This document shows positions 1-64,000 of a stretch of DNA of 64,000 nt, one piece after another. The notes under the pieces are model-generated. The model did not search any database. It was not told where the DNA came from and saw only the letters and a list, made by a program, of their open reading frames with translations. Within the stretch, counting starts at the first letter, position 1. Every line of letters begins with the position of its first letter. The translations under genes were made by a program, and so were the position numbers. The DNA is from Candidatus Woesearchaeota archaeon CG10_big_fil_rev_8_21_14_0_10_44_13 (GTDB lineage: Archaea; Nanobdellota; Nanobdellia; Woesearchaeales; UBA12501). The stretch is from the NCBI GenBank assembly GCA_002762985.1, contig PCXZ01000030.1, positions 11,692 to 75,691 on the forward strand, written 5' to 3'.

Positions 1-260
1 GTTGCTACCCTGGAGATTGTCTCATATTCTGAGAAGACCGCAGTGAAGAATATCACTGACGGCCTGAAATCAGACAGCATCTTTTTGACTGCGCTTTTTT
101 TGCTTCTCTCGGTCAGGATAAGCAGATCCGTGTCGTGGCCTTTTGATTTCAACAGTGATGAGATGTAAGATATGCCCATCTGTATCCATATCATATCTGC
201 GAGTGGCTTAGAAGCCTGTTTATACATTGAAAACATGCTATAAACGAATAATACCCTCAT
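1..260 (-). CDS. Cobalamin-binding radical SAM protein, N-terminal part (runs off the left edge)
   Basis: Not in the ORF track; translated by hand from ATG at 260: MRVLFVYSMFSMYKQASKPLADMIWIQMGISYISSLLKSKGHDTDLL...FRPSVIFFTAVFSEY. This matches the B12-binding N-terminus of the four complete paralogs in the window. GGGGG SD-like site upstream. Confidence 0.7.
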   Translation of the reverse strand, partial: MRVLFVYSMFSMYKQASKPLADMIWIQMGISYISSLLKSKGHDTDLLILTERSKKSAVKKMLSDFRPSVIFFTAVFSEYETISRVA

Positions 261-365
261 AAAACCCCCTTAATTCCAGTATGGATTAAAAGAAAGAGGA
301 GTATATATAATTTTGGGTTGTGCATACTGCTATAGCAGCATAAGCCTTAGATTTTTATGGTTCGT

Positions 366-2507
366 CTACCTGCCCCAATCTATCCTGTAGATAATGATCC
401 TTCCTTGAAGAGCATTGGCAGTATCGCTAAAAAGTTCAAAATGCTCCAGACCCTTCCCTTTCATGAAGTACAGTTTTACAAATAATGTATTCAAAAGCTC
501 GGTTCTTACCAGGACAGACTTGTAAACGATGGTTTTGCCAGACTGCTCAGGATAGATCAGCAGGGAATATGGGCCTGTCTGGTCTGAGTGAAATATCTCT
601 TTCTTGCCGACTATAACCAAGGGGAAGGAAATCCCTTTGTAAGTCGTCTCTCCGTTTGTCATATCCACATCAAAATTTTCACCGCATATCATGTGATCTG
701 TTCCTTTTGTGAAACATTTTGACGGGGCGGATATCGAGGGTATTTTTGGGAACTGGAAAGGGCCTTGGTCATTGCTATACCAATCATTAAAATATAATAA
801 CAGATCGGTCTTCAATATAAGGCCGTTATCCAAGAGGATGAACGACTCTGGAGGACTGCAAAAATCATTGCTGAGGTTAGTTTTTGGATCTCCAGGCCAT
901 TGTCCGCAGTCCAGCATTTTTAAGATTGCCAAAGACTCAGATTCGTTGCCTTTGAACAAAGCTCTTGAAAACCAGTACATTCTCGGTTCAAAAGACCCTC
1001 CTATTCCATTATCCATCAAGACTTTCCTCTTTGAGGAGTGATGGTAAAGATATCCTTTGTCCCACCATAGGTTTATTATGGAATTATCGGATGAACCTTT
1101 CATAAGGTTATTGCCAACGTCATTGATCAGATCATTCATTGAGGGGGTTCTTTCTGATCTTTCGGACAATGAACTTGTCAATGGGGCGATCATCGCCAAA
1201 ATCAAGACTGATAAGACAATACAATTAACTATGCTCTTTGATTGAAATATCTTTATATTCCAAAAAAATTCTTTGAGATGACTGAATATGAAGGACAAGC
1301 CGTAAGATTGCATGATCGATAAAGGTATTGCAAAAAAGGATATGAACCTTATTGATTTATATCCTGCAAAAAACATTATCATGGACCACCACAATATGAA
1401 TAGGCAATATATTGATTTATTGTTTATCCTCTTATTAACCAATATGATCAACAGAGAAAATAATGTTAATGCCAGGTAGATGTAACCATTCACAATATAA
1501 GTCATGACATTCTCTCCTTTGCCTCTGGCCTCAACAGCCTGTTTGGCTGAGAATAGCTCGGTTGTAAGCGATACTGCGCCCAGGTATGTCTTATCATCTA
1601 TTAGCCCTATCCTAGTTTTAACGTGATGCACCTCGCTTTTTATATAATCCTTATCCTTCAATAAAAAGAATGATGTTGTCGATATTATCACCACTAAAGC
1701 GAGCATCAGGATGTGCTTCCTTGATCCGCTCCTGATTATTCTGGAAGTGAGGAAGTAAAGAAGGTAAAGAACAATAAAAGAGATCATTATCGCAAGTATG
1801 TAAAAATAACCGCTCCATGCAAACCTGAATAAAAGGATAGAAGGTATCATCAGACCGAAGCAGATGATTGATTTTGCCTTATTTTTGAATTCTAACCCCT
1901 CAAAGAAAAGCAATACTATGGCAAGCGAGAAAAAAAGATTGAGAAAATTAGTGTCTGTGAACCCGGGCTGGGTTGCTGTGAAGAATTGAGGATTGATGGC
2001 CAGCAGGAATGAGGCAAAGAAACCACCGATGTTGTTTGTCAATTTTCTGGCTATGAAAAAGATGAGGATTATAGAAAATAAAGAGAAGACGAAAGGAAGC
2101 CAAAATGCAGCCCTTATGAGGGTGAAACTGCCGTCGAATAACCTGAGCGCCTTGTATGAGAAGATCTCAAGATAAGGCAAGAGATATTTTGATTGCCTGC
2201 CATCAAGTATATTGTTGCCATTTATTATGCTTTCTGCTTCATCCAGAAAATAATAAGAATCGACACCATAAAGATAGAGGTCACCATTCTTGTCCTTGTA
2301 TATATCCTTAAGTTGCTGAGAAATGGCCATTTTATCAGCTGAATTGCTTGATTCAGCCCATTTGTCTGTTATCGGAAGATTTGCCGCATATAACCTTAGG
2401 ATTATCGCTGCCAGCAGGGAGATTGATAGGAGGATTACAATCTGGTACTTGAAAAATGGTGAGATTAGCTTGCCTTGCTGTTTTCCTTTATTTTTTGATT
2501 TGACCAT
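366..2507 (-). CDS. aglB: STT3/AglB-family oligosaccharyltransferase, divergent second paralog
   Basis: Multi-TM N-half and soluble C-domain. Motifs GVDSYY (EL1 Asp), FTDTN (DxD-like), SLTTE (TIxE/SVSE-like) and WWDKG (WWDYG-like). Shares LPITDxWAxSS with the AglB at 50744. Confidence 0.85.
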   Translation of the reverse strand: MVKSKNKGKQQGKLISPFFKYQIVILLSISLLAAIILRLYAANLPITDKWAESSNSADKMAISQQLKDIYKDKNGDLYLYGVDSYYFLDEAESIINGNNILDGRQSKYLLPYLEIFSYKALRLFDGSFTLIRAAFWLPFVFSLFSIILIFFIARKLTNNIGGFFASFLLAINPQFFTATQPGFTDTNFLNLFFSLAIVLLFFEGLEFKNKAKSIICFGLMIPSILLFRFAWSGYFYILAIMISFIVLYLLYFLTSRIIRSGSRKHILMLALVVIISTTSFFLLKDKDYIKSEVHHVKTRIGLIDDKTYLGAVSLTTELFSAKQAVEARGKGENVMTYIVNGYIYLALTLFSLLIILVNKRINNKSIYCLFILWWSMIMFFAGYKSIRFISFFAIPLSIMQSYGLSFIFSHLKEFFWNIKIFQSKSIVNCIVLSVLILAMIAPLTSSLSERSERTPSMNDLINDVGNNLMKGSSDNSIINLWWDKGYLYHHSSKRKVLMDNGIGGSFEPRMYWFSRALFKGNESESLAILKMLDCGQWPGDPKTNLSNDFCSPPESFILLDNGLILKTDLLLYFNDWYSNDQGPFQFPKIPSISAPSKCFTKGTDHMICGENFDVDMTNGETTYKGISFPLVIVGKKEIFHSDQTGPYSLLIYPEQSGKTIVYKSVLVRTELLNTLFVKLYFMKGKGLEHFELFSDTANALQGRIIIYRIDWGR

Positions 2508-2613
2508 TTAAATCGTTTATTTTTTAGGGGGGGTTATTAGGGTATGAACAACAAGGGCCTAAAATGGTAAGTTTTATAAAGATTGCGCATATCTATCAAT
2601 CCGTGAGTTTAAA

Positions 2614-3393
2614 ATGGCTTTCATTGAAGGTTTTCGGAAGTTATTAAGCAAGCTTAATATAATTGATTTTCTGATAATTTTATTGATGGTGGTTGTCATA
2701 GTGGCAGGCGAGCACTACATGAATAGGGCCCCTATTTTAGAATGGGCCAAAGTGAAGATCATTGTCAAAGAACAGCCGGATTATATCGTAAACAATATTG
2801 AGAGCGGGGATATATTGCTTGAAGGCGAAAAAATAATTGGTAGCATAGGAGAGATTGAAATAAAAACAAAAGAGAGGCAGAGCAATGACATGGAGATAGA
2901 AATAAATGCGTTTGTAGTCAACTCATCAAACAATCTTATTTTTATGGGCAATGACCTGAAAATAGGTTCGGATATCAATATAAAAACAAGAAAAGTAAGC
3001 TTAAAAGGGACTATCACGGATATTAATTATAATGAGACAACAAAAGAGGAATATGTACAAAAAACAATAAAGATGAAAATTACCGAAGTAGAGCCTTGGG
3101 CATCCGAGGTCATCCAAAAAGGGGTCAAGGAGCTCAATGATAAGAATAAGGTGATTGCTGAGATTGTTGACAAAAAAGAGTCTCCGCAGTATTTCATGTT
3201 CTGGACAGAAGATGGGGAATTCGTAAAGAAAGAGCACCCTTACTACAAAGAATTGATTCTTACTGTGGATATACTTGCTGATAAATCGGAAGATGGTCTG
3301 TTTTTCCATGATGAGAGGCTGAAAATAGGGGAAGGGATAAAAATAAAGACAGATAGGATGGATATTTCTGGTCGGATAATAAGTTTAGACTGA
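2614..3393 (+). CDS. DUF4330-like membrane-anchored protein with two tandem beta domains
   Basis: N-terminal KLNIIDFLIILL TM anchor. Internal duplication ending LKIGSDINIKTRKVSLKGTITDI and LKIGEGIKIKTDRMDISGRIISL. Confidence 0.65.
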   Translation: MAFIEGFRKLLSKLNIIDFLIILLMVVVIVAGEHYMNRAPILEWAKVKIIVKEQPDYIVNNIESGDILLEGEKIIGSIGEIEIKTKERQSNDMEIEINAFVVNSSNNLIFMGNDLKIGSDINIKTRKVSLKGTITDINYNETTKEEYVQKTIKMKITEVEPWASEVIQKGVKELNDKNKVIAEIVDKKESPQYFMFWTEDGEFVKKEHPYYKELILTVDILADKSEDGLFFHDERLKIGEGIKIKTDRMDISGRIISLD

Positions 3394-3398
3394 TTTAG

Positions 3399-3803
3399 AT
3401 GGCTAACCCTAAAATAATGCATAAAACTGATTTCGGGAAAAAGTTTACCAAAAGCTATTTTTTAAGCGAGCTTATAAACTTGATGCATGGTCTAGAGGAG
3501 TTAACATCCAACACCATTATTGGAAAGGGCATAATCTTTCTTTTTATGAAGTTCAGAAAAAGTTCCACATACAGATTTTTGAAAAAAGCAGAAAAACAAG
3601 AAGGGATATCCAATGGGTCAAAGATAATAAATTGTTCCGCTATTCTGATCCATAATGTCATGAACAAAGTAAAACTCTCTTTCATAGCGAAGTCATTGGC
3701 ATGGGTGCAAGACAGATTTTTAGAAAAACCCTTGTTTGCCATACTTGTAATAGTGCTGTTTGCGGCGATTGCAAGATATTCTTTGATGTTGGGTTTTATC
3801 TAG
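3399..3803 (+). CDS. Hypothetical protein with C-terminal TM helix
   Basis: 134-aa ORF in operon position, 5 bp after the DUF4330-like gene; hydrophobic C-terminus PLFAILVIVLFAAIA. Confidence 0.55.
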   Translation: MANPKIMHKTDFGKKFTKSYFLSELINLMHGLEELTSNTIIGKGIIFLFMKFRKSSTYRFLKKAEKQEGISNGSKIINCSAILIHNVMNKVKLSFIAKSLAWVQDRFLEKPLFAILVIVLFAAIARYSLMLGFI

Positions 3804-3863
3804 TTTAAAATGAAGATAATAGGAAAATATTTAAATAATGATAAAAATGGTTGATAGCACCAT

Positions 3864-4871
3864 ATGAAAAAAAAGATATTTATAACGGGTGTTGCTGGTT
3901 TTCTTGGATCTCATCTCGCTGATAGGATGATAGGAGAAGGCCACCATGTGATAGGATGTGATAGTCTCATAGGGGGGTATCTTGATAATGTCCCTCCAGA
4001 GGTAGAATTCTACCAGTATGACTGCAACTATCTTAATTCTATGAAGAAGATAACAAAAGAAGTGGATATAGTCTATCATTGCGCTGCCACAGCTTATGAA
4101 GGGCTGAGTGTTTTCAGCCCTTACATTGTCACAAAAAACGTGTTCCAGATAACTGCGTCTGTGCTGTCTGCATCAATATCAAATGGTATCAAAAGATTCG
4201 TGTTTACAAGTTCTATGGCCCGTTATGGAAAAAATAAGGTCCCTTTTGAAGAGTCGATGGCCCCGAAGCCCGAAGATCCGTATGGCATCGCAAAATACTC
4301 ATCTGAATTATTGATTGAAAACCTATGCGGGACCCATGGGATGGAGTATGTGATTGCTGTTCCGCATAATATAATAGGACCCAGACAGAAATATGACGAT
4401 CCGTACAGGAATGTCGCATCTATCATGATAAATATGATGCTGCAGGGAAAACAGCCGATAATATATGGGGATGGCAGGCAAAAAAGATGTTTCTCATTCG
4501 TAAATGACTGCATCCAATGTATGGAAAAGCTGGCTTTTCAGAAAAATGTTGCAGGAGAAGTGATAAACATAGGCCCTGACGAAGAATTCATCACCATAAA
4601 CGAGCTTGCAGAGAGAATAGCCAAACTTCTTGACTTCAAGCTGAAACCCAGGTATTTCTCTGACAGGCCCCAGGAGGTGAAGCTTGCAACCTGCTCAGCA
4701 GACAAGGCTAGAAAGCTTATAGGATACAAGACAGAATACAATCTTGATAAAGGCCTGAAGGAGATGATAGACTGGATAAAGCAAAGGGGCCCAAAACCAT
4801 TCAAATACCATATAGACCTCGAGATAATAAATAACAAAACGCCGGTCACATGGAAAGAAAAATTATTCTAA
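3864..4871 (+). CDS. NAD-dependent epimerase/dehydratase (extended SDR, UDP-glucose 4-epimerase-like)
   Basis: ITGVAGFLGSH Rossmann motif, PYGIAK (YxxxK), IYGDGRQKRCFSFV. Confidence 0.9.
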   Translation: MKKKIFITGVAGFLGSHLADRMIGEGHHVIGCDSLIGGYLDNVPPEVEFYQYDCNYLNSMKKITKEVDIVYHCAATAYEGLSVFSPYIVTKNVFQITASVLSASISNGIKRFVFTSSMARYGKNKVPFEESMAPKPEDPYGIAKYSSELLIENLCGTHGMEYVIAVPHNIIGPRQKYDDPYRNVASIMINMMLQGKQPIIYGDGRQKRCFSFVNDCIQCMEKLAFQKNVAGEVINIGPDEEFITINELAERIAKLLDFKLKPRYFSDRPQEVKLATCSADKARKLIGYKTEYNLDKGLKEMIDWIKQRGPKPFKYHIDLEIINNKTPVTWKEKLF

Positions 4872-5419
4872 ATATCCTTTTCCATATGGTCTATCCTTTT
4901 GATTATTTTTGCTGCATCGTAAAGATTTTCTGCTATAAAATCGGGTTTTGAGTTGTGTAAATTGTCATTTCCTGCCTTGCCTGTCTTGACAAGTATTGTT
5001 TTACATGAAGCATCGTTGCCCATTTTTACATCAGCAGTCTTATCTCCGATGACATAGCTTTTACTAACATCTATTCTGAACTCTTTCTCTGCTTCTTTTA
5101 TGAATTTTATGCTTGGTTTTCTGCAACCGCATCCCTCATCGGGGTTGTGCGGGCAGTGATATACCTTTGATATATTTATGCCATTTTTCGAAAATAATGC
5201 AAACATATGTTCATTCAGTTTGTAGAAATCTTTCTCAGAGTAATGCCCTCTGCCTATGCCGGACTGGTTTGTGATTACTATCAAAAGATATCCGGCATCC
5301 TGCAGCATCCTTAATGCATCGATTGTTCTAGGGATAAGCTTGAAGGCCTCGATTTTATGCACATACTCTCTATCAACATTGATTGTGCCGTCCCTGTCTA
5401 GAAATATTGCCTTTGCCAT
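4868..5419 (-). CDS. gmhB: D-glycero-D-manno-heptose 1,7-bisphosphate phosphatase
   Basis: HAD motif FLDRDGTIN, ITNQSGIGRG, Zn motif CPHxxxxxCxCRKP, IGDK; last gene of the heptose operon. Confidence 0.92.
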   Translation of the reverse strand: MAKAIFLDRDGTINVDREYVHKIEAFKLIPRTIDALRMLQDAGYLLIVITNQSGIGRGHYSEKDFYKLNEHMFALFSKNGINISKVYHCPHNPDEGCGCRKPSIKFIKEAEKEFRIDVSKSYVIGDKTADVKMGNDASCKTILVKTGKAGNDNLHNSKPDFIAENLYDAAKIIKRIDHMEKDI

Positions 5420-5437
5420 TCTTTCATTTCCTGTGCC

Positions 5438-6397
5438 TTAATAGTTCAAAAACCCCTTATTGAGATAATTGAGGACATAATCCATCACGCCCAGTTCAAG
5501 GCTGTAAAAATCTTGTTTATACCCTGCTTGCCTTAGCTTCACAATATCAGCCTGTGTAGAATACTGGTATTTCTCAGCCAGGCCATTAGGCATATCGACA
5601 TAATCTATCTTGGGGTCCAATCCTAATGAATTGAACACAGATTTAGCCAGATCATTGAATGTCCTTGCTTCTCCTGTACCTATATTGAATATGCCGTTTA
5701 TTGCCTTATTATCTATCATAAACATGATTACGGACAAAACGTCCTTCACATAGACGAAATCTCTCTTCTGCTCACCATCATTGACCCCCGGCTTATATGA
5801 TTTGAAAAGATTTACTTTGCCTTGTTTCTTGATCTGGTTGAAGGAATGGAAGATTACAGAAGCCATTGAACCCTTATGGTATTCGTTTGGGCCATATACA
5901 TTGAAGAATCTCAATCCGATCCACTGCGGCGGCTTCTTTTTTGATGAAAGAACATATTGATCAAATAATCTTTTTGTCTCGCCATAGATATTCAAAGGTT
6001 TTAGCTGTTCGGTCAGTGAATCATCATAGCCCAGGCTGCCGTCGCCGTAAGTTGCTGCGCTGCTTGCATAAATCAACCGGCAGTTATTATTTGCGCACCA
6101 ATCATATATCTCCTTGCTAAAGTAAAAGTTATTTTTCATTAAGTAATCCCCATTTGTCTCTGTTGTGGACGTGCAAGCGCCCATATGGATCACTAGATCA
6201 ATGTTTTCGGAAGAATTGAGAAGTCCGGTCAACTGGCTCTTGTCGACAAAATCCTTATATTTTAAAGTTGCGAGATTCTTGCAATTGCTCATCTCTTTTA
6301 CATCATCCACAATTATGATATCCTGGATCTTCCTGTTATTAAGCTCTTTTACCATGCAGCTTCCAATGAATCCTGCGCCACCGGTTAAGATTATCAT
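5438..6397 (-). CDS. hldD: ADP-L-glycero-D-manno-heptose 6-epimerase
   Basis: TGGAGFIGS, HMGACTSTTE, YASSAATYG, PLNIYGETK, RFFNVYGPNEYHKGSMASV, QYSTQAD. Confidence 0.95.
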   Translation of the reverse strand: MIILTGGAGFIGSCMVKELNNRKIQDIIIVDDVKEMSNCKNLATLKYKDFVDKSQLTGLLNSSENIDLVIHMGACTSTTETNGDYLMKNNFYFSKEIYDWCANNNCRLIYASSAATYGDGSLGYDDSLTEQLKPLNIYGETKRLFDQYVLSSKKKPPQWIGLRFFNVYGPNEYHKGSMASVIFHSFNQIKKQGKVNLFKSYKPGVNDGEQKRDFVYVKDVLSVIMFMIDNKAINGIFNIGTGEARTFNDLAKSVFNSLGLDPKIDYVDMPNGLAEKYQYSTQADIVKLRQAGYKQDFYSLELGVMDYVLNYLNKGFLNY

Positions 6398-6422
6398 TCT
6401 TTTACCATCCTGCTAAAAAATT

Positions 6423-7892
6423 TTATTTAGCATTAAAATGATTGTTGATTATATTGTTTATTATCTTTGTTGTTGATATTTCTCCTTTTAGTGGGATAAT
6501 AATCACTTCACCACCCTGCTTCTCAACAACATCCTTTCCAACAACATCTTCAACCTTATAATCGCCGCCTTTAACAATTATGTTGGGCATTATTGATTTG
6601 ATGACATTTAAAGGTGTATCTTCATCAAAGAAAATCACATAATCAACACACTCGATGGCAGAAAGCATCTCAGCCCGTTCATTCTCGGGTATTATCGGCC
6701 TGTTCTTACCCTTGATCCTCCTAATTGAAGCGTCTGTATTAAGACCAAGAATGAGAGCATCCCCTAATCTCCTTGCCTCCTGGAGATATTTTGTATGACC
6801 TGCATGAAGTATGTCAAAACAACCGTTTGTCCAAACAACTTTCCTGCCGTTTAGTTTCAGCTCTTTGACAATCTCCTTTAGTTCACTTATATCCTTTATC
6901 TTTTTGTTGCCTTTCTCAAATAAGCTTATAAGTTCATTTTGACTGACTGTAGAAGTACCGAACTTGCCGACAACTATGCCCGCGGCATAGTTTGCCATTA
7001 TGGTTGCCTCATACAACGTTGCTTTTGCAGCTATTGCAAGTGCAAGTGTTGCTGTCACAGTATCTCCTGCACCCACAATATCGAATACCTCTTTTGCTTC
7101 GGTGGGTATATGTGAAATATTCCCATTCTTCTCGAACAAAGACATGCCATTCTCTCCCCGCGTTATCAGTATATTGCTATTTAAGGTAAAAACCATCTTT
7201 CTGCCGATATTTTCAAGCTCTTCTTCTGTTTTCGGAACGGATTTCATCAGTGAGGTGATGTCCTTGACATTTGGTTTTATGAGGTATGTTCCTTTATAGA
7301 AGGAGATATTCTCTGGTTTTGGATCGACTACGATTGGCTTGTTATGTTTTTTACATAGATCGATTATTTTTATTGAGAGACTCTCTGTGATGGCTCCTTT
7401 GTTGTAATCTGAGATAACAACAGCGTCTGTCTCTTTTATCTTCTTTAAGATTCCCACCATAATCCTCTTTTCAGTAGAGTTATCTATCTTGCATTTGTCT
7501 TCCTTGTCCATCCTCAAGAGCTGATAATTTTGTACAATGACTCGTGTCTTTATTGTTGTTGGCCTATTTTTTGAGATGATTACTTTACTTGTGCTTATAC
7601 CTCTTCTTTTAAGCTCATCAAACAGCTGATTTTTGCCTTCATCAGGGCCAGCTAATCCAAAAAGAGTTATCTTTGCTCCAAGGGCTGCAAGATTGGCTGC
7701 TACATTAGCTGCCCCGCCCGGAAGGCAGTATTCTTCCTTCACGTCGACTATCTGCACTGGGGCTTCTTGGGAAAGTCTTTTGACTTCACCTAAAACGAAC
7801 TTGTCGAGCATTATATCTCCTATAACAAGTATCTTCTTATCCTTAAAATCCGGTATTATCTCTGCCAGCCTGTGTTTCATATGTACCCCCAT
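6423..7892 (-). CDS. hldE: Bifunctional heptose 7-phosphate kinase / heptose 1-phosphate adenylyltransferase
   Basis: PfkB domain (GDIMLD, GGAANVAAN, SDYNKG, DIVGAGDTV) fused to a cytidylyltransferase-like domain (TNGCFDILHAGH, LNTDASI, KGGDY, STT). The start may be ATG 7880. Confidence 0.95.
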   Translation of the reverse strand: MGVHMKHRLAEIIPDFKDKKILVIGDIMLDKFVLGEVKRLSQEAPVQIVDVKEEYCLPGGAANVAANLAALGAKITLFGLAGPDEGKNQLFDELKRRGISTSKVIISKNRPTTIKTRVIVQNYQLLRMDKEDKCKIDNSTEKRIMVGILKKIKETDAVVISDYNKGAITESLSIKIIDLCKKHNKPIVVDPKPENISFYKGTYLIKPNVKDITSLMKSVPKTEEELENIGRKMVFTLNSNILITRGENGMSLFEKNGNISHIPTEAKEVFDIVGAGDTVTATLALAIAAKATLYEATIMANYAAGIVVGKFGTSTVSQNELISLFEKGNKKIKDISELKEIVKELKLNGRKVVWTNGCFDILHAGHTKYLQEARRLGDALILGLNTDASIRRIKGKNRPIIPENERAEMLSAIECVDYVIFFDEDTPLNVIKSIMPNIIVKGGDYKVEDVVGKDVVEKQGGEVIIIPLKGEISTTKIINNIINNHFNAK

Positions 7893-7960
7893 TATATCCT
7901 TTGGATTTTTTGAGATATATAAATATTTTTGTTAATGCCGCCTATAAAAATAAAAATTCT

Positions 7961-8530
7961 TTATGCCACCTCTCTCTCTATGAGATGGCATATTATATGG
8001 CCCACAGTTATATGTGCTTCCTGTATCCTGGGTGTGCTGTCAGAAGGAACTATAAGGCTGATATCAGCGATATCTTTTATTGCGCCCCCTCCCCTTCCTG
8101 TAAAAGCGATTGTGAACGCTCCGTTCTTTTTTGCTTGCACTAGGCCTTTGATGACATTCGTCGAATTGCCGCTTGTCGTGAGTCCTATCACCACATCCCC
8201 TTTTTTGACTAGGCCTTCAACCTGCCTCTCGAATATCCTGTCAAACCCCCAATCATTGCCTATTGCAGTTATCAAGGAAGTGTTTGTTGTGAGAGCTATT
8301 GCGGGGATTGCTCTCCTTCCCTTAAGTTCGAATTGGTGGATCAATTCAGTTGCTATATGCTGTGCGTCAGAAGCGCTTCCGCCATTGCCAAAAAGTATCA
8401 ACTTCCCCCCTTTCCGGCAAGATTCTATTATCTTATTCACTACCAAGATTATCTCTTCAGTTAGAGTTTCCGCTATCTTTTTCTTAACATCAATACTGTT
8501 GCCAAGGCTTTCTAGTATGAATTCTTTCAT
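7961..8530 (-). CDS. gmhA: Sedoheptulose 7-phosphate isomerase
   Basis: SIS domain: GNGGSASDAQH, TAIGND, TTSGNS, RIQEAHITVGH. Confidence 0.95.
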   Translation of the reverse strand: MKEFILESLGNSIDVKKKIAETLTEEIILVVNKIIESCRKGGKLILFGNGGSASDAQHIATELIHQFELKGRRAIPAIALTTNTSLITAIGNDWGFDRIFERQVEGLVKKGDVVIGLTTSGNSTNVIKGLVQAKKNGAFTIAFTGRGGGAIKDIADISLIVPSDSTPRIQEAHITVGHIICHLIEREVA

Positions 8531-8679
8531 GCAAACTATATTGTTTATTTAAATGGAGTATATAAAGCTAACTGGGAGGACTGCATATTTGTTGTATTTC
8601 TGTGTATTAATGTATGTTGGGTAGAGAGTATAAAAAGACATATAAATGAAGGGCTATTAACCCTCTTTAAAAGGGTCAT

Positions 8680-10110
8680 ATGGATTTAACAAAAAGATTG
8701 ATCAGGAATATAGCAAGTTTGTTTTGTTCAGAAGTAGTCAGCAGATTCCTGCTTTTTGTTGTCGGGATATATCTTGTGAGGTATCTTGGCGCAGAAGAGC
8801 TGGGAAAATACACATTTATAATCGTTTTTGTGGGTTTATTCGGGTTCATCGGTGATCTTGGTTTAAGCACGCTCCTGATAAGAGAGATAAGCTTTAACTT
8901 GAAAAAAACAAGGGAATATCTTGGTAATTTCCTGATGATACAGTTCATTCTTAGCATTATTGTTTTCTTTTTGATAATAATAACAATAAATGTTATTGAT
9001 TACCCTCCCCTAATCAAGAAAGCAGTTTATATAGCTGCGTCAGGCATATTTTTTGGCACTTTGCTCAAGCCATTTAGTTCGGTTTTAGCTGCCTACGAGG
9101 AGATGCATTATATGGCAGGGGTATCTTTTTTATCAAACCTTGCTAATGCCATTATGATAATAGGCATTATATGGCTAAAACAAGGTTTATTGGCGCTCAG
9201 CATAGTTTTTCTTATTTTTTATATATTCCAGTTCTTACTTTACGCTTTGTTTTGCTCCATAAAATGTGCAACACCTAAGTTTGTCATTAGATTTGAATTA
9301 TGGAAGCATCTTTCAAAAGAGGTCCTGCCTTTTTTTCTTATAATGTCTTTTGGCATACTCTACAATAAGATAGACATAATCATGCTCTCAAAGATGCAAG
9401 GGGATGCTGCAGTGGGTTATTATGGGGCAGCATACAAGATAATAGACCTTCTCATTGTTTTATCCTCCATACTGGGGGGGGTGATATTCCCGGTGTTATC
9501 AAAATATTTTGCAAAGAAAGATATGGTTTCATTAAAGAAAGTAGGGTATAAGGCCATAAAGTACCTTGCTTCCTTATCGCTGCCAATAGCAGTCGGAACC
9601 ACCTTGCTCTCTGCAAGGATAATAATCTTCCTTTTTGGGGCAGAGTTCGGGGCTTCTTCTGTGGCGCTTACAATCCTCATATGGGTGATCCCCCTGCAGT
9701 TCATATTAGGGATAATATATAACATATTATTAAGCGTAAAAAAAACAATATTGTACGCAAAGATAATGGGTTTTGGCGTTCTTCTTAATATCCTCTTAAA
9801 TCTGGTACTTATCCCAGAGTATAGCTATATTGGTGCAAGTATCTCGACGCTTGCCTCTGAATTGACAATATTCCTCATAGTGATGTTCATGGTAAGGAAG
9901 CATTTGTTTTTATGGACAATAATCAAAGATTATTTACCTATAATATTCTCTGTTTTGATCATGGCCGCATTCATTTTCATATCTAAAAGTCTTGAAGTAT
10001 GGGCCATAATCCTCCTGTCGGCAGCGGCATATTTCATATCTCTTTATTTGACAAAATTTTTAAAAGATGGCGAAATCGATTTATTCAGGGGGCTATTTTT
10101 CAAGAACTAG
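8680..10110 (+). CDS. Wzx/RfbX-type oligosaccharide flippase (MOP superfamily)
   Basis: About 12-14 TM segments; LVRYLGAEELGKY, DLGLSTLLIREI, KIDIIMLSKM, VGYYGAAYKI, YIGASISTL. Confidence 0.88.
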   Translation: MDLTKRLIRNIASLFCSEVVSRFLLFVVGIYLVRYLGAEELGKYTFIIVFVGLFGFIGDLGLSTLLIREISFNLKKTREYLGNFLMIQFILSIIVFFLIIITINVIDYPPLIKKAVYIAASGIFFGTLLKPFSSVLAAYEEMHYMAGVSFLSNLANAIMIIGIIWLKQGLLALSIVFLIFYIFQFLLYALFCSIKCATPKFVIRFELWKHLSKEVLPFFLIMSFGILYNKIDIIMLSKMQGDAAVGYYGAAYKIIDLLIVLSSILGGVIFPVLSKYFAKKDMVSLKKVGYKAIKYLASLSLPIAVGTTLLSARIIIFLFGAEFGASSVALTILIWVIPLQFILGIIYNILLSVKKTILYAKIMGFGVLLNILLNLVLIPEYSYIGASISTLASELTIFLIVMFMVRKHLFLWTIIKDYLPIIFSVLIMAAFIFISKSLEVWAIILLSAAAYFISLYLTKFLKDGEIDLFRGLFFKN

Positions 10111-10118
10111 GCAATAAA

Positions 10119-11579
10119 ATGAGAGTAATGCTATTAAATCCACCTTATATAAGTACGTCAAAGTATGGCAAGCCGCCTCTTTTTGCGATGGCCATCCCTT
10201 TAGGAATAGGGTATATAGGTGCAGTACTGAAAAAAGGGGGGTTTGATGTCAGGGTCAAGGATATGTATTTCATGAGCTGGAAAGAATGTGAGGGTGCAAT
10301 AAGAGAATATGGGCCTTCTATTGTGGGCATAAGCTGCCTCACTGAACAGAGGATGAGCGCTTTTAAGCTCGCAGATATTGTTAAAAAGATAGATAAGGAT
10401 ATCATGGTCGTAGTGGGCGGGCATCACGCCTCTTATATGTACAGGCAAGTGCTGGAAAAATATGAATCAGTGGATATAGTTGTGATAGGGGAGGGCGAAG
10501 AAACCATGATTGAGATTGTCAGCCGCCTTAAGAAAAAAAATCATAAGCTTGATGGAATAAAAGGGATCGCTTACAGAAAAGGAGGTAAAATAATATTCAA
10601 CGGCTGCAGAGAACCGATAAAAGATCTTGACACCGTGCCTTTTCCGCTATACGATGAGTATGATTTAGATGTGTACAGGGAGCACGAAAACTTCAAGAAT
10701 ATCACAATAGGCGGTAAAAAGATAAAGGATATGAAATCTGCTACAATAATCACCTCAAGAGGATGCCCGTTTAAATGCCAGTTCTGCTCCTCTTCTGTGT
10801 TCTGGGGAAGAAGATGGAGGTTCAGGTCGGCAGAGAATGTGTTGGATGAGATTGAACTCCTGAATAAAAGGTATAAAGTCACTCATTTCAATATAGAGGA
10901 TGATGCTTTCACCATAGATAAAAAAAGGACAAAGGAGATATGTGAAGGCATGATAAAAAGGAGATTGAAAGTGGCTTGGACATGCACTACTAGGATAACA
11001 AGCCTTTCATCGGATCTTGTAAAGATCATGAAAGACTCGGGATGTTATCTTGTTGCAGTCGGCGTGGAATCTGGAAGCCAAAAAATACTTGATTCGATCC
11101 ATAAATCCCTTAGCGTAAAGGACATAATCAGTGGTTTTGAGATGTTGAGAAAGGCCAAGATGATGTCGACTGCCTTGTTAATGGTCGGGAATCCGGGAGA
11201 GGATGAAGGAACTGTGAATGAGACAGTAGATCTGATAAAAAAAATAAGGCCGTTTAGACTTGGGCTCTCTATAACCATGGTCTTCCCTGAGACTGAACTT
11301 TACCAGATTGCAAAGAAAAAAGGACTTTTGAGGGATGATTATTGGTTAAGTGAACTGCCTCCCCCATACTATACTCCGGAGAATAGTATCAAACAGCTAA
11401 AAAAGTGGTGGAATAAGATATTCTATGCATGGTGCATTTCAAGGGGGGAATATGGTCTTCTCTTGAAAAGATTAGTCAACTCAGAAATCATCTCGGCGAG
11501 AGATTTTATTGAAGTGGTTACAGGATATAAGATATCAAGAAGGGGTTTTGAAAAGGTCCCTAAAATGGTGGGTGCATGA
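10119..11579 (+). CDS. Cobalamin-dependent radical SAM protein
   Basis: Likely start MRVMLLNPP at 10119; PLGIGYI, GGHH, GEGE B12-binding domain; TSRGCPFKCQFC (CxxxCxxC); GVESGS. Confidence 0.92.
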   Translation: MRVMLLNPPYISTSKYGKPPLFAMAIPLGIGYIGAVLKKGGFDVRVKDMYFMSWKECEGAIREYGPSIVGISCLTEQRMSAFKLADIVKKIDKDIMVVVGGHHASYMYRQVLEKYESVDIVVIGEGEETMIEIVSRLKKKNHKLDGIKGIAYRKGGKIIFNGCREPIKDLDTVPFPLYDEYDLDVYREHENFKNITIGGKKIKDMKSATIITSRGCPFKCQFCSSSVFWGRRWRFRSAENVLDEIELLNKRYKVTHFNIEDDAFTIDKKRTKEICEGMIKRRLKVAWTCTTRITSLSSDLVKIMKDSGCYLVAVGVESGSQKILDSIHKSLSVKDIISGFEMLRKAKMMSTALLMVGNPGEDEGTVNETVDLIKKIRPFRLGLSITMVFPETELYQIAKKKGLLRDDYWLSELPPPYYTPENSIKQLKKWWNKIFYAWCISRGEYGLLLKRLVNSEIISARDFIEVVTGYKISRRGFEKVPKMVGA

Positions 11580-12475
11580 CAAACAGAACAAACAGGTGCA
11601 TTTTATGCGGCTCAGGCAGGAAATCAAAAGAGTATGCCATTGGGTCGAAGGGAATCTACAAGTGTGATTCTTGCGGCCTTATATTCACTCTCCCACAGAA
11701 CAGGCTAACCCAATTCTCAGAGAAACAGAAAGCGATTTATGAAGGGGAAATGTACAGAAAAATGTATTTCTCAATAAGGAAAAAGATATGCCATCGCGCA
11801 GAAAAAAGGCTGGAGGAGATATCAAGCTATAGAACAACAGGAAGTATACTTGATGAAGGGTGCAGTTATGGGTTCTTTTTGGAGGTTGCATCAGAAAAAG
11901 GATGGGAGAGCTACGGAACCGAGATAAATAAGCCTGCCGCAGATTATTCAAGAAAGCTTGGCGCAAAGGTTTCGAACTGTTTTACAGAGGATGCCAAGCT
12001 CAAAAAGAATTTTTTTGATGCCATCACCATGTGGGATGTCCTTGAACATACTGAAAATCCGGTCAAACACCTCATATTTGTTAGGGGGCTCCTGAAAAAA
12101 GGAGGTATTATTGCAGTACAACTTCCTAATATAGATAGCATTGCATCAAAGATTGCTGGGAAAAAATGGGCATGGCTTTGCCCCGACGATCATATGTATC
12201 ATTTTTCTGTAAAAACCCTGACGAGAGCGATCAAAGAAGCAGGATATGATATGATAGAGATGAGAACCTGGGAAGATCCGACAGTCATAGTCGATTCTAT
12301 TGTTGCGAGGATAAAATCCGACAATAATAAAGCCATGAATAGTGCAATAGACAAAATTGCAATACCTTTTTATATTTTCATGAATAAGGTGGGTTTTTTA
12401 TTCTACCCTTATCATTGGATCATCAAAAAATACAATAAAGGAGGCTTGATTCTTGCATATGCAAAAAATAAATGA
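11576..12475 (+). CDS. Class I SAM-dependent methyltransferase with N-terminal Zn-ribbon
   Basis: CILCGS...CDSCGL; ILDEGCSYGFFL, FDAITMWDVLEH, LKKGG, HMYHFS. Confidence 0.88.
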   Translation: MTNRTNRCILCGSGRKSKEYAIGSKGIYKCDSCGLIFTLPQNRLTQFSEKQKAIYEGEMYRKMYFSIRKKICHRAEKRLEEISSYRTTGSILDEGCSYGFFLEVASEKGWESYGTEINKPAADYSRKLGAKVSNCFTEDAKLKKNFFDAITMWDVLEHTENPVKHLIFVRGLLKKGGIIAVQLPNIDSIASKIAGKKWAWLCPDDHMYHFSVKTLTRAIKEAGYDMIEMRTWEDPTVIVDSIVARIKSDNNKAMNSAIDKIAIPFYIFMNKVGFLFYPYHWIIKKYNKGGLILAYAKNK

Positions 12476-13235
12476 AGGAAAGAGTATATCTGCAGTCATA
12501 GTCACAAAAAATGAGGAAGAGAACATAAAAGACTGCCTTGAGAGCATAAAATGGGTAGATGAGATAGTTATAGTTGATGATTTCAGCACAGATAAAACGC
12601 GGGGCATCGCAATAGATTATGGGGCAAGAGTATACCAAAAAAAATGGAGGGGGTATTCCAGGACAAAAAACTATGCTGTAAGTCTTGCAAGAGGCCCGTG
12701 GATCCTCTTGATAGATGCAGACGAGGTCTTAAGCAAAGGCCTAAAAGAAGAGATATTGCATGAATTGGGTAATGATAATAATGAAGTTTATAGGATTCTC
12801 ATAGCTGAATTTCTTATGGGAAGGGATATAAACGGCAATAGTGGGGAAGGGATGATAAGGCTGTTCAGGAAAGGAAGCGGGCGCTTTATGGGTGAGGTTC
12901 ATGAGAAATTTTCCATTGATCGGATCAAGGTCAAAAAGATGAGGACACTCAGAAATCCCTTGTTTCATGACAGAAAAAGGACCATAGAAAGATTGATCTC
13001 GAAGATAGATAAGTATTCATCAATTGAAGCAGAAGGGCTCTACAAAAAAGGGTTTAGGCCAGGAATCATAAAGATTCTATTCTCCCCCCCCATCTATTTT
13101 TTCAGGTCGTATATAATTGAAAGAAGGTTTTTAAAGGGAAAGCCAGGGCTAGTCTACTCAACACTTATGTCATATTATGTTTTCCTGAACCTGGCAAAGA
13201 CAAAAGAGATGGACATGAAAAATGAGAAAGGATAA
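12453..13235 (+). CDS. GT2 glycosyltransferase, WaaE/KdtX/LgtF-like
   Basis: SAVIVTKNEEENIKDCLES, DDFSTDKT, WILLIDADE, VHE, KIDKYSSIEA, FLKGKPG. Confidence 0.88.
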   Translation: MHMQKINEGKSISAVIVTKNEEENIKDCLESIKWVDEIVIVDDFSTDKTRGIAIDYGARVYQKKWRGYSRTKNYAVSLARGPWILLIDADEVLSKGLKEEILHELGNDNNEVYRILIAEFLMGRDINGNSGEGMIRLFRKGSGRFMGEVHEKFSIDRIKVKKMRTLRNPLFHDRKRTIERLISKIDKYSSIEAEGLYKKGFRPGIIKILFSPPIYFFRSYIIERRFLKGKPGLVYSTLMSYYVFLNLAKTKEMDMKNEKG

Positions 13236-13992
13236 GGATTATTTTTTGGAAAGAGCATATCCTAATATGGAAGATAGGACAACGTTCCTTGAACATATAG
13301 TAAGATACAGGTTTGCGCTTGATTTTGTGAAAGGAAAAGTTGTTCTTGATGATGCTTGTGGTACAGGATATGGGACAGCAATACTCTCAAAGAAGGCTAA
13401 AAAGGCAATAGGTATTGATGCGTCGGATAAGGCCATCAAACTTTCAAAAAAAGGTTTTCATGGAAATAATCTTGGATTTGAGCAGATGGACAGCACAAAA
13501 CTCAGGTTCAAGGATAATTCGTTTGATGTTGTTTGTTCTTTTGAAACCATAGAACACATAAAAAACCAGGAACTATTCCTTAAAGAAGCGGCAAGAGTTC
13601 TTAAGAAAGATGGAATTTTGATTATATCCACACCAAATAAAGAGTTTTTTAAAAAAATAAACAGCAAGCCAAATCCATTTCATAAGAAAGAGTTGTCTTT
13701 TGACGAGTTCGATGGGTTGCTGGCCAAATTCTTTGTAAATATGGGCTTTTTTGGTCAGAAAAACCTTAAGATGAGCGGTTCCTTGAGACATGAAAAGTTA
13801 ATTAAGCTTGTTTCAGTGCTGGATATATTCGGATTGAGAATGATATTCAGGAAGAGCGTAAGAGACGAGGTTAGGAAAAAAGCCACATGCGTCATCGGGG
13901 GTTCAGTACCTGAAGAGATCACCCTTAAGGATATAAAAATAACAAAAAATCTTGATGATGCACAGTATTTCATAGCAGTATGCATAAAGTGA
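13222..13992 (+). CDS. Class I SAM-dependent methyltransferase
   Basis: EHIVRYRFA, VLDDACGTGYG, FDVVCSFETIEH, LKKDGILIISTPN, NPFHKKEL. Confidence 0.9.
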   Translation: MRKDKDYFLERAYPNMEDRTTFLEHIVRYRFALDFVKGKVVLDDACGTGYGTAILSKKAKKAIGIDASDKAIKLSKKGFHGNNLGFEQMDSTKLRFKDNSFDVVCSFETIEHIKNQELFLKEAARVLKKDGILIISTPNKEFFKKINSKPNPFHKKELSFDEFDGLLAKFFVNMGFFGQKNLKMSGSLRHEKLIKLVSVLDIFGLRMIFRKSVRDEVRKKATCVIGGSVPEEITLKDIKITKNLDDAQYFIAVCIK

Positions 13993-14002
13993 GGAAGTAA
14001 AA

Positions 14003-15523
14003 ATGAGCCTTGATCCATCTAAGAGTCCAGATAAAAAAATTGATAGGATAATGCTCATACAACCGCCATACACTATCCTGAAGGATATGCCAAAGGGCTG
14101 CCAACCCCCTCTTGGCCTGGCATATATAGCGGCAGTTCTGGAGAATGAAGCGTATGGTGTCAAGATATTAGATGCTGTTGCTGAAGGATTCAATGATGAA
14201 GTCAAATTGAATGGAGGTTTCATCAAGTATGGATTATCATGGGATGAAATAAAGGAGAGGATATCAGATTTCAAACCTGATATGGTGGGAGTCTCCTGCT
14301 TGTTCTCGATGCAGTCGCAAAATGCACATAAAGTGTGTGAGATAGCAAAAAAAGTCGACAGCAGGGTATATACTGTTCTCGGAGGCGCGCACCCCACATC
14401 CTGCCCGAAAGAAGTCATGGAAGACAAGAATGTTGATTTTATTGTTTTGGGGGAAGGAGAGCGCTCTTTCTTAGAACTGATCAAAAAGTTAGAAAAAGGG
14501 CATAAAAATTCTTTATCCGATATTGATGGCATTGTTTTCAGAAAGAATAATAAGACAATAATAAACCCAAAAACAAGGTTTATCGAGGATCTTGACGGGC
14601 TGCCGTTTCCTGCCCGCCATCTTCTGCCAATGGACAAATATTTCAGGATAAACAAGCCGCATGGCAGCATGGCAAAGAAATCCCCTAACACCCCCTTGAT
14701 AACGTCAAGAGGTTGTCCTGCGAATTGCATCTTCTGTTCCATAAAAGGGGTGTGGGGCAAGAAGTTCAGGTCAAGAAGCCCCGAGAATGTTCTTCTTGAG
14801 TTAGAGCACCTCAAAAAACAATATGGTATAAAGGAGATCCAATTTGAAGATGATAACCTTACTTTCAATAAAGAAAGGGCAGAAAGGATTTTTGATATGA
14901 TGGTAGAGAACAATCTAGACATGAGCTGGACAACCCCCAATGGCGTTGCTCTGTGGGCCCTTAACGAAAGCCTGATAAAAAAGATGAAAAATAGCGGATG
15001 CTATAGGTTATGCTTTGCCATCGAATCAGGGGATCCTTATGTCCTGAATAAGATAATAAAGAAACCATTGGACCTGAATCACGCAAAGAGGATAATAAAA
15101 TATGCGAAGAAAGAAGGCATTGAATCGGACGCTTTCTTTGTTGTAGGTTTCCCAGAAGAGACAAAGGAACAGATCAAGAGGACGTTCAGGTTCGCAAGGG
15201 ATTTGGATGTCGACAATGTGAATTTCTTCATAGCTACTCCTTACCCCGGCACAGAATTATATGATCAATGCAGGAAAAAAGGAATCCTAGGTGATTTTTC
15301 TGATTATTCCTGCTTGAATGTCAAGAAAGCGAGCATAGAAACGGATAATTTTTCAAGAAAATATCTTGAAAGGGAAGTTGCTGTCCAAGGGATGCTTTTC
15401 AGGTTGAATCTTCTCATAAGGCATCCCATGGTGTTCTTTAACAGAGTTGTGGTGAGGTTCTTTAGACAGCCCGGATTCTTTGTCTCATATGCTTTAAGGA
15501 TTTTAAAGAACATGCTTAGCTGA
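14003..15523 (+). CDS. Cobalamin-dependent radical SAM protein
   Basis: QPPLGLAYIAAVLE, GGAHPT, GEGE; TSRGCPANCIFC; AIESG; TPYPGTELY. Confidence 0.92.
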   Translation: MSLDPSKSPDKKIDRIMLIQPPYTILKDMPKGCQPPLGLAYIAAVLENEAYGVKILDAVAEGFNDEVKLNGGFIKYGLSWDEIKERISDFKPDMVGVSCLFSMQSQNAHKVCEIAKKVDSRVYTVLGGAHPTSCPKEVMEDKNVDFIVLGEGERSFLELIKKLEKGHKNSLSDIDGIVFRKNNKTIINPKTRFIEDLDGLPFPARHLLPMDKYFRINKPHGSMAKKSPNTPLITSRGCPANCIFCSIKGVWGKKFRSRSPENVLLELEHLKKQYGIKEIQFEDDNLTFNKERAERIFDMMVENNLDMSWTTPNGVALWALNESLIKKMKNSGCYRLCFAIESGDPYVLNKIIKKPLDLNHAKRIIKYAKKEGIESDAFFVVGFPEETKEQIKRTFRFARDLDVDNVNFFIATPYPGTELYDQCRKKGILGDFSDYSCLNVKKASIETDNFSRKYLEREVAVQGMLFRLNLLIRHPMVFFNRVVVRFFRQPGFFVSYALRILKNMLS

Positions 15524-15530
15524 GGATAGT

Positions 15531-16442
15531 ATGAAAAAGCCAAAAGTTTCGATAATAATATTGAATTGGAACCAGCATGATGATACTGCTGAATGCCTTA
15601 GATCGATAAGATTAATCGATTATGGGAATTATGAGGTTATTGTGGTTGATAATGGGAGTGAAGATGGATCTGAAAAGAGGATAAAAAAAGAGTTCCCAGA
15701 GATAAAACTTGTAAAAAACAATGAAAATTTAGGGTTTACAGGTGGCAACAATAGAGGAATAGGCCTTGCAATGGGTAAAGGCGCCGATTATGTCCTTTTA
15801 CTTAACAACGACACCATAGTCAAAAAAGATTTCCTTAGCAGACTTGTCCAAGCAGCAGAAAGCGATAGAAATATAGGGATTGTAGGTCCCAAAATATATT
15901 ATTTTGATGACCCAAAAAAAGTATGGTTTACAGGGGGTAAAATAGACTGGAACAGGGGCAAAGTCAGTATAGTTGATGAAAAAAAAGACAGCAGAATGTC
16001 TGAGAAAGGCATTGTTGTTGATTATGTAGGTGGATGCGCAATGCTGATAAAAAGAGAAGTCATAAACAAGATAGGTGCGCTTGATGAAAGATTTTTTATA
16101 TATTTTGAAGAAACCGATATGAGTATAAGGATAAAAAAAGCAGGGTATAAAGTTGTATATTTACCCCTAGCACAGATATGGCACAAAGTATCAAGGAAGA
16201 TGGGAAAAGAAAGCCCATCAACACTTTATTATTATACAAGGAACAGGCCTCTTTTCATAAGAAAGAATGGAACTCTTCATAACAAAATAGTCTTTTATCC
16301 ATACTATATCTACGAATTTGTGATAACTCCTTTTGTATATCAAAGTGTGGTGAAAATGGACCTTAAAAAGGCAATGGCTATTGCTAAGGGGTTTTATGAT
16401 TTTTTGACGGGAAATTTTGGGAAAGCAAGGTGGATATTATGA
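15531..16442 (+). CDS. GT2 glycosyltransferase (rhamnosyltransferase-like)
   Basis: IIILNWN, VDNGSEDGS, NLGFTGGNN, LLNNDT, YFEETD, IWHK. Confidence 0.9.
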   Translation: MKKPKVSIIILNWNQHDDTAECLRSIRLIDYGNYEVIVVDNGSEDGSEKRIKKEFPEIKLVKNNENLGFTGGNNRGIGLAMGKGADYVLLLNNDTIVKKDFLSRLVQAAESDRNIGIVGPKIYYFDDPKKVWFTGGKIDWNRGKVSIVDEKKDSRMSEKGIVVDYVGGCAMLIKREVINKIGALDERFFIYFEETDMSIRIKKAGYKVVYLPLAQIWHKVSRKMGKESPSTLYYYTRNRPLFIRKNGTLHNKIVFYPYYIYEFVITPFVYQSVVKMDLKKAMAIAKGFYDFLTGNFGKARWIL

Positions 16443-17326
16443 TAAATGACCCGAATTACAAAATGCAAAAAAGAATATATGAGAAATATTCAAAGAAGGG
16501 AGAAGGATATGAGAGTTTTAGTGAAATCTTCAACCTGACCAACTCCAACCACCTAAGAATGATAAAGAAGCTTGGTATGAAAAAAGGAGACAAAGTTCTA
16601 GATGTAGGGTGTGCATCAGGAAATCTGATGAGAATATTATCAAAAAAGTATGGCATAAGGGGGTATGGGATTGACATAACCCCCACATCAATAATCAGGG
16701 CTAAAAAACTCCTGAAAAATTGTGATTTTTGCGTGTCAAGGGCAGAGAAACTTAAATTCAAAGATAATTACTTTGATTTTGTTGTGAGTTTTGGTTGCCT
16801 TGAGCATGTTTCTGATTTTAATAAATCAATATCAGAAATAAAAAGGGTGCTTAAACGGGGCGGAAAGGCGCTTATATGGATGCCAAACAAGGATAATAGA
16901 TATAGCTTGCACTGGCTTGACGGGAAAATCAACCCAAAAAAACAGAGAGAGGATATGGAAAGAGCAGGACATGATTATAATAGGATACCTTCTTCAGACA
17001 CCATACTCGGTACCGTTATAAAAAACAGGATGAGAATATGTGAATATAAATTCTATGACTCGTTTCTTCAGCCGTTCTATGATTACAAGATAATGCCATT
17101 TAACTCAAGGTTGTTGAGATGGCTTGCGAAATGCGTTTATGGGAAAGATAAGATTAAAGATGAGGTACATCTTAAACATGTTAAGGAGGTCAGTGAAAAA
17201 AGAGCAAAAATCTATAAGATTTATAAGATGATTCTCCCATTTGTGCGATTTGTGTGCATTCCTGATAAGATATTCTCAAAATTAAGGGTAGGTGCTTCAA
17301 TATATGTGATTATGGAGAAAGAATGA
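16430..17326 (+). CDS. Class I SAM-dependent methyltransferase
   Basis: VLDVGCASG, GIDIT, FDFVVSFGCLEHV, RVLKRGG. Confidence 0.88.
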   Translation: MDIMINDPNYKMQKRIYEKYSKKGEGYESFSEIFNLTNSNHLRMIKKLGMKKGDKVLDVGCASGNLMRILSKKYGIRGYGIDITPTSIIRAKKLLKNCDFCVSRAEKLKFKDNYFDFVVSFGCLEHVSDFNKSISEIKRVLKRGGKALIWMPNKDNRYSLHWLDGKINPKKQREDMERAGHDYNRIPSSDTILGTVIKNRMRICEYKFYDSFLQPFYDYKIMPFNSRLLRWLAKCVYGKDKIKDEVHLKHVKEVSEKRAKIYKIYKMILPFVRFVCIPDKIFSKLRVGASIYVIMEKE

Positions 17327-17327
17327 T

Positions 17328-18134
17328 ATGGCTCTCAATGAATTTAATAACATAAACAGGGAATGGCTTGAAGGGAACACATTAAAAAAGATAAAAGAGC
17401 ATATGGTGCTTCACAAAGGATTTATGGCCATAATAGATAAGACCGCGCAGAGAATCAATAAAGATAAGGTAAAATCCCTGGAGATAGGGTGCAGCACTGC
17501 GATAGACTCCTACCTTCTTGCTGAAAAAAACAAAAATATAGAGGCCCATTGCATTGATATCTCGCCGGAATCTATAAAAACTGTCAAGAGAATCGGCAAA
17601 CATTTCAGATTGGGAGTGTCTGCTGATGTGATGGATGCAGAGAGGATGGATTTCAAGGATGGTTTCTTTGATATTGTTTTCAGTCAGGGGGTCATTGAGC
17701 ATTTCAGGAATCCTGATAAAGTCATGGGAGAGCAGAAGAGGGTGCTGAAAAAAGGAGGGTTTTTGGTCATAGATGTCCCGCAAAAATACACGTTTTACAC
17801 GCTAATAAAACACAGACAGATAAGGAAGGGGACGTGGCCCTGGGGCTGGGAGACTGAATATTCAAAAAGACAACTGGTCAGGTTGGGCAAGAGGCACGGG
17901 TTGAGGCTAGAAAAGGTCTATGCTTATGGATATGATGGTTATATGGGGTTTCTGAGGCATCCTTTTAAAAAAGTGGCAAAAAGAAATATTTATAAAGGTT
18001 CTAAAGTTTTATTTGCCTTATGTAAGGCTTTATACGGCACAATAGGATGGATTTGGGATGCTTTGTGGGGGTTCGTTGAAAGAAATTTTGGCGTATATCT
18101 TATGATGTCTATTGTTGCTGTCTTCAGGAAATGA
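17328..18134 (+). CDS. Class I SAM-dependent methyltransferase
   Basis: SLEIGCS, CIDIS, FDIVFSQGVIEHF, RVLKKGG. Confidence 0.88.
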   Translation: MALNEFNNINREWLEGNTLKKIKEHMVLHKGFMAIIDKTAQRINKDKVKSLEIGCSTAIDSYLLAEKNKNIEAHCIDISPESIKTVKRIGKHFRLGVSADVMDAERMDFKDGFFDIVFSQGVIEHFRNPDKVMGEQKRVLKKGGFLVIDVPQKYTFYTLIKHRQIRKGTWPWGWETEYSKRQLVRLGKRHGLRLEKVYAYGYDGYMGFLRHPFKKVAKRNIYKGSKVLFALCKALYGTIGWIWDALWGFVERNFGVYLMMSIVAVFRK

Positions 18135-18155
18135 GCCTTACAAGGGGAAGTATCC

Positions 18156-19607
18156 ATGAAATTTAGCAGAGTATTGCTTGTAAATCCAAACTATTCCAAT
18201 AAATTCTTTGCTAAAGGGAGGGCTGTTCCGCGCGTAGGTCTGGGATATATAGCCCAGGTCCTTGAAGAAAGCAGAATAAAATATGGGGTGTTCGATGTTG
18301 ATCTTGGGTATTCTTTTAATGATTTAGTGAAGAGAATAAGGGTGTTTAGGCCGGATTTGATCGGCATAAGCATGATGACATTCAGATATAAGCAGATCTA
18401 TGCTGTTGCGGGCAAATTAAAAAAAATTTTTCCAGATATAAACATTGTTGCAGGCGGACCTCATGTTTCCACATTAAGAGAAAAGGTTTTGGAAGATTGC
18501 GCCAGCATTGACTATGCCATTGTCCTTGAAGGCGATGAAACGATCATTGAGCTTTGCAAGGGCAAGAACCTAAAAAAAATAAAGGGGCTCTTATGGAGAA
18601 ACAGTTATGGCAAAGTGATTTATAATGGTGATAGGCAGTTTATAGAAGATCTTGACAGGATCCCTTTCCCGAAATATGGCAAATTTGAGCTGAATAAGTA
18701 CGCTACGAAAACAATAGCCATCATCTCATCAAGGGGTTGTCCCTTCAACTGCATCTACTGCCCTGTCCGTGTTGCTATAGGGAGGAAATTCAGGGTAAAG
18801 AGCGTGAAAAATGTCCTAAATGAGATCAGATACTGGTACGATAAAGGGTATAGGAACTTTGATTTCATAGATGACAACTTTACCTTAATAAGAGAGAGAG
18901 TGGAGAGATTATGCGGACTTATAATGGAAGAAGGACTGAAGGACCTTAAGCTATCATGTCCTAACGGAGTAAGGGCTGACAGGGTTGATAGGGATCTTTT
19001 GATCAAGATGAAAAGGGCAGGATTCTGGCATCTTGCGTTTGGTGTTGAAAGCGGAAGCGATAAAATCCTTAAATTGATGAAAAAAGGCGAGGAATTGGAA
19101 GTAATTGAAAAGGCCATAAAAGAGGCATGCGGATTGGGATATGATGTGGGTTTATTTTTCATTTTTGGCCTGCCGGGAGAGACTGCAGAAGACATAAACA
19201 AGTCAGTAGGCCTGGCTTTGAAGTATCCGGTGAATGACGTGAAGTTCTATCCTGTGCTCCCTTACCCTAATACTGAGCTTTTTGATGATATCGAAGAAAA
19301 AGGTTATTTCATAATACCGCCGGAAGAATATCTGAATAGGATCAACCCTGTTGTCAACAATCCTGTTTTTGAGACCCCTGAATTGAGCGTGATGCAGAGA
19401 AAGAAGATGTTCGATTATCTAAAAGGGGTGGAGAGGGAGGTATACAACAGGAAAATAAGGCGGAAGTTCAAGAGATTCGGACTTGCGGGCCTGATAGCAT
19501 CATCCATTGTAAGCTCGAGGCCATTCCAGTATGCATACATAAGAAGCGGACTTTTTAACAGGATTATCTATAAGATAAAAAATAAGGGGTATATGAAAGA
19601 TGAGTGA
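18156..19607 (+). CDS. Cobalamin-dependent radical SAM protein
   Basis: RVGLGYIAQVL, AGGPHVS, EGDE; SSRGCPFNCIYC; FGVESGS; PYPNTELF. Confidence 0.92.
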   Translation: MKFSRVLLVNPNYSNKFFAKGRAVPRVGLGYIAQVLEESRIKYGVFDVDLGYSFNDLVKRIRVFRPDLIGISMMTFRYKQIYAVAGKLKKIFPDINIVAGGPHVSTLREKVLEDCASIDYAIVLEGDETIIELCKGKNLKKIKGLLWRNSYGKVIYNGDRQFIEDLDRIPFPKYGKFELNKYATKTIAIISSRGCPFNCIYCPVRVAIGRKFRVKSVKNVLNEIRYWYDKGYRNFDFIDDNFTLIRERVERLCGLIMEEGLKDLKLSCPNGVRADRVDRDLLIKMKRAGFWHLAFGVESGSDKILKLMKKGEELEVIEKAIKEACGLGYDVGLFFIFGLPGETAEDINKSVGLALKYPVNDVKFYPVLPYPNTELFDDIEEKGYFIIPPEEYLNRINPVVNNPVFETPELSVMQRKKMFDYLKGVEREVYNRKIRRKFKRFGLAGLIASSIVSSRPFQYAYIRSGLFNRIIYKIKNKGYMKDE

Positions 19608-21180
19608 GAGCAAGGTTTCAGGGTATACTGCGCAGGTCATGATACTGAATATAATGGGGTTCATATTCGGTTTTGTCGTGCAACTCCTTATCGCATACTA
19701 TTTCGGAGCCAGCAAAGAGGTCGATGCTTTTGTAATAGCCAATATAATCCCCAATATGATATATGGTTTTACCAATGTCATGCTGATGACTTCGCTGATA
19801 GTTGTCCTTACTGATTATAGGATAAGATATGGTGAAAAGAGGGCATGGAGATTCGCAAGCAGCATCTTCAACATTTCATTCCTGGCTTTAAGCATCGCTG
19901 CAGCCATGATATTCTTCTTATCGCCTGTTCTTGCAAAGATAATAGCTCCAGGTTTTGATCCAGGAAGGATTGATCTTACTGTCAAGATGATAAGAATCCT
20001 GTCGATATTAGTGATATTCAACGGCCTTAGCAGCATCACAACAGGTGTGCTTTATACAAAAAAGCATTTTATTGCTTCCTCTTCGTTCAGGTCCATAATA
20101 AACGTGATAACCATATTCTCGGTTGTCTTATTAAGCGTTAAAATGAGGATATTCTCGTGGGCTTTCGGGGTCGTGCTTGGAGCAGGGATAGCCCTGTTAA
20201 TCCAGATGATAGTCATACTGAAAGACAGAGCAGATTATAACCACCGACTGAGCCTTGATTATAAGGGGATAAAAAAACTGTTGGTCATATCTTACCCCCT
20301 AATAATAACCTCATTGTTATTCTATTTCAATAAGTATGTAAGCCAGGCCATAGCATCCACTCAGCAAGAAGGTGATGTTGCGATATTGAACTACGCTTTT
20401 TTGATTGTATCATTCCCCGTATCATTTTTTGGGGGCAGCATAGCCACAGCAATATTTCCCTCCTTGACAGAGCACAATGCAAGAAAAAACAAGGAAAACC
20501 AGAGGGTTTTACTGACAAGCTCAATCAGCATATTGACGTTCATCCTGCTCCCATTGACGAGCATATTCATCGTGTTGAGGGTCCTTATAATAAAGTTGTT
20601 CCTGGAGTATGGCATGTTCAGCAAAGAGATAACAGCAACAACTGCGCCTGTCCTTCTTTTTTACTCTGTAGGGATATTGTTTTTCGGCATAGAGCTTATT
20701 ACAGGCCAGACATTTTATTCTATCGGTAAGATGAAAATGAGGTCAATCCTGTTGGGTTTAACATTCATAATAAATATTGCGCTTAGTTTCCTGCTTGTAG
20801 GCCCATTCTCAATAAAAGGTTTGGCTGCGGCAACAACCATCGCATATATGATCACGGTCCCATTATCAGTATATATCCTCTACAGATGCCTTGACATTGG
20901 ATTCAAGGAACTGCTTGTTCTTTTGTCTAAGACGATATTGGCTTCAGCGTTTATGGGGGGGGTTATTTTCATGGGTCTTAAACTTTTTTTGACTCTTGGT
21001 CTTGATAGCAGGGTTTATGCTGGTGCTGCTTTCATCATGCTTATCGCAATCGGTATTGGGTCATATCTGCTATTTGCAAGAATGATAAGATTAAAAGAGA
21101 TGTATACTACAAATGAGATAATAAGGAACCTGCTATCCAGGGTGGATATAATCAAGAAAGGTGCAGAAAAAGATGGTTAA
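19600..21180 (+). CDS. murJ: MurJ/MviN-like flippase
   Basis: AYYFGASKEVDAF, IIAPGF, DVAILNYAFLIVSFP, IATAIFPSL, GLAAATTIA; about 14 TM segments. Confidence 0.82.
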   Translation: MSESKVSGYTAQVMILNIMGFIFGFVVQLLIAYYFGASKEVDAFVIANIIPNMIYGFTNVMLMTSLIVVLTDYRIRYGEKRAWRFASSIFNISFLALSIAAAMIFFLSPVLAKIIAPGFDPGRIDLTVKMIRILSILVIFNGLSSITTGVLYTKKHFIASSSFRSIINVITIFSVVLLSVKMRIFSWAFGVVLGAGIALLIQMIVILKDRADYNHRLSLDYKGIKKLLVISYPLIITSLLFYFNKYVSQAIASTQQEGDVAILNYAFLIVSFPVSFFGGSIATAIFPSLTEHNARKNKENQRVLLTSSISILTFILLPLTSIFIVLRVLIIKLFLEYGMFSKEITATTAPVLLFYSVGILFFGIELITGQTFYSIGKMKMRSILLGLTFIINIALSFLLVGPFSIKGLAAATTIAYMITVPLSVYILYRCLDIGFKELLVLLSKTILASAFMGGVIFMGLKLFLTLGLDSRVYAGAAFIMLIAIGIGSYLLFARMIRLKEMYTTNEIIRNLLSRVDIIKKGAEKDG

Positions 21181-22930
21181 ACATGTTTTGGGCATAAGCA
21201 ACCTGATGGATTCAGGGATCACTCTGCTTGAAGGGCAGAAGATAGGCCTCGCCCTGAATGAAGAGAGGCTTGTGAGGAAGAAGAACATAGACGGCATTCC
21301 AAGCTTGTCACTAGGGCATGTAAATGAAAAGCCAGATATCATAGCATTGGCAGGAGAGGGATTGAAAGGCAACCCCCACAACTTCAGAAGATTTCTTAGG
21401 TTTTCGAGGGGATCTTCACTTGCGAATTATCCCAGGGATTTCTACGAGTTCATATCAAAAAGGAGGGATTCCAGGCTCTACTCAAAAAAACTGGTAGATT
21501 ATGCCAAAAGAAGGTTCAAGGGTTCAAAAATTTTTCTTACAGATCACCACATGTGCCATGCAGCAGGAGCTCATTTTGCCAGTGGAAACAGGGACAGTAT
21601 AGTAATAACTTCTGATGGGTGGGGGGATGGAATCTCAAGCGGGGTTTATCACGGGAAAGGCAAGGATATCGCGATGTTGTTCAGTTCTCCGTGCACAGCC
21701 TCTTTAGGCAGGTTTTATCTCGATATAACCCGGTTTTTGGGTTTTCGTCCGCATAGGCACGAAGGGAAGATAACAGGATTGGCTGCATACGGCAAAGTCA
21801 ATGAAAGTCTGCTCAAAAAATTCATGAAGATGGTAAATTTTGATGAAAAAAATGTGAGATTCACATCAGATGTGAAGAGATATTACAGATTCAGTAACCT
21901 ATTGCAGGATCTTAGGTGGAAATTTATTGTCAAGAAAGATTACAAAGAGAGGTATGACGGGAAAAAGAAGGCAGAGTTCCTTAATATCGGTGATTTTAAG
22001 CCCCTCCTCCTAAGATTGCCTGATGAAGACATTGCAGCCACTGCCCAATATTGGGTTGTTGAACTGATGAAAAGATATGTCACTGCAATAGAAGATAATG
22101 TGGGGAGAAAAGATATGTGTCTTGCAGGCGGTGTTTTTGCAAATGTTGGGATAAATAAGGCAATCCATGAGATATCATGTAAGAAGATTTTCATATCCCC
22201 AAATATGGGTGATGGTGGCCTGAGCATGGGTGCAGCTTTCCTTGCAGCTGCAGAAACGCAGGAGAACCCGAGATTTAAATTTGAGAATGTGTATCTTGGA
22301 CCTGAATTCTCAGACAATGAGATCGAGGATGACCTTAAGAGGAGCGGGTGTGAGTATCACAAAAATGAAGAGATAGAATATGAGATTGCAGAACTGCTGT
22401 CTAAAGGGAAGGTTGTTGCAAGATTCAATGGAAAGATGGAATTCGGGCCCAGGGCATTGGGCAACAGGAGCATACTTTATACACCCATAGACCGTTCAGT
22501 GAATGAGTGGCTTAATAAGAGGCTCAAAAGGACAGAATTCATGCCTTTTGCCCCGACGACACTGGGTAGATTCGGGCATAAATGCTATGATAACCTAAAG
22601 AACGCAGAAAATGCGGCCAGATTCATGACAATCGCTCTTGATTGCTCCGAGTGGATGAAAGACAGCTGCCCTGCAGCAGTCCATGTAGATGGTACAGCAA
22701 GACCTCAGCTTCTTAGGAAGGAAGACAACCCAGATTATTATAAAATAATAAGCGAATTCAATAAGATAACAGGATTGCCTTCTGTAGTTAACACATCGTT
22801 TAATATGCATGAAGAACCCATTGTGTGCTCGCCATGGGACGCGATAAGGGCTTTCAAATTAGGGCACCTGGATTATCTTGCCATTGGTAGGTTCATGGTC
22901 AAAAACAGGATAAGATCTGAAGGGAGTTGA
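21161..22930 (+). CDS. O-carbamoyltransferase (NodU/CmcH/TobZ family)
   Basis: NEERL, HHMCHAAGA, DGWGD, EGKITGLAAYG, LAGGVFANV, MEFGPRALGNRS, HVDGTARPQ, NTSFNMHEEP. Confidence 0.93.
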   Translation: MQKKMVKHVLGISNLMDSGITLLEGQKIGLALNEERLVRKKNIDGIPSLSLGHVNEKPDIIALAGEGLKGNPHNFRRFLRFSRGSSLANYPRDFYEFISKRRDSRLYSKKLVDYAKRRFKGSKIFLTDHHMCHAAGAHFASGNRDSIVITSDGWGDGISSGVYHGKGKDIAMLFSSPCTASLGRFYLDITRFLGFRPHRHEGKITGLAAYGKVNESLLKKFMKMVNFDEKNVRFTSDVKRYYRFSNLLQDLRWKFIVKKDYKERYDGKKKAEFLNIGDFKPLLLRLPDEDIAATAQYWVVELMKRYVTAIEDNVGRKDMCLAGGVFANVGINKAIHEISCKKIFISPNMGDGGLSMGAAFLAAAETQENPRFKFENVYLGPEFSDNEIEDDLKRSGCEYHKNEEIEYEIAELLSKGKVVARFNGKMEFGPRALGNRSILYTPIDRSVNEWLNKRLKRTEFMPFAPTTLGRFGHKCYDNLKNAENAARFMTIALDCSEWMKDSCPAAVHVDGTARPQLLRKEDNPDYYKIISEFNKITGLPSVVNTSFNMHEEPIVCSPWDAIRAFKLGHLDYLAIGRFMVKNRIRSEGS

Positions 22931-22940
22931 TGGATAAAAA

Positions 22941-23735
22941 ATGAAAAAACAAAAATTATCTGTGGTTATCGCTGTAAAAAATGAAGAAGACAATATGGGA
23001 AGGTGTCTTGACAGCGTCCGCTGGGCTGATGAGATAATCATAATAAATAACGGCAGCACAGATAAGACAGCTGAGATATGCAAAAGATATACTAAAAATA
23101 TCTATTCTTACCCTAAGAAAGCACTTATACCCCAGATACAGAATGAAGGGATAAAAAGAGCGACTAAGGAGTGGGTGATGATTTTAGATGCCGACGTCGT
23201 GGTTCCTGCTGCGGCCAAAAGTGAGATACTGGATAAGATAACAAGAGGGAATAACGACGGGTATTATCTCTATCATAAGCATTATTGTTTCGGAAAATTC
23301 TTATCACATAACAATACTAATGATATCATGAAGCTTTTTAGGAGAGATAAAGGGAGATTCGAGTGTGAGGCTGCTCACTGCCACATAAAGATAGAGGGAA
23401 GGATAGGAAGTATAAACAGCCCCCTGCTGCATTATGCTCACCCAGATATATCGACACAAGTCAAAAAAAGCAATCTCTACTCATCACAGGATGCAGAGAT
23501 GATATTCAGGACAGGAAAAGGCGGCCTGCTGAATAAGAGAATCAGAAAGATAAATATATACACCTTATTAATAGAGCCGGTTATGTTCACATTTTATATG
23601 TATTTTTTTAATAGGCTGTATAAAGAGGGCTTGCGAGGAGTGATATTAAGCATACTGATGGGCAATTATCTGTTCATGGAAAGAGCAAAAGTCCTGGAAT
23701 TGCAATTCAAGGCAATAAGTTCAAAACAAGGATGA
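22941..23735 (+). CDS. GT2 glycosyltransferase, WaaE/KdtX-like
   Basis: SVVIAVKNEEDNMGRCLDSVRWADE, GSTDKT, ILDAD, LLHY. Confidence 0.87.
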   Translation: MKKQKLSVVIAVKNEEDNMGRCLDSVRWADEIIIINNGSTDKTAEICKRYTKNIYSYPKKALIPQIQNEGIKRATKEWVMILDADVVVPAAAKSEILDKITRGNNDGYYLYHKHYCFGKFLSHNNTNDIMKLFRRDKGRFECEAAHCHIKIEGRIGSINSPLLHYAHPDISTQVKKSNLYSSQDAEMIFRTGKGGLLNKRIRKINIYTLLIEPVMFTFYMYFFNRLYKEGLRGVILSILMGNYLFMERAKVLELQFKAISSKQG

Positions 23736-23746
23736 GATGAAGTGAA

Positions 23747-25435
23747 ATGGTTTACGTACTGGGTATAACAAGGCCGTGGGGATTTAACAACGCCGCAGTT
23801 TTGCTGAAAGATGGAGAGATAGTTGCAGCTATAGAAGAAGAGAGGCTGAACAGGATAAAATATGCAAAAAACATGCTTCCAAAGATGGCCATTGAACATT
23901 GCCTGAAACAAGAAGGCATAAGAATTGAAGATGTTGACAGAATTGCTGTAGGCAGCGATTCCTGCCTGAAGACAGCATCAAAACAGGCGGCTTTGTTATT
24001 AAGAAAACCTTGGAACCCCTCGTTCATGCGGCTTCCATTAGAAGGGTATAAAGTTTTTAGAAAATATGGGTTCTTTAAGAGATACAAGAGAAAGATTGAT
24101 TATATAACCCACCATGATTCGCATTCTGCATCAGCATTCTACTGCTCAGGTTTTGATAAGTCGAACATACTGTCTATCGATGGTATAGGCGAGACCACTT
24201 CAACGGCAATAGGGTACGGCGTCAGGGATAAGATGAAACAGGTTGAAGATTATGATTTCACAAACTCCCTTGGTTTGCTCTACTCTTCATTCACGAAGCA
24301 TCTCGGATTCAGGGAGCACATAGATGAGTGGAAAGTGATGGGATTATCAAGTTACGGCAAGCCTATTTTCCCGATTGACGGCCTGATAAGATTCTCAAAA
24401 AAAGGGTATTCGACTGATACTTTCTACAGGTTTTGCGATTACCACAGATCCTTAATCAAATATATAAAAGAAGGCACTAAACTAAGGCTTGATGCCAATT
24501 TCACTGAAAGGTTCGGCATAAGGAGGAAGGAAGATGAGAAGATCATAAAAAGGCATACGAATGTGGCTGCTACGTGCCAGACAATATATGAGCAGGCGTT
24601 AATAAAACTGGCCACCTTCATCAATGACCTCACCCGGATAAGGTATTTCTCTCTGGCAGGGGGTTGTGCACTTAATTGTGTTGCAAATGGCGCATTGTTA
24701 GAACAGGATTTTGTTGATGACATATTTGTCCAACCGGCTGCAAATGATGCAGGAACAGCGCTAGGTGCGGCGATTTTGTCCTCTTTTGGGCTCGGAGTGA
24801 AGAAAAAGGCCAGGATGGAACATGTGTATTATGGTCCGCAGTATTCCGATGAAGAGATAAAGAGAACGCTACAAAGGAACAGGCTGAAATTTGATTATTA
24901 CAAGGATATTGAAGGAAAGGCTGCGGAGCTGCTGGCAAAGGAGAAGCTTGTCGGGTGGTTCCAGGGAAGGATGGAATTCGGGCCAAGGGCACTGGGCAAC
25001 AGGAGCATACTTGCCACGCCTACAAGGATCAGGATGAGGGACAAAGTGAACATTTCTGTCAAGCATAGGGAGTATTGGAGGCCTTTTGCACCGTCAATGC
25101 TCGAAAATGCGGCAGATGAGTATCTCGAAAACGCCCACAAAAGCCCGTTCATGAATCTAAACTTCAGGGTTAAGCAAGAGAAATGGGGGGAGATACCCGC
25201 GGTAGTGCATATTGATGGCACTGCAAGGGTGCAGACTGTAAACCGGTCTGCAAATGCCAAGTACTTCAGGCTTATAAGCGAATTTGAAAAAGAGACAGGG
25301 ATACCCGTATTGCTGAATACCTCGTTCAATGATAATGAAGAGCCGATAGTATGCTCCCCGGAAGACGCTACATTGACTTTCAAGAAGACAGGATTGGATT
25401 ATCTTGCAATAGGCAATTACCTGGTGAGAAAATGA
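23747..25435 (+). CDS. O-carbamoyltransferase (NodU/CmcH/TobZ family)
   Basis: AAIEEERLNRIK, HHDSHSASAF, DGIGE, EWKVMGLSSYG, LAGGCALNC, MEFGPRALGNRS, HIDGTARVQ, LNTSFN. Confidence 0.93.
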   Translation: MVYVLGITRPWGFNNAAVLLKDGEIVAAIEEERLNRIKYAKNMLPKMAIEHCLKQEGIRIEDVDRIAVGSDSCLKTASKQAALLLRKPWNPSFMRLPLEGYKVFRKYGFFKRYKRKIDYITHHDSHSASAFYCSGFDKSNILSIDGIGETTSTAIGYGVRDKMKQVEDYDFTNSLGLLYSSFTKHLGFREHIDEWKVMGLSSYGKPIFPIDGLIRFSKKGYSTDTFYRFCDYHRSLIKYIKEGTKLRLDANFTERFGIRRKEDEKIIKRHTNVAATCQTIYEQALIKLATFINDLTRIRYFSLAGGCALNCVANGALLEQDFVDDIFVQPAANDAGTALGAAILSSFGLGVKKKARMEHVYYGPQYSDEEIKRTLQRNRLKFDYYKDIEGKAAELLAKEKLVGWFQGRMEFGPRALGNRSILATPTRIRMRDKVNISVKHREYWRPFAPSMLENAADEYLENAHKSPFMNLNFRVKQEKWGEIPAVVHIDGTARVQTVNRSANAKYFRLISEFEKETGIPVLLNTSFNDNEEPIVCSPEDATLTFKKTGLDYLAIGNYLVRK

Positions 25436-26811
25436 AGACCAAGATTCTTTTTGTAGATGCGCATGATGCGAAAAAAAGAGTTGAATCAGTTTATCCTCCA
25501 CTTAATCTTGCATATCTTGCTTCATATCTGAAAAAGAATCTGGGATGCAAAGATTTGTCATTAAAGATAATAACAGAAAGATATGAAAAAGAGATATTAT
25601 CATTCTCTCCGGACATGATAGGGGTGTCCTGTGTAACACAGAATTATGGCCTTGCCATAGAGATAGCATCCTTTGCGAAAAAAAGAGGAATCCCGGTGAT
25701 AATAGGGGGAGTGCACATATCAAACCTGCCTGAATCATTGAACAGGAATTTCGATGTAGGGGTGATAGGGGAAGGAGAAAGGACATTATCTGATCTAGTC
25801 AGGCTTTTTGAGAAAAAAAGAAGTTTTCCTGAAAATGAATTGTCAAAGATAAAAGGGCTTGTCTTTTTTAATAAGAAAGGGAAGATTATATTCACAGGAG
25901 AGCAGGAGCTTATGAAAGATGTTGATGCAATACCATTTCCATGCAGAAGCCTCCTTGATATTGATAAAGAGACTATCTTCATGATGTCATCTCGCGGATG
26001 TCCTTATAAATGTTACTTCTGCTCTTCTTCTTCATTCTGGGGAAAGGCCAGATTCCATTCAGCCGATTATGTGGTTGATGAAATCAGGCAGGTGATGAAT
26101 GATTACTCCCCTAAAAAAATAATATTCTTTGATGACTTGTTTATAGCGGATCTGGGCCGGCTGAGGAAAATAGTCTCAAAGATAGAAAAGTCAGGAATAA
26201 ATAATAAGGTCACATTCCATGTATCAGCCAGAGCAAATCTGGTGAATGATGAGGTTATATCACTTCTTAAGAGGATGAATGTGAGTGCAGTAAACATCGG
26301 TTTTGAGTCAGGATCAGATGAGACACTTAGGTACCTTAAAGGGAGCGCAATTTCGGTCAAAGACAATATAAATGCGATATCCTTGCTGAAGAAGTCGGGA
26401 ATCTTTATTGCAGGATCATTTGTTATGGGGTGCCCTATTGACAGCAAAAAGACCATAATGGACACATATAGATTCATCAAAAAACACAAGATTAATGATT
26501 TTGCAGTGTATGTGCTGACCCCATTTCCTAAGACAAAGGCATGGGATTATGCATTATCAAAGGGGCTTGTCTCAAATGATATGGATTTCTCAAGGCTTTC
26601 TATTGATTATGAGGGGGATTATAGGGACAAGATAACTATCTGCCCAAACATGTCAAAAAATGAAATCTACTCGGTTTACAGGAAATTTCTGAGATTGCAT
26701 ACTTTCAGGAGGGTTATGTCTGCAGTTGATATGGCATTCAAAAGGCCAAAAGATTTGATGAAGGCAGTTAATCGAAGGCTCAGGTTTAGGGATATTGGAG
26801 GGTATAATTGA
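25432..26811 (+). CDS. Cobalamin-dependent radical SAM protein
   Basis: Likely start MKTKIL at 25432 (ATGA overlap with upstream stop); PPLNLAYLASY, GGVHIS, GEGE; SSRGCPYKCYFC; GFESGS. Confidence 0.92.
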   Translation: MKTKILFVDAHDAKKRVESVYPPLNLAYLASYLKKNLGCKDLSLKIITERYEKEILSFSPDMIGVSCVTQNYGLAIEIASFAKKRGIPVIIGGVHISNLPESLNRNFDVGVIGEGERTLSDLVRLFEKKRSFPENELSKIKGLVFFNKKGKIIFTGEQELMKDVDAIPFPCRSLLDIDKETIFMMSSRGCPYKCYFCSSSSFWGKARFHSADYVVDEIRQVMNDYSPKKIIFFDDLFIADLGRLRKIVSKIEKSGINNKVTFHVSARANLVNDEVISLLKRMNVSAVNIGFESGSDETLRYLKGSAISVKDNINAISLLKKSGIFIAGSFVMGCPIDSKKTIMDTYRFIKKHKINDFAVYVLTPFPKTKAWDYALSKGLVSNDMDFSRLSIDYEGDYRDKITICPNMSKNEIYSVYRKFLRLHTFRRVMSAVDMAFKRPKDLMKAVNRRLRFRDIGGYN

Positions 26812-26854
26812 GCAGAGGGGGTTGGATTATTGGAATAATTAAATAATCAAACCG

Positions 26855-27991
26855 GTGCGTGAGAGGAAAAACATCATGAACAAGAAAGATAATAGGAAGA
26901 GGAAATCAGTTGCCATAATAATCTTAAATTGGAATGGGTGGAAAGATACAATTGAATGTCTGGAAAGCCTTTTTAAGATAGATTATCCTGATTATGATGT
27001 AGTTATTGTAGATAACAACTCAACAAATGGTTCTGTAGACAAGATAAAAGGATATCTTAAAGGAAAAACAGTAGTGAATTCAAAGTATTTCTCATATGAC
27101 CAGTCAAATAAGCCATTGAAATATATTGAAGTTGATGAAGAGTATATAAAGCCAGGAAAATGGGGGCATAAGGCGGTACGTGAAGGGGTATGCAGTCTTT
27201 TCAACGACATTTTTGACAGAAAAGGGAATATTATTATTATAAAGAACAAGCACAATTATGGCTTTGCGGAGGGGAATAATGTCGCAATTGACTTGATATT
27301 AAGGATGGGAAAACATGATTATATTAATCTCCTAAACAATGACACAATTGTTGAAAGAGAGTATCTTAAATTCTTGATAGAGTGTTTTGAAAAGAATAAA
27401 AGGGTAGGAATGACTGGGCCAAAGATATATTTCTATGATTATGAAGGAAAGGATGCAAAGAATAAGGACAAAGAAGAGGGTAATGATGATATAAGGATAT
27501 GGTTTGGGGGGGCAAAAAGGGATTATATCAAAGGATCATTCAAGCAGGAAGGATTATGTAAGGAGGATTCCCCAGAATCCAATATCATGAAAGAAGTGCC
27601 GTTCATAACCGGCTGCTGCCAGCTTATAAAGAGTGAGGTATTCAGAAAAGTGGGCTTGTATCCCGCAGACTATTATCTTTATTTTGACGATGTAGACTTC
27701 TGTCAGAGAGTAGGTGGTAAGTTTAAGATGGTATACTGCCCAAAGAGCGTGATATACCATAAGGTGAGCTCTTCTATAAAAAGCGACCGCCCAAAGCACA
27801 TATATTATTTTAACAGGGCAAGGCTGATATACCTCATGAAAAACTTCAATCTATCAAACCTTATCCCCCTCATGTTTTTTGCGATGTCAAGGTCTTTTTT
27901 AATAACATATTACTTATTTACAAATAAGAGGGATAATCTTACGGCATTGTTCAGGTCATTTTTAATATGGAAAGAGAGGGTAGAATATTGA
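26855..27991 (+). CDS. GT2 glycosyltransferase
   Basis: IIILNWNGWKDTIECLESL, VDNNSTNGS, NYGFAEGNN, LLNNDT, YFDDVD; the start may be ATG 26876. Confidence 0.9.
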   Translation: MRERKNIMNKKDNRKRKSVAIIILNWNGWKDTIECLESLFKIDYPDYDVVIVDNNSTNGSVDKIKGYLKGKTVVNSKYFSYDQSNKPLKYIEVDEEYIKPGKWGHKAVREGVCSLFNDIFDRKGNIIIIKNKHNYGFAEGNNVAIDLILRMGKHDYINLLNNDTIVEREYLKFLIECFEKNKRVGMTGPKIYFYDYEGKDAKNKDKEEGNDDIRIWFGGAKRDYIKGSFKQEGLCKEDSPESNIMKEVPFITGCCQLIKSEVFRKVGLYPADYYLYFDDVDFCQRVGGKFKMVYCPKSVIYHKVSSSIKSDRPKHIYYFNRARLIYLMKNFNLSNLIPLMFFAMSRSFLITYYLFTNKRDNLTALFRSFLIWKERVEY

Positions 27992-28067
27992 AGGTATTAA
28001 ATGCGTGATGATGGATCGACAAGAGATTTTTAAAATGTAAGAGAATTAAAAGTATGAGAATGAAAAA

Positions 28068-29264
28068 ATGAAGATTTGTTTTATCGCCCCGTCATACAAC
28101 CGGAAAGAATGCGGTGTAGCAGATTATACGGGCATACTTGCAGATAGATTGAGAAACGAAGGCCATGAGACCTCCATAATTGCATCGGATGGCCATGTGG
28201 AAGACAGCCGCAGAATAAAAGGGATAAGAATATACCCCTTAGGCAAGAGGTGGGGGTTTAGGGATTATATCAAGATATCGAGGCTGATGAAAGAAATCAA
28301 ACCAGACATCCTCCATATACAATACCAAAGCTTTAACTGCAATAACAATCCGATGATCAATGCATTGCCTTGGCTATTGAAGTACAGGTTTAAAAAAAAC
28401 AAGATGAAGATAATTGTGACATTGCATGACCTTAGCGCACCTTTCTTCATGGGCATAAATGCAAGGATTTTCAGAAAGATAGGCCAAGCAATCTGGCTTA
28501 CGTTAATCATGCTTTATTGCGATTCATTTGCGATGTCGAATGAATATGAATGGATGATTGTAGAGAGGAGCATGCCTGGTTTTTTACATGAAAAGATAAA
28601 AAGAAAATTCTATCTAATTCCCATCCCGTCAAGCGTACCTGTGCTAAAAATGAGTGAGAACGATATTAATCTGAAAAGAAGAGAGATGGGGTTCAAGGCA
28701 GACGAGAAAGCGGTCATCTTTTTTGGATTTGTCAGGTCAGGCAAGGGAATAGATATCCTTCTTCGCTCGATGGGGGGTATCATCCAAAGAGGGTATAAAG
28801 TGAAACTGGTGGTATTAGGGGGGGTGTATGAGAAAGAGTACCATAAGGTGATGTTAAGATTATCTAAACAGATGGGCATATCTAAAAATGTTTTGTGGAC
28901 AGGTTATAGGTCGCAGAAGGAGACATCTGAAATGCTCCATACGGGTGAGATTTGCGTGATGCCTTATGAAGATGGGGTTGCAACTTATAGAAGCAGTTTT
29001 TCCACTGTGGCAGAACATGGCCTTCCGACAATCACTACAAAAGGAAAGATTATACCTAAAGGATTAAAGGATGGATTTAATGTATTATTATTTGAAGCGA
29101 AGGATAATGCAACCCTGACAAGATTGATCGTTTCCCTTCTTGATGATGAGAAGATGAGAGAAAATCTTGCCAAAAACATAAAAAGATACTCACATACCTT
29201 ATCTTGGGAAAACACCATAAGAAGGATTGAGAAGATGTATGGAATGTGTGCAAAGGAAAAATGA
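28068..29264 (+). CDS. GT4 glycosyltransferase
   Basis: CGVADYT, PDILHIQY, VTLHD, FGFVRSGKGID, GT-B C-terminal domain. Confidence 0.88.
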   Translation: MKICFIAPSYNRKECGVADYTGILADRLRNEGHETSIIASDGHVEDSRRIKGIRIYPLGKRWGFRDYIKISRLMKEIKPDILHIQYQSFNCNNNPMINALPWLLKYRFKKNKMKIIVTLHDLSAPFFMGINARIFRKIGQAIWLTLIMLYCDSFAMSNEYEWMIVERSMPGFLHEKIKRKFYLIPIPSSVPVLKMSENDINLKRREMGFKADEKAVIFFGFVRSGKGIDILLRSMGGIIQRGYKVKLVVLGGVYEKEYHKVMLRLSKQMGISKNVLWTGYRSQKETSEMLHTGEICVMPYEDGVATYRSSFSTVAEHGLPTITTKGKIIPKGLKDGFNVLLFEAKDNATLTRLIVSLLDDEKMRENLAKNIKRYSHTLSWENTIRRIEKMYGMCAKEK

Positions 29265-30349
29265 TTGAACAAATTGCAGTAAAGTTTATGAAATGGGTAA
29301 TGAGGCTGGGAAGATTATTCAACAGCTCGAAAAACTTATTTGACAAGAAATCTGTGAATAAGATCTTAGTCATAGACACAAATAATCTTGGGGATTTCTT
29401 TTTCACAATCCCCTCTATAAAGGCGATAAGAAAGGAATTCCCGAATGCTGACCTAAGAGTGGTTGTCTGGAAAGAGGTAGCGCCCATATCGAAAAAAATG
29501 AAGTGGATAGACCAAACTGTCATCTGTGAGAAAAAGAGCATGATAAGAAATGCAGGCCTGATAAATATGCTAAGGAAAGAAAGATTCGACCTTGTGATAA
29601 ACATGCAGCTCGACATAAGGAAGATCCTTTTAGCCTACATCATAAATGCAAAGTTCTCGATAGGGCATGATATAAGGGAGTTTGGTTTCATGCTGTCAAG
29701 ATCCGTTCCGCTCAGGCTCAGATACTGGCCAGAGGTGTATCTTGACCTCATCAGGCCGATCACCCAAAAAAATTTGGATAATAACATAACATTTGATATT
29801 TACAGGAAGGATTATGATTTTATAGAAAGATATGTCAAGAAGAAAGGGCTTGTAAAAAAAGATTCGCTGGTCGGCATACATCCTGGGGTCGGAGAGTTTA
29901 TCCCTCAGAAAAGATGGGAAGAGAAAAAATTTGCGGAGTTATGTGACATACTCCAAGAGAAGTACGGACTGAGTGTGCTATTAGTGGGTTCCTCATCTGA
30001 AACGGAGATGATAAGGCGCATAAGGGATGCAATGAAGACAAAATGCATAGAGGTATGCGATTTGAGCATAGACAGGCTGCCAGCACTTATAAGCAGATAT
30101 AAACTATTTGTAGGGGTGGATTCCGCGCCGTTACATATAGCTACAGCGCTCAATGTACCTTCCATAGTTTTATGCGGGCCACAGGACCCAAATATGGTGC
30201 TTCCTGCAAGAAAGAACATGATTGTATTAAGAAAAGACGTAAAATGCAATCCATGTTATAAAGAAGAGAAGATAAAGTGCGATGACAACATCTGCATGAA
30301 ATCCATACAAGTAGGTGAGGTAGTATCGGCCATAAGAAAGATGATATGA
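29261..30349 (+). CDS. GT9 ADP-heptose:glycan heptosyltransferase (WaaF/WaaQ-like)
   Basis: KILVIDTNNLGD, AIRKEFPNA, IHPG...KRW, VGVDSAPLHIATALNVPSIVLCGP, CNPC...CM; these are GT9 signature blocks. Confidence 0.9.
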   Translation: MIEQIAVKFMKWVMRLGRLFNSSKNLFDKKSVNKILVIDTNNLGDFFFTIPSIKAIRKEFPNADLRVVVWKEVAPISKKMKWIDQTVICEKKSMIRNAGLINMLRKERFDLVINMQLDIRKILLAYIINAKFSIGHDIREFGFMLSRSVPLRLRYWPEVYLDLIRPITQKNLDNNITFDIYRKDYDFIERYVKKKGLVKKDSLVGIHPGVGEFIPQKRWEEKKFAELCDILQEKYGLSVLLVGSSSETEMIRRIRDAMKTKCIEVCDLSIDRLPALISRYKLFVGVDSAPLHIATALNVPSIVLCGPQDPNMVLPARKNMIVLRKDVKCNPCYKEEKIKCDDNICMKSIQVGEVVSAIRKMI

Positions 30350-31845
30350 GGGAAAGGGTAAGTAAGTATAGATTAGGTGCATTCTTATTTTTTGCACTTG
30401 TAGGGCTCATACTGGGTGCTATGTCTTTTTTCTTGCCTTCAGGACTATTCAAGATAATGCTGTTAGTCGTGCTTTCCTGCATAATCCTGGTTCATCTCAT
30501 GCAAAAAGGGATATTCTATCTTATAACTCTTGCAATATTCTTCAGTATGACGCTGCCAAAAGCAGGTTTTGAATTTAATGATATACCTTTCACAATAGGG
30601 AATGTCTTGCTTGCGGCCTCATTCGTGCTGTGGGTAATAAAATTAACAAAAGAGCATGTAATGACGGGCCTGATACGTCTGAAAAAAACGGTGATTGACA
30701 AGCCATTCATGCTTTATGTGGTCATGGCATTGATATCAGTTTTCATCTCTCTCTATTTCAATGCCAACCCCTACAACATAATCTTTGAGGCGATAATATT
30801 TTTAGGTTATGCTTTTGTGTTCTATCTTATTGTGAACAATATAAAAGATGAGAAACAAATAAGGCTGGTCTTTCTGCTTTTGACAGCATCGGCGTTTCTG
30901 GTTTCCATATACGGCATAATGCAATATTTCATAGACCCAAAAAAGATATCTATCCCATTCTTAACATACCCTGCGGATCACCCCTCATTGTATTTATTCC
31001 TCGACAGGAACAGGAGAATTTTCTCTACTTTTGTTAACCCAAACCTGCTTGGGAATTATCTTGTGATGTTCATGTTCATACCATTGGGCATTTTTTTAAA
31101 TGAAAAAAGAGACTCAAGGTACATTTATCTCATTCTTTTTGCAATAACGATGTATTGCCTTTTCCTTACGGGGTCAAGAGGGGCGTTGATTGGTTTTATA
31201 GCGGGGATGTTTGTGCTGTTTTTAACTGACGGATTCAATATAAAGAGGGTATTCAAGTATTTATTCGTTGTATTGGTGCTTGTGTCATTGGCCCTTATCA
31301 TCAGCCCAAGGATCATAGAATTTAACACAAACACTTTCAGCGATTTCTCCATGGGTGTGAGGGTCCAGAATTATAAGAGGATATTTGAGACGATAGAAGA
31401 ATACCCATTTGGTATGGGGCTCGGCACGTCTTCTGGAATTGATTATCTTTCAGAGATACAGATTATAGAAGTTGGCCCAGGAATGATCTGGCAGACAGGG
31501 GTGCACAGCCTTTATGGCTCGATAATCATAAAGATGGGAATCTTTGGCCTTTTGTTCTTTTTATGGATCATGAGAAAGGTTTACTCGTCTTTTTTTGCCG
31601 GCCTAGAACCATTAGAAAGAAGGGAGGGACGGTTTTCCTTCTTAAGAGGGTGCCTGATAGGGGCAATAGCGGGCCTTTCAGCAAACCTCATACATTCGTT
31701 CATGGAGTTCGCGTGGGTTTTCCCCCACCTAGCTGAAGATTTTTGGATTTTGGTTGGATGCATTGTTGCATTATCAAACATAATAATAAAAGAATCGTCA
31801 AAATCAGGTCGGAACAAAAAAAGAGGTCATCTTATCGATAAATAG
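30346..31845 (+). CDS. O-antigen ligase/polymerase family (WaaL/Wzy_C) membrane protein
   Basis: About 12 TM segments; RIFSTFVNPNLLGNYL, LTGSRGALIG, GVRVQNY, GMGLG, GVHSLY (conserved His), LIHSFME. Confidence 0.85.
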   Translation: MRERVSKYRLGAFLFFALVGLILGAMSFFLPSGLFKIMLLVVLSCIILVHLMQKGIFYLITLAIFFSMTLPKAGFEFNDIPFTIGNVLLAASFVLWVIKLTKEHVMTGLIRLKKTVIDKPFMLYVVMALISVFISLYFNANPYNIIFEAIIFLGYAFVFYLIVNNIKDEKQIRLVFLLLTASAFLVSIYGIMQYFIDPKKISIPFLTYPADHPSLYLFLDRNRRIFSTFVNPNLLGNYLVMFMFIPLGIFLNEKRDSRYIYLILFAITMYCLFLTGSRGALIGFIAGMFVLFLTDGFNIKRVFKYLFVVLVLVSLALIISPRIIEFNTNTFSDFSMGVRVQNYKRIFETIEEYPFGMGLGTSSGIDYLSEIQIIEVGPGMIWQTGVHSLYGSIIIKMGIFGLLFFLWIMRKVYSSFFAGLEPLERREGRFSFLRGCLIGAIAGLSANLIHSFMEFAWVFPHLAEDFWILVGCIVALSNIIIKESSKSGRNKKRGHLIDK

Positions 31846-31860
31846 ATTAAAAAGAAGCAA

Positions 31861-33027
31861 ATGAAAAATAATAAAGATAAGAAAAGGAAAAAGAAGATAT
31901 TATTCATAGAGAATAAATATGAGATATCTGGTGGACAGATGGTGTTGATCAATCTACTTAGGAATATTGACAGATCCATATTCGAGCCATATGTAGTTAC
32001 GCAAAGGAAAGGTGAATTGTACAATGTGTTAAGGGAGATGGGAGTTAAAGTGATGTTTCTAAGACTGGATTTTCTGCCAGTACAGTATAACCGTTGCCCT
32101 TACGTATCCCCTTGGGGGGTATATAAACTGATGAAGTTAATAAAAAAGTATGATATAGACATTGTACATTCGAATAACCTCTACTCAAACAAATATGGGG
32201 CTATTGCGGCCAAGATAGCCGGGATCCCTTCTGTATGGACAATACACAACGAATATAAGAAAAATCCAATATTAAGAATGCTTTATAGGATCACAAACAG
32301 GGTAATTTTTGTGTCTAAAAGAGTAGGTGTCATATTCCAGGATCCTGAGAATAATAAAGGAAGAGTGATATATAATGGGGCAGATACAAAGAAGTTTTTC
32401 AAAAGGCTTCCGAAAAGGGAGGATTATCTAAGATTTGGGATTAAAAAAGGCTCTTTTGTTGTGGGGATGATAGCAAGGATACATCCTTTTAAGGGGTATG
32501 AATGCTTATGCAAGAGCATAGCAATAGTATCAAAAAAATACCCTGAAGTTGTCGTCCTTGCCCTTGGAAAGACTGTTGAAGGCAGCAGATATGATATGAG
32601 CATAAAGGGGCTCATAAAAAAGCTTGGAATAGAGAAAAATTTCATATTCGGCGGTTTCGAAAAAGATGTAAGTAAAATAATCCCATTATTCTCTATCCTT
32701 GTGCTCCCTTCAGTAAAAGGAGAAGGATTTCCCCTTGTGATCCTGGAAGCCCAGGCCATGGGAAAACCTGTGGTCTCTTCAAGGATTGCCGGAGTGCCCG
32801 AGATGATTGAGGAAGGAAAAAATGGGTTGATGGTTAAGCCAGGGGATTATAGGGATATTGCAAAAAAGATAATTATACTCATAGAGGATCCGGATCTACG
32901 CAAAAAGATTGGTGAAGCAGGGAGAAAAACAGTGAATAGGGATTTCACGCTAAAAAAGACAGTAAGGGAAACTGAAAAACTGTATATTGAGGTTTTGAAT
33001 GAGTGGAAAAGCAAAAAAAGAGATTAA
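31861..33027 (+). CDS. GT4 glycosyltransferase
   Basis: ISGGQ, IVHSN, VIYNGAD, ARIHPFKG, EGFPLVILEAQAMGKPVV. Confidence 0.92.
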   Translation: MKNNKDKKRKKKILFIENKYEISGGQMVLINLLRNIDRSIFEPYVVTQRKGELYNVLREMGVKVMFLRLDFLPVQYNRCPYVSPWGVYKLMKLIKKYDIDIVHSNNLYSNKYGAIAAKIAGIPSVWTIHNEYKKNPILRMLYRITNRVIFVSKRVGVIFQDPENNKGRVIYNGADTKKFFKRLPKREDYLRFGIKKGSFVVGMIARIHPFKGYECLCKSIAIVSKKYPEVVVLALGKTVEGSRYDMSIKGLIKKLGIEKNFIFGGFEKDVSKIIPLFSILVLPSVKGEGFPLVILEAQAMGKPVVSSRIAGVPEMIEEGKNGLMVKPGDYRDIAKKIIILIEDPDLRKKIGEAGRKTVNRDFTLKKTVRETEKLYIEVLNEWKSKKRD

Positions 33028-33883
33028 AACTTGTGGTGCAAATAATATGGGATACGGATTAGAGTATACAAAATGCAACCTATGCGGATCAGGGAGTTAT
33101 GATATACTCCAAAACCCGGATTCGTTCAGGATTGTAAAATGCAAGAAGTGCGGTTTGATATATGTAAACCCCAGACCGGATCAGAAATATATAAAAGAAT
33201 TTTATTCGAAGACCTCCAACTATGCCGAATGGCACAAGCAGAAAGAAGGGAGAGAAAAGATGTGGGAGAAGAGGGTAAAAGAGCTGGTCGGGGTTGCAAA
33301 TGAGAATAATATCCAAAAGGGCAGCATTCTTGATATAGGCTGTGGTATAGGGACTTTTCTTTCTATGATGAAAGACAAAGGTTGGCGATGCTCGGGGACT
33401 GAGATATCTGAAATAGCCTTAGATTCCTTAGAACGTGGTATAGATGTGTTTGTTGGTCCCATTGAGAACATGAAACCGAATAAGAGATTCGACATAATAA
33501 CTATATGGCATGTTCTTGAACATCTTCCTGACCCATTAAAGACCCTTAATAAGGCAAATTCCCTTTTAAAGGATGAGGGGATGATAGTGGTTGCTGTCCC
33601 TAATGCAGAAGAGAGGATTTTCCTGTTCCTGAAGACCACCATCAGGATGAAAAGACAGTATCTTTTCTCAAAAGATTCAAAAGAGATACATCTCTATCAT
33701 TTCTCGCAAAGCAGCCTAAGAAAGATGATGGAGAAAGCAGGTTTTACCATAATAAAAGAAGCAGTTGACACTCCAGGCATAACATTTGCAAGAAGATTTT
33801 TTGATGATATTGCAGGATTTGTTTTTAGGATTACTGGGAAAAATATCGGAATTGCGCTTAAGATATATGCAAAAAAACAGTAA
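32999..33883 (+). CDS. Class I SAM-dependent methyltransferase with N-terminal Zn-ribbon
   Basis: CNLCGS...CKKCGLIYVNPRP; ILDIGCGIG, FDIITIWHVLEH, HLYHFS; the start may be ATG 33047. Confidence 0.88.
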   Translation: MSGKAKKEIKTCGANNMGYGLEYTKCNLCGSGSYDILQNPDSFRIVKCKKCGLIYVNPRPDQKYIKEFYSKTSNYAEWHKQKEGREKMWEKRVKELVGVANENNIQKGSILDIGCGIGTFLSMMKDKGWRCSGTEISEIALDSLERGIDVFVGPIENMKPNKRFDIITIWHVLEHLPDPLKTLNKANSLLKDEGMIVVAVPNAEERIFLFLKTTIRMKRQYLFSKDSKEIHLYHFSQSSLRKMMEKAGFTIIKEAVDTPGITFARRFFDDIAGFVFRITGKNIGIALKIYAKKQ

Positions 33884-33905
33884 AATAATAATAGGGGGAT
33901 AAAAG

Positions 33906-35054
33906 ATGATAAGGATAGGCATTGATGCAAGAGGGATAAAGGGAAGGATGACTGGCATTGGAAGGTATACTTATAACCTAATAGAGAATATAGCAAAAGA
34001 GGATAAAGAGGATGAATATGTCCTTCTTGTTAATGATGAAGTGCAATTGAAGGAATTCACAGTTAAGAATGGGAATTTTAGGATCAGAAAAACATGGGTG
34101 AAGCCCATATCGATATTTGAACAGTTTTTCCTCCCTTTCCTGTTACTAAAAGAAAAAATAAGCGTTTTCCATGGCTGCGGAGGAAGCCTGCCTTTGTGGC
34201 AGCCAAAAAAGTGTATCATAACTGTGCATGACATAACCGGCTTCAAGATTGATATTAAGAACAGCATATTGGGGATCCCTCTTTTAAAAATTTACATAAA
34301 GTTCTTTGTGAAGAATGAGGCAAAGAAAGCCAGGAGGGTCGTTACAGACTCTGAAAGCACTAAAAAAGATATTGTTGACGAACTTGGTATCAAACCTGAA
34401 AAGATAAATGTAGTTTATCTTGCTGCTTCAGACCAGTTCAGGGTGATCAGCAAGAAGGCCTCTAAAGAATATGTAAAGAAGAGATTTAACATAAAAAAGC
34501 CGTTCATACTGTATCATGGAAACAAAAAACCGCACAAGAATATAATAAAGATAATCCAAGCTTTCAGCAGGTTGGACAGGAAAAAAAGTTATAATCTTGT
34601 GATAACGGGAAAAGACGACTCCTCTCATTCTGAAACTGACATGTCCTCCATAAAAAGGGAGGTCAAGAGAAGAGATGTAGATGAGGAAGTGGTATTCACA
34701 GGTTATGTCTCCGATGAAGACGCTGTTCACCTTTATAATTCTGCAGAGGTGTTCGTATTCCCGAGTTATTATGAGGGATTCGGGCTGCCTGTGCTTGAAG
34801 CGATGAAATGCGGGTGCCCAGTGATCACATCAAACATCTCAAGTCTTCCTGAAGTCGCCGGAAATGCTGGGATCCTTGTGGATCCAGATTCTGTTGAAGA
34901 TATAAAGAACAGCATAGAGCGCGTATTATCGGATAAAAGCCTAAGAGAAAAGATGCGGAAAAAAGGGATTGCACAATCTAAGAGATTCAGCTGGAAGACT
35001 GCTGCAAAAGAGATATTGTCTGTCTACAGGGAGGTAGCCGATGAAAAAGATTGA
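33906..35054 (+). CDS. GT4 glycosyltransferase (mannosyltransferase-like)
   Basis: RIGIDAR, TGIGRY, TVHD, KPHKN, FPSYYEGFGLPVLEAMKCG. Confidence 0.92.
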   Translation: MIRIGIDARGIKGRMTGIGRYTYNLIENIAKEDKEDEYVLLVNDEVQLKEFTVKNGNFRIRKTWVKPISIFEQFFLPFLLLKEKISVFHGCGGSLPLWQPKKCIITVHDITGFKIDIKNSILGIPLLKIYIKFFVKNEAKKARRVVTDSESTKKDIVDELGIKPEKINVVYLAASDQFRVISKKASKEYVKKRFNIKKPFILYHGNKKPHKNIIKIIQAFSRLDRKKSYNLVITGKDDSSHSETDMSSIKREVKRRDVDEEVVFTGYVSDEDAVHLYNSAEVFVFPSYYEGFGLPVLEAMKCGCPVITSNISSLPEVAGNAGILVDPDSVEDIKNSIERVLSDKSLREKMRKKGIAQSKRFSWKTAAKEILSVYREVADEKD

Positions 35055-36156
35055 AGTGTTGCATATAGGCAAGTATTACCATCCTGTAAAAGGGGGCATA
35101 GAGAACCATATGATCAACCTATTCAGCAGGATAAAAGATAAGGTTGAACTCAAAGTGATTGTTTCAAATACATGTTGCAGTAAGGAGAGGTCTGTAATTA
35201 ACGGTGTTGCTATAACCCGATTGTCAAGGATTATTGAGCTGTTCTCAACACCGATAAATCCAAGCCTATTTTGGGAGATAAAGGGATTCAAAGGGGACAT
35301 AATACACCTGCATCTTCCGAACCCTTTCGCAAATCTCGCATATCTGCTTGCAAACCCCAAGAAAAAATTGGTCATAAAATACCATAGCGACATAATAAAA
35401 CAAAGATTTCTTCTCAGACTATACTCTCCTTTCCTTAAGATGTTGCTTAGGAAAGCAGACAAGATAATAGCAACATCACCCATTTACGTTGAAAGCTCTC
35501 CAATCCTCAAGGGATTCAAGGATAAATGTGTGGTAATACCTTTAGGGGTGGATGTAAGTGGTTTTAAGCTTGATGATGGAAGAAGAAAGATATTGGAGAA
35601 CATAAAGAAAATGCACAATAAAAGAAAGATTGTGCTTTTTGTAGGCAGGCTTGTCTATTACAAAGGGGTTGAATATCTTATAAAGGCGCACAAAGATGTC
35701 GATGCAGACCTGATAATAATAGGAAAAGGCCCTCTTGAGAATGGATTAAAGACTATGACTAAAAAACTTGGGATTGATAAGAAGGTCTTCTTTTATGGGG
35801 AAGTTGCTGACCTGGTGCCACTTTATCACGCCTGTGACGTTTTTGTCCTGCCATCTATAGAGAGAAGCGAGGCTTTTGGGATTGTGCAGCTTGAAGCGAT
35901 GGCTTGCAGCAAGCCTGTTGTTTCTTCAAATCTAAATTCAGGTGTGGTCTATGTCAATATGGACAGAAAAACAGGGATTGTTGTTGAACCAAAAGACAGC
36001 AAAGAGCTTTCAGAAGCGATAAACTATCTTATGAAAAACCCGTCTGTGGCAAAAAAGTATGGAAGATTCGCAAAGATGAGGGTAGAGAAAGAGTTCACAA
36101 ACGAGATCAATGCCAATAAAGTGATAAGGCTATACAACCGACTTTTAGAAAGATGA
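35041..36156 (+). CDS. GT4 glycosyltransferase
   Basis: HIGKYYHPVKGGIE, HLHLPNP, YHSDI, VGRLVYYKG, RSEAFGIVQLEAMAC. Confidence 0.92.
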   Translation: MKKIEVLHIGKYYHPVKGGIENHMINLFSRIKDKVELKVIVSNTCCSKERSVINGVAITRLSRIIELFSTPINPSLFWEIKGFKGDIIHLHLPNPFANLAYLLANPKKKLVIKYHSDIIKQRFLLRLYSPFLKMLLRKADKIIATSPIYVESSPILKGFKDKCVVIPLGVDVSGFKLDDGRRKILENIKKMHNKRKIVLFVGRLVYYKGVEYLIKAHKDVDADLIIIGKGPLENGLKTMTKKLGIDKKVFFYGEVADLVPLYHACDVFVLPSIERSEAFGIVQLEAMACSKPVVSSNLNSGVVYVNMDRKTGIVVEPKDSKELSEAINYLMKNPSVAKKYGRFAKMRVEKEFTNEINANKVIRLYNRLLER

Positions 36157-36161
36157 TTTAA

Positions 36162-37115
36162 TCAGTTGTTTCTCCAAAAGATGAGGATATCCTCCAAAGT
36201 TGAGATAAATCTTCTCTTGGCCAGCCATCCTGTCGCATGAATGAACTTTGAATTGTCGCCAAGGAGTTCATGAATATCTGCGGGCCTTAACCTGCTATTG
36301 TCCTTTTTCACCACTATCCCTTCTGATTTTGAAAGAGAGATCAGCATGTCCAGTATCTCTTTCATAGAATATGACCTGCCTGAACATATATTGTATATCT
36401 CGCCTGAGATGCATTTTTTAATCGCAATAGGGTAAGCATGAGTCATGTCTCTGACATCAGAGAAGTCTCTTTTAGCGCTAAGATCGCCCGTATTTATCTC
36501 TGCCGCCTGCAGCCCTTTCTCTATCCTAACAATCTGATGCGCGAAGTCAGAGCAGACAAATATCGGCAGCTGCCCCGGCCCAGTATGATTGAAACTCCTT
36601 GAGATCACAATATCCATCCCTTTTTTCTTCACATAATCAAGCGCAACTTTTTCCTGCTCGACCCTTGACTTCGCATAAGGGTTCCCGGGGTTCAATGGAT
36701 GTTTTTCATCGACAGGGAGATATTGCGGCTTCCCATAAACCTCAGCAGATGAAACAATGAGTATTCTTGGGCTTATCCTCGCCCCGATGACTGCATCCAG
36801 GAGATTCCTCGTGCCTTCGACATTCACCCTGAAGCATAGCTCAGGATTCTTCCAGCTTTGCGCTACTGAGCTGAATCCTGCAAGATGGAATATCCAGTCA
36901 GGCTTAACCTCAGAAATGACCTCGAGCGCCTCTTTCCTGTCAGTTACGTCAAGATGGAAATTCTTGGCTGAGCTTATGGGCTTTCTTATCTCCTGCAGAT
37001 AAGTGCCGTAAACCTCGACCCCTTCATCAGAAAGTTCCTCTGCAAGATAAGGACCTACGAAGCCGTCAATGCCTGTTATAAGGGCCTTAATCCGGGTTTT
37101 AATCTGAGCTTTCAT
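36162..37115 (-). CDS. GDP-4-keto-6-deoxy-D-mannose reductase (Rmd-like) / Gmd-related SDR
   Basis: LITGIDGFVG, HLAGFSSV, SSAEVYG, SRSFNHTGPGQ, RDFSDVRD; directly downstream of gmd. The YxxxK position reads YAKSR. Confidence 0.75.
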   Translation of the reverse strand: MKAQIKTRIKALITGIDGFVGPYLAEELSDEGVEVYGTYLQEIRKPISSAKNFHLDVTDRKEALEVISEVKPDWIFHLAGFSSVAQSWKNPELCFRVNVEGTRNLLDAVIGARISPRILIVSSAEVYGKPQYLPVDEKHPLNPGNPYAKSRVEQEKVALDYVKKKGMDIVISRSFNHTGPGQLPIFVCSDFAHQIVRIEKGLQAAEINTGDLSAKRDFSDVRDMTHAYPIAIKKCISGEIYNICSGRSYSMKEILDMLISLSKSEGIVVKKDNSRLRPADIHELLGDNSKFIHATGWLAKRRFISTLEDILIFWRNN

Positions 37116-37121
37116 TTTTAC

Positions 37122-38180
37122 CTATCTTCTGCCCTTTGACCCATAAAGCTCTTTCTGCAGCAGTTTCATGTCTGCATCGATCATCTCTTTTACAAGATCC
37201 CTGAACATTACCTTCGGCTTCCAGCCAAGCTCTTTTTTTGCCTTTGACGGGTCGCCAAGCAATACATCGACCTCAGCAGGCCTGTAATAAGAAGGATCAA
37301 TCTTCACTACAGCTTCGCCGGTATCTGTCCTGATATACTCCTCATGGATGCCTTTCTTGCCATTGCTTTTTATGGGGATTCCGGCAACCCTGAATGCCTC
37401 TTCCAAGAATTCCCTTACTGAATGATTCTCGCCCGTAGCAAGCACATAATCATCAGGCTTTTCCTTCTGCAGCATGAGCCACATCCCTTCAATATAATCC
37501 TTTGCGTGCCCCCAATCCCGCTTTGCATCGAGGTTGCCGAGATAGATGCACTTTGAGATGCCCTCTTTTATCTTCGCAACCTCTATCGTTATCTTCCTTG
37601 TGACAAAATTTTCCCCTCTCCTCGGGCTTTCATGGTTGAAAAGGATGCCATTGCAGGCGAACATGCCGTAGCTTTCCCTGTAATTCTTCGTTATCCAGAA
37701 AGCATAAAGCTTTGCGATCCCATAGGGGCTTCTCGGGTAGAAAGATGTTGTCTCTTTCTGGGGTATCTCGACTGCCTTGCCATAAAGCTCTGAAGTCGAG
37801 GCCTGGTAGAACCTTATCTTCTTTCCGGTCTCTTCCTCAACCCTCCTTATGGCCTCGAGCATCCTCACGACACCGACGCCGTTTGCATCTGCAGTGTATT
37901 CCGGGATCTCAAAGCTTATCTTGACATGGCTCTGGGCTGCAAGATTATATATTTCATCAGGCATTGCTTTCCTCAATGCATTGAGTATTGAGCTTGAATC
38001 ACACAGGTCCCCGTAAACAAGCTTGAAATTAGGATTGCTGTGCAAAGGATCTATCCTTGCCCGTTTCATCTCTGATGTCCTTCTCACAAACCCATATACT
38101 TTATATCCTTTTGACAGCAGGAACTCAGTTAGATAGGAGCCATCCTGGCCCGTAACGCCTGTTATTAACGCCGTTTTCAT
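37122..38180 (-). CDS. gmd: GDP-mannose 4,6-dehydratase
   Basis: [70 protein letters not shown]. Confidence 0.97.
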
Positions 38181-38221
38181 TAATTTTTAACCCCCCTATA
38201 ACACATCACAGCGGGCTTTTT

Positions 38222-38237
38222 TATATAAATTTAACTG
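38222..38237 (-). promoter_or_regulatory. Archaeal BRE-TATA promoter of gmd (CAGTTAAA TTTATATA)
   Basis: Consensus-like TATA about 40 bp upstream of the gmd ATG; G-rich SD at 38191-38196. Confidence 0.6.
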
Positions 38238-38323
38238 TAAAAAAATTAACTGTAAAGGTGTCAACGCTTATCAACGCCCGCCAGCAAATATTATGCCGCT
38301 GACCGGCATTCAACCATCAACAT

Positions 38324-39010
38324 TCAATCGACAAACCTGTACTTAAGAAGGTAATATATCGCCTTTACGCCATCTCTCCAGCTTATCTTCTTCCCTTCGT
38401 CAAATGACCTGCATTTGTAGTGGATCGGGACTTCAATTATGTTGTAGCCTTTTTTCACCACTTTTGCCGTTATCTCGGGTTCCAATTCGAACCTGTTCGC
38501 CTTAAGGCCAAGACTTTTTATCACGTCTTTCCTGAAAACCTTGTAGCATGTCTCAACATCAGTTATCCTCTTCATGAACAGCACTGATGCGACAAGACTT
38601 ATCAGGAGATTGCCAAGATAATAAAGCCTGTATCTCGCCTTGTGTTTTGCCATGAATCTTGAGCCATAGACCACATCAGCCTTGCCCTGCAAGAGAGGCT
38701 GAAGCAGCTTATGATAATCATTGAGATCATATTCCATATCAGCATCCTGGATTATTATGAAATCGCCTGTCGCCCTGCTGAAACCTTCCCTCACTGAAGC
38801 GCCTTTGCCCCTGTTCTTCTCATTATAGAACACCCTTATGTCTTTGTCCTTTATTTTTTTTAATATCGCCCTTGTCCTGTCTGTTGAGAAATCATCCACG
38901 ATTATTATCTCTTTCTTTATGCCCCCAAGGTCGACATCCTGCACCCTTCTGATCACTTCGTCTATTGTCTTTTCCTCATTGTATACAGGTATTACTATAG
39001 AGAGTTTCAT
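38324..39010 (-). CDS. GT2 polyprenol/dolichol-phosphate glycosyltransferase (DPM1-like)
   Basis: Likely start MKLSIVIPVYNEE at 39010; VDDFSTD, NRGKG, QDADMEY, DVVYGSRF, DVETCYK. Confidence 0.88.
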   Translation of the reverse strand: MKLSIVIPVYNEEKTIDEVIRRVQDVDLGGIKKEIIIVDDFSTDRTRAILKKIKDKDIRVFYNEKNRGKGASVREGFSRATGDFIIIQDADMEYDLNDYHKLLQPLLQGKADVVYGSRFMAKHKARYRLYYLGNLLISLVASVLFMKRITDVETCYKVFRKDVIKSLGLKANRFELEPEITAKVVKKGYNIIEVPIHYKCRSFDEGKKISWRDGVKAIYYLLKYRFVD

Positions 39011-39135
39011 CGAGATTGGGCTGGATGCGGTATTAATAAAGTTAATTGTTTTGGGGCTATGTCCTAAACAAGGGTTGAGCAATATGCATGAAAAACGCAA
39101 AAACCTTAAAAACAAGCTCTTAATCCCTGCCTTGT

Positions 39136-40140
39136 ATGCCCTCTTTATTGACAATATCAAGCTTGATCGTAAGTTTCATAGTCACACTGCTTATAACCCC
39201 TTATTGGATAAAACGCGCAAAAACCCACGGCCTGGTCGGCCAGGACATGCACAAGCCGGGCAGTAAGATAGCTGAACTCGGCGGGTTAGCAGTCATCTGC
39301 GGTTTTCTTGCAGGCCTTCTTTACTATATTGCGATCGATGTCTTCGTCTATGGGAATGCGTCCTACTCAAAATACATCCTTGCAGGCATCTGTTCTGTGC
39401 TCATTGCAACGATCATAGGGCTGACAGATGATATACTTGGCTGGAAGATAGGATTGAGGCAATACCAGAAGGTCATCCTTACGGCAGCGATAGTCTTTCC
39501 CATGATGGTGATAAACTCAGGCCATTCTGTGATAACGATCCCTTTTTTGGGAAGATATGATATAGGATTATTATATCCCCTGATTCTTTTGCCCATAGGG
39601 ATCATCGGCGCATCGAATGCATTCAATATGATCGCAGGATACAACGGCCTTGAGGCAGGCCTTGGCATAATCATACTTTCAACTTTGGGGTACCTATCCT
39701 GGGCAAACCATATGGGCTGGGTAGCTGTGATGGCATTCTGCATGGTTGCTGCGCTGCTCGCTTTCCTCATATTCAACATGTATCCTGCAAGCGTTTTCCC
39801 TGGGGACACGATGACTTATTCGGTGGGGACATTGATAGCCATCATCGCCATACTGGGGAATATCGAGAAATTTGCCTTGGTGCTTTTCATACCTTATTTC
39901 ATCGAGCTTGCCCTGAAGGCAAGAGGAAGGATGCAGAAAGAGAGTTTTGCGAAGGTGATGAGCGAAGGGACATTGGCAAAGCCATACAAACAATATTATG
40001 GGATAGAGCATATCGCAATCGATCTCGCTGCAAAAATAAAAGGCAGGGCTTATGAGTATGATGTTGTTCTTGCAATATGGGGATTTGAATTATTTCTTGC
40101 AGCGATCATACTGCTGAACATGCGTTATTTCGTTTTTTAG
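39136..40140 (+). CDS. UDP-HexNAc:dolichyl-phosphate HexNAc-1-phosphate transferase (GPT/AglH-like, MraY superfamily)
   Basis: Multi-TM; GQDMHKP, ELGGL, GLTDD, NAFNMIAGYNGLE (GPT-type rather than the DGLDG of MraY/WecA), FPGDT. Confidence 0.85.
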   Translation: MPSLLTISSLIVSFIVTLLITPYWIKRAKTHGLVGQDMHKPGSKIAELGGLAVICGFLAGLLYYIAIDVFVYGNASYSKYILAGICSVLIATIIGLTDDILGWKIGLRQYQKVILTAAIVFPMMVINSGHSVITIPFLGRYDIGLLYPLILLPIGIIGASNAFNMIAGYNGLEAGLGIIILSTLGYLSWANHMGWVAVMAFCMVAALLAFLIFNMYPASVFPGDTMTYSVGTLIAIIAILGNIEKFALVLFIPYFIELALKARGRMQKESFAKVMSEGTLAKPYKQYYGIEHIAIDLAAKIKGRAYEYDVVLAIWGFELFLAAIILLNMRYFVF

Positions 40141-40185
40141 TAGTGTTTTAGACCAAGATTTCTCAGTTATGCTGCTGTATCCCGA

Positions 40186-41316
40186 TCAATACAAAAGGAA
40201 TCTCAGCAGGCTCGGCTTTGCTGCCAGCACATTGAACCCGAACTTAGCGACAAAATCCATGTCCCCTTTCTCCTGCATTATGTTCTTTATCTTCTCGTCG
40301 CAAAGGTCTTCTATGAGCTCTGATCTCCTCGCATCGCCCATGGCATTAAGCTTTTTCCTTATCAATGAATGCAGCCAAAGGTTCCTCCTTATCCCCCTTA
40401 TCCTGCTCTCATAATCGAATTTTCCCGTTGAGATCGCATCTGCAAGGCCCTGCGCAGCAAGCATGCCGTTGACAACGCCTCCTCCTGATGTGGCTTTTAC
40501 CTGCAGAGCTGCATCGCCAACCAAAAAGATGTTTTTCTGCCTGTTCTGCAGAGGCATCTTGTTGTAGACCGGGATCAATCCCCCGGATCTCCTTTCAGCC
40601 AAAAAATGCCCGAACTTGTCTTTCAGGAATCTGTTGAGATGTTCTGCTGTGTTTGAATATGATGCTAATCCTGCTTTAGCTCTCTCTTCATCTATCGGGA
40701 CAACCCACGCGAAAAAGCCGTCAGAATACCTCTTATCAAGATAGACATAGACAGGGGATTTATCGAAGAAAGGTTCTTTTGCTTTCAGGATCATCTGGGC
40801 GCCAGTCCAGAACTTTCTGTCACCATATAACGACGAGTTTTTTGCGACTTTTGATGCAGGACCATCAGCTCCGACAAGCAATGTGCTTTGCAGATATTTC
40901 GCTTTATGGCCGAAGTTAAGACCTATTTTAAGGCCTTTTTGCCGGGTTTGGGGATTTAGCTTATGGTCTATGTAACTATGGCCTAAAAGCAGTTTAGAGC
41001 CCTTGTTTTCGGCCTTTTCAGCTATTGCCTTGTCGAACTTCGAACGGTCAAAGACATAGGCCTTGAAATCATGTGTTTTTACCTCAAAACTTGCCTTGCC
41101 GCAGCTTATCACTGCCCCATTGACCTTGTTCATTGCAGCTTTTTTCAGCAATGACGGCTCAATTATGCCTTCGATATTCCTGCTTATAAGGCCTGTGCAT
41201 TGCTCTGGCCTGCCTATCTCAGGATGTTCTTCTACTATCGTATTCTCAATGTTGTTCTTTGACAGAAGGTAGCCTAGATAAGAGCCGATGGGCCCTGCGC
41301 CGATTATGGAAATCAT
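40186..41316 (-). CDS. Geranylgeranyl reductase family FAD oxidoreductase
   Basis: IIGAGPIG, EEHPEIGRPEQCTGL, VGADGPAS, FFAWVVP, LVGDAALQVKATSGGG. Confidence 0.88.
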   Translation of the reverse strand: MISIIGAGPIGSYLGYLLSKNNIENTIVEEHPEIGRPEQCTGLISRNIEGIIEPSLLKKAAMNKVNGAVISCGKASFEVKTHDFKAYVFDRSKFDKAIAEKAENKGSKLLLGHSYIDHKLNPQTRQKGLKIGLNFGHKAKYLQSTLLVGADGPASKVAKNSSLYGDRKFWTGAQMILKAKEPFFDKSPVYVYLDKRYSDGFFAWVVPIDEERAKAGLASYSNTAEHLNRFLKDKFGHFLAERRSGGLIPVYNKMPLQNRQKNIFLVGDAALQVKATSGGGVVNGMLAAQGLADAISTGKFDYESRIRGIRRNLWLHSLIRKKLNAMGDARRSELIEDLCDEKIKNIMQEKGDMDFVAKFGFNVLAAKPSLLRFLLY

Positions 41317-42035
41317 AACTCTTTCCTCTTCTCAGCAATCTCATACTCTTCCTTATTGCCTATGCTGTGCCATTCGGCTTTAGGATTAAAACCGCAGAGC
41401 TTTTCTTTTGAAGCAATCAAAGGGAAAACGTCCCTTTCGAGACTTATCTTCACCCTGTCCTGCATCAATGAAAGGACCTCGGGCTCAAAAAGATAGTTGC
41501 CAGTGCTGATAAGGTTGCTCGGAGCCTCTTCAGGCTTGGGCTTCTCTACAAACCTGAGAATCTTGTCATCCCTAAGCTCTGCAACTCCCTTTATGCTGAC
41601 ATCGCCTGTCTCTGAGAGCGCGATTGAGACAAGAGCATTATTTTCTTTATGCAATCCTTGGAATCCGGCCATGCCTTCTTTTCCCAGCTTGAGTATGTCA
41701 TCACCATTCAGCACCATGAATGTGCTCTTGAATTCTTTCTTGTCGATAAGATTCATCCATCCTCCTGTGCCCAGGGGCTCGTTCTCGACAACATAGCTTA
41801 TCTTAACGCCGAATCTTGAGCCATCGCCGAAATATGCCTTCACTTTTTCTGCGTGATGGCCTATTGAAAGAACTATCTCGTTTATGCCCATGCGTTTGAG
41901 GTTTTCAATATTATGCTCTGTAAGCGTCTTCCCTTTCAGCATGACAAGAGCTTTGGGTATCTGGTCATCAGTGAGGTGCCTCATCCTCGTCCCTAAACCC
42001 CCCACCAATATGACTGCTTTCGTGATTTTTGGCAT
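41313..42035 (-). CDS. NDP-sugar pyrophosphorylase (mannose-1-phosphate guanylyltransferase-like)
   Basis: AVILVGGLGTR, PKAL, EPLGTGG, LNGD, FVEKP, GNYLF. Confidence 0.88.
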   Translation of the reverse strand: MPKITKAVILVGGLGTRMRHLTDDQIPKALVMLKGKTLTEHNIENLKRMGINEIVLSIGHHAEKVKAYFGDGSRFGVKISYVVENEPLGTGGWMNLIDKKEFKSTFMVLNGDDILKLGKEGMAGFQGLHKENNALVSIALSETGDVSIKGVAELRDDKILRFVEKPKPEEAPSNLISTGNYLFEPEVLSLMQDRVKISLERDVFPLIASKEKLCGFNPKAEWHSIGNKEEYEIAEKRKEL

Positions 42036-42058
42036 AATAAATCAAGAAAATGAGAGGG

Positions 42059-42074
42059 TATAAAAATTTAACTG
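42059..42074 (-). promoter_or_regulatory. BRE-TATA promoter (CAGTTAAA TTTTTATA), probably leaderless mRNA
   Basis: TATA ends about 24 bp before ATG 42035; no SD seen. Confidence 0.55.
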
Positions 42075-42242
42075 ATTGGTTATTAGAGGGAAATCATGAA
42101 GGGAATGAATGCAGAATGAAACCGGAATAAATGCGTCCAGGGTGATTGAAAGTGATGATTGAAAAAAATTGGACAACAGAATGATAAGGAAGGATAAGAA
42201 AAAATTAATAAAAAAGCAAGAAAAAAAAGTAAAAATAAAAAT

Positions 42243-43634
42243 TTAGTAGTAGGTCTGGCCTGTTACTTCGCCTTCCTCTTCCTCGTCCTCATCGCTTCCT
42301 TTCATCTTGTTGAAAGCTATGATCAATCCGAGGATCACGAGCAATACGATCAGTATGATCAAGCCGATCTCAAGGCCTTTCTTGACTGAGTCCCAGCCGC
42401 TTGCCTGTGTCTTGCCTTCCACGACATTAGCGTTCAATGGTATCTGCTTCAAAACCTGGTTGTTTGAGCTGACATCCACGCTGAATGTGTATGCGCCGAC
42501 CTGTGCTGTTTCTCTCGCTGTCAAGTAGACATACACTGTCTCTGTCTCTCCGCCATTCACAACGACCAGTGTGCTTGGTGACACCCTGACTTCTGCGAAT
42601 GTGTCGGTTCCTGCGACAGATATCTTATATGTCTTTGAGTTTGAGCCTTCATTGCTTATTGTCAGCGGATATATTGAGCCGCCCTCGCCTCTTGTAAGGT
42701 CCTGGGCCTGTGAGCCTACTGTTATTGTAGTCTTGTCTGTTACTGGCTGTGGCTGCTGGCCATTGTCAGTACCATCAGTTCCATCGCTGTCGCTTCCGTC
42801 TCCCTCAACATCAATCTGCATTGATTCCTTGACGGTCTTGAAGCCTTCGTCATACTCAACTTCCACCTTGACATCATAACTTCCTGATTTTGCATCTGAA
42901 GGTATCCTGATGTAAAGCTCTTCTGTGCTCACAGAATCTTCAGACTCTATGTCGTCGATATAGTCTACAGCTGAAACGCCTAGTTCAGGTATTGATACCT
43001 TCACCTTGACTGATTCCTCTGTGTTCTGACCGACATTCCTTATCCTTGCGACAGCAAGCAAAGCTCTTCCTGCTTTAACGCTGTCCTGCGGATTCAGAGT
43101 GACATCTTTTATGATCATTGAGTGCTTCTGGGTGTCAATTTTTAGGAGGTAGTTATATACTTTGACAGCGCCAGTTCTTCCAGCAACGCTTACTCTCAGG
43201 TCATAATTGTCCTGGTCCATTATGTCCGGAAGCTGAAGTGTGAGTGTCTTTATGTAGAGTGTCTGGTTGCTTGCATCGAATGTCTCAGACTGATCATCAA
43301 TCTGGTAGTGGTCGTCACCGAATATCTCTGCTTCGATAGCCACTCCTTCAACATCCTGTGATGCCATCATCTCAACCTTGACCTCAATCTCCTGGTCTCT
43401 CTCTACGCTGAGCCTTACCTCATCTCCGTTCTCAACCAAGTCATCATTGATCTTGACCCATATAACGTCAAGACCCGGCTGAGTACCCTGGTTAAGGACA
43501 TCTTCCTGGTCATTTCTTGTAAAGTTGCCGTCTGTCCTTGCCTCATATTCTATGGCGCTGACGGCTGTTGCAGCCAAAAGCACCGCTAGAATAGCGAAAA
43601 CGACAAACGCTGCTCTAATTTTTCCTTTAAACAT
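42243..43634 (-). CDS. Membrane-anchored S-layer-like / CARDB-like Ig-domain surface protein
   Basis: Signal peptide, three acidic beta-sandwich domains, C-terminal TM (GLIILIVLLVILGLIIAF) and acidic tail ending QTYY. Strong SD (AGGAGG) and consensus promoter. Confidence 0.65.
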   Translation of the reverse strand: MFKGKIRAAFVVFAILAVLLAATAVSAIEYEARTDGNFTRNDQEDVLNQGTQPGLDVIWVKINDDLVENGDEVRLSVERDQEIEVKVEMMASQDVEGVAIEAEIFGDDHYQIDDQSETFDASNQTLYIKTLTLQLPDIMDQDNYDLRVSVAGRTGAVKVYNYLLKIDTQKHSMIIKDVTLNPQDSVKAGRALLAVARIRNVGQNTEESVKVKVSIPELGVSAVDYIDDIESEDSVSTEELYIRIPSDAKSGSYDVKVEVEYDEGFKTVKESMQIDVEGDGSDSDGTDGTDNGQQPQPVTDKTTITVGSQAQDLTRGEGGSIYPLTISNEGSNSKTYKISVAGTDTFAEVRVSPSTLVVVNGGETETVYVYLTARETAQVGAYTFSVDVSSNNQVLKQIPLNANVVEGKTQASGWDSVKKGLEIGLIILIVLLVILGLIIAFNKMKGSDEDEEEEGEVTGQTYY

Positions 43635-43758
43635 TTTTTCTACCTCCTGATATTAGGTTCAACATAATTTTTGTGTCTTCTTAAGCGATTTTTGTTATGC
43701 TAAAATCGATTTATCCCCGAACCAAAGTAACTCTTTTCCCTTTGGTAATCGCAACTGG

Positions 43759-43774
43759 TATTTAAATCTTTCGC
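43759..43774 (-). promoter_or_regulatory. Consensus BRE-TATA promoter (GCGAAAGA TTTAAATA) of the S-layer-like gene
   Basis: Matches the archaeal BRE CGAAA and TATA TTTAAATA; predicts a 5' UTR of about 100 nt. Confidence 0.7.
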
Positions 43775-43905
43775 TTTTTTTAGCATACAAGAGTAGTTAA
43801 TTTGTTTTACCATTAGTAAGTTACTATTTAGCTTTGGGGGTTTTTTACAGGTTTTAATGGACCTGATAAAACCCTTATTAAGCCAGATTTAAGGCTTATA
43901 ATGGC

Positions 43906-46900
43906 TTATACAAGCGTAACTACCCTATACTTCACCCTTTTTATATCATCATTTGCGACTGTGATCCTTACGTCATATTCTCCCTTCACTGCATCATCGG
44001 GAATATCCATATAAACGCGCTTTGTAGTGTGTTCGCCTGCAGCAAGGTTGAATGGGCCTATTGTCCTCCATATTCCAAGGTCCTCTATGTAAACGCTCAG
44101 CTTCAATGAGACAAGGGTGTAAGATGCGAGGTTCTCTATATAGACTGTTATCTCTACCTCATCTCCTGCCTTTGCAATCTCCTGCTCATAGCCTGAGTTT
44201 GTCGTGCTGTGGATGTCAATATGGCCTATATACAATATCTGCTCTGGGTCTAGTACCTCTGGGATCTCGTTTGGGCCGCCGCTTGAGCTGCCATCACCCT
44301 CATCATTATCATCTGCGTTCTGGCAATCCGGGTCAGCCATGTCCACAAGTCCGTCGCCGTCATTGTCAATGCCGTCTGAGCATTGCGGCTGTGTGACAAT
44401 ATCTGTCTCATTATCATCATTTGCATCTGAGCATCCTGGATCGTTCGGATAATCTATCCTGCTGTCTCCATCATTATCAACGCCATCATTGCACTGGTAG
44501 ACTGGTGTTGAACCTGTTATTGTGAATGTCCAGTTCTCAGGTGCGAAAGCTGAATTGACGCCGTCGCTGCATCTCACGTTCCAGATGTATGTCCCGTCAG
44601 GTATGTCCTGCCCGTACATTGTCCCGAAAAATCCGTTCAATGTCAGCAGGCTCTGCTCTGGCTGGAATGTCCCGCTTATGTTAGTGTAAAGCGTGCAGTT
44701 CAGCCATGATGCTGAATCGTCAAATACCCCATACATGAATGGTAGGTCTGTCTCGTTCGTTATCATCCCGTTGAATGGATAGAAAAGCACCACGAATGGC
44801 TCTTCATTTGTCTGGTTGCCTCCATCTGTCTCATTATTGTCAATAGGATTTACGCATCCTGGGTCAAGAGGATAATCGATCAGTCCGTCGCCGTCATTGT
44901 CAATGCCGTCTGAGCATTCAGGATATATTATTATCACATCTGTCTCATTATCGTCTGATATGCTAATGCATCCCGGGTCTGATGGGAAATCTGTAAGATT
45001 ATCGCCGTCATTATCGAAGTTGTCTGAGCATTCAGGCAATGTGTCGTTCTCGTCATCATCAAAAGGATTGTAGCTGCCAGTGTCATAACATCCAGGGTCA
45101 TTTGCATCTATCAGTGTGTCGCCGTCATTGTCTGCGCTGTCGCTGCATTCATAGCTTGGTGCAGACCTATTAACGATGAGATAGAACCTGAACTGATCGT
45201 CCTGCGCGCAGCCATAGCTGTCTACGCCTTCGACATCAACGCTGATATTATATAACCCTTCCGAGAGCGTTGAAGGTATATCGAAATCCTGTCCCTCAAC
45301 ATATGTCGAGAACGGAAGTATGTGCACTATCGAGGAGCTTTCAGTGAAGCTGTCTCCGCTCTGGTTTGTCATCATTGTTGTGTAATTGACATTCCGTATC
45401 GTGCTTGCTCCCGTGTTTGTGAAATAGTCATCAAAAGGCAAGTATCCCATTGCAAGGTAATTGTTGTTCATGGGATATGCAAATCCTTCGAATATCTCAA
45501 GTGTTCCGATATCGATCCTTGTGATGTTAAGGTGATTCGTGCAGGGGACAGTATCAGTCTCGTCATCGTCAGTCGCATTAACGCATCCAGGGTCTGATGG
45601 GAAATCCACAAGGCCGTCTGCGTCATTGTCTATTCCGTCGCTGCATTCTGGGAGAGGGGTCTGTGAGGTGTTGACAATGAGGAAAAACCTGAATGAATCC
45701 CCGTAACTGCATCCGTTCGAATCGATGCCGTGTGCAAGATAAAACACCTCATATCTTCCATCATGGATGTCTGTAAGATTGAAATCCCTGCTGTCAAGGA
45801 TAGTTGAGTGGGGGTCTATGTCTGACAAAAAGTATGTGTACCCATATCCCCATGTGTTATTTGTCGTGCTAAAAAGACCGATACTGTAGTTAGTGTAAAG
45901 TATCGTTGAATCGCCCGTATTTGTCAAAAAATTGTCAAAATCAAGATATCCTGCCGCTATTTCTGCATTTGAGAGGGAATAGTTCATGAAGTTGTATCTC
46001 CTCTCTCCGTTCATGTATACGCTGCTTATGTTAAGGTTCTCGCCGCAGACATCCTGATTTGTCTCGTCATCGTCAGTCACATTAACGCATCCTGGGTCTG
46101 ATGGGAAATCCACAAGGCCGTCTGCGTCATTGTCTATTCCGTCTGAGCATTCTGGCACGTCAGGCAATGATGTGTTTACTGTGAATGTCCAGTTCTCTGG
46201 GGCGAAAGCTGAATTGACGCCGTCGCTGCATTGCACATTCCAGATATAGCTTCCGTCCTGTGCGAATGCCATGAAAAAGTCTGCTGTGTTGTTGATTGTG
46301 TATTGTGATATATCTGCCCTGAATGTCCCGCTCATGTTCGTATAAAGCGTGCAATACAATGGGGATGCTGAATCATCTGTCACATTGTATGTGAATACTA
46401 TATTATCATCATTGGTCATCATTGTCCCGTTCGGCGGGCTTACAAGCGTCACAACAGGCGGCTGATTGACTACAGGCTGTTCTGTGACAGTGATCATTGC
46501 AGAATCTGCTCCTGTCCTACCCTGGCTGTCTGTGACAGTGCATGTTGCATTGTAATTTCCTTCCATATAACCCCTGACGATATACTGCTGCCAGTTGGTC
46601 CCGCTGGCGCCTATTAAGACTACGCTTGGTCCCTGGCCGTCATCTGAATCGAAATTGAATGAGTACGGCTGCGTGCCGTTTGTTACTGAGCATGTGAATG
46701 TCACGTCCAATGGCTCTGTTCCTGAGACTGGGTTTGCTGAAAGGTCTACGCCCAATGTGCCCGGAGAAGGCTGCTCTACCGTAAAATATACCGTCTGCAG
46801 CTGTGTCAGCTGGTTGCTGCACTGGTTGTCTGTCACTGTTGTCTCTATCTCTGCCCTGTAAGTGCCTGGCTGCAGAGCAAAGCTATCGCTCGTTATGCTG

Positions 46901-47535
46901 CCGGAAGCGTCCATGTAGATGTTAAGGGGGAATGACTGTGTGAAAACAACAACATTGTTGCTGTCGTATGCCCTGAATGTCGCCTGGACTTCAGATGAAT
47001 AGAATTCAGCTGCATACTGCGGCAGGACATAGCCTACATAATTGTGCGGATCAAAAAATGCGCTCTGCACATTCGCCCTCAATGTCACATCTGCGCCATC
47101 TGCATCAGGTGTTATTATATCATTGAAGCCGTTTATTATTGATTTGCAGTTTGCTATCTTGTTGAAGTTTATGTCGAATGTTGTTGCCCCATTGCCGTGC
47201 CATGTCGCAACGCCCTCCTGCGGCGCAAAGCCGTGCGCAAAATAATATGCTGCATACCCATAAGGAGTGATAAGGTTTGTAGGATATACTATCGCTGCCT
47301 GTGAGCTTGAGCCTGAGTTTCCAGAGCCTGGCAATGGTGTTGCAAGATTCAGGATATTGCATCCTGCATCCAGGCATGGATAGACAAGAGAATCAACATT
47401 TGCCAATGGCTGCACTGTCTGTATGTCCCTAAAGGTATAGGTCACCGTGACAGAAGCTGCTGCTGCTGAAGCTATCAAAAACATGAATATCGCCGATATC
47501 AGATAAAATTTTTTCATTTTTGCATCTACCTTCAT
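43906..47535 (-). CDS. Large secreted surface protein/adhesin: PKD-like and Ig-like domains with seven Cys/Asp-rich Ca-binding-like repeats
   Basis: Signal peptide (likely start MKKFY at 47517); repeats C(S/N)DxxDNDxDxxxD(x)xxDPxC; duplicated Ig-like domains; roughly 30 N-x-S/T sequons by manual count; no C-terminal TM. Confidence 0.8.
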   Translation of the reverse strand: MKVDAKMKKFYLISAIFMFLIASAAAASVTVTYTFRDIQTVQPLANVDSLVYPCLDAGCNILNLATPLPGSGNSGSSSQAAIVYPTNLITPYGYAAYYFAHGFAPQEGVATWHGNGATTFDINFNKIANCKSIINGFNDIITPDADGADVTLRANVQSAFFDPHNYVGYVLPQYAAEFYSSEVQATFRAYDSNNVVVFTQSFPLNIYMDASGSITSDSFALQPGTYRAEIETTVTDNQCSNQLTQLQTVYFTVEQPSPGTLGVDLSANPVSGTEPLDVTFTCSVTNGTQPYSFNFDSDDGQGPSVVLIGASGTNWQQYIVRGYMEGNYNATCTVTDSQGRTGADSAMITVTEQPVVNQPPVVTLVSPPNGTMMTNDDNIVFTYNVTDDSASPLYCTLYTNMSGTFRADISQYTINNTADFFMAFAQDGSYIWNVQCSDGVNSAFAPENWTFTVNTSLPDVPECSDGIDNDADGLVDFPSDPGCVNVTDDDETNQDVCGENLNISSVYMNGERRYNFMNYSLSNAEIAAGYLDFDNFLTNTGDSTILYTNYSIGLFSTTNNTWGYGYTYFLSDIDPHSTILDSRDFNLTDIHDGRYEVFYLAHGIDSNGCSYGDSFRFFLIVNTSQTPLPECSDGIDNDADGLVDFPSDPGCVNATDDDETDTVPCTNHLNITRIDIGTLEIFEGFAYPMNNNYLAMGYLPFDDYFTNTGASTIRNVNYTTMMTNQSGDSFTESSSIVHILPFSTYVEGQDFDIPSTLSEGLYNISVDVEGVDSYGCAQDDQFRFYLIVNRSAPSYECSDSADNDGDTLIDANDPGCYDTGSYNPFDDDENDTLPECSDNFDNDGDNLTDFPSDPGCISISDDNETDVIIIYPECSDGIDNDGDGLIDYPLDPGCVNPIDNNETDGGNQTNEEPFVVLFYPFNGMITNETDLPFMYGVFDDSASWLNCTLYTNISGTFQPEQSLLTLNGFFGTMYGQDIPDGTYIWNVRCSDGVNSAFAPENWTFTITGSTPVYQCNDGVDNDGDSRIDYPNDPGCSDANDDNETDIVTQPQCSDGIDNDGDGLVDMADPDCQNADDNDEGDGSSSGGPNEIPEVLDPEQILYIGHIDIHSTTNSGYEQEIAKAGDEVEITVYIENLASYTLVSLKLSVYIEDLGIWRTIGPFNLAAGEHTTKRVYMDIPDDAVKGEYDVRITVANDDIKRVKYRVVTLV
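44305..46160 (-). repeat. Intragenic repeats encoding CSDGIDNDxDGLxDxPxDPGC; includes a 95-bp pair (45557-45651 and 46061-46155, 5 mismatches)
   Basis: Direct comparison of the nucleotide and protein sequence. Confidence 0.9.
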
Positions 47536-47615
47536 TCGCCTTTTTCCCCGCCTTTTTTTCAGAAAAATTTGGAATTTAAAAATAAAAAATTTTGGATGTA
47601 ATCATATCATATAAT

Positions 47616-50405
47616 CTACTGGACGCCGCCTATTCCTGGGAGTGATCCCTGGCCGCCATCCTTGCCTACAGTAGTTATTATGTGGACTATGGTGTCTCCG
47701 CCCTGTGCTGCTCCCTGCGCATAAGCTATTGGTGCTGTTATTGCTGCTGAACTAAGTGCGCCTGCTGCATATGCTGTTGAGTTAGGCATTGGGTCGACAT
47801 GCACCCTGTGTGTGAATGATCCGGCTCCGACATTATTACCATTAACTTCGTGTGAAACATCAGTTATCATCAGGTAATCATTCTGGTGATTGTTGACCCT
47901 TCTTCCGCCAAGATAAGTGCTGTTATGGCCTGCGACCTCTAAGCCGCCGACTGTTTCGTATTTCTTATTGTGGAATCTCATCTCATCAGGATGGTTGCTC
48001 TCTGTCCCATTTATGCCGTTATTGCCGTCCAATACTATCTGTGCTCCATGTTGGCCGTCCTGCTTCCTGACAGCAGTATATCTCTCCCATTCATGGTCTT
48101 CTGGCAATAACAGGTTTTTTACCCTGCTTGGAATTGTCTCTCTGCCATATACGGGCTGCTCATTCGCATGCAATACCCTTGTCTGAGTGTCATAACCCTG
48201 CTGCGCTGCAGCTTCTGACGGGCCTACTCCAACATGATCGCCTGAATAGACGACTGTGCCGTCGCGATTCAGTGTTTTGCCCGGGTGATGCCCCTGCAGC
48301 TTTTCCCATCCGCCATCAACAGTATATTCAATCAGTGATTGCGTTGTAGGGTCATGCGGGTTGCTTACAGGTTTGAAAGTTTTATGTTCACCGGGTTCCT
48401 CTATCACAGGTGTTACAGGATCTTGCTTAACAGGAGGAACGTGTCCTCTGTGGGGGTGGCCGCTATATCTTGCGAATATGTGCTCCATGTCTCCGTCCTC
48501 AATGCTGTGCGTTTCCCTGTCATAAGTATTCCCCCTGTCCAAGAAGGATACTTCTGCGACAAGCCTGCCGTTCCTTACTCCACCCATTATCTTTGAAGAG
48601 TCAACTACATTAATCTCATTTCCATCTGCATCAACCATCACTGTCCCATAACCATCGTTATCAACATCCACTACCGCTATAGGTGCTTTGTGGTTCCTGT
48701 CGAATATCCTGATGACCATATCATCATTGCATAGCTGGTAATCTATCTTCTGCTCCAGCTCCATGAGTTTCTTGTCATGATCATTGTCAAAGTCGATGTT
48801 TATGTGGAATTTCAGATTGTCTCCGTCCCTGACAAAACCAAGGCCCCCTCTTGTGAGCGGATGGACTATTGTCTGGTCCCTGCCGAATTCGTAAGTATGG
48901 GCAAGCAGGATGTCATTAAGATATCCCTGTGCTTCAACCTCATTTATGCCTTCTGAATTAGTATTGAAATCAAACAGGTGCGAATATCTATGCTGATCAT
49001 CAGGCAAAGCTGCAAAATCAAACTCTGGCTGGCTTACTGCTTTATTGTGACCGCTGCTTTTTGCATCTGCATTGGCAAGTATCCCCCATAATCTTGTGCC
49101 TGCATCCTTCTCAACAAATGAAGTGAATGGAGATTCGTATGCTGGTGTTGCTGGTGCAGCGGGTGTTGCTGGTGCTGTTACAGGGTATATTGTTGGTGCT
49201 GGTGTTCCTGGTGCTGTTGCTTCTGGTGTTGCTGGGGTTGTTTCTGGTGTTCCTGGTGCAGCAGATGCTGTAGCCGGATCCAATGCATGGTGCATCACAA
49301 CTGCAGCTGAATATAAGGCATGATCTGCTATTTCCAAAACGCTTGGCAGCATCCCTGCTGTCGCGCTTGCAGCATACAATGCAGTGTTCAGTGTCTGGAG
49401 ATCTTTTGCCGTATTAATCCTTGATCTTGTGCCTTCGCCGAATTTTCCTTCCCTTATCTCTTTAATCCCCTTATAGGATTCTCCTGCTGTCGCTCCGCTC
49501 ACTGCTGCCCTCATCAATGGGGCGATTGCAGCCGATATGTCTCCTGCCGCAGCGGATATGGCAGCATTTGCTATGAAATAAGCTGCTGTCCCGAATGTAG
49601 AATATGTCCCTGCATGGAAATCCGTGATTATTTTCTTAAGCGCATCTCCCTCATAGGTCTTGCCGCCCAGTGTAACTGATTTTCCTTCATATTGTTCCAA
49701 TATGCCCTTCAGATCAGAGCTTTTCCCCGAAAGATGTCTTGTCAGCCTGTCTGCATTCTTGAATGCATACAATATTCCTGCTATTGACAGCGGATTTACG
49801 AATGCTGCAGAGCCGTATGTCAGTCTGCTCAAGAAATTCACTGCAGCGCCGAAATCAGAGCTTACCTGCGATTTATTCACTCCTTCTTTCTGGCCATACT
49901 GTAATGTTGCTATCCCCAGATTTATATTCTTCTTATAATCATCATCCACCCTTAATTCCGATCTCTTCAGGCCCGGATTCAATTTCATTGCAGCAGTCCT
50001 TGCCCTGATCCTGTTGACTGCTCCGGGTATTGAATTTATTGTTGCCCTTATCTCTTCTACAGAAGCATTATTCCTTGCAAGATCCTCAACAGAGGAGATT
50101 GCTGTTTCATCTCTCTGCAAAGATTGATAAAGTGATTTTGCCGCTTTAGGCACATTGACAGATTCAAGGAACATATTGCCTATGCTCTTCATCTCATCGA
50201 CCAATGTCTTTCCGATTTTTATCGCAGAACTCTGTTCCCCGAACTGCTCTCCGACATATTCCCTTCCTTCAGGCATATAAGCTGTGAATGGGGCTTTGCT
50301 GAATTCACGGGCTTTTTTGAGCTGGATAGCATTTGCTGCAGCACTGGCACCGGCAGTCGCCACCAATAGATCTATTCCCTTTAATTCTCTGAAATTTTTG
50401 GCCAT
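47616..50405 (-). CDS. Hypothetical 929-aa protein: Ala/Gly-rich helical N-half, Pro/Ala/Thr linker, acidic beta-rich C-half
   Basis: Long uninterrupted ORF with GAGGT SD and upstream BRE-TATA; no recognisable family motif. Confidence 0.75.
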   Translation of the reverse strand: MAKNFRELKGIDLLVATAGASAAANAIQLKKAREFSKAPFTAYMPEGREYVGEQFGEQSSAIKIGKTLVDEMKSIGNMFLESVNVPKAAKSLYQSLQRDETAISSVEDLARNNASVEEIRATINSIPGAVNRIRARTAAMKLNPGLKRSELRVDDDYKKNINLGIATLQYGQKEGVNKSQVSSDFGAAVNFLSRLTYGSAAFVNPLSIAGILYAFKNADRLTRHLSGKSSDLKGILEQYEGKSVTLGGKTYEGDALKKIITDFHAGTYSTFGTAAYFIANAAISAAAGDISAAIAPLMRAAVSGATAGESYKGIKEIREGKFGEGTRSRINTAKDLQTLNTALYAASATAGMLPSVLEIADHALYSAAVVMHHALDPATASAAPGTPETTPATPEATAPGTPAPTIYPVTAPATPAAPATPAYESPFTSFVEKDAGTRLWGILANADAKSSGHNKAVSQPEFDFAALPDDQHRYSHLFDFNTNSEGINEVEAQGYLNDILLAHTYEFGRDQTIVHPLTRGGLGFVRDGDNLKFHINIDFDNDHDKKLMELEQKIDYQLCNDDMVIRIFDRNHKAPIAVVDVDNDGYGTVMVDADGNEINVVDSSKIMGGVRNGRLVAEVSFLDRGNTYDRETHSIEDGDMEHIFARYSGHPHRGHVPPVKQDPVTPVIEEPGEHKTFKPVSNPHDPTTQSLIEYTVDGGWEKLQGHHPGKTLNRDGTVVYSGDHVGVGPSEAAAQQGYDTQTRVLHANEQPVYGRETIPSRVKNLLLPEDHEWERYTAVRKQDGQHGAQIVLDGNNGINGTESNHPDEMRFHNKKYETVGGLEVAGHNSTYLGGRRVNNHQNDYLMITDVSHEVNGNNVGAGSFTHRVHVDPMPNSTAYAAGALSSAAITAPIAYAQGAAQGGDTIVHIITTVGKDGGQGSLPGIGGVQ
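49138..49270 (-). repeat. Low-complexity TPA/APGTP linker repeats
   Basis: Reiterated (c/g)ctggtg(t/c)t units encoding APGTPETTPATPEATAPGTPAPT...PATPAAPATPA. Confidence 0.8.
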
Positions 50406-50563
50406 TTTTTTTACCTCGAGTATAACCTCATATTACTCTTTTATTTTTGCTTGTTTTTGACTTTAAAGTTGTTTATTGACGTTTAAACGCATTTTTACGA
50501 CTTTAATTTCAACCCAAAAGATAAGGCTAAAACTGTTATTTACCATCTGTAAGTAACAACCAA

Positions 50564-50712
50564 TATATAAAGCTTTTGTTTTTTGTTATTGAACAGTAGA
50601 GAATATTAATTGTATAGTAAATAGAGATATAAAAAGGTATGTTTCAGTGCCAATTGGACATGCAAAGGCATACGCTCTATCCTTCGGCTCTGTCCTTCAA
50701 AAGCTTTATATA
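50564..50712. promoter_or_regulatory. Divergent twin BRE-TATA promoters, identical 15-mer CAAAAGCTTTATATA on both strands
   Basis: 50564-50578 (minus strand, toward the 929-aa gene) and 50698-50712 (plus strand, toward aglB) form a perfect inverted pair. Confidence 0.65.
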
Positions 50713-50743
50713 CAGATGGTTTTTTTACATAATCGGGTGTTTG

Positions 50744-53527
50744 ATGAGCAAAAAAGAAGACGATCTTGCAATAGATTTCAGCGGGATAGGCAGGAAGATT
50801 GGCTCCCTGTTCAAGGCAGGAAGCAAGACAGAAAGCAGAGTGCGCAAGGAAAAACCTTCTCATAATGAACCGCATGCAGGACCCCACGAAACACATGCAA
50901 AAAAATCAGATGATGAGATCTCTCTGGACCTCAGGAAAGCAGGCAGTTTCATAGTCAAGCACAGGACAGTATTCCTCTTATTGATCCCCTTGTTCATAGC
51001 GATATTCTTCAGGGCTTATCCAATCTATCTTCCAATAACAGATGAATGGGCAAAAAGTTCTGTTGACAGGTATTACAAGGCGCAGATAACAGACCAGATA
51101 AACCAGCAGTATCCTAATCTCCCTGCAGAGAACAAAGAGGTCATAGCCAATGAGAATCTTGAGAAGCTGATAACAGAGCGTAAAGATGTCTACCGGCAGC
51201 AGATAAGCCAGGTCTCGCAGACATTCAAGGCGCAGTTCCAGGACGAGACAGGGCAGACATACATACTTGATATCGACCCATGGCATTGGTACAGATACAC
51301 GAAAAACATAGTCGATCATGGATACCCCGGGGATTATATAAGGGAAGATGGGGTGATGATGGACAACCATATGGTCGCTCCATTGGGCAATAAGGTAGGA
51401 AAGGAATTGCACCCTTATTTCGGGGCTTACCTGCATATGTTCCTCAGGCTCTTCAACAGCAACATAAGCGTGATGACATCATTCTTCATGCTGCCTCTTG
51501 TTCTTTCCATCATAATGGTCATACCTGCATTCTTCATAGGCAGGAAGATAGGCGGCGATCTTGGAGGATTATTCACAAGCATACTGCTTGCAACTAACCC
51601 TTCCCTGCTTGCAAGGACCACTGCAGGAGTCCCTGATACTGACGCTTACACGATACTTTTCCCGCTGATAATAGTATGGCTTTTCTATGAGGCTCTTGAT
51701 TCGACAGAAAGGAAAAATGCGATCATATATTCGGTCATAGCTGCGTTTTTCGTCGCAGTCTTCAGCGCAACATGGTACGGCTGGTGGTACATATTCGATT
51801 TCCTGATAGGCGTGACAGTGATATACCTCATCTATCTCGTGCTTGTGCAGAAAGAAAGCCTGAAAGACGCGCTGGACATACAGGGAAAGAAGAATGTCAT
51901 ATTCCTTTCGCTCGTGTGCTTTTTCGTCTGCTCGATGGTATTGGTGCCGATCTTCACGACAACATCGAATTTCAGCAGCGTATTCACACAGCCGATAAGT
52001 TTCATATCAATAAAGCAGTCTGCAAACCCATCATTGTGGCCTAATGTCTTCACAACAGTCGCTGAGCTCAATGAGGCGTCATTAAGCCAGGTGATCCAGA
52101 GCCTTGGGGGAAAGATGCTTTTTGCGATAAGTCTGCTGGGCATCTTACTGATATTGGTGACAAAGAATGAAGGCAAGTCTAATGCAAAATATGCCACCCT
52201 TCTTGTGATATGGTTCCTGGCGACGATATACGCGAGCACAAAAGGGATAAGATTCGTCAACCTGCTTGTGCCCGCATTCTCGCTTGCAGTAGGCGCAGCA
52301 GTAGGCATCTCTTTCAGATACCTGTCAAGATGGATAGTGAATGAGCTCAATGTGAACAAGATGATATGCAATTTCGTGCTTGCGCTATTGATGATCATGA
52401 TCCTCATAGTGCCGATAAAGACCGCCCAGGCAACGGCAAAAGGCCAGGTGCCTCTGATAAGCGATGGATGGTATAATGCATTGACGAAGATAAGGACGAA
52501 CTCTACGCAGGATGCCATAGTGAACAGCTGGTGGGATTTCGGGCACTGGTTCAAGGCTGTAACTGACAGGGCCGTCACTTTTGACGGGGCTTCACAGAAC
52601 AGGCCGCAGGCACATTGGGTCGGCCATGTGCTGCTGACTGATAATGAAGACCAGGCGATAGGCATACTCAGGATGCTTGACTGCGGCGCAAACACCGCTT
52701 TTGATGTCCTGAACAACCAGACGAATAACATGCACCTGTCAATAGACATAGTGTATTCAGTAATCGTGCTTGACAAGGAGGATGCAAGGGCTGTCCTTGA
52801 GAAAAACGGCATCCCTGAAGACAAGATCGAAGAGGTCCTGAAATACACCCACTGCAGCCCTCCTGAAGATTATTTCATAACGAGCGAGGACATGGTCGGA
52901 AAGGCAGGGGTATGGGCTCATTTCGGCTCATGGGATTTTGAGAAGGCGAAGATATGGACTGAGTTCAGGAAGAAAAGCTCAGAAGAGGCCGTCGCTCTGA
53001 TGATGAAGGAATTCAATTACTCAGAAGAGAAGGCCCAGAACACATATTATGAGGTTCAGAGCATAACTGACGAGAAAGAGGCGAACAACTGGATAAGCCC
53101 ATGGCCAGGATATGCAGGAGTGACATCATGCCAGCAGATCAAATCCAACAACGGCTCCATACAATGCGTGTTCAACATAGGCAACCAGATGGCTCCTTTC
53201 CAGGTCGACATCGAGAGGATGGAAGCATCGATAGAGACCACGACAGGCCAGGTGCGCCCAAGCTCGATGGTCTATGTCGACAAGAACGATAATTTTGTCG
53301 AGAAGAAGTATGCCAACAATACGCTGCCTTATTCGCTTGGCATAGTGAAGAAAGGAGATGGTTACCAGGCGATAATGATGTCTCCTCAGCTCGCAGCGAG
53401 CATGTTCACAAGGCTGTTCTATTTCGACGGCGCAGGGCTGAAGCATTTCGACAAGTTCGACCATGAGGTTGATATCTCAGGCCAGAACATAATCGTGTGG
53501 AAGGTAGATTGGGAAGGGAAGAAGTAA
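50744..53527 (+). CDS. aglB: Oligosaccharyltransferase AglB (STT3), canonical copy
   Basis: Likely start MSKKEDD at 50744 (GGGTG SD); DIDPWH, PDTDAY (DxD), TTVAE, SWWDFGHW, FDGASQ, DMVGK (DK motif). Confidence 0.95.
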   Translation: MSKKEDDLAIDFSGIGRKIGSLFKAGSKTESRVRKEKPSHNEPHAGPHETHAKKSDDEISLDLRKAGSFIVKHRTVFLLLIPLFIAIFFRAYPIYLPITDEWAKSSVDRYYKAQITDQINQQYPNLPAENKEVIANENLEKLITERKDVYRQQISQVSQTFKAQFQDETGQTYILDIDPWHWYRYTKNIVDHGYPGDYIREDGVMMDNHMVAPLGNKVGKELHPYFGAYLHMFLRLFNSNISVMTSFFMLPLVLSIIMVIPAFFIGRKIGGDLGGLFTSILLATNPSLLARTTAGVPDTDAYTILFPLIIVWLFYEALDSTERKNAIIYSVIAAFFVAVFSATWYGWWYIFDFLIGVTVIYLIYLVLVQKESLKDALDIQGKKNVIFLSLVCFFVCSMVLVPIFTTTSNFSSVFTQPISFISIKQSANPSLWPNVFTTVAELNEASLSQVIQSLGGKMLFAISLLGILLILVTKNEGKSNAKYATLLVIWFLATIYASTKGIRFVNLLVPAFSLAVGAAVGISFRYLSRWIVNELNVNKMICNFVLALLMIMILIVPIKTAQATAKGQVPLISDGWYNALTKIRTNSTQDAIVNSWWDFGHWFKAVTDRAVTFDGASQNRPQAHWVGHVLLTDNEDQAIGILRMLDCGANTAFDVLNNQTNNMHLSIDIVYSVIVLDKEDARAVLEKNGIPEDKIEEVLKYTHCSPPEDYFITSEDMVGKAGVWAHFGSWDFEKAKIWTEFRKKSSEEAVALMMKEFNYSEEKAQNTYYEVQSITDEKEANNWISPWPGYAGVTSCQQIKSNNGSIQCVFNIGNQMAPFQVDIERMEASIETTTGQVRPSSMVYVDKNDNFVEKKYANNTLPYSLGIVKKGDGYQAIMMSPQLAASMFTRLFYFDGAGLKHFDKFDHEVDISGQNIIVWKVDWEGKK

Positions 53528-53535
53528 GTATATCT

Positions 53536-54210
53536 TTATTGATGTTCAGATATTCCGCCTGTTTTTTTCGCCTGCATAGCAGCAAAGGTGTAAAAAAAAT
53601 CAGATAGGTCCCCATATTGATATTCTTGTATTGGATTTAAAACAAAAGATCCGTCTTTTTTGAGAGTCTCACAAAGTCTTCTTAAATGTGAACTATCTTC
53701 TGCTCCTTCGCTCAATACGGTGATCATCCCTGTATCTGACAAAAATTTATTGGCCATCTTGAAAATACCTACCCAGTTATCAAAACCGCAAAAATCAGGA
53801 AAATTTACATGGACAAAGTCGTATGCCTTTGTTCCATTTCCCTTGAAATCTAAACCCAATGACCAGGGTTTTTTTGTTGAAGCGTCGCCATCATATTCCC
53901 CTCTTGCCTGAAAATCATAGTCATTAATTGAACGACTTGTTGGGTGCCCATATTCTATGTCGCAACCTACTACAGCAATATTGCTCCTATCTAAGCCATA
54001 TCTTAATTTGTGGAACCCTCTGATGATTGACCCTTCAAGAGTAAAATCCCTACAGCCTACTGCCATTGCTAACACTCTCTCTCGGGGTTTATAACCTTCT
54101 GGTATGCCATTATTAAGAATGTATAGGATCGATTCTTCTAAGAGGTTAGTTTTACCAACAAATTCTCCCATGTGGTCCATGTCAGCATGATTAAATGTTT
54201 TAATGGCCAT
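53536..54210 (-). CDS. Hypothetical protein, possibly a degenerate class I SAM methyltransferase fold
   Basis: Motif-like blocks RVLAMAVGC, VVGCDI, YDFVHVNFPD, FLSDTGMITV appear in Rossmann-methyltransferase order. Confidence 0.5.
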   Translation of the reverse strand: MAIKTFNHADMDHMGEFVGKTNLLEESILYILNNGIPEGYKPRERVLAMAVGCRDFTLEGSIIRGFHKLRYGLDRSNIAVVGCDIEYGHPTSRSINDYDFQARGEYDGDASTKKPWSLGLDFKGNGTKAYDFVHVNFPDFCGFDNWVGIFKMANKFLSDTGMITVLSEGAEDSSHLRRLCETLKKDGSFVLNPIQEYQYGDLSDFFYTFAAMQAKKTGGISEHQ

Positions 54211-54279
54211 AATCTGCAGAAGAACGGGGCTATTATTTAAACTTTACTGATTTGTCACTACTATCCAATAATCCTAAAA

Positions 54280-54294
54280 CGAAATATTTAAATA
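54280..54294 (+). promoter_or_regulatory. BRE-TATA promoter (CGAAATA TTTAAATA), leaderless
   Basis: Consensus match ending 24 bp before ATG 54319. Confidence 0.65.
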
Positions 54295-54318
54295 GTGTGC
54301 GTTCATTTTGACTAAGAT

Positions 54319-54813
54319 ATGGCACAATTCAAAGTGACTGATAAGGACATAAGATCATTGGAGGACAAGGCTGATTCAGCGTACAGAGCGCTGAAGCAGG
54401 GCGTTGAAACTTCAGATATCGACCTTATCGATTCTGCTGAAGAATTGTATGGGCATCTTCTTGATAATCTACATATGCTGACAATGAATGCTACAGAGAG
54501 TATAAAATGCCTAAGGAAAGGCGGGAAAAGGGCTGAACCAATAGAGAAATTCATCCTGCAATGCCTTTTGATACACAAATCGCCAACTTCTTTGTATGAT
54601 GATGGCAGATACCAGACAAGCATAGTGCCTGATGGGAAAGATGGTATGGGGGGTTTAAAGGCCTACTTGGACGCAGATGACGGCCCGGACTATCAAAAAG
54701 CAGAGATGTTCAGATTGATCCAGAACAAGGCAGAAGAGATTAGGGAAAGAAAAGCATTTGACATGATATTGAATGCAGTTGAGTATGTAAGGGAAAAATA
54801 TAGTGCTAAATGA
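54319..54813 (+). CDS. Hypothetical helical protein
   Basis: 164-aa ORF with its own consensus promoter. Confidence 0.7.
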   Translation: MAQFKVTDKDIRSLEDKADSAYRALKQGVETSDIDLIDSAEELYGHLLDNLHMLTMNATESIKCLRKGGKRAEPIEKFILQCLLIHKSPTSLYDDGRYQTSIVPDGKDGMGGLKAYLDADDGPDYQKAEMFRLIQNKAEEIRERKAFDMILNAVEYVREKYSAK

Positions 54814-54946
54814 TTTCTGAATGATAATCAAGGTTCTAAAAGCATGCATCTAATATTAATCCAATTTTAAATCGTGCTCCAGATACATTTAAATATACAT
54901 TAACTATCCCCTAATAGATACACTATATTATAATGGGGGTGCAAAC

Positions 54947-55213
54947 ATGCAGCTGAAGGTCAAGAAGGAGAACAAGGATGGTGTTGTAAGGCTGGAATCT
55001 TCCGGCATTGTCAAGGAAATAATCGTGAATGAGAACCTGCTCAATCCTGATGAGGAATCCGTCTCAATATGCTACAGGGGCAAGAATTCCTCCGGGATAA
55101 TCGATTTCACACCCGCTGAGATCGACAAGATATTTGAGTCTGTAAAGAACAGGATGCACCTCATAAAGGGCCTTAAGAGGTTCAGCGGAAGCGGAGCGAT
55201 CATAACCAAGTAG
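54947..55213 (+). CDS. Small hypothetical protein
   Basis: 88-aa ORF with GGGGGTG SD and codon usage like its neighbours. Confidence 0.7.
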   Translation: MQLKVKKENKDGVVRLESSGIVKEIIVNENLLNPDEESVSICYRGKNSSGIIDFTPAEIDKIFESVKNRMHLIKGLKRFSGSGAIITK

Positions 55214-55449
55214 GATGTTCTAATGGCTAGAAGGGAGTTGGGTTATTAAGGATTATATTCTTTTTGTTAATTTTTTCATCCAATCCTAACCCTCCCAAAA
55301 ACGCTGCAGACATTACGTCCCGCCCTTAAAAACGGTGGTGCGCACTGGGAAAAAATCATGCTGAATGATGCTCTGACCCCTAATCGTTGATAATAATATG
55401 CGCCTATCCCTGGAAAACCTTTTTAAACAACAAAGACAATCTCCGGTTT

Positions 55450-56367
55450 ATGGATATAAGCATAATCATACCGGTGTATAATGAGCAGGACAATGTTTCT
55501 CTGCTGCACAGCGAGCTGAAAAAAGTCTTGAACTCCATAAAAAAGAGCTATGAGATGATTTTTGTAGATGACGGCAGCAATGATAATACACTGAAAAGGC
55601 TTGAAGAGCTGAACAGGAAAGACAAGAGAATAAGGGTGGTATCTTTCGCTAGGAATTTCGGCAAAGCCTCTGCGCTCATGGCAGGATTCAAAGAGAGCAA
55701 AGGCAGCATAATCTTCACTATGGACGGCGATCTGCAGGATGACCCGAAGGAGATCCCTAATTTCATAAAAAAGATCGGCGAAGGCTATGACCTTGTGAAC
55801 GGCTGGAAATTCGTAAGGCATGATCCCCTGGGCAAGACAATGCCGTCAAAATTCTTCAATTTCCTGACAAGGAAGATCACGGGGGTGAATGTCCATGACT
55901 CGAACTGCGGCTTCAAGGCCTATAAGAGGCAGGTGATCCAAAACATTAAAATACATGGGGAATTACACCGTTATATCCCCTCCATTGTTAGATGGAAAGG
56001 CTTCAGGGTAGGCGAGATCAAAGTTGAGCATCACCCCAGGAGATATGGGAAAAGCAAATATGGAGTTGAGAGGCTTATGAAAGGATTTTTAGACCTGATA
56101 ACAGTAAGATTCATCACGAAATACACGAGAAGGCCGCTGCATTTCTTCGGGCCGATAGGCATATTGTCCATACTTCTTGGCTTCATAGCAGGAGCCTATC
56201 TCACATGGCAATGGTTCACGATAGGGGGCATAGGCAACAGGCCCATGCTATTCCTGTCCGTGCTTCTGATTGTAGTAGGAGTCCAGTTCATATCATTAGG
56301 TCTTTTGGGCGAGATGATAGCTAACATGAATCCTAAAGAGGATTATGTGATAAAGAAAAAGCTGTAA
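55450..56367 (+). CDS. GT2 polyprenol-phosphate glycosyltransferase with two C-terminal TM helices (ArnC/DPM-like)
   Basis: Likely start MDISIIIPVYNE; VDDGSND, FARNFGK, MDGDLQDDP, DSNCGFKAY, ELHRYIP. Confidence 0.9.
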   Translation: MDISIIIPVYNEQDNVSLLHSELKKVLNSIKKSYEMIFVDDGSNDNTLKRLEELNRKDKRIRVVSFARNFGKASALMAGFKESKGSIIFTMDGDLQDDPKEIPNFIKKIGEGYDLVNGWKFVRHDPLGKTMPSKFFNFLTRKITGVNVHDSNCGFKAYKRQVIQNIKIHGELHRYIPSIVRWKGFRVGEIKVEHHPRRYGKSKYGVERLMKGFLDLITVRFITKYTRRPLHFFGPIGILSILLGFIAGAYLTWQWFTIGGIGNRPMLFLSVLLIVVGVQFISLGLLGEMIANMNPKEDYVIKKKL

Positions 56368-56400
56368 AAAAGATAAAGTATAGGCATATTTTAGTTCTTT

Positions 56401-57123
56401 TTATTTCTTCTCAAGTTTCTCCTTCACTAACTGCGAAGCCCTGAGCAAAGAATCAAATGTGCCTGCATCTGACCAGAATCCTTTAAGGAATCCCGCTTCC
56501 ATCTTGCTTTTCTTGATATAATAGTTATTTACGTCGGTAATTTCCAGCTCTCCTCTCCCTGAAGGCTTAAGCGTCTTTATTATGTTGAAAACATCTGCAT
56601 CATAGATGTACAGCCCTGTCACAGCCCAGTTTGATTTCGGGTTTTTGGGCTTCTCCTCTATGCCCATCACCTTGTTGCCCTTAAGCTCTGCAACACCGAA
56701 TCTCTGCGGGTCATGGACTTCCTTAAGGAATATCTTCGCTCCGCCTTTGAAACTCTGGACATCCTTCTTTATGTCATCCTCGAAGATATTATCGCCGAGT
56801 ATGACAATGACTGGTTCCTTGTCAGCGAAGTTCTCTGCTAGGCCTAAAGCCTGGGCTATCCCCCCTGCTTCGTCTTGTATCTCAAAAGTCAGCTTGACTC
56901 CGAAGTCCTTGCCTGAGCCCAAAAGATTGAGGAAATGGCCTGCGTGGCCCGGGCCTGAAACGATCAATATGTCCCTTATGCCTGCATTGATAAGCGTATT
57001 TATTGGGTAATATATCATGGGCTTGTTGTAGACCGGCAGAAGATGCTTGTTGGTGATCTTTGTACATGGCATCATCCTGGATCCAGTGCCCCCTGCAAGA
57101 ATAACTCCTTTCATTTTGCACAC
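56401..57123 (-). CDS. rmlA: Glucose-1-phosphate thymidylyltransferase (short form)
   Basis: GVILAGGTGSR, NKHLLPVYNKPMIYYP, ILGDNIF, EEKP, PSGRGELEITD, WSDAGT. Confidence 0.92.
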   Translation of the reverse strand: MCKMKGVILAGGTGSRMMPCTKITNKHLLPVYNKPMIYYPINTLINAGIRDILIVSGPGHAGHFLNLLGSGKDFGVKLTFEIQDEAGGIAQALGLAENFADKEPVIVILGDNIFEDDIKKDVQSFKGGAKIFLKEVHDPQRFGVAELKGNKVMGIEEKPKNPKSNWAVTGLYIYDADVFNIIKTLKPSGRGELEITDVNNYYIKKSKMEAGFLKGFWSDAGTFDSLLRASQLVKEKLEKK

Positions 57124-57124
57124 C

Positions 57125-58018
57125 TCATGATTTGATTCCCATCTGTTTTTTCATGATCTTCAATCCTTCCTCGAATGTATGCATCATTACGCCTTCTCTT
57201 TTTAATTTTTCTGTATTCAGGCTTGAATCAACGGGCCTTTTCGCCGTCTGCTTCAGTTCCGAGGATTTTATCCTCTTAACGAGCCTCCTGTCGAACCCGA
57301 AGACTTCTGCAAGCTTAACAGCCATGTCATATCTTGACAGTTTGTCCGGGCCCGCAACATGATATATGCCTTCACTGCCTTTCTTTATCAAAACGCCCAA
57401 TGCGCCTGCGATATCATCGACTAATGTAGGAGTATTGTACTGGTCATCTACCACTTTTATCTCTTTGCCCTGTTTCAGGCTTGAATATACCCACTGGACA
57501 AAGCTCCTTTCAGAGCCATCGCCATTATACCCGTACAGGACTTCCGGCCTTATCACGAGCCATTTAAGCCCTGATCTCCTTAGAAGCCCTTCTGCCTGCA
57601 GCTTTGTGTTGGCATAATAAGACAAGGGGTCCGGAAGGTCGTCCTCAGCATAATCGCCTTTGCCGCCATTGAAGACAAAATCCGTCGAGATATGGACGAG
57701 CTTCGCCTTTATCCTTGCGCAGCCGTCGATTATATTCTTCGTCCCCATTACATTTATCCTGTTCGCCATCTCCTTGTCAGTCTCGCATCTGTCCACATCT
57801 GTCATTGCAGCTATGTGCAGGACGACATCAGGCTTCACTTTCTGGAAGACGAAATCAACCTCCTCTTTCTTCGTTATGTCCATCTTCAGGTTGCCTTTTG
57901 CACTGCCCCTATCTGTGCCTATGAGCTCAAAATCATCCTTTAATATTTTCATGACTTTTGTGCCGAGGAACCCTGCAGCGCCTGTTACAAGAATTTTCAT
58001 TTTTCTATTATCTCCCAT
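57125..58018 (-). CDS. rmlD: dTDP-4-dehydrorhamnose reductase
   Basis: VTGAAGFLG, AAMTDVDRCE, HISTDFVF, YANTK, VVDDQYNTPT, AKRP. Confidence 0.93.
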   Translation of the reverse strand: MGDNRKMKILVTGAAGFLGTKVMKILKDDFELIGTDRGSAKGNLKMDITKKEEVDFVFQKVKPDVVLHIAAMTDVDRCETDKEMANRINVMGTKNIIDGCARIKAKLVHISTDFVFNGGKGDYAEDDLPDPLSYYANTKLQAEGLLRRSGLKWLVIRPEVLYGYNGDGSERSFVQWVYSSLKQGKEIKVVDDQYNTPTLVDDIAGALGVLIKKGSEGIYHVAGPDKLSRYDMAVKLAEVFGFDRRLVKRIKSSELKQTAKRPVDSSLNTEKLKREGVMMHTFEEGLKIMKKQMGIKS

Positions 58019-58054
58019 AGGTTCAAGCTGGTTTGATGTCCTGTTATGCCCTTA

Positions 58055-59047
58055 TTATTTTATCTGGCCTTTCTTCCTGAGATTATCCTTAAGAGGTTTC
58101 CACCATGCCTCGTTCTTCTTATACCAATCTATCGTCTCTTTTATAGCAGAGCTGAAATCGTGCCTGGGCTTCCATCCTAACTTATTCATCTTGCTGCAAT
58201 CCAGGGAATACCTGAGATCATGGCCGAGCCTGTCCTGCACGAACTCTATTGATGAATCGTCCTTGCCCATCTCCTTGATTATAGTCCTTGTCATCCCGAT
58301 ATTAGGCAGCTCATTGCCTCCTCCGACATTGTACGCTTCCCCTATCTTCCCTTTTTCTGCTGCAAAACCGATGCCTTCGCAGTTGTCGATCACATAGATC
58401 CAGTCCCTGACATTCATGCCAGTGCCGTACACAGGCACTTTTTTCCCCTCGATGAGGTTTGTTATGAAAAGAGGCATCACTTTCTCAGGATATTGGAACG
58501 GGCCGAAGTTGTTAGAGCTCCTTGTTATTATTACTGGCATGCCGTAAGTCTTGAAATATGCCCTTGCCATGAGATCGGCTGCGGCCTTTGATGCAGAGTA
58601 GGGGCTGTTCGGCCTGAATGGGCTCTCTTCAGAGAATGAGCCTTCTCTTATGCTGCCATATACCTCATCTGTCGATATGTGGACGAACTTCTTCACATTG
58701 TTCTTTCTCGCAGACTCCAGCATAGTGTGCGTGCCGATGACATTGGACTTTGTGAAGATGAAAGGGTCTATGATAGAGACATCGACATGGCTCTCTGCTG
58801 CGAAATGGAATACCAGCTCTGCATCCTTCATGGCATCATCAACAGTTTTTCCGTCGCAGATATCCCCTTTTATAAATATGTACCTTCCCTTGTATCTTGT
58901 CTCGACATCCTTGAGGTTCTCTGGATTGCCTGCATAAGTCAGCTTGTCAAGATTGGTGATGCTCCAGTCCTTGTGCTTCTCAAGCATGAGCCTTATGAAA
59001 TTAGAGCCTATGAATCCTGAGCCTCCTGTGACAAGCACTTTCATCAT
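58055..59047 (-). CDS. rmlB: dTDP-glucose 4,6-dehydratase
   Basis: VTGGSGFIGSNF, LDKLTYAGN, FAAESHVD, ISTDEVYG, PNSPYSASK, DRLGHDLRY. Confidence 0.96.
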   Translation of the reverse strand: MMKVLVTGGSGFIGSNFIRLMLEKHKDWSITNLDKLTYAGNPENLKDVETRYKGRYIFIKGDICDGKTVDDAMKDAELVFHFAAESHVDVSIIDPFIFTKSNVIGTHTMLESARKNNVKKFVHISTDEVYGSIREGSFSEESPFRPNSPYSASKAAADLMARAYFKTYGMPVIITRSSNNFGPFQYPEKVMPLFITNLIEGKKVPVYGTGMNVRDWIYVIDNCEGIGFAAEKGKIGEAYNVGGGNELPNIGMTRTIIKEMGKDDSSIEFVQDRLGHDLRYSLDCSKMNKLGWKPRHDFSSAIKETIDWYKKNEAWWKPLKDNLRKKGQIK

Positions 59048-59140
59048 TTCACCTTCCGGGTATGGTTTATGTCTGCCATGTTTATATCTGATATTTATAT
59101 TGACAGCCTTGCGGTTTTATGCCTGAAACATATTATCATA

Positions 59141-59623
59141 TTATCTTATCATGAATCTTGGATCGGGATCATCCTCATGCCTTATCTCATCTATCTCCTC
59201 TTTCCTGCCCTCTCCTTTGTAAAGCCTGTCAGGAAGATTTATTGAAAAGCTGCCGTTCCTGCTTATAGATTTATAGCCATGGACCACTCCCGGCGGGACA
59301 ATGACGCTCACTTTGTTGCTCTCGCCCGCAGTAATCCTCATGCTCCTGCCGAATGTCACAGAATTTTTCCTGTTGTCCCAAAGATAAAGCTCGAAATCGC
59401 CTGGGCCTGTGAAAACGAAAAAATCAGTCTGCTTCTTATGCTCATGAGGGCCCCTGACTGCATTGAAATTAGTATGTGAGATGTAGCACATTGACGGCTT
59501 GATGCCCTTGTCTTCATCCTTCCTGTAAATCTCGCTAAGCCAACCTCTGCTGTCTTCAAATCTCGCCAGCTTCCTTATGACAACCCCTTTTATGGGGCTT
59601 TCCTTATCCTGCTTATCAGCCAT
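59141..59623 (-). CDS. rmlC: dTDP-4-dehydrorhamnose 3,5-epimerase (cupin)
   Basis: FEDSRGWLSE, RGPHEH, VPPGVVHGY; first gene of the rmlCBDA operon. Confidence 0.88.
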   Translation of the reverse strand: MADKQDKESPIKGVVIRKLARFEDSRGWLSEIYRKDEDKGIKPSMCYISHTNFNAVRGPHEHKKQTDFFVFTGPGDFELYLWDNRKNSVTFGRSMRITAGESNKVSVIVPPGVVHGYKSISRNGSFSINLPDRLYKGEGRKEEIDEIRHEDDPDPRFMIR

Positions 59624-59756
59624 TAAAACACCTTTTAAGACCTTTTAAGCCCTCAAACCTCATTTGCCTAAAATCACAATATATATAAATGTATTGCTTT
59701 TAAAAAGGCATATACTTTTGGATAATTTGACGGGATATCAGGAGATAAGGGATAAT

Positions 59757-60890
59757 ATGAGAATCTGCTATTTTGGGACATATGAGAAGGATTATCCTAG
59801 GAACAGGGTCCTGATAGAAGGCCTGAAGAAGGCAGGTGTTGAGGTAATAGAATGCCATGTCCCATTGTGGGAGAAGAAAAGGGACAAGACAAGATGGGGC
59901 TTTTTTGAAAAGATAGGGGTCATGGCAAGACTTCCCTCGGTTTATATCAAGCTTAATTCTGATCTCAAAAAACTTGAGAAGAAAGGCAGTTTTGACTGCA
60001 TCATCATAGGTTACATAGGCCAGCTTGACATGATCGCTGCGCATTTCGCAGCAGGACGCAGCAGGACAAAGCTGATATTCAATCCCATGATCTCGCTTTA
60101 TGACACTCTTGTTAATGACAGGAAGATGTTCAAGGACCCGATAACAAGAAGATTATTGCATTGGCTGGACTGGAAGTCATGCAGCTATGCCGACCTTGTC
60201 GTGCTTGACACAGAAGAGCATGCCAGATATTTCAGGAAAGAGTTCGGGATCAGGAATGTCGGCGTGCTTTACATCGGCGCAGATGAAATGTTCAGGCCTT
60301 CTGCAAGGGATAAAAAAGAGAAGGATATCTTCAATGTGCTTTTCTACGGCAAATACACCCCTTTGCACGGCACTGAATACATAATAAAGAGCGCAAAGCT
60401 TCTTGAGAAGCATGATGACATGAGGTTTGAGATAATAGGGACCGGCCAGACATACAGGCATGATATGGAAACTGCAAAAAAGCTCGGCATAAGGAATGTG
60501 AGATTCACTGACTGGGTTGATTATAAAAAACTGCCGGGCAAGATAGCAGAAGCTGATGTCTGCCTGGGAGGCCATTTCGGGCAGGGGGAGAAAGCGCTGA
60601 GGGTTGTCCCTAACAAAGTCTTCCAGATAATAGCCATGGCAAAGCCTGCGGTAGTCAATGGTGGCGATGCGATGAGGGAAGCAGGGTTCTCTGACGGAAA
60701 AAACTGCGTTTTTGCAAGGCCTGCTGATCCAGGATCCATCTCCCGGGCGATATTGAAGCTTAAGGATGATGACGAGCTGAAGGACAGGATTGCTGCAGGG
60801 GGCTATGAGTTATACAGAAAGAATTTCTCTCCTGAAAAGATAGCCAAAAAGCTTCTTGATGACATAAAGAAGATGGGGAATGGGAGATGA
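59757..60890 (+). CDS. GT4 glycosyltransferase
   Basis: Likely start MRICYFGTY; YPRNRV, FYGKYTPLHG, VPNKVFQ. Confidence 0.87.
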   Translation: MRICYFGTYEKDYPRNRVLIEGLKKAGVEVIECHVPLWEKKRDKTRWGFFEKIGVMARLPSVYIKLNSDLKKLEKKGSFDCIIIGYIGQLDMIAAHFAAGRSRTKLIFNPMISLYDTLVNDRKMFKDPITRRLLHWLDWKSCSYADLVVLDTEEHARYFRKEFGIRNVGVLYIGADEMFRPSARDKKEKDIFNVLFYGKYTPLHGTEYIIKSAKLLEKHDDMRFEIIGTGQTYRHDMETAKKLGIRNVRFTDWVDYKKLPGKIAEADVCLGGHFGQGEKALRVVPNKVFQIIAMAKPAVVNGGDAMREAGFSDGKNCVFARPADPGSISRAILKLKDDDELKDRIAAGGYELYRKNFSPEKIAKKLLDDIKKMGNGR

Positions 60891-61918
60891 GCGCTGAAAC
60901 TGCAGTAATAATCGTGAACTGGAACGGAAAGCATCTTCTAGGGCCCTGCCTTAAATCGCTCAGGCAGCAGACATACAGGGATTTCTCGGTTTTTGTCGTC
61001 GATAATAACTCAGATGACGGCTCTGCTGATTTTGTCATGAAAGATTTCCCAGAGACAAGGGTTATAGCGCTCAAGAAGAACACGGGATTCACAGGAGGCA
61101 ATAATGCGGGCTTCAGGGAAACTGCAAAGGAAAGGAGGATAAAGTATATCGTGACATTGAACAATGATACTGTTGTTGACAGGAGATGGCTTGAAAACCT
61201 TGTCAAAGCCGCAAGATCAGACCGGAAGATAGGATCATGCTCTTCTAAAGTTCTTTACCTCCATGACAAGGATATCATAGACACAGCAGGCATTGCAATC
61301 TACCAGGATGGGCATGCGCAGAGCAGGCACGGCCTTGAAAAATCCTCGGCCTGCACTAAAAAAGAGGAGATTTTCGGGGCTTCTGCAGTTGCTGCATTAT
61401 ACAAGATGGAAGCCATCAGGAAGACGGGATTTTTTGATGGCATGTTCTACATGTACCAGGAGGAAGTGGACCTTGCATGGCGCCTGAGGTATGCCGGCTA
61501 TAAATCGATATTTGTGCCTTCTGCAGTCGTATATCATGCGCACTCTGCATCAAGCAAGCCTTTCTCTCCATTGAAGGCATATTATTCAGAGCGCAACAGG
61601 ATATGGCTTGTGTTCAAGAACTTCCCATGCCTCATGCTGCTCAGATCCCCTTATTATACTATAAAGAGGTATATCGCGCTGTCAAAAGGTGCCAGGGAGA
61701 AGAGAGGCGCTGCAGGCGAATTCGTAAAGAGATATTCATCATTCAGGATTTTCACTGTTTTGGCCAAAGCATATTTTATAGGTATCCTGGGAATACCCCT
61801 GTTTGTTCCGAAAAGAATAAAAATACAGATGATGAGGATAAGGAATAGCATAGATGCGAATGCGTTTTTCAGGAGATTTTCAACAGATGCTGAAAAGCTT
61901 GCGCTTATCAGGAAATAG
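60887..61918 (+). CDS. GT2 glycosyltransferase
   Basis: IIVNWNG, VDNNSDDGS, NTGFTGGNN, LNNDT, YQEEVDLAWR, VYH. Confidence 0.9.
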   Translation: MSAETAVIIVNWNGKHLLGPCLKSLRQQTYRDFSVFVVDNNSDDGSADFVMKDFPETRVIALKKNTGFTGGNNAGFRETAKERRIKYIVTLNNDTVVDRRWLENLVKAARSDRKIGSCSSKVLYLHDKDIIDTAGIAIYQDGHAQSRHGLEKSSACTKKEEIFGASAVAALYKMEAIRKTGFFDGMFYMYQEEVDLAWRLRYAGYKSIFVPSAVVYHAHSASSKPFSPLKAYYSERNRIWLVFKNFPCLMLLRSPYYTIKRYIALSKGAREKRGAAGEFVKRYSSFRIFTVLAKAYFIGILGIPLFVPKRIKIQMMRIRNSIDANAFFRRFSTDAEKLALIRK

Positions 61919-61934
61919 ATGCGAGGATGAGAAT

Positions 61935-62486
61935 ATGGGCGATAAGAAGGAGATGAGGCTGGATATCGGATGCGGAGCGACAAAGAAAGAAGGCTACATA
62001 GGGATAGATGTAGTGGATCATTCGAAGCTGTACAAGAAAGGCGAGTTCATAAAGGCAGACATAGACAAGAAAGGCATACCTTTCCCGAGCAACAGCATAG
62101 ACAGGGTGTTCAGCAGGGAATCGCTGGAACATTTCAGGAACTTCGATTTTGTCATGGGAGAGATAGTGAGAGTATGCAGGAACAATGCCAAAGTCGAGAT
62201 AATAGTGCCGCATAATGTTTCTGAGAGCGCTTTCTATGAGAAGCACCACACATTCTTCAGGAGCAAGAGCTTCAGGGGCGAATATGAGAAGGATTTCCTG
62301 CCCTATGAAGTGGAAAAAGTGAGGATATTGTTCTGGAAGAAGCCGTTCATGCTGTTCTTCTGCAATTACTTCTTTGAATGGCTCTTCAACCTGCATCCGC
62401 TGATATTCGATTTCTACCATAAGACCGGCCTGAGATACATCTTCCCGGCGTGGTGGCTCCATTTCAGGCTGAGGATAAGGAAATGA
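61935..62486 (+). CDS. Class I SAM-dependent methyltransferase (short)
   Basis: Likely start MGDKK; LDIGCG, IGID, SLEHF, RVCR, IIVPH. Confidence 0.82.
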   Translation: MGDKKEMRLDIGCGATKKEGYIGIDVVDHSKLYKKGEFIKADIDKKGIPFPSNSIDRVFSRESLEHFRNFDFVMGEIVRVCRNNAKVEIIVPHNVSESAFYEKHHTFFRSKSFRGEYEKDFLPYEVEKVRILFWKKPFMLFFCNYFFEWLFNLHPLIFDFYHKTGLRYIFPAWWLHFRLRIRK

Positions 62487-63409
62487 AAGAAAGGCTCAAA
62501 AGGACAGGAAGGATTGTCGTATCTAAAGGTAAATTCGTCCTCATGCTTGCAGGCATACTCATACTCGGGCTGCTGATAAAAAAAGTGGGGGTCAGGGAAT
62601 TGTGGGACATAATAAGGGGAATGAATCCTTTCTATGTCATGCTTGCTGTCGTGCCCTGGGTGCTGACTTTATTTTCAGGCGCATACAGGCTCAAGCACAT
62701 AGTTGATTCTGACTTAAGCTTCTTCGAGGTCTTCAGGATCTACATCTACGGCTATCTCCTCAATTACGCCTCCCCTATCCAGGGCTTCGGTGCAGGGGCT
62801 AAGATAGCCATGCTGAAGATGAAGAAGATAAAGATATCAAGGTCCTCTGCGAGCGTCAGCTCTGAGATAGCTTATGATATCATACTGACGCTTGTGATAG
62901 CCTCTGTATTCTTCCTTTACCACATCAATTTCGTGGTAACCCAGCTTGATGGCATGCTGAACACGAAGCTTTTCATCGCAGCAGGCGTGATTGTTGTTTT
63001 CGTGCTTGTGATGATGTGGTTCTTCAGGAAGAACGATTTTGTCAGGGAATTCTTCAGCCATCTCAGGGAGACTTTCAGGCTGAGAAGAGTGCGTTATATA
63101 GCTCCTGCGACATTCTTCAGCTGGATACTTCCTGCAATCACGATATACCTGTTCTTTGTCGCTGCGGGCATTAAGGTGAGTTTCTGGGTGGTATTGGGCT
63201 CCATATGCATAGGGTTCATACTCGGGCTGGCAAGCTTCATCCCCGGCGGTCTTGGGATAAGGGATGCCATCACTGCATACATATATTCCATATCAGGTGC
63301 GCCATTGGAAACGACGATATCGATAGCGATATTCAACAGGTTCTTCACGATAGGAACGGTGCTGCTGATGGTGCTTGGGATAAAGGTGAAGGAGTGGAGA
63401 CGGGGTTGA
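62483..63409 (+). CDS. UPF0104 / lysylphosphatidylglycerol synthase TM domain protein (AglD2-like putative flippase)
   Basis: About 8 TM segments; LNYASP, GAGAK, LASFIPGGLGIRD, NRFFT. Confidence 0.85.
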   Translation: MKERLKRTGRIVVSKGKFVLMLAGILILGLLIKKVGVRELWDIIRGMNPFYVMLAVVPWVLTLFSGAYRLKHIVDSDLSFFEVFRIYIYGYLLNYASPIQGFGAGAKIAMLKMKKIKISRSSASVSSEIAYDIILTLVIASVFFLYHINFVVTQLDGMLNTKLFIAAGVIVVFVLVMMWFFRKNDFVREFFSHLRETFRLRRVRYIAPATFFSWILPAITIYLFFVAAGIKVSFWVVLGSICIGFILGLASFIPGGLGIRDAITAYIYSISGAPLETTISIAIFNRFFTIGTVLLMVLGIKVKEWRRG

Positions 63410-63640
63410 GAAGGCAAAGAGGCCAAGAAGATAGAAACAGTAGGGATTTTGGATAAGCCAGAATATGCGACTTATGAAAGCCAAGAGGGGCTGAAAGAGA
63501 GGATTATGAAGTTGACGGTTGCTGAGGCGAGGAAAAGAGGTATTGCGAAGAGTACGCTGTTTTGTATGAAGAAAAGGATAGGAGAAGGGAAGCGGATTGT
63601 GCTTAGGGGGAAGACGAGGGGGAGGGTTGGATTGGGATAA
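63410..63640 (+). pseudogene. Fragment resembling the C-terminal HTH tail of casposon-type PolB or Cas1-solo proteins
   Basis: Open frame from just after the upstream stop: EGKEAKKIETVGILDKPEYATY...LKERIMKLTVAEARKRGIAKSTLFCMKKRI. No ATG or SD. The resemblance is from memory of these families. Confidence 0.4.
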
Positions 63641-63802
63641 GGGAATCCGAGTCTAAAGAAAACACTTAATTAAATTGATACTGTTACAGAAACCTTTTTA
63701 GAAATATGGATTTTATTTATAAATACAGTCTTCTTTTTAAGAGTTACAAAAATAGATGATTTTGTAATAAACTTTATATAATGTTGAGATAAACAACTAG
63801 GT

Positions 63803-64000
63803 ATGAACTTAAGAATTATAAACGGAATAACTATTATTTTGATTATGTTCTCAGGTATATTCTTATTTGTTCCCCTTAATCCCACAAATGAAGAATTATC
63901 TCTAAGTGTTACCTATTCAATGGATGATTATTTCAATATTTTGTCATCAGAAGTATGGATTGAACAAAATAAACTCAAACTATTAACTCGTTTAGAAAAA
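63803..64000 (+). CDS. Hypothetical protein with N-terminal signal/TM segment (runs off the right edge)
   Basis: Translated by hand: MNLRIINGITIILIMFSGIFLFVPLNPTNEELSLSV..., open to the window end; TTTATATA and AGGT upstream; very AT-rich. Confidence 0.55.
   Translation, partial: MNLRIINGITIILIMFSGIFLFVPLNPTNEELSLSVTYSMDDYFNILSSEVWIEQNKLKLLTRLEK

Follow-up and report, generated by a model that had tools for sequence, protein, structure and literature searches.

A surface-glycan gene island of a Woesearchaeota-type archaeon encodes five divergent B12-domain radical SAM proteins, candidate glycan-tailoring enzymes

Results

Gene content of the island

The window, the 64,000-nucleotide stretch of DNA analysed here, lies on contig C18 of an archaeal genome of 1.5 Mb that is 98.5% complete; C18 coordinates are used for genes running past the window. 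At its left end the minus strand carries the N-terminal 86 amino acids of a 479-amino-acid B12-domain radical SAM gene, rSAM5 (3..260; full gene C18:10512-11951), and the first copy of an AglB/STT3 oligosaccharyltransferase gene (366..2507; PF02516, 76 bits). A block of sugar-nucleotide genes follows (3864..8530), consisting of an epimerase on the plus strand (3864-4871) and, on the minus strand, a GmhB-like HAD protein (4868-5419), a second epimerase (5438-6397), an HldE kinase/adenylyltransferase (6423-7892) and a GmhA-like SIS protein (7961-8530).

An array of 23 co-directional genes on the plus strand, with all gaps ≤76 bp, then encodes GT2, GT4 and GT9 glycosyltransferases, methyltransferases, carbamoyltransferases and flippases together with rSAM1 to rSAM4; rSAM5 stands outside it, separated by AglB and the ADP-heptose genes. 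The array opens with a Wzx-type MOP flippase (8680..10110; PF01943), which is followed by rSAM1 (10119..11579; CPFKCQFC), the class I methyltransferase MT1 (11576..12475; Methyltransf_23), overlapping rSAM1 by 4 bp, the glycosyltransferase GT2a (12453..13235), the class I methyltransferase MT2 (13222..13992), rSAM2 (14003..15523; CPANCIFC), GT2b (15531..16442), two more class I methyltransferases, MT3 (16430-17326) and MT4 (17328-18134), and rSAM3 (18156..19607; CPFNCIYC). A MurJ-family MOP flippase (19600..21180; PF03023, 231 bits; TIGR01695, 239.3 bits, cut-off 235.55), the carbamoyltransferase CT1 (21161-22930), GT2c (22941-23735), a second carbamoyltransferase, CT2 (23747-25435), and rSAM4 (25432..26811; CPYKCYFC) come next, and the remainder (26855..36156) comprises GT2d, GT4a, a GT9 heptosyltransferase, a Wzy_C polymerase/ligase-like protein, GT4b, MT5, GT4c and GT4d. 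The four radical SAM genes of the array and the glycosyltransferases, methyltransferases and carbamoyltransferases from MT1 to CT2 were assigned by Pfam. The gene order that the first-pass annotation had read from the letters, rSAM-MT-GT2-MT-rSAM-GT2-MT-MT-rSAM-MurJ-CT-GT2-CT-rSAM-GT2, agrees with Pfam gene for gene. The GT2 and methyltransferase genes searched against NCBIfam, and MT1 and MT5 searched against the PDB, gave generic matches only, with no clue to substrate.

Farther along the plus strand, a second AglB/STT3 copy (50639..53527) adjoins two large surface-protein-like ORFs, and the window end is closely followed by a further, sixth gene of the B12-type radical SAM group (C18:78359-79864). 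Six of the nine B12-type radical SAM genes in the genome fall within 69.4 kb, a clustering reached by random placement in 7e-5 of trials.

Domains, motifs and fold

The four complete genes were searched against Pfam as the ORFs 9999/10119-11579, 14003-15523, 18156-19607 and 25351/25432-26811, and ATG codons stand at both 10119 and 25432, the starts proposed previously. With rSAM5 taken in its full-length form, all five proteins contain B12-binding (PF02310; 54.6-88.4 bits, cut-off 32.1) and Radical_SAM (PF04055; 74.9-91.6 bits) domains, and each has one CxxxCxxC motif; the cysteines numbered C238, C242 and C245 in alignment A2 do not vary there. The five genes that the first-pass annotation had described by these features thus bear them, the partial one being placed at 3-260 on the minus strand. 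All five reading frames are intact with complete motifs.

Pairwise identity among the five is 25-33%, and they fall in five separate clades; recent tandem duplication was ruled out on these grounds, and the sequences indicate old, mutually divergent paralogues. Despite this low identity, the N-terminal motifs GxS, GGxH and GEGE vary little or not at all, suggesting a constrained cofactor domain. An AlphaFold2 model of rSAM2, the one protein modelled (pLDDT 94.8), matched TsrM, MgmA/QCMT, TokK, CysS and OxsB (Foldseek E 1e-18 to 1e-23), with query-normalised TM scores of 0.62-0.69 against the TokK/TsrM/QCMT/OxsB-type fold. Judged by these features, the five proteins are of class B (B12-domain) architecture and of the N-terminal-Rossmann type, termed 'class I' in a recent review (PMC12931638). 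In phmmer alignments, the N-terminal domain of rSAM2 aligned to those of the cobalamin binders TokK and QCMT, not to the AprD4 N-terminus. The lower-axial Trp76 of TokK, hydrophobic as is usual in radical methylases, aligned to Met103 of rSAM2, in a column occupied by M, T, S, V, A and F, with a gap in the loop.

Scores against named families

The five proteins were scored with the curated NCBIfam cut-offs of BchE, HpnJ, HpnR, PhpK, Sden_1168, KedN5, BzaD, MgmA, TsrM and the ladderane-lipid radical SAM family, and no named family cut-off was reached by any of them. Clustering with lipid-modifying or tetrapyrrole enzymes, which the first-pass annotation had set against its own glycan reading, was therefore not observed, the cut-offs of BchE, HpnJ, HpnR, PhpK and the ladderane-lipid family all being unreached. 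The best match of rSAM2 was Sden_1168 (332 bits across almost the entire length, cut-off 575) and that of rSAM3 was HpnJ (188 bits, cut-off 578), while the remaining named class B families gave ≤222 bits against cut-offs of 251-775. The AprD4-family diol dehydratase model (NF033070) gave 52-113 bits for the five proteins (cut-off 500), and the RiPP class B methyltransferase families TIGR03975 and ApyD gave 60-189 bits (cut-offs 282 and 750), in both cases without reaching the cut-off.

Relatives and their gene neighbourhoods

Orthologues with 45-57% identity occur in glycan clusters of Omnitrophota, Elusimicrobiota, Actinomycetota and one Asgard archaeon. The closest relatives of rSAM2 are 57% identical and, where their source is named, mostly from Omnitrophota, and the rSAM3 orthologues (48-54% identical) lie in glycan clusters of Elusimicrobiota, Omnitrophota and Actinomycetota. 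On the Asgard contig, the rSAM1-MT1 pair is kept beside Wzx and GT2. Among related archaea, 39 of 61 carry these enzymes, and swarms of paralogues are frequent across the order. Twenty loci in related archaea contain about 60 B12-type radical SAM ORFs with GT2, GT4, PMT_2, methyltransferase, carbamoyltransferase, Asn-synthase, DegT and UDP-Glc dehydrogenase genes as neighbours, and the neighbours of orthologues and paralogues also include GT-C, Wzx and Wzy. Fusions join these families as rSAM-MT (P0110), GT4-MT and MT-GT2; the methyltransferase domain of P0110 has a generic likeness to the methyltransferases of the window (28.6% identity to MT3, E 3e-11).

Cobamide genes

In the 98.5%-complete genome, searches found neither CbiB nor CobS for cobamide synthesis, neither a BtuC-type/FecCD permease nor the ECF T component CbiQ for cobalamin import, and no cobalamin riboswitch. 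CobS was found in none of the 61 relatives, and the distribution of BtuC-like genes among relatives does not follow that of the enzymes. CobS is present in the one bacterial genome examined, an Actinomycetota genome carrying an rSAM3 orthologue. For Fe-S assembly, an IscU/NifU scaffold is present in the archaeal genome.

Discussion

The sequence evidence links the five enzymes strongly to glycan synthesis, because four of them lie within a tight 23-gene glycan array and their relatives occupy glycan neighbourhoods in four further phyla as well as at 20 loci from related archaea. The connection with surface-glycan synthesis drawn in the first-pass annotation is borne out in this respect. We consider, with about even confidence, that the five proteins are class B radical SAM enzymes that tailor the surface glycan of the island, and in the leading version of this reading they would act by methylcobalamin-dependent C-methylation. 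Methylation of a sugar carbon is our leading guess at the reaction, and natural-product sugar C-methylases that are cobalamin radical SAM enzymes offer a precedent (GenK, GenD1, Fms7 and MoeK5; PMC9204698).

We propose the following model. Each enzyme would most likely be cytoplasmic and act on one sugar residue, which may be nucleotide-activated or, more likely, already placed on a dolichyl-phosphate-linked chain by a neighbouring GT2 or GT4 enzyme. The [4Fe-4S] cluster would cleave SAM to a 5'-deoxyadenosyl radical, which would take hydrogen from an unactivated carbon of the sugar. The radical so formed on the sugar would, in the leading version, receive a methyl group from methylcobalamin held in the N-terminal domain; the cobalamin would then be re-methylated by a second SAM, as in GenK/MoeK5-type C-methylation. 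The class I methyltransferases may add O- or N-methyl groups and the carbamoyltransferases carbamoyl groups, the Wzx and MurJ-type flippases may export the product, and AglB or the Wzy_C-like protein may transfer or polymerise it. The cobamide would come from outside the cell.

Cobalamin use by the five enzymes is unproven on the present sequence evidence, because the nearest solved structure is that of the cobalamin-free AprD4. AprD4 has the B12-radical SAM fold and binds no cobalamin, so the fold is insufficient to demonstrate cobalamin use. The first-pass annotation had envisaged scavenging of cobalamin from a host. One part of this stands, as the genome cannot make a cobamide; a known importer is absent too, and host scavenging is thus a requirement of the methylcobalamin reading and not a finding.

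The foremost alternative is that the glycan is tailored without cobalamin, the N-terminal Rossmann domain being structural or substrate-binding as in AprD4 and the enzymes performing other radical sugar chemistry (1,2-diol dehydration/deoxygenation, epimerisation, oxidation or HpnJ/OxsB-like ring contraction to carbocycles). We regard this as unlikely while giving it appreciable weight. AprD4 is the top match by both sequence and fold and its substrate is a sugar (paromamine), rSAM3 has its best NCBIfam score with HpnJ, and the genes for cobamide assembly and import and the riboswitch are missing here, as is CobS in all 61 relatives. Furthermore, AprD4 and ArsL homologues lie within the B12-radical SAM similarity network yet bind no cobalamin (PMC12931638). 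On the other hand, all five proteins passed the Pfam B12-binding cut-off, the rSAM2 N-terminal domain aligned to TokK and QCMT instead of AprD4, the AprD4-family scores were far below the cut-off, and CobS occurs in one bacterial carrier of an orthologue. In addition, DPANN archaea take many metabolites from their hosts without recognised transporters.

A non-sugar substrate, such as the polyprenyl or dolichyl carrier, host-derived membrane lipids (cf. GDGT and hopanoid methylases) or surface proteins, appears improbable. Characterised class B members methylate hopanoids, radical SAM proteins with B12-binding domains are also mentioned in work on archaeal proteins that modify GDGTs, and the proteins of the window partially match HpnJ, HpnR and the ladderane-lipid family; however, the lipid-family scores all fall far under the cut-offs. 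Acyltransferase_3 and PAP2 phosphatase genes adjoin rSAM5, LPG_synthase_TM and sulfatase-type genes are present in relatives' loci, and one homologue of 43% identity, from a bacterium with a large genome, adjoins aldehyde:ferredoxin oxidoreductase and not glycan genes. Against these contexts, glycosyltransferases, sugar-nucleotide enzymes and flippases are the conserved neighbours across five phyla.

Cargo that was recently acquired and is decaying or unexpressed, with no function in this archaeon, is very improbable. The island does differ in GC content (37-41% against 44-46% for the genome), its tetranucleotide profile correlates with that of the remaining genome at 0.889 where other parts of the contig reach 0.98-0.99, and rSAM2 and rSAM3 nest among sequences that are mostly bacterial where named, but the five frames are intact, the overlaps between neighbouring genes suggest translational coupling, paralogue swarms recur across the order, and it would be unusual for a 1.5-Mb genome to keep some 7 kb of dead genes. 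Mis-binning of a bacterial contig was rejected, as the rRNA on contig C22 is archaeal, a MITE-like repeat of C18 recurs on five further contigs, the tetranucleotide signature of C18 agrees, outside the island, with that of the genome (r 0.98-0.99), and the same protein occurs on four contigs, the longest of 153,378 bases, which we read as independent assemblies of C18. A RiPP-type cluster, with a ribosomal peptide that the enzymes would methylate before its glycosylation and export, is equally improbable and was rejected, since the matches to ApyD and TIGR03975 are partial and below the cut-offs, the gaps of ≤76 bp leave no room for a precursor gene, and no peptidase or leader-binding (RRE) domain was found among the Pfam matches of the array genes.

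Tailoring of the surface glycan by the five enzymes is the reading we prefer, and it may extend beyond this genome. Tentatively, and with some doubt, we suggest that Woesearchaeota-type DPANN, Omnitrophota, Elusimicrobiota and other ultra-small anaerobes exchanging these genes use distinct B12-domain radical SAM batteries for radical C-H diversification of surface glycans on lipid-linked sugars. Because the archaeal lineage lacks cobamide assembly and a recognised importer, this would involve either a large cobalamin-independent radiation with new sugar chemistry (deoxygenation, carbocycle formation or C-C branching) or intact host cobamide arriving by an unrecognised route.

Class B radical SAM enzymes are among the largest enzyme groups of mostly unknown function. 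A 2026 review describes no member acting on a cell-surface glycan, the words glycan, polysaccharide and sugar being absent from it (PMC12931638), and the sugar methylases in a 2022 review are natural-product ones only (PMC9204698). Full-text literature searches covering Omnitrophica, Woesearchaeota and DPANN archaea found no class B radical SAM enzymes of surface glycans; for DPANN they gave only GDGT lipid work. If the proposal is correct, archaeal and bacterial glycans would hold a class of modifications for which glycans are not at present analysed, C-methyl, deoxy or carbocyclic residues among them, and the glycan loci of uncultured anaerobes would vary by radical tailoring as well as by glycosyltransferases. 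The presence of nine B12-domain enzymes where a 1.5-Mb genome has neither a cobamide pathway nor a known importer would imply host-to-symbiont cofactor transfer or a cobalamin-free subclass, and the bacterial orthologues provide routes to biochemical testing.

Several known systems resemble the island in part. TokK, TsrM, MgmA/QCMT, CysS and OxsB have in common with the window enzymes a fold of two domains, one an N-terminal Rossmann domain and the other a partial TIM barrel, and the GGxH/GEGE-type motifs, at 15-20% identity. Their substrates are carbapenems, tryptophan, protein glutamine and a nucleotide, and the window proteins (about 480-500 amino acids against 660-740) lack the additional C-terminal domains that TokK and OxsB have. 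The Sden_1168 (SD_1168) family of B12-binding radical SAM methyltransferases is the best, though below-cut-off, NCBIfam match of rSAM2; work on SD_1168 in vitro has treated it as a P-methylase, and its physiological substrate is itself unknown (PMC9204698). HpnJ, which acts with HpnI (GT2) and HpnK in the cyclitol-ether branch of hopanoid synthesis, is likewise a class B enzyme genetically paired with a GT2 and works on a lipid-linked sugar, whereas no hopanoid genes were seen here and the neighbours include flippases and oligosaccharyltransferases. AprD4, responsible for C3' deoxygenation in apramycin synthesis (PDB 6fd2), gave the best sequence match for both enzymes searched (E 1.7e-23 for rSAM2 and 6.3e-18 for rSAM3) and, for rSAM2, also the closest match in fold (TM 0.69-0.78), but differs in binding no cobalamin and in the low scores of the window proteins on its family model.

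GenK and GenD1 (gentamicin), Fms7 (fortimicin) and MoeK5 (moenomycin), compared by description, have class B architecture like the window enzymes and act on an unactivated sugar carbon within a glycoside. They belong to actinomycete antibiotic pathways, whereas the five divergent paralogues described here belong to an archaeal surface-glycan island with AglB, Wzx and Wzy_C. In the moenomycin pathway, a class B enzyme works together with a NodU/CmcH-type carbamoyltransferase, Asn-synthase-like amidotransferases and glycosyltransferases on a lipid-linked saccharide, and these gene families also occur in the island and in the loci of its relatives.

Genes and layout of the array

Four complete genes encoding B12-binding and radical SAM domains, which the first-pass annotation had recognized, were borne out by the ORF listing and Pfam: rSAM1 (10119-11579), rSAM2 (14003-15523), rSAM3 (18156-19607) and rSAM4 (25432-26811), all on the plus strand. 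Their products carried an N-terminal PF02310 domain (64-88 bits; cut-off 32.1) and PF04055, Radical_SAM (77-92 bits). The partial gene placed at 1-260 also exists, though it sits on the minus strand at 3-260; its full length on contig PCXZ01000030.1 (C18) is C18:10512-11951 (rSAM5, 479 amino acids, B12-binding and Radical_SAM domains). Each of the five proteins has one CxxxCxxC motif, and the gene order given by the annotation proved exact in Pfam calls made gene by gene. rSAM1 to rSAM4 form part of a 23-gene co-directional run (8680-36156, plus strand) with intergenic distances of -29 to +76 bp. Genome-wide, nine ORFs, all of approximately 460-530 amino acids, matched the B12-binding domain, and eight of the nine also have the canonical CxxxCxxC. 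Six of the nine genes lie within 69.4 kb of C18, a clustering reached in 7e-5 of random-placement trials. One of the six, a sixth B12-domain radical SAM gene in the same island (C18:78359-79864, minus strand; CPYDCTYC), lies approximately 2.7 kb past the window end, and its nearest window paralogue in the tree was rSAM5.

The array also contains Wzx-type (8680-10110) and MurJ-type (19600-21180) flippase genes, both on the plus strand. Its glycosyltransferases are of the families GT2 (four), GT4 (four) and GT9 (one heptosyltransferase); it further encodes a Wzy_C protein, class I methyltransferases (five) and NodU/CmcH-type carbamoyltransferases (two), and is flanked by ADP-heptose and GDP-mannose dehydratase genes. 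Two divergent genes encode AglB/STT3 oligosaccharyltransferases (366-2507, minus; 50639-53527, plus).

The mid-array MurJ-family flippase, occurring in an archaeon, scored 239.3 bits, narrowly over the NCBIfam MurJ equivalog cut-off of 235.55. A bacterial-type ADP-heptose pathway (GmhA, HldE, GmhB and epimerase; 4868-8530) and a GT9 heptosyltransferase with a Wzy_C/O-antigen-ligase-like protein (29246-31845) likewise occur in this archaeon. The second AglB/STT3 gene adjoins two ORFs with no significant Pfam match, at 43906-47535 (1209 amino acids) and 47616-50405 (929 amino acids), which possibly encode surface proteins.

Relationships and fold of the five proteins

The five proteins share 25-33% pairwise identity and are old paralogues. 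A tree that combined them with 30 metagenomic homologues and approximately 60 paralogues from related archaea placed them in five separate clades. Membership in a named class B family, against which the first-pass annotation had proposed to compare them, was not found, as none of the five reached a curated NCBIfam cut-off; the best case, at 332 bits vs 575, was that of rSAM2 against the Sden_1168 family, and scores on BchE, HpnJ, ApyD and PhpK were 100-222 bits against cut-offs of 480-750. Structure modelling covered rSAM2, for which the AlphaFold2 model, built on 67 sequences, had a pLDDT of 94.8 and a pTM of 0.93. Its best PDB matches by Foldseek were AprD4, TsrM, MgmA/QCMT, TokK, CysS and OxsB (E 1e-18 to 1e-24), and AprD4 and QCMT led the sequence search. 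G127, G128, E151 and the three cluster cysteines were invariant across the paralogues, and S98, H130, G150 and G152 nearly so, suggesting that the N-terminal domain is a constrained cofactor domain.

Origin of the island

The window covers C18:11692-75691 of an assembly that comprises 1.515 Mb in 36 contigs with an estimated completeness of 98.5%, and its 16S and 23S genes, on contig C22, matched archaeal Rfam models with 1407 and 2646 bits, respectively; the genome is archaeal. C18 belongs to this genome, as indicated by a shared MITE-like repeat of approximately 165 bp (C18:92300-92480; copies on C30, C14, C26, C36 and C21, at least six contigs in all) and by a tetranucleotide signature that outside the island equals that of the genome (r 0.98-0.99). 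The array (window 8300-36300, C18:20000-48000) deviates from it, with a tetranucleotide r of 0.889 and a GC content of 37-41% vs 44-46%. Surface-glycan islands usually deviate in this way, and the deviation is also compatible with horizontal acquisition. Furthermore, rSAM2 and rSAM3 nested with sequences that, where named, were mostly bacterial, the unnamed metagenomic ones being assumed to be so, suggesting that these two genes may have undergone inter-domain transfer.

Cofactor supply

No CbiB/CobD, CobS, FecCD/BtuC-type permease, ECF T component or cobalamin riboswitch was detected in the 98.5% complete genome. CbiB, CobS, FecCD and an ECF component were each detected in three or four of four archaeal control genomes, and the riboswitch control was positive in bacteria only. 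The first-pass annotation had taken the enzymes to imply cobalamin scavenging; the missing biosynthetic genes agree with this, whereas importers of the two types searched for are missing as well. Among 61 genomes of related archaea, CobS occurred in none and FecCD-like matches in seven, and rSAM homologues were present in three of those seven vs 36 of the other 54, so that FecCD-like genes do not track the rSAM enzymes. SufB/SufD (PF01458), for which the annotation had suggested a search, also had no match in the genome. The only Fe-S scaffold gene found there, of the IscU/NifU type (C3:70560-70922), makes cluster assembly possible despite this absence.

Homologues of AprD4 and ArsL, which do not bind cobalamin, fall inside the B12-radical SAM similarity network, and radical methylases place a hydrophobic residue beneath the corrin, for example Trp76 of TokK (PMC12931638). 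In phmmer alignments, Trp76 corresponded to Met103 of rSAM2, in a variable column adjoining a gap. The enzymes might act in the same pathway by cobalamin-independent or non-methylating chemistry, like AprD4, HpnJ or OxsB, which we regard as rather unlikely. Three observations speak for cobalamin use: all five proteins passed the Pfam B12-binding cut-off, the N-terminal half of rSAM2 aligned by phmmer to TokK and QCMT and not to AprD4, and CobS is present in the one searchable bacterial genome carrying an orthologue.

Homologous loci in other genomes

Relatives of rSAM2 (48-57% identical) were, where the source was named, mostly from Omnitrophota. On two Omnitrophota contigs they stand amid further B12-radical SAM, GT2, GT4, Wzy_C and methyltransferase genes, with a carbamoyltransferase gene on one of the two. 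These bacterial glycan loci also encode fusions of a B12-radical SAM homologue of rSAM2 with a class I methyltransferase (L003 10001-12310, GCA_028710715.1; 769 amino acids), of GT4 with a methyltransferase (L002 7963-9867; 634 amino acids) and of a methyltransferase with GT2 (L003 16813-18189; 458 amino acids). Relatives of rSAM3 (48-54% identical) occurred in glycan clusters on three contigs, two from Elusimicrobiota and one from Actinomycetota, one cluster being a clean dTDP-sugar/glycosyltransferase operon with the radical SAM gene last. On an Asgard (Promethearchaeota) contig (GCA_048939445.1, L036 1-6400), an rSAM1 homologue with 45% tblastn identity has as its neighbours two homologues of the methyltransferase MT1 (33-35% identity), Wzx and GT2, with a sulfatase-type gene also adjacent. 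This arrangement mirrors the Wzx-rSAM1-MT1-GT2a order of the window, with the rSAM1-MT1 pair conserved.

Among the 61 related archaea, 39 carry rSAM homologues, which are often clustered and number as many as 25 or more in a single genome. Twenty loci fetched from such archaea held 62 ORFs with a window rSAM as best match, 60 of which (at least 400 amino acids) entered the tree. BLAST assigned 13 methyltransferases, 11 GT4, seven GT2, five epimerases and four carbamoyltransferases in these loci. Pfam added, among the remaining ORFs, 14 GT2, 11 PMT_2 GT-C, 11 other radical SAM proteins (eight with SPASM), six LPG_synthase_TM, five sulfatase-type, four Asn-synthase, three DegT, three GFO/IDH/MocA and two UDP-Glc dehydrogenases.

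A 43% identical rSAM1 homologue in a 7.85-Mb bacterial genome (L035 9001-10365) directly follows aldehyde:ferredoxin oxidoreductase and polyferredoxin genes outside a glycan cluster, indicating that the glycan link is limited to closer orthogroups and that the wider family has other roles. That the substrate in the present array is a carrier lipid, a membrane lipid or a protein, and not a sugar, seems improbable. We give very little credence to a RiPP cluster, and equally little to non-functional cargo.

Proposed role

We consider cytoplasmic radical tailoring of glycan sugars, most probably methylcobalamin-dependent and preceding flipping and transfer, about an even prospect. The substrates would be sugar residues, on the cytoplasmic side, of a glycan linked to dolichyl phosphate (or NDP-activated), from which hydrogen would be abstracted by a radical. 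Methyl transfer from methylcobalamin would most probably follow, as in GenK and MoeK5, and the product would be flipped and then transferred by AglB or Wzy_C-type enzymes. The data themselves establish no more than the architecture, fold, clustering, conserved gene context and lack of cobamide genes, whereas substrate and reaction are inferred.

No account of such loci came to light in targeted full-text literature searches, and the words 'glycan', 'polysaccharide' and 'sugar' are absent from the 2026 review of the enzyme class (PMC12931638). Sugar-acting members of the class, namely GenK, GenD1, Fms7 and MoeK5, are listed in antibiotic pathways only in reviews of 2022 and 2026 (PMC9204698; PMC12931638). 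The carrier in the present case is an archaeon that, judged by its gene content, is unable to make cobamide and has no known cobamide importer, and its class B-type radical SAM enzymes appear to form orthogroups that are new, uncharacterised and devoted to loci for surface glycans.

Follow-up and report, generated by a model that had tools for sequence, protein, structure and literature searches.

The window analyzed here, i.e., the whole 64,000-nucleotide stretch of DNA under consideration, derives from a Woesearchaeales (DPANN) metagenome-assembled genome (MAG), designated G000, whose 1.515-Mb assembly comprises 36 contigs. Positions 366-36160 are occupied by a low-GC block of 31 tightly packed, glycan-related genes with a coding density of 98.2% (Table 1). 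The left end of the block is represented by a short paralog of AglB (GC3 0.46), followed by genes for a DUF4330 protein and a 134-aa protein, neither of which has an NCBIfam match, and by a gene for an SDR protein that scores below all NCBIfam equivalog cut-offs. The Wzx-like flippase gene opens a co-directional array of 23 genes (8680-36156), in which neighbouring genes either overlap or are separated by fewer than 80 bp, and whose last members exhibit GC3 values of 0.39-0.44. The block encodes four B12-radical-SAM enzymes, five methyltransferases, two carbamoyltransferases, one GT9 and about nine other glycosyltransferases (four GT4 and four or five GT2), two flippases (Wzx-like and MurJ-like) and one Wzy_C protein.

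Table 1. Features of the window, with coordinates, strand and the basis of each assignment
Feature	Position	Strand	Basis and remarks
Short AglB/STT3 paralog, 713 aa	366..2507	-	PF02516, 76 bits (cut-off 24.5)
DUF4330 protein (259 aa) and 134-aa protein	2614..3803	+	PF14221, 89 bits; divergent from short AglB
NAD-dependent sugar epimerase/dehydratase (SDR)	3864..4871	+	PF01370 and PF16363
ADP-L-glycero-beta-D-manno-heptose operon	4868..8530	-	gmhB, hldD, bifunctional hldE, gmhA
gmhB	4868-5419	-	NF006506, 191.6 (cut-off 178)
hldD	5438-6397	-	TIGR02197, 407.8 (cut-off 274.6)
hldE, bifunctional	6423-7892	-	NCBIfam score/cut-off: domain I 366.7/345, domain II 202.6/181.5
gmhA	7961-8530	-	TIGR00441, 185.7 (slightly under cut-off 209.45)
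Wzx-like MOP flippase	8680..10110	+	PF01943, 97 bits; Wzx_EPS match weak
Tailoring/transferase array: B12-rSAM, MT, GT2, MT, B12-rSAM, GT2, MT, MT, B12-rSAM	9999..19607	+	PF02310+PF04055, class-I methyltransferase and PF00535 matches
MurJ-type flippase	19600..21180	+	PF03023, 231 bits; TIGR01695, 239.3 (cut-off 235.55)
Carbamoyltransferase, GT2, carbamoyltransferase (NodU/CmcH family)	21161..25435	+	PF02543+PF16861 in both carbamoyltransferases
Fourth B12-radical-SAM enzyme and GT2	25351..27991	+	Pfam
GT4 and GT9 heptosyltransferase	28068..30349	+	PF00534; PF01075, 111.8 bits (cut-off 22)
Wzy_C-domain membrane protein	30346..31845	+	PF04932, 68 bits (cut-off 31.7)
GT4, methyltransferase, GT4, GT4	31861..36156	+	Pfam; right end of low-GC block
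Convergent junction, 5 bp	36157..36161	.	Compositional and synteny boundary; change point ~36400
SDR (rmd-like) and GDP-mannose 4,6-dehydratase (gmd)	36162..38180	-	gmd: TIGR01472, 529 (cut-off 415)
GT2 and AglH-like polyprenyl-phosphate HexNAc-1-P transferase	38324..40140	GT2 -; AglH-like (39136-40140) +	PF00535, PF00953
Geranylgeranyl-reductase family protein, NTP-transferase, three large surface (S-layer-like) proteins	40186..50405	-	Pfam; reductase TIGR02032, 158.9 (cut-off 158.8)
Canonical long AglB, 962 aa	50639..53527	+	PF02516, 142 bits; GC3 0.59

The paralogs within the tailoring/transferase array share just 29-37% identity, a level indicating either ancient duplication or independent recruitment, while the two carbamoyltransferases are 34% identical to one another. 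The fourth radical-SAM enzyme is 55% identical to one encoded by the island of a second genome of the same family (G008), in which the gene module GT2-rSAM-MT-GT2 also recurs. The Wzy_C protein is predicted to belong to the polymerase, ligase or O-oligosaccharyltransferase family, and returned no match in a sequence search of the PDB or against specific NCBIfam models. Neither an initiating phosphoglycosyltransferase (PF00953/PF02397-type) nor a chain-length regulator (Wzz) was found within 366-36160, and the block thus differs from a Wzx/Wzy-dependent locus in spite of its Wzx-like and Wzy_C proteins. The gene content otherwise matches the description in the earlier note, which had listed donor synthesis, transferases, tailoring enzymes, flippases and a ligase. 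The term ‘self-contained’, also used there, is too strong, since the sole recognisable initiating transferase near the block is the AglH-like protein encoded in the conserved flank.

The bacterial LPS inner-core heptose pathway consists of GmhA, HldE, GmhB and HldD together with the GT9 enzymes WaaC/WaaF/WaaQ. As judged from profile scores, the ADP-heptose pathway of the block is complete, with GmhA, HldE (kinase and adenylyltransferase), GmhB and HldD all predicted to be encoded. The resemblance to the bacterial pathway extends to all four enzymes, which score at or near curated models, and to the presence of a GT9 protein, whereas the block is without a lipid A/Kdo acceptor system and its GT9 heptosyltransferase scores below the equivalog cut-offs specific to LPS. 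In Woesearchaeales the pathway is widespread but patchy: the HldE kinase domain exceeds its cut-off in 42 of 201 genomes of the order, while HldD (the heptose epimerase) exceeds its curated cut-off in a single one of 17 family genomes. The best HldD matches, from another family (68% identity) and from a metagenome contig with 38% GC (73%), both lie in loci with a similar heptose/GT9/rSAM/MT layout, and similar heptose/radical-SAM cassettes were found in other Woesearchaeales families. A heptose is already known as a component of a Thermoplasma N-glycan (PMC11407970).

Two STT3 genes are present in the G000 genome, i.e., those of the short and the canonical AglB. Orthologs of the canonical protein, which carries the motifs DTD, TVAE and WWDFG, occur in nearly all relatives, and its tree matches the taxonomy. 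The short AglBs form a separate clade (support 100/100), with orthologs in G015 (54% identity), G001 (about 43-44%) and G008 (38%). Within this clade G000 pairs with G015 (100/100), in conflict with the canonical AglB tree, where G015 is a congener of G001. The short clade is very rare, a search of 5.8 billion proteins having yielded five relatives at E<=1e-30, and is known solely from this Woesearchaeales family. A Foldseek search of the PDB with a structure model of moderate confidence (pLDDT 69) returned PglB/AglB/STT3 proteins as all of its top 21 matches (E-values down to 5e-14, TM 0.40-0.48). Both the sequence and the model point to an STT3 membrane domain and an oligosaccharyltransferase fold. 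The acidic residues D83, D185 (within D185-T-N) and E317 are retained. The second metal motif reads DTN in all well-aligned members of the short clade except G015_C33 (DNY), as opposed to DTD in the canonical clade, and the WWDYG-motif position reads WWDKG in G000, G015 and G008, WWHNG in G001 and WWTNG in the second G015 copy. The earlier proposal that the cassette carries its ‘own’ oligosaccharyltransferase goes too far in this respect: with altered acceptor-binding and metal motifs (DTN, WWDKG; WWHNG in G001), the enzymatic role is suggested by homology. Multiple AglB paralogs occur in Euryarchaeota, e.g., the long and short AglBs of Archaeoglobus fulgidus (PDB entries 3waj and 7e9s were among the matches); G000 likewise possesses a short and a long STT3 protein in one genome, the short form being without part of the external domain, while the Woesearchaeales clade is set apart by its DTN motif, its variable WWD motif and its great rarity.

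The GC content of the block is 39.06%, compared to 44.62% for the remainder of the window and 44.4% for the genome, and among 35-kb windows it is the lowest-GC stretch of the assembly. The mean GC3 of its genes is 0.427 (range 0.32-0.49, all 30 called genes), whereas 1226 other ORFs average 0.533 (sd 0.091; Mann-Whitney p=1.6e-12), and GC at codon positions 1 and 2 is 0.37 versus 0.41. Least-squares change points at window positions ~200 and ~36400 agree with the borders drawn in the earlier note, including the convergent junction (placed there at 36157-36162). The six hand counts behind that proposal (45, 25, 35, 22, 52 and 47% on 60-bp lines) were reproduced exactly on recomputation, and the step is real. 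The selected lines overstate it, however, as single 60-bp lines are noisy (sd ~7 points) and the difference over the whole block is ~5.5 points rather than 22 versus 52. In its tetranucleotide z-scores the block correlates with the genome at 0.850, compared to a mean of 0.919 and a minimum of 0.858 for the other 65 pieces of 36 kb; the block is hence the most deviant piece, yet only mildly foreign, with a host-like signature. GC, GC3 and tetranucleotide usage, the analyses proposed as a check, thus all deviate. About 70 kb of the contig is taken up by further glycan genes of ordinary GC, and function alone therefore cannot account for the composition of the block.

Beyond the junction, the rmd-like and gmd genes (GC3 0.50-0.55) have orthologs beside AglH in G008 (76% and 53% identity) and in G015 (83%), and are absent from the corresponding place in G001. 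The AglH-like protein has orthologs with 51-70% identity in G001, G008, G015 and G004. The three large surface proteins are likely glycosylation targets. G001 belongs to the same family but to a different genus; there, the short AglB and DUF4330 genes (34% identity for the latter) are conserved in the same head-to-head orientation, and the AglH-like, geranylgeranyl-reductase, NTP-transferase, surface-protein, canonical AglB and GT2 genes retain their order (35-66% identity), the two sets being linked on one 155-kb contig. Between these anchors lie ~32 kb that are unrelated to the G000 cargo: most G000 cargo genes lack a homolog there at E<1e-10. The G001 region includes a different glycan cassette, also low in GC3 (0.27-0.51), with DegT, hexapeptide acetyltransferase, GFO/MocA, UDP-glucose dehydrogenase, AsnB, WbmS and GT4 families. 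G008 exhibits the same macro-arrangement over two contigs, with low-GC genes adjoining the short AglB and with rmd, gmd, AglH, surface-protein and AglB genes at a contig end. Low GC thus occurs at this site in all three genomes, whatever the content. No synteny with G001 was found to the left of the short AglB.

The short AglB is therefore a positional anchor that is also present in relatives, and not simply cargo. Every short AglB seen lies among glycan genes, further relatives representing yet other glycan contexts, and its composition is island-like in G000 and G008. In G001 its GC3 is core-like (0.58), and P-type ATPase and toxin-antitoxin genes separate it from the cassette, a distance of 10 kb, indicating that the link between AglB and cassette is not tight. 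The earlier statement that the locus must have passed through an archaeon holds but is nearly trivial, the clade being known only from this family and the nearest cargo relatives being DPANN archaea.

The same position between conserved flanks, the equivalent yet non-homologous content and the deviant composition, with which both G001 and G008 are consistent, make it probable that the block currently fills a variable glycosylation island of the replacement type. The site lies between the lineage-specific short AglB, accompanied by DUF4330, and a conserved block containing the AglH-like initiating transferase, the polyprenol-reductase-like enzyme, the large surface proteins and the long, canonical AglB. 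Different genera of the family hold unrelated glycan cassettes there, each of lower GC than its host genome. The cassettes would be drawn from a common lower-GC Woesearchaeales gene pool, and swapping would proceed by recombination within or close to these flanks rather than through a site-specific mobile element. The locus accordingly behaves like the exchangeable one originally envisaged, as regards its anchors and the unrelated cargo of G001, while the sampled sequences include no recent donor (identities of the best cargo matches 57-73%). Genome and metagenome collections yielded no congeneric or conspecific relative (best AglH match 67-70%), and replacement is therefore visible only between genera, a distance over which a locus could be remodelled by many processes.

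It is conceivable, though unlikely, that the locus has instead been inherited vertically and evolves fast, with a low GC that reflects a local regime and with content differences arising from gradual gain, loss and divergence in place. Such a regime could consist of AT-biased mutation or of weak selection on the codons of genes with low expression. The mild tetranucleotide deviation, the old in-block paralogs and the modest donor identities are compatible with long residence and weigh against exchange, as does the low GC of the site in all three genomes. Against vertical descent, adjacent glycan genes of similar kinds have normal GC3, most of the cargo lacks a homolog in the G001 region, HldD exceeds its cut-off in one of the 17 family genomes yet recurs in other families with similar neighbours, and the short AglB tree is at odds with the canonical one. 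The discrete block with its sharp borders would also suit an integrative mobile element (integrated plasmid, provirus or ICE-like island) carrying glycan genes by chance, but this is highly improbable: the block contains no integrase/recombinase, transposase, tRNA or Rfam match, its borders share no repeat of at least 14 bp, it is almost entirely filled with glycan-related genes, and its right border is a 5-bp convergent gap. With these hallmarks absent, the mobile-element explanation is largely refuted. A chimera of assembly or binning, in which DNA of a lower-GC organism was joined into the contig, could be suspected in a MAG of 36 contigs, and is equally improbable, given that the block lies inside a 153-kb contig, that both of its sides are also linked on the single G001 contig and that its tetranucleotide signature stays host-like.

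With the variable-island reading preferred, the encoded route would start from ADP-L,D-heptose made by GmhA, HldE, GmhB and HldD. A polyprenyl (dolichyl) phosphate-linked oligosaccharide, begun by the AglH-like enzyme of the flank or by a GT2, may be extended by the GT4, GT2 and GT9 enzymes, extensively tailored by the SAM methyltransferases, the B12-radical-SAM proteins (probably C-methylases) and the O-carbamoyltransferases, flipped by the Wzx-like and/or MurJ-like protein, with the Wzy_C protein as a possible polymerase or ligase, and transferred onto surface proteins by the short and/or the canonical AglB. A less favoured possibility is a product other than an AglB-dependent N-glycan, i.e., a Wzx/Wzy-type polysaccharide or lipoglycan, or an O-glycan attached by the Wzy_C protein. 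This would be compatible with island status, the short AglB then being unrelated or acting on a non-canonical acceptor. Both flippases and the Wzy_C protein speak for it, as do the altered DTN and WWD motifs and the separation of AglB from the cassette in G001, while the lack of a chain-length regulator and of export machinery, the constant location of the short AglB among glycan genes, its retained acidic residues and fold, and the large surface proteins encoded next door argue against it.

The low-GC island is best grouped with the familiar swappable O-antigen and capsule loci, of which it represents an archaeal counterpart, rather than regarded as a new kind of system. Like the replacement flexible genomic islands of bacteria, which include such loci (Lopez-Perez et al. 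2014, PMC4033161), it occupies a fixed site between conserved flanks, holds glycan gene sets that are equivalent in function but not homologous, is lower in GC than its genome, contains Wzx/Wzy-type components and lacks an integrase. It differs in that the host is a DPANN archaeon, that the locus includes an STT3-family transferase, and that genera with flank proteins of 35-66% identity were compared here, as opposed to strains in the bacterial study, where recent exchange was defined by SNP peaks at the boundaries and by identical cassettes shared among different clonal frames (PMC4033161). Among archaea, variable low-GC N-glycosylation clusters are represented by the agl and ‘alternative’ clusters of Haloferax (Shalev et al. 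2018, PMC5867893), and a further variable haloarchaeal cluster by the cell-wall island of Haloquadratum walsbyi (PMC4535781). Shared with these are surface-glycan genes that differ among relatives and are of markedly lower G+C, AglB trees incongruent with marker trees, and the possibility of a conserved and a variable pathway in one cell. The cargo differs, comprising here ADP-heptose, GT9, B12-radical-SAM and carbamoyltransferase genes, and while Haloferax possesses a single AglB, the transferase of its second pathway being unknown (PMC5867893), a second, divergent AglB is located here at the edge of the island.

The six GC values counted by hand on single 60-bp lines in the earlier note (45, 25, 35, 22, 52 and 47%) were exact on recount; since single lines scatter with a standard deviation of ~7 points, however, such hand-picked lines exaggerate the contrast. 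The claimed compositional step is a true one, of ~5.5 GC points. The block has a GC content of 39.06%, against 44.62% for the remaining window and 44.4% for the source genome (a Woesearchaeales assembly of 1.515 Mb in 36 contigs, 98% complete), and represents the lowest-GC 35-kb window in the entire assembly. Values of GC at the third codon position (GC3) of the 30 block ORFs as called range from 0.32 to 0.49 (mean 0.427), lower than those of the 1226 other ORFs (mean 0.533, sd 0.091; Mann-Whitney p=1.6e-12), while GC at codon positions 1 and 2 is also reduced (0.37 in the block, 0.41 in others). The tetranucleotide z-score correlation to the genome is 0.850 for the block and averages 0.919 for the 65 other 36-kb pieces (minimum 0.858), the block being the most deviant piece of this size by tetranucleotides, yet not strongly foreign. 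Borders were determined by a two-segment fit in place of the cumulative-GC minimum, which was misled as a border finder by a second AT-rich patch beyond the window end. The fitted borders lie at window positions ~200 and ~36400; the left one matches the 3' terminus of short aglB, and the right one the convergent junction at 36157-36161, where the GC shift had indeed been placed.

It might be argued that low GC is typical of glycan genes generally. This is ruled out by ~70 kb of other glycan genes with ordinary GC on the same contig, C18, of which the window spans positions 11692-75691: because these are compositionally ordinary, function alone does not account for the low GC of the block. C18 is packed with glycan genes from ~10 to 120 kb, and odd composition is limited to the block and the small AT-rich patch at 75-78 kb. 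This patch (24-32% GC per kb) is far more extreme than the block: no other 2-kb region of the genome is as low in GC, and three ORFs in it have GC3 values of 0.17-0.24. Almost every GT2, GT4, SDR, radical-SAM (rSAM) and flippase homolog of the genome resides on C18, and together they form a glycan 'super-locus' of >100 kb; small secondary clusters occur at 16-20 kb of C10, which is low in GC as well, and at 122-134 kb of C24. Two whole contigs, C4 (6.8 kb, 37.3% GC) and C35 (9.7 kb, 39.2% GC), exhibit island-like GC; in neither did the glycan families of the window have a homolog at E<1e-8.

Predicted genes of the low-GC block and its flanks, with the AT-rich patch at the window end (GT, glycosyltransferase; MT, methyltransferase)
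Feature	Position	Strand	Remarks
Left flank			B12-rSAM, Acyl_transf_3 protein, PAP2 phosphatase (all ordinary GC3), then housekeeping genes
Low-GC block	366-36160		31 genes, 98.2% coding
Short AglB/STT3 paralog	366-2507	-	Divergent from DUF4330 gene and small unknown
SDR	within block		After DUF4330 gene and small unknown
gmhB-hldD-hldE-gmhA operon	within block	-	GmhB, HldD and both HldE domains above NCBIfam curated cut-offs; GmhA slightly under
Array genes 1-10	within block	+	Wzx-like flippase; B12-rSAM, MT, GT2, MT, B12-rSAM, GT2, MT, MT, B12-rSAM
Array genes 11-16	within block	+	MurJ (above equivalog cut-off); carbamoyltransferase, GT2, carbamoyltransferase; B12-rSAM, GT2
Array genes 17-23	within block	+	GT4; GT9 heptosyltransferase; Wzy_C protein; GT4, MT, GT4, GT4
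Right flank, first			Unassigned SDR and gmd (TIGR01472, 529 vs cut-off 415)
Right flank, next			GT2, AglH-like gene, geranylgeranyl-reductase-family protein, NTP-transferase
AglH-like gene	39136-40140		PF00953
Geranylgeranyl-reductase-family gene	40186-41316		TIGR02032, exactly at cut-off
Right flank, further			Three large surface proteins; canonical 962-aa AglB; dTDP-rhamnose genes
AT-rich patch	from 63803-64000 outward		C18:75-78 kb

Neighbouring genes of the 23-gene array overlap or nearly abut. The locus had been described as self-contained, a description that is not supported, as no initiating phosphoglycosyltransferase is recognisable inside the block; the sole recognisable initiating enzyme is the AglH-like protein, whose gene lies outside it in the conserved flank. 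The adjoining geranylgeranyl-reductase-family gene is also found beside the AglH-like gene in two relatives, G001 and G004 (60% identity), and its product might be the polyprenol/dolichol saturase that acts on the lipid carrying the glycan. A mobile-element reading was rejected, the block containing no tRNA, Rfam match, integrase or transposase, and no repeats of at least 14 bp being common to both borders. Recent tandem duplication of the rSAM/MT/GT2 modules was likewise dismissed, the in-block paralogs being only 27-37% identical. This DPANN genome of 1.5 Mb has at least nine B12-binding radical-SAM genes, of which C18 carries six, a number that points to cobalamin dependence.

The corresponding site in relatives bears directly on whether the locus is exchangeable. 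On one 155-kb contig of G001, a member of a different genus in the same family, short AglB (43%) and DUF4330 (34%) genes are arranged head to head as in the source genome, and ~32 kb onward the AglH-like (52%), geranylgeranyl-reductase-like (60%) and NTP-transferase (66%) genes are found, the flank continuing in the same gene order with surface proteins (58, 47 and 35%), canonical AglB (47%) and a GT2 (65%). The interval between these conserved anchors is unrelated to the block and holds, besides a P-type ATPase and AbiEii toxin genes, a different glycan cassette of ~20 kb with a GC3 of 0.27-0.51 versus ~0.55-0.60 in the flanks. This cassette encodes a DegT aminotransferase, a hexapeptide acetyltransferase, a GFO/MocA oxidoreductase, UDP-glucose dehydrogenase, AsnB, a WbmS-like deacetylase, a GT4, an rSAM protein and methyltransferases, and its predicted sugar chemistry is different from that of the block. 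The stretch separating short AglB from the cassette (L014:1603-7990 region) comprises two genes of the AbiEii toxin family together with those for an AAA_14/DUF4143 ATPase and a P-type cation ATPase, so that the variable site is also home to defence and toxin-antitoxin genes. G001 is publicly labelled 'uncultured Methanosarcinales archaeon', as opposed to its family placement with Woesearchaeota/Nanoarchaeia MAGs, and the deposited label is probably wrong.

In G008, representing a third genus, short AglB (38%) lies in a low-GC zone which reaches the contig end and which has in common with the block a GT2-rSAM(55%)-MT-GT2 module and a carbamoyltransferase; a second contig carries canonical AglB, a surface protein, AglH (67%), gmd (76%) and an rmd-like SDR (53%) before it ends. 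In G015, a congener of G001, AglH (70%) adjoins gmd (83%), while two more short-AglB relatives from metagenome assemblies exhibit other gene contexts, clearly glycan-related in one. These comparisons indicate that the site is conserved and its content replaced, the occupant being low-GC in each genome examined. The notion of an exchangeable locus is thus well supported at the scale of genera, given the kept anchors and unrelated low-GC content in G001. A metagenome scan with the AglH-like anchor returned 80 loci, the best 67% identical and with little synteny, and no close relative; family-wide matches to this anchor outside G001 are located on short contigs or close to contig ends.

As to where the cargo came from, 42 of the 201 Woesearchaeales genomes sampled have an HldE kinase domain that scores above the curated cut-off, and HldD passes its own in only one of 17 family genomes, namely the source genome. 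The best HldE matches are at most 57% identical, the named ones near the top being from Nanoarchaeota/Woesearchaeota with bacteria a few points lower. The contig bearing the 57% match (38.4% GC) also encodes HldD (73%) and GmhB (67%), in the layout Wzx, MT, GT4, GT9, GmhA, HldE, B12-rSAM, HldD, GmhB, GT9, MT. Among GTDB genomes, the best HldD match (68%) occurs in G339, which belongs to another family, near canonical AglB, with carbamoyltransferase, GT4, GmhA, HldE, rSAM, MT, GT9, MT, rSAM and GT2 genes as further neighbours and with a local GC dip. The similarity of these layouts argues that the heptose/rSAM/methyl/carbamoyl cassette is a recurrent, patchy Woesearchaeales module. Sampled Woesearchaeales loci mostly have 27-40% GC, and a cassette from such a pool would be AT-richer than a 44% genome, so that the sign of the deviation is matched; no recent donor is identifiable among the sampled sequences (best cargo identities 57-73%). 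The bacterial-type ADP-heptose/GT9 module is accordingly an ordinary, if patchy, part of the Woesearchaeales glycan toolkit. A Thermoplasma N-glycan is known to contain a heptose (PMC11407970).

The source genome has exactly two STT3 genes, both inside the window, and short and long AglB paralogs are known from Archaeoglobus. In a maximum-likelihood phylogeny, 27 AglB homologs taken from 19 genomes fall into a canonical and a short clade (100/100 each). Canonical branching agrees with taxonomy (genus g2 is monophyletic, and the source genome pairs with G004). In the short clade the source genome pairs with contig C154 of G015 (100/100, 54% identity), yet that G015 copy is only 43.6% identical to the short copy of its congener G001, a pairing in conflict with simple vertical descent. 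Either transfer along with the cassettes or ancient divergence into alleles or paralogs fits the short tree. GC3 of short AglB is island-like in the source genome (0.46) and G008 (0.45), and core-like in G001 (0.58). G015, a 76%-complete MAG, carries two distinct short AglBs on the short contigs C154 and C33 (54 and 32% identity to the source copy), which could represent genuine paralogs or else different alleles of the island contributed by co-binned strains.

Members of the short clade are rare: a search of 5.8 billion proteins retrieved five relatives at E<=1e-30, and the ~six known sequences all come from one Woesearchaeales family. Short AglB retains the EL1 Asp, D185 and the EL5 Glu and is without the ~70-residue external insertion; DTD is changed to DTN in all well-aligned clade members except G015_C33 (DNY), and WWDFG to WWDKG (WWHNG in G001, WWTNG in the second G015 copy). 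A direct PDB sequence search gave no match, and structural relatives were reached through profile search and predicted fold (pLDDT 69, pTM 0.62), the top 21 PDB matches all being PglB, A. fulgidus AglB or STT3. These matches and the kept motifs identify short AglB as a predicted STT3-family enzyme under purifying selection. Of the claim that the block carries its own oligosaccharyltransferase, the presence of an STT3-family homolog at the block edge stands, its function being predicted from homology. An STT3-family protein retrieved by short-AglB peptide patterns from a Candidatus Omnitrophota bacterium MAG (L025) shows 22% identity over residues 64-711. It is conceivable, though we consider it rather unlikely, that the short clade represents a second oligosaccharyltransferase serving only the variable cassette, with altered donor and/or acceptor specificity and with alleles that move with, or are older than, the adjacent cassettes; these DPANN cells would then run conserved and swappable protein-glycosylation systems in parallel. 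The Wzy_C protein, for which a direct PDB sequence search gave no match, is possibly an archaeal O-oligosaccharyltransferase.

In the pathway we propose, sedoheptulose-7-phosphate would be converted to ADP-L,D-heptose, and an oligosaccharide would be built on a polyprenyl phosphate carrier, probably started by the flank AglH-like enzyme or a GT2, and extended by GT2, GT4 and GT9 enzymes. Tailoring would comprise O-methylation, carbamoylation and probable C-methylation by the B12-rSAM enzymes, followed by flipping through the Wzx-like and/or MurJ-like protein, possible polymerisation or ligation by the Wzy_C protein, and transfer onto the neighbouring surface proteins by short and/or canonical AglB. 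Cassette exchange would most plausibly proceed by homologous recombination in the conserved flanks, and does not resemble site-specific integration.

Islands of variable surface-glycan genes are regarded as a principal means by which prokaryotes evade viruses and alter cell-cell recognition. Such islands are well described from bacteria and haloarchaea but, to our knowledge, scarcely from DPANN archaea, which live as episymbionts and rely on surface contact with hosts. The locus provides a concrete, well-delimited DPANN example, whose conserved anchors could be used to fish alternative cassettes from metagenomes and whose second AglB, from a rare clade in which catalytic and acceptor motifs are changed, is open to biochemical testing. 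The block belongs to this known kind of island, the DPANN host and the motif-altered AglB at its edge being its notable features. The closest bacterial systems are the O-antigen and capsule replacement islands, for which exchange by homologous recombination in the flanks has been proposed (PMC4033161), while among archaea Haloferax and Haloquadratum come closest, with glycosylation clusters that are variable and low in GC and with AglB trees that likewise disagree with marker trees (PMC5867893, PMC4535781).

Follow-up and report, generated by a model that had tools for sequence, protein, structure and literature searches.

In the Gram-negative LPS inner-core system (GmhA, HldE, GmhB, HldD, and the GT9 heptosyltransferases WaaC/WaaF/WaaQ), ADP-L-glycero-beta-D-manno-heptose is made in five steps with a fused HldE. 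Bacterial natural products such as septacidin also draw on ADP-heptose (PMC11461863). Tang et al. (Science, 2024) reported that archaea encode functional NDP-heptose enzymes and left the physiological role open, and the commentaries on that work report no archaeal heptosyltransferase or acceptor (PMC11461863, PMC11573728). For AglB-adjacent ADP-heptose/GT9 modules of DPANN genomes, we found public MAG annotations and no paper. Use of these enzymes for a surface glycan is the reading proposed here.

In this study, we analyzed a 64,000-nucleotide stretch of the genome of a tiny, uncultured Candidatus Woesearchaeota archaeon, hereafter the window. It carries the same five steps with a fused HldE, and its heptose and GT9 genes are variable cargo between two AglB genes. 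Judged from gene content, the heptose most likely goes onto the archaeon's own surface glycans.

Heptose operon and precursor supply

The complete ADP-heptose gene set, GmhB, HldD, fused HldE, and GmhA, occupies 4868-8530 (- strand). GmhA (7961-8530, -), the sedoheptulose-7-P isomerase and first gene of the operon, matches SIS_2 with 83.6 bits and scores under the NCBIfam GmhA cut-offs (185.7 vs 209.45); phosphoheptose isomerases account for all of its 13 top PDB hits (best 3e-50), and the metal-site motifs His/Glu/Gln/His are retained. HldE (6423-7892, -) fuses a heptose-7-P kinase (TIGR02198, 366.7; cut-off 345) to a heptose-1-P adenylyltransferase (TIGR02199, 202.6; cut-off 181.5). Its C-terminal motif is LKGEISTT, without the arginine of the STTR5-type motif, given as (F/L)XXGRSTT in PMC11573728. 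Because this arginine marks CDP/UDP-promiscuous enzymes, HldE is predicted to be mainly ADP-specific. HldD, the ADP-glyceromanno-heptose 6-epimerase (5438-6397, -; TIGR02197 407.8 bits, cut-off 274.6), and GmhB (4868-5419, -; NF006506 191.6 bits, cut-off 178) complete the operon. The original prediction of an intact gmhA-hldE-hldD-gmhB operon is thus borne out, with three enzymes above curated cut-offs and GmhA recognized by its PDB matches. Every gene named in that prediction was located where it had been placed.

The genes differ in ancestry. GmhB is nearest to DPANN relatives (46-51% identity), and HldE groups in a clade in which every labelled member is archaeal. In the genome contig search, all 80 of the 80 best HldD matches were bacterial (45-56% identity), and HldD shares just 33-38% identity with HldD-like genes in DPANN relatives; by these identities, it is a bacterial-type xenologue. 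The operon is accordingly read from its sequences as a mosaic, with HldE and GmhB belonging to the DPANN type and HldD to a bacterial one.

The divergent intergenic region (8531-8679) was read directly from the sequence. On its - strand, TTTATATA ends 29 nt ahead of the gmhA start codon, and A/T-rich TATA-like boxes, recognized by eye, lie upstream of the wzx-like gene; the region is consistent with putative archaeal TATA promoters. On the other side of the operon lies an NAD-dependent sugar epimerase/dehydratase (3864-4871, +; PF01370 161.4 bits) that scores under every NCBIfam equivalog cut-off.

Sedoheptulose-7-P can, judged from sequence, come from a split transketolase, encoded together with Rpe and RpiB on another contig (C36); no transaldolase was found in the genome. 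Gene-absence searches were based on a genome completeness of 98.5%. LpxC, WaaA (Kdo transferase N-domain), and KdsA (Kdo-8-P synthase) gave no match genome-wide, and the Gram-negative control genomes were matched by all three, which upholds the original prediction that lipid A/Kdo genes are missing. Given this absence and the intact HldE/HldD route, a heptosylated non-LPS surface glycoconjugate is a sensible inference. The prediction had left its acceptor open, and proximity to aglB, described below, now narrows it.

The glycan cluster, GT9, and the Wzy_C protein

A co-directional cluster of 27 glycan genes spans 8680-36156 (+ strand). It starts with a Wzx-type (Polysacc_synt) flippase (8680-10110, +; PF01943 97.3 bits; approximately 12-14 hydrophobic segments). 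The following glycan-building and tailoring block (9999-27991, +) contains four B12-binding radical SAM enzymes, five SAM methyltransferases, and four GT2s by Pfam matches. Pfam likewise identified two NodU/CmcH-type carbamoyltransferases in this block (21161-22930 and 23747-25435, +), along with a MurJ-like flippase (19600-21180, +). A GT4 glycosyltransferase (28068-29264, +; PF00534 68.8 bits) lies directly upstream of GT9, and three further GT4s with one methyltransferase (31861-36156, +; Pfam matches) close the cluster. The low-GC segment ends with this last block, GC rising from approximately 0.39 to 0.45 past 36 kb. No Wza, Wzc, or Wzz export/chain-length genes were seen in the window, and no natural-product scaffold genes in the cluster. 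The GT4 and GT2 genes were foreseen in the original prediction; its "WaaE/KdtX-like" label for two GT2s of approximately 260 aa is not confirmed, as they match the generic GT2 domain only.

GT9 (29246-30349, +; PF01075 111.8 bits), a candidate ADP-heptose-dependent heptosyltransferase, sits 21 kb away from the heptose operon. In the PDB, it matches 3tov best (2e-25), and its GD, K-R-W, and D-S-x-x-x-H positions align to HepI D13, K192, and D261, the catalytic positions aligning with both HepI and HepII. It has one close homologue (57% identity), all remaining ones being at most 30% identical, and by sequence it is an orphan lineage. It is not orthologous to the AglB-adjacent GT9 clade of relatives and scores under the equivalog cut-offs for HepI, HepII, and HepIII, so that both its donor and its acceptor are putative.

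The stop codon of GT9 overlaps the start codon of a Wzy_C-family polytopic membrane protein (30346-31845, +; PF04932 68.2 bits), which has approximately 12 hydrophobic segments, nearest homologues at most 28% identical, and no match among PDB sequences. A second Wzy_C gene is present in the genome. A WaaL/Wzy-like gene had been predicted directly behind GT9, and a Wzy_C gene indeed stands there; the WaaL label is not supported, since a Wzy polymerase would fit the protein just as well. Of these two candidate roles, polymerase or ligase, we favour the polymerase.

The AglB frame

The variable locus is bordered on its left by AglB1 (366-2507, -; PF02516 76.3 bits), a short STT3-family oligosaccharyltransferase paralogue of 713 aa that has WWDKG at residue 481. 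Its orthologues occur in only two same-family genomes (46% and 39% identity), and it is syntenic with G228 and G164. The adjoining DUF4330 membrane protein (2614-3393, +; PF14221 89 bits) has a homologue in G228 that also adjoins AglB1. The right border is formed by AglB2 (50639-53527, +; PF02516 142.1 bits and PF21436), a long (962 aa), phylum-typical protein with WWDFG at residue 631, whose homologues of approximately 1000-1150 aa adjoin heptose/GT9 genes in relatives.

Further genes lie between the glycan cluster and AglB2. An epimerase/reductase (36162-37115, -; PF16363 211.6 bits) and a GDP-mannose 4,6-dehydratase (37122-38180, -; PF16363 484.9 bits) likely form a GDP-6-deoxyhexose branch. 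An AglJ-like GT2 (38324-39160, -; PF00535 125.3 bits) resembles dolichyl-phosphate hexose transferase; it reaches 138.7 bits with TIGR04182 (AglJ), under the cut-off of 325, and its homologues stand directly after AglB in relatives. The candidate initiating enzyme is a GPT (39136-40140, +; PF00953 117.8 bits), a polyprenyl-phosphate sugar-1-phosphate transferase of the AglH/MraY superfamily, whose G228 homologue is syntenic and 52% identical. A geranylgeranyl-reductase family (GGR) flavoprotein (40186-41316, -; TIGR02032 158.9 bits, cut-off 158.8) is a candidate polyprenol/dolichol reductase; it is 60% identical to its G228 homologue, and GGR homologues precede AglB in relatives. Finally, a secreted surface protein of 1209 aa with an N-terminal hydrophobic segment (43906-47535, -) contains 31 N-x-S/T sequons versus 16.0 +/- 3.6 in shuffles, and is a likely glycan acceptor. 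The two STT3/AglB genes and the GPT supply the AglB and GPT markers named in the original prediction, and the frame AglB1-DUF4330 ... GPT-GGR-surface proteins-AglB2 is conserved in the same-family genome G228, where it holds a different 32-kb cargo.

Distribution in the phylum and origin of the contig

Among 301 genomes of the phylum, heptose kinase occurs in 71 (approximately 24%), GT9 in 91 (30%), and both together in 66 (odds ratio 108, with genomes treated as independent of phylogeny). Of the 37 genomes in which AglB and heptose kinase share a contig, 28 have the two no more than 20 kb apart, and the order GGR - AglB - AglJ-like GT2 - DUF2304 - GT9 - GmhA - HldE recurs in relatives. The heptose cassette is therefore common in the phylum and no isolated oddity; public records already annotate these archaeal genes. 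The module is absent from all five sampled same-family genomes, and the four model archaea in the control set have no GT9. Wzy_C was found in 13 of the 301 genomes, with no linkage to GT9 elsewhere, so the predicted GT9-then-WaaL pairing is not conserved. The adjacency of heptose/GT9 genes to aglB across the phylum allows the acceptor to be narrowed; however, glycan genes of all kinds cluster near aglB in archaea, and proximity is no proof of N-linkage.

The genome has an archaeal SSU-tRNA-LSU rRNA operon, and STT3 matched archaea alone among the control genomes, which settles the taxonomic placement as archaeal. The 31-kb heptose/glycan segment is compositionally foreign, with a GC of 0.392 and a tetranucleotide correlation of 0.90, lower than the rest of the contig; the flanks (contig C18) correlate with the remaining genome at 0.98-0.99. 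Archaeal aglB genes flank the segment on both sides within one 153-kb contig, and an independent JGI contig has identical gene order. Both G228 and G164 retain the locus frame, and the heptose gene set also occurs in single-contig genomes of the order (G004, G194, and G219). The contig is native, and the suspected chimerism is dismissed by flank composition, the JGI gene order, and the G228 frame. The cassette itself is, by its sequences, mosaic and horizontally mobile, with GT9 and Wzy_C as orphans.

Proposed pathway and alternatives

We consider it probable that the region is the variable cargo of a conserved DPANN (Woesearchaeota-type) surface-glycosylation locus and that heptose enters a dolichol-linked, AglB-transferred surface glycan. 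Based on equivalog-level matches, transketolase would supply sedoheptulose-7-P, and GmhA, the HldE kinase, GmhB, the HldE adenylyltransferase, and HldD would convert it in turn to ADP-L-glycero-beta-D-manno-heptose. The soluble GT9, with the Asp/Lys/Asp of LPS heptosyltransferase I, would add heptose at the cytoplasmic face. As the cell is unable to make Kdo2-lipid A, the GT9 acceptor must be something else, presumably a polyprenyl(dolichyl)-phosphate-linked oligosaccharide. GPT may start this oligosaccharide, the cluster's own GT2 and GT4 enzymes may extend it, and it may carry methyl, C-methyl, and carbamoyl decorations. Wzx-like or MurJ-like flippases would export the unit, and the Wzy_C protein would probably polymerise it. 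AglB1 or AglB2, as gene linkage suggests, would then attach the glycan to sequon asparagines on surface proteins, for instance the 1209-aa protein of the locus. A role in mimicry or host attachment is pure speculation.

The cluster product could equally be a lipid-linked or released polysaccharide. A protein-independent Wzx/Wzy heptose capsule or exopolysaccharide, carrier-bound or released with AglB a mere neighbour, would suit the Wzx, Wzy_C, and many-GT layout typical of bacterial O-antigen/capsule loci, the foreign composition of the segment, and the nearest HldD relatives, which monoderm and CPR bacteria carry in clusters of polysaccharide type. We nevertheless regard it as unlikely: two AglBs frame the locus with sequon-rich surface proteins inside, the linkage of heptose genes to aglB holds phylum-wide, and Wza, Wzc, and Wzz were not seen in the window. 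Somewhat more doubtful still is an LPS-like lipoglycan, lipid-anchored without lipid A, in which GT9 heptosylates an archaeal glycolipid core and Wzy_C, as a WaaL-type ligase, joins the Wzx-flipped polymer. The E. coli operon has the order hldD-waaF-waaC-waaL, which the overlapping GT9 and Wzy_C genes recall; both flippases are in the cluster, and the second Wzy_C gene could act as polymerase. No gene or feature points to a lipid core, however, and GT9 across the phylum has AglB as its conserved partner, whereas Wzy_C is rare and unlinked to GT9 elsewhere, and the protein has no informative homologues and no PDB sequence match.

The heptose nucleotide might also serve a small molecule or host signal, or GT9 might use a different donor. 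The septacidin precedent and the sub-threshold heptosyltransferase scores of GT9 would allow this; yet flippases and glycosyltransferases predominate in the cluster, which lacks natural-product scaffold genes, and heptose kinase shows tight phylum-wide co-occurrence with GT9, leaving such uses quite improbable. That an assembly or binning artefact joined the heptose genes of a co-occurring bacterium to an archaeal contig, as low GC, deviating tetranucleotides, and a bacterial-type HldD might suggest, is effectively refuted already by the flanking aglB genes, the JGI assembly, the conserved frame, the single-contig genomes, and the DPANN affinity of HldE and GmhB.

Comparison with known systems

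Among monoderm and CPR bacteria, Hungateiclostridiaceae UBA1305 (L023) and Parcubacteria SURF_62 (L024) have ADP-heptose genes and GT9 where LPS is not expected, L023 in the order GT9-HldE-GmhA-HldD-GmhB-GT2-GT4-GT9. They contain the closest HldD sequences (54-56% identity); in contrast, they are bacterial and without AglB, and their HldE and GmhB are 35-43% identical to those of the window, less than in DPANN relatives. To assign Gram-positives to the GDP route as a rule would thus be too sweeping, since the closest HldD relatives lie in HldE/GmhA/GmhB/GT9 clusters of Clostridia and CPR (Parcubacteria) MAGs.

With the AglB-dependent N-glycosylation (Agl) pathways of Haloferax, Methanococcus, and Sulfolobus, the locus has in common a GPT initiator, an AglJ-like Dol-P GT2, flippase candidates, an AglB with WWDxG, and a sequon-rich surface protein encoded within it. 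The Halobacterium S-layer carries a repeating-unit N-glycan. To our knowledge, heptose, GT9, Wzy_C, carbamoyltransferases, and four B12-radical SAM enzymes occur in no characterised Agl pathway.

With the Gram-negative LPS inner core, the locus shares a GT9 with the same catalytic Asp/Lys/Asp positions and an adjoining Wzy_C/WaaL-family gene. However, the archaeal GT9 is no orthologue of HepI, HepII, or HepIII, the genomic partner is AglB here and waa/lpx there, and the host lacks lipid A, Kdo, and Kdo transferase genes, so the acceptor must differ. The DPANN Woesearchaeota/Nanoarchaeota-type modules (L001-L020) come from this archaeon's phylum, have HldE and GmhB of one lineage with its own, and share the linkage to aglB, a GGR-family reductase, and an AglJ-like GT2. 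Those relatives usually have two to three tandem GT9 genes directly behind AglB, and often split HldA/HldC or GmhB::HldC fusions and no canonical HldD, whereas in this genome GT9 is a single orphan, HldE is fused, HldD is of bacterial type, and the rare Wzy_C and a second AglB are present.

Genomic context and integrity of the locus

The genome assembly (1.515 Mb in 36 contigs, 98.5% complete and 1.0% contaminated) contains an archaeal SSU-tRNA(Ala)-LSU operon, and the window lies on its longest contig (153 kb). In tetranucleotide composition, the flanks of this contig resemble the remainder of the genome (r = 0.98–0.99) as closely as other contigs do. The 31-kb heptose/glycosyltransferase segment is deviant (r = 0.90; GC 0.392 vs. 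approximately 0.445 elsewhere), as expected of a laterally exchanged island. A 72.5-kb contig from an independent JGI metagenome shows the same gene order, namely AglB1, DUF4330, further genes, GmhB, HldD, HldE, GmhA, Wzx, and further genes. Moreover, the same-family genome G228 retains the frame of the locus. On the left, AglB1 (43% identity) and DUF4330 are followed by approximately 32 kb of different glycan genes; on the right are the polyprenyl-phosphate sugar-1-phosphate transferase GPT (52%), a geranylgeranyl-reductase (GGR) family flavoprotein (60%), an NTP transferase (66%), and a 463-aa surface protein (58%). The frame ends with large surface proteins, AglB2 (47%), and a GT2 (64%). 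In G164, a second genome of the family, AhcY is located upstream of AglB1 and is 76% identical to the copy on the window's contig. Collectively, composition, independent assembly, and same-family synteny indicate that the heptose cluster is cargo that varies within a conserved archaeal locus, not a mis-join. A chimeric bacterial contig, named in the original prediction as one result that would overturn it, is ruled out by these native flanks, the collinear JGI contig, the frame kept in G228, and the closeness of HldE and GmhB to archaeal sequences.

The locus is bordered by two STT3/AglB copies, both with a WWDxG catalytic motif and both outside the central glycan cluster. AglB1 (366–2507, minus strand, 713 aa) is a short STT3 paralogue with WWDKG instead of WWD[YF]G, and AglB2 (50639–53527, plus strand) has WWDFG. 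True orthologues of AglB1 (39–46% identity) were found only in two same-family genomes. Both also carry a long AglB at a distance of approximately 50 kb, which makes the two-AglB frame a family-level trait. We considered whether the low-GC segment including AglB1 could move as an autonomous cassette that brings its own oligosaccharyltransferase. This was ruled out for AglB1, because its syntenic orthologues lie in two same-family genomes without heptose genes.

Genes for lipid-linked assembly are also present in the locus, comprising GPT (PF00953), an AglJ-like GT2, a GGR-family reductase, and flippase candidates. Outside the glycan cluster, a GDP-mannose dehydratase, rmlABCD genes, and large secreted proteins were found as well. 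One secreted protein of 1209 aa (43906–47535, minus strand) contains 31 N-x-S/T sequons, vs. 16.0 ± 3.6 expected from composition-matched shuffles; by the same shuffles, the neighboring 929-aa and 463-aa proteins show no enrichment. This excess makes the 1209-aa protein a plausible candidate acceptor of the glycan.

The heptose operon and the predicted sugar nucleotide

ADP-heptose is the donor for the LPS inner core and an innate-immune agonist. The gene inventory of the window, obtained from an ORF listing with Pfam and NCBIfam scans, confirmed the gene list of the original prediction. On the minus strand, the operon runs in the order gmhA, hldE, hldD, gmhB. GmhA (7961–8530), the sedoheptulose-7-phosphate isomerase with a SIS_2 domain, scores under the NCBIfam GmhA cut-off (185.7 vs. 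209.45 bits); phosphoheptose isomerases account for all of its top 13 PDB matches (best 3e-50), and it keeps the metal-site motifs. HldE (6423–7892), which combines heptose-7-phosphate kinase and heptose-1-phosphate adenylyltransferase, is above the cut-offs of both domains (TIGR02198, 366.7 bits, cut-off 345; TIGR02199, 202.6 bits, cut-off 181.5). The same is true of the ADP-heptose 6-epimerase HldD (5438–6397; TIGR02197, 407.8 bits, cut-off 274.6) and the heptose 1,7-bisphosphate 7-phosphatase GmhB (4868–5419; NF006506, 191.6 bits, cut-off 178). A TTTATATA box ends 29 nt upstream of the gmhA start codon, a position that would fit archaeal transcription.

A split transketolase, Rpe, and RpiB are encoded together on another contig of the genome (C36), so that sedoheptulose-7-phosphate can be made; no transaldolase was matched in the genome. 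In sequence tests, everything needed for ADP-L-glycero-β-D-manno-heptose was thus present: GmhA, HldE, GmhB, HldD, and the sedoheptulose-7-phosphate supply. The presence of HldD would imply the L-glycero form of the sugar. According to a commentary on recent work on NDP-heptose enzymes (PMC11573728), the motif (F/L)XXGRSTT, with Arg at position 5 (STTR5), marks heptose nucleotidyltransferases that are promiscuous for CDP and UDP. This motif is absent from the window HldE, which ends in LKGEISTT. Production of CDP- or UDP-heptose through STTR5 is therefore ruled out, and ADP-heptose is the expected product.

The genome offers no sign of the lipid to which such a heptose is attached in LPS. Genome-wide searches gave no match for LpxC, for the Kdo-transferase N-domain, or for Kdo-8-phosphate synthase, while Gram-negative control genomes were positive in the same searches. 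The absence of lipid A and Kdo genes, originally proposed for the window, thus extends to the whole genome for these three markers.

The glycan cluster, GT9, and the Wzy_C protein

Diverging from gmhA, a cluster of 27 genes occupies 8680–36156 on the plus strand. It encodes two flippases (one Wzx-type, one MurJ-like) and glycosyltransferases of the families GT2 (four), GT4 (four), and GT9 (one), along with four B12-binding radical SAM enzymes, six SAM methyltransferases, and two NodU/CmcH carbamoyltransferases. The radical SAM, methyltransferase, and NodU/CmcH genes lie in the stretch 9999–26811 (plus strand) and imply a product with an unusually high degree of C-/O-methylation and carbamoylation. 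The longest ORFs of the Wzx-like gene (8680–10110) and the first radical SAM gene (9999–11579), both on the plus strand, overlap by 112 nt. On the JGI contig the latter is called with a later start (486 aa), and the overlap is probably a longest-ORF artefact.

The GT9 gene (29246–30349, plus strand) encodes a member of PF01075 (111.8 bits, cut-off 22). Its best solved relative is 3tov, an uncharacterized GT9 from Veillonella (2e-25). It is an orphan, with one relative at 57% identity on a 1.9-kb contig and all others at 30% or less, and in a FastTree approximation built from a limited sample it is placed apart from the GT9 clades of related genomes. The Wzy_C membrane protein (30346–31845, plus strand; PF04932, 68.2 bits), whose gene overlaps the GT9 stop codon, has approximately 12 hydrophobic segments. 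It is also an orphan, being at most 28% identical to any homologue, and a PDB sequence search returned no match. On sequence it could be a ligase, a polymerase, or an O-oligosaccharyltransferase. A fold match would not separate these roles, since Wzy, WaaL, and PglL have the same fold. A second Wzy_C-family gene is located on contig C22 (35121–35729, within an ORF of 670 aa). The adjacency of GT9 and a WaaL/Wzy-like gene, as first described, was confirmed. A conserved GT9-WaaL pair was ruled out, as Wzy_C is rare in the phylum (13 of 301 genomes) and shows no linkage to GT9.

Origin of the cassette genes

All trees were FastTree approximations from limited samples. In the kinase-domain tree, the window HldE lies within a 74-leaf clade (support 0.885) in which all 30 labelled members are archaeal; bacterial-labelled sequences fall outside, and a group containing Margulisiibacteria is its sister. 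HldE and GmhB are 46–51% identical to DPANN relatives vs. 35–45% to bacterial loci. HldD behaves differently. Its best 80 matches among 185,579 species genomes are all bacterial (45–56% identity), while it is only 33–38% identical to HldD-like genes of DPANN relatives, and it scores 407 bits vs. at most 321 for any other HldD of the phylum. Recent capture of the whole operon from one bacterium is ruled out, since HldD alone is bacterial-type and HldE and GmhB are nearest to DPANN relatives.

The best HldD matches include a Clostridia MAG (Hungateiclostridiaceae UBA1305) with the order GT9-HldE-GmhA-HldD-GmhB-GT2-GT4-GT9, and a Parcubacteria MAG (SURF_62) with HldE, GmhB, HldD, and GT9. Both are complete or near-complete HldE/GmhA/HldD/GmhB sets accompanied by GT9, in lineages expected to lack LPS. 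These clusters indicate that organisms of this kind also use the HldE/HldD/GT9 toolkit, which tempers the original contrast with a GDP-heptose route for Gram-positive S-layers.

Distribution of heptose loci across the phylum

Among 301 species-level genomes of the phylum, a strong heptose-7-phosphate kinase domain was found in 71, GT9 in 91, and both together in 66 (odds ratio 108, Fisher p = 4e-39, a statistic not corrected for phylogeny). Neither the kinase nor GT9 occurs in any of five same-family genomes. In 37 of the 71 heptose-positive genomes, AglB and the kinase share one contig; the distance between them is at most 20 kb in 28 of these 37 and at most 10 kb in 19. Because several of the linked genomes consist of a single contig, binning artefacts are excluded.

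Twenty loci of DPANN relatives, annotated by phmmer with the window proteins as queries and with unrelated genes left unassigned, repeatedly have their genes in this order: GGR-family reductase, AglB (approximately 1000–1150 aa), AglJ-like GT2, DUF2304, GT9, GmhA, HldE, and GT9. HldE may be fused or split in them, and there are often two or three GT9 genes as well as PMT_2-like GT-C proteins. In loci L001–L006, L011, L014, and L016, AglB is followed by the AglJ-like GT2, a 112-aa DUF2304 protein, and polytopic proteins of 530–615 aa with a weak PMT_2 match or none. This set looks like one for Dol-P-sugar and GT-C glycosylation at the outer face. Between the heptose genes of L012 (10208–11131) and L015 (10285–11211), both on the plus strand, lies a gene of approximately 307 aa; the two copies are 50% identical, their sole Pfam match is a weak ArgZ-like Rossmann domain, and no homologue is present in the genome of the window.

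Proposed role of the heptose

The most economical model has four parts, those from GT9 onward drawn from homology and linkage. ADP-L,D-heptose would be made in the cytoplasm. GT9 would then transfer heptose onto an oligosaccharide carried on dolichyl phosphate, whose synthesis GPT would initiate and whose assembly and decoration would fall to the cluster enzymes. The unit would be flipped, possibly polymerized by the Wzy_C protein, and finally transferred to surface proteins by AglB. That the heptose belongs to an N-linked glycan is suggested by linkage (AglB within 20 kb in those 28 of 37 genomes) and by the conserved locus frame. The same genes might alternatively yield a lipoglycan anchored in a lipid, or a free polysaccharide; both are possible products.

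The N-glycan model can be carried further. Woesearchaeota-type DPANN archaea would build heptose N-glycans on dolichol via ADP-heptose and GT9, and this would supply the physiological role that archaeal heptose synthesis has so far lacked. Within the family of this genome, the region flanked by two specialized AglB paralogues would behave as bacterial O-antigen loci do, its cargo being exchangeable, and the cassette in the window would produce an L,D-heptose glycan that is methylated, carbamoylated, and polymerized by Wzy. The divergent AglB1 (WWDKG) would attach this glycan to protein, giving a protein-anchored analog of LPS O-antigen plus core, and the heptose/GT9 module would be portable and common to CPR and monoderm bacteria of the same habitats. 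Taken as a whole, this joint reading is speculative, and we think it rather improbable that all its parts hold together.

In 2024, Tang et al. reported functional heptose-nucleotide enzymes from archaea, and a commentary on that work states that, for its authors, why archaea make heptose is unknown (PMC11573728). In the literature searched, which covers subscription journals incompletely, we found neither archaeal GT9 enzymes nor heptose in N-glycans of archaea described. Nor did we find, in literature lacking most such journals, a paper describing the heptose/heptosyltransferase system of Woesearchaeota or DPANN. Judged by its genes, the window appears to be an atypical, mosaic instance of a widespread, experimentally untouched system. 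The locus and the 301-genome survey offer a concrete, testable answer to why archaea make heptose, with GT9 heptosyltransferases wired into AglB-centered glycosylation loci of DPANN archaea. The HldE/HldD/GT9 toolkit is independent of lipid A; archaea, CPR, and Clostridia-type bacteria all have it, and it travels as a cassette. These results bear on the reading of 'LPS genes' in metagenomes, on the surface chemistry of episymbiotic ultra-small cells, and on which microbes can be sources of ADP-heptose.

Comparison with known systems

Compared with relatives, the window differs in the arrangement of its heptose enzymes. In L008 (7627–8628, minus strand), L010, L012 (12116–13210, plus strand), and L015, GmhB is fused to the heptose-1-phosphate adenylyltransferase domain, in both domain orders (333–364 aa) and beside stand-alone kinases, whereas HldE is fused in the window. 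Like WaaL O-antigen ligase, the window's Wzy_C protein has this domain in a polytopic membrane protein. The window GT9 shares its domain with WaaC, WaaF, and WaaQ; however, it has no equivalog-level match, scoring under every cut-off (TIGR02201, 110.1 vs. 170.2 bits; TIGR02195, 104.8 vs. 134.6; TIGR02193, 74.1 vs. 185.3). In phmmer alignments with HepI and HepII (6dfe/2gt1 and 1psw), GD, K-R-W, and D-S-A-P-L-H align at D13, K192, and D261 of HepI, so these catalytic and donor-binding positions appear to be retained. In contrast to HepI, HepII, and HepIII, the acceptor Kdo2-lipid A is not available in this cell, which lacks LpxC, Kdo transferase, and Kdo-8-phosphate synthase. As in archaeal AglB-dependent N-glycosylation, the locus combines a WWDxG AglB with a polyprenyl-phosphate initiating transferase.
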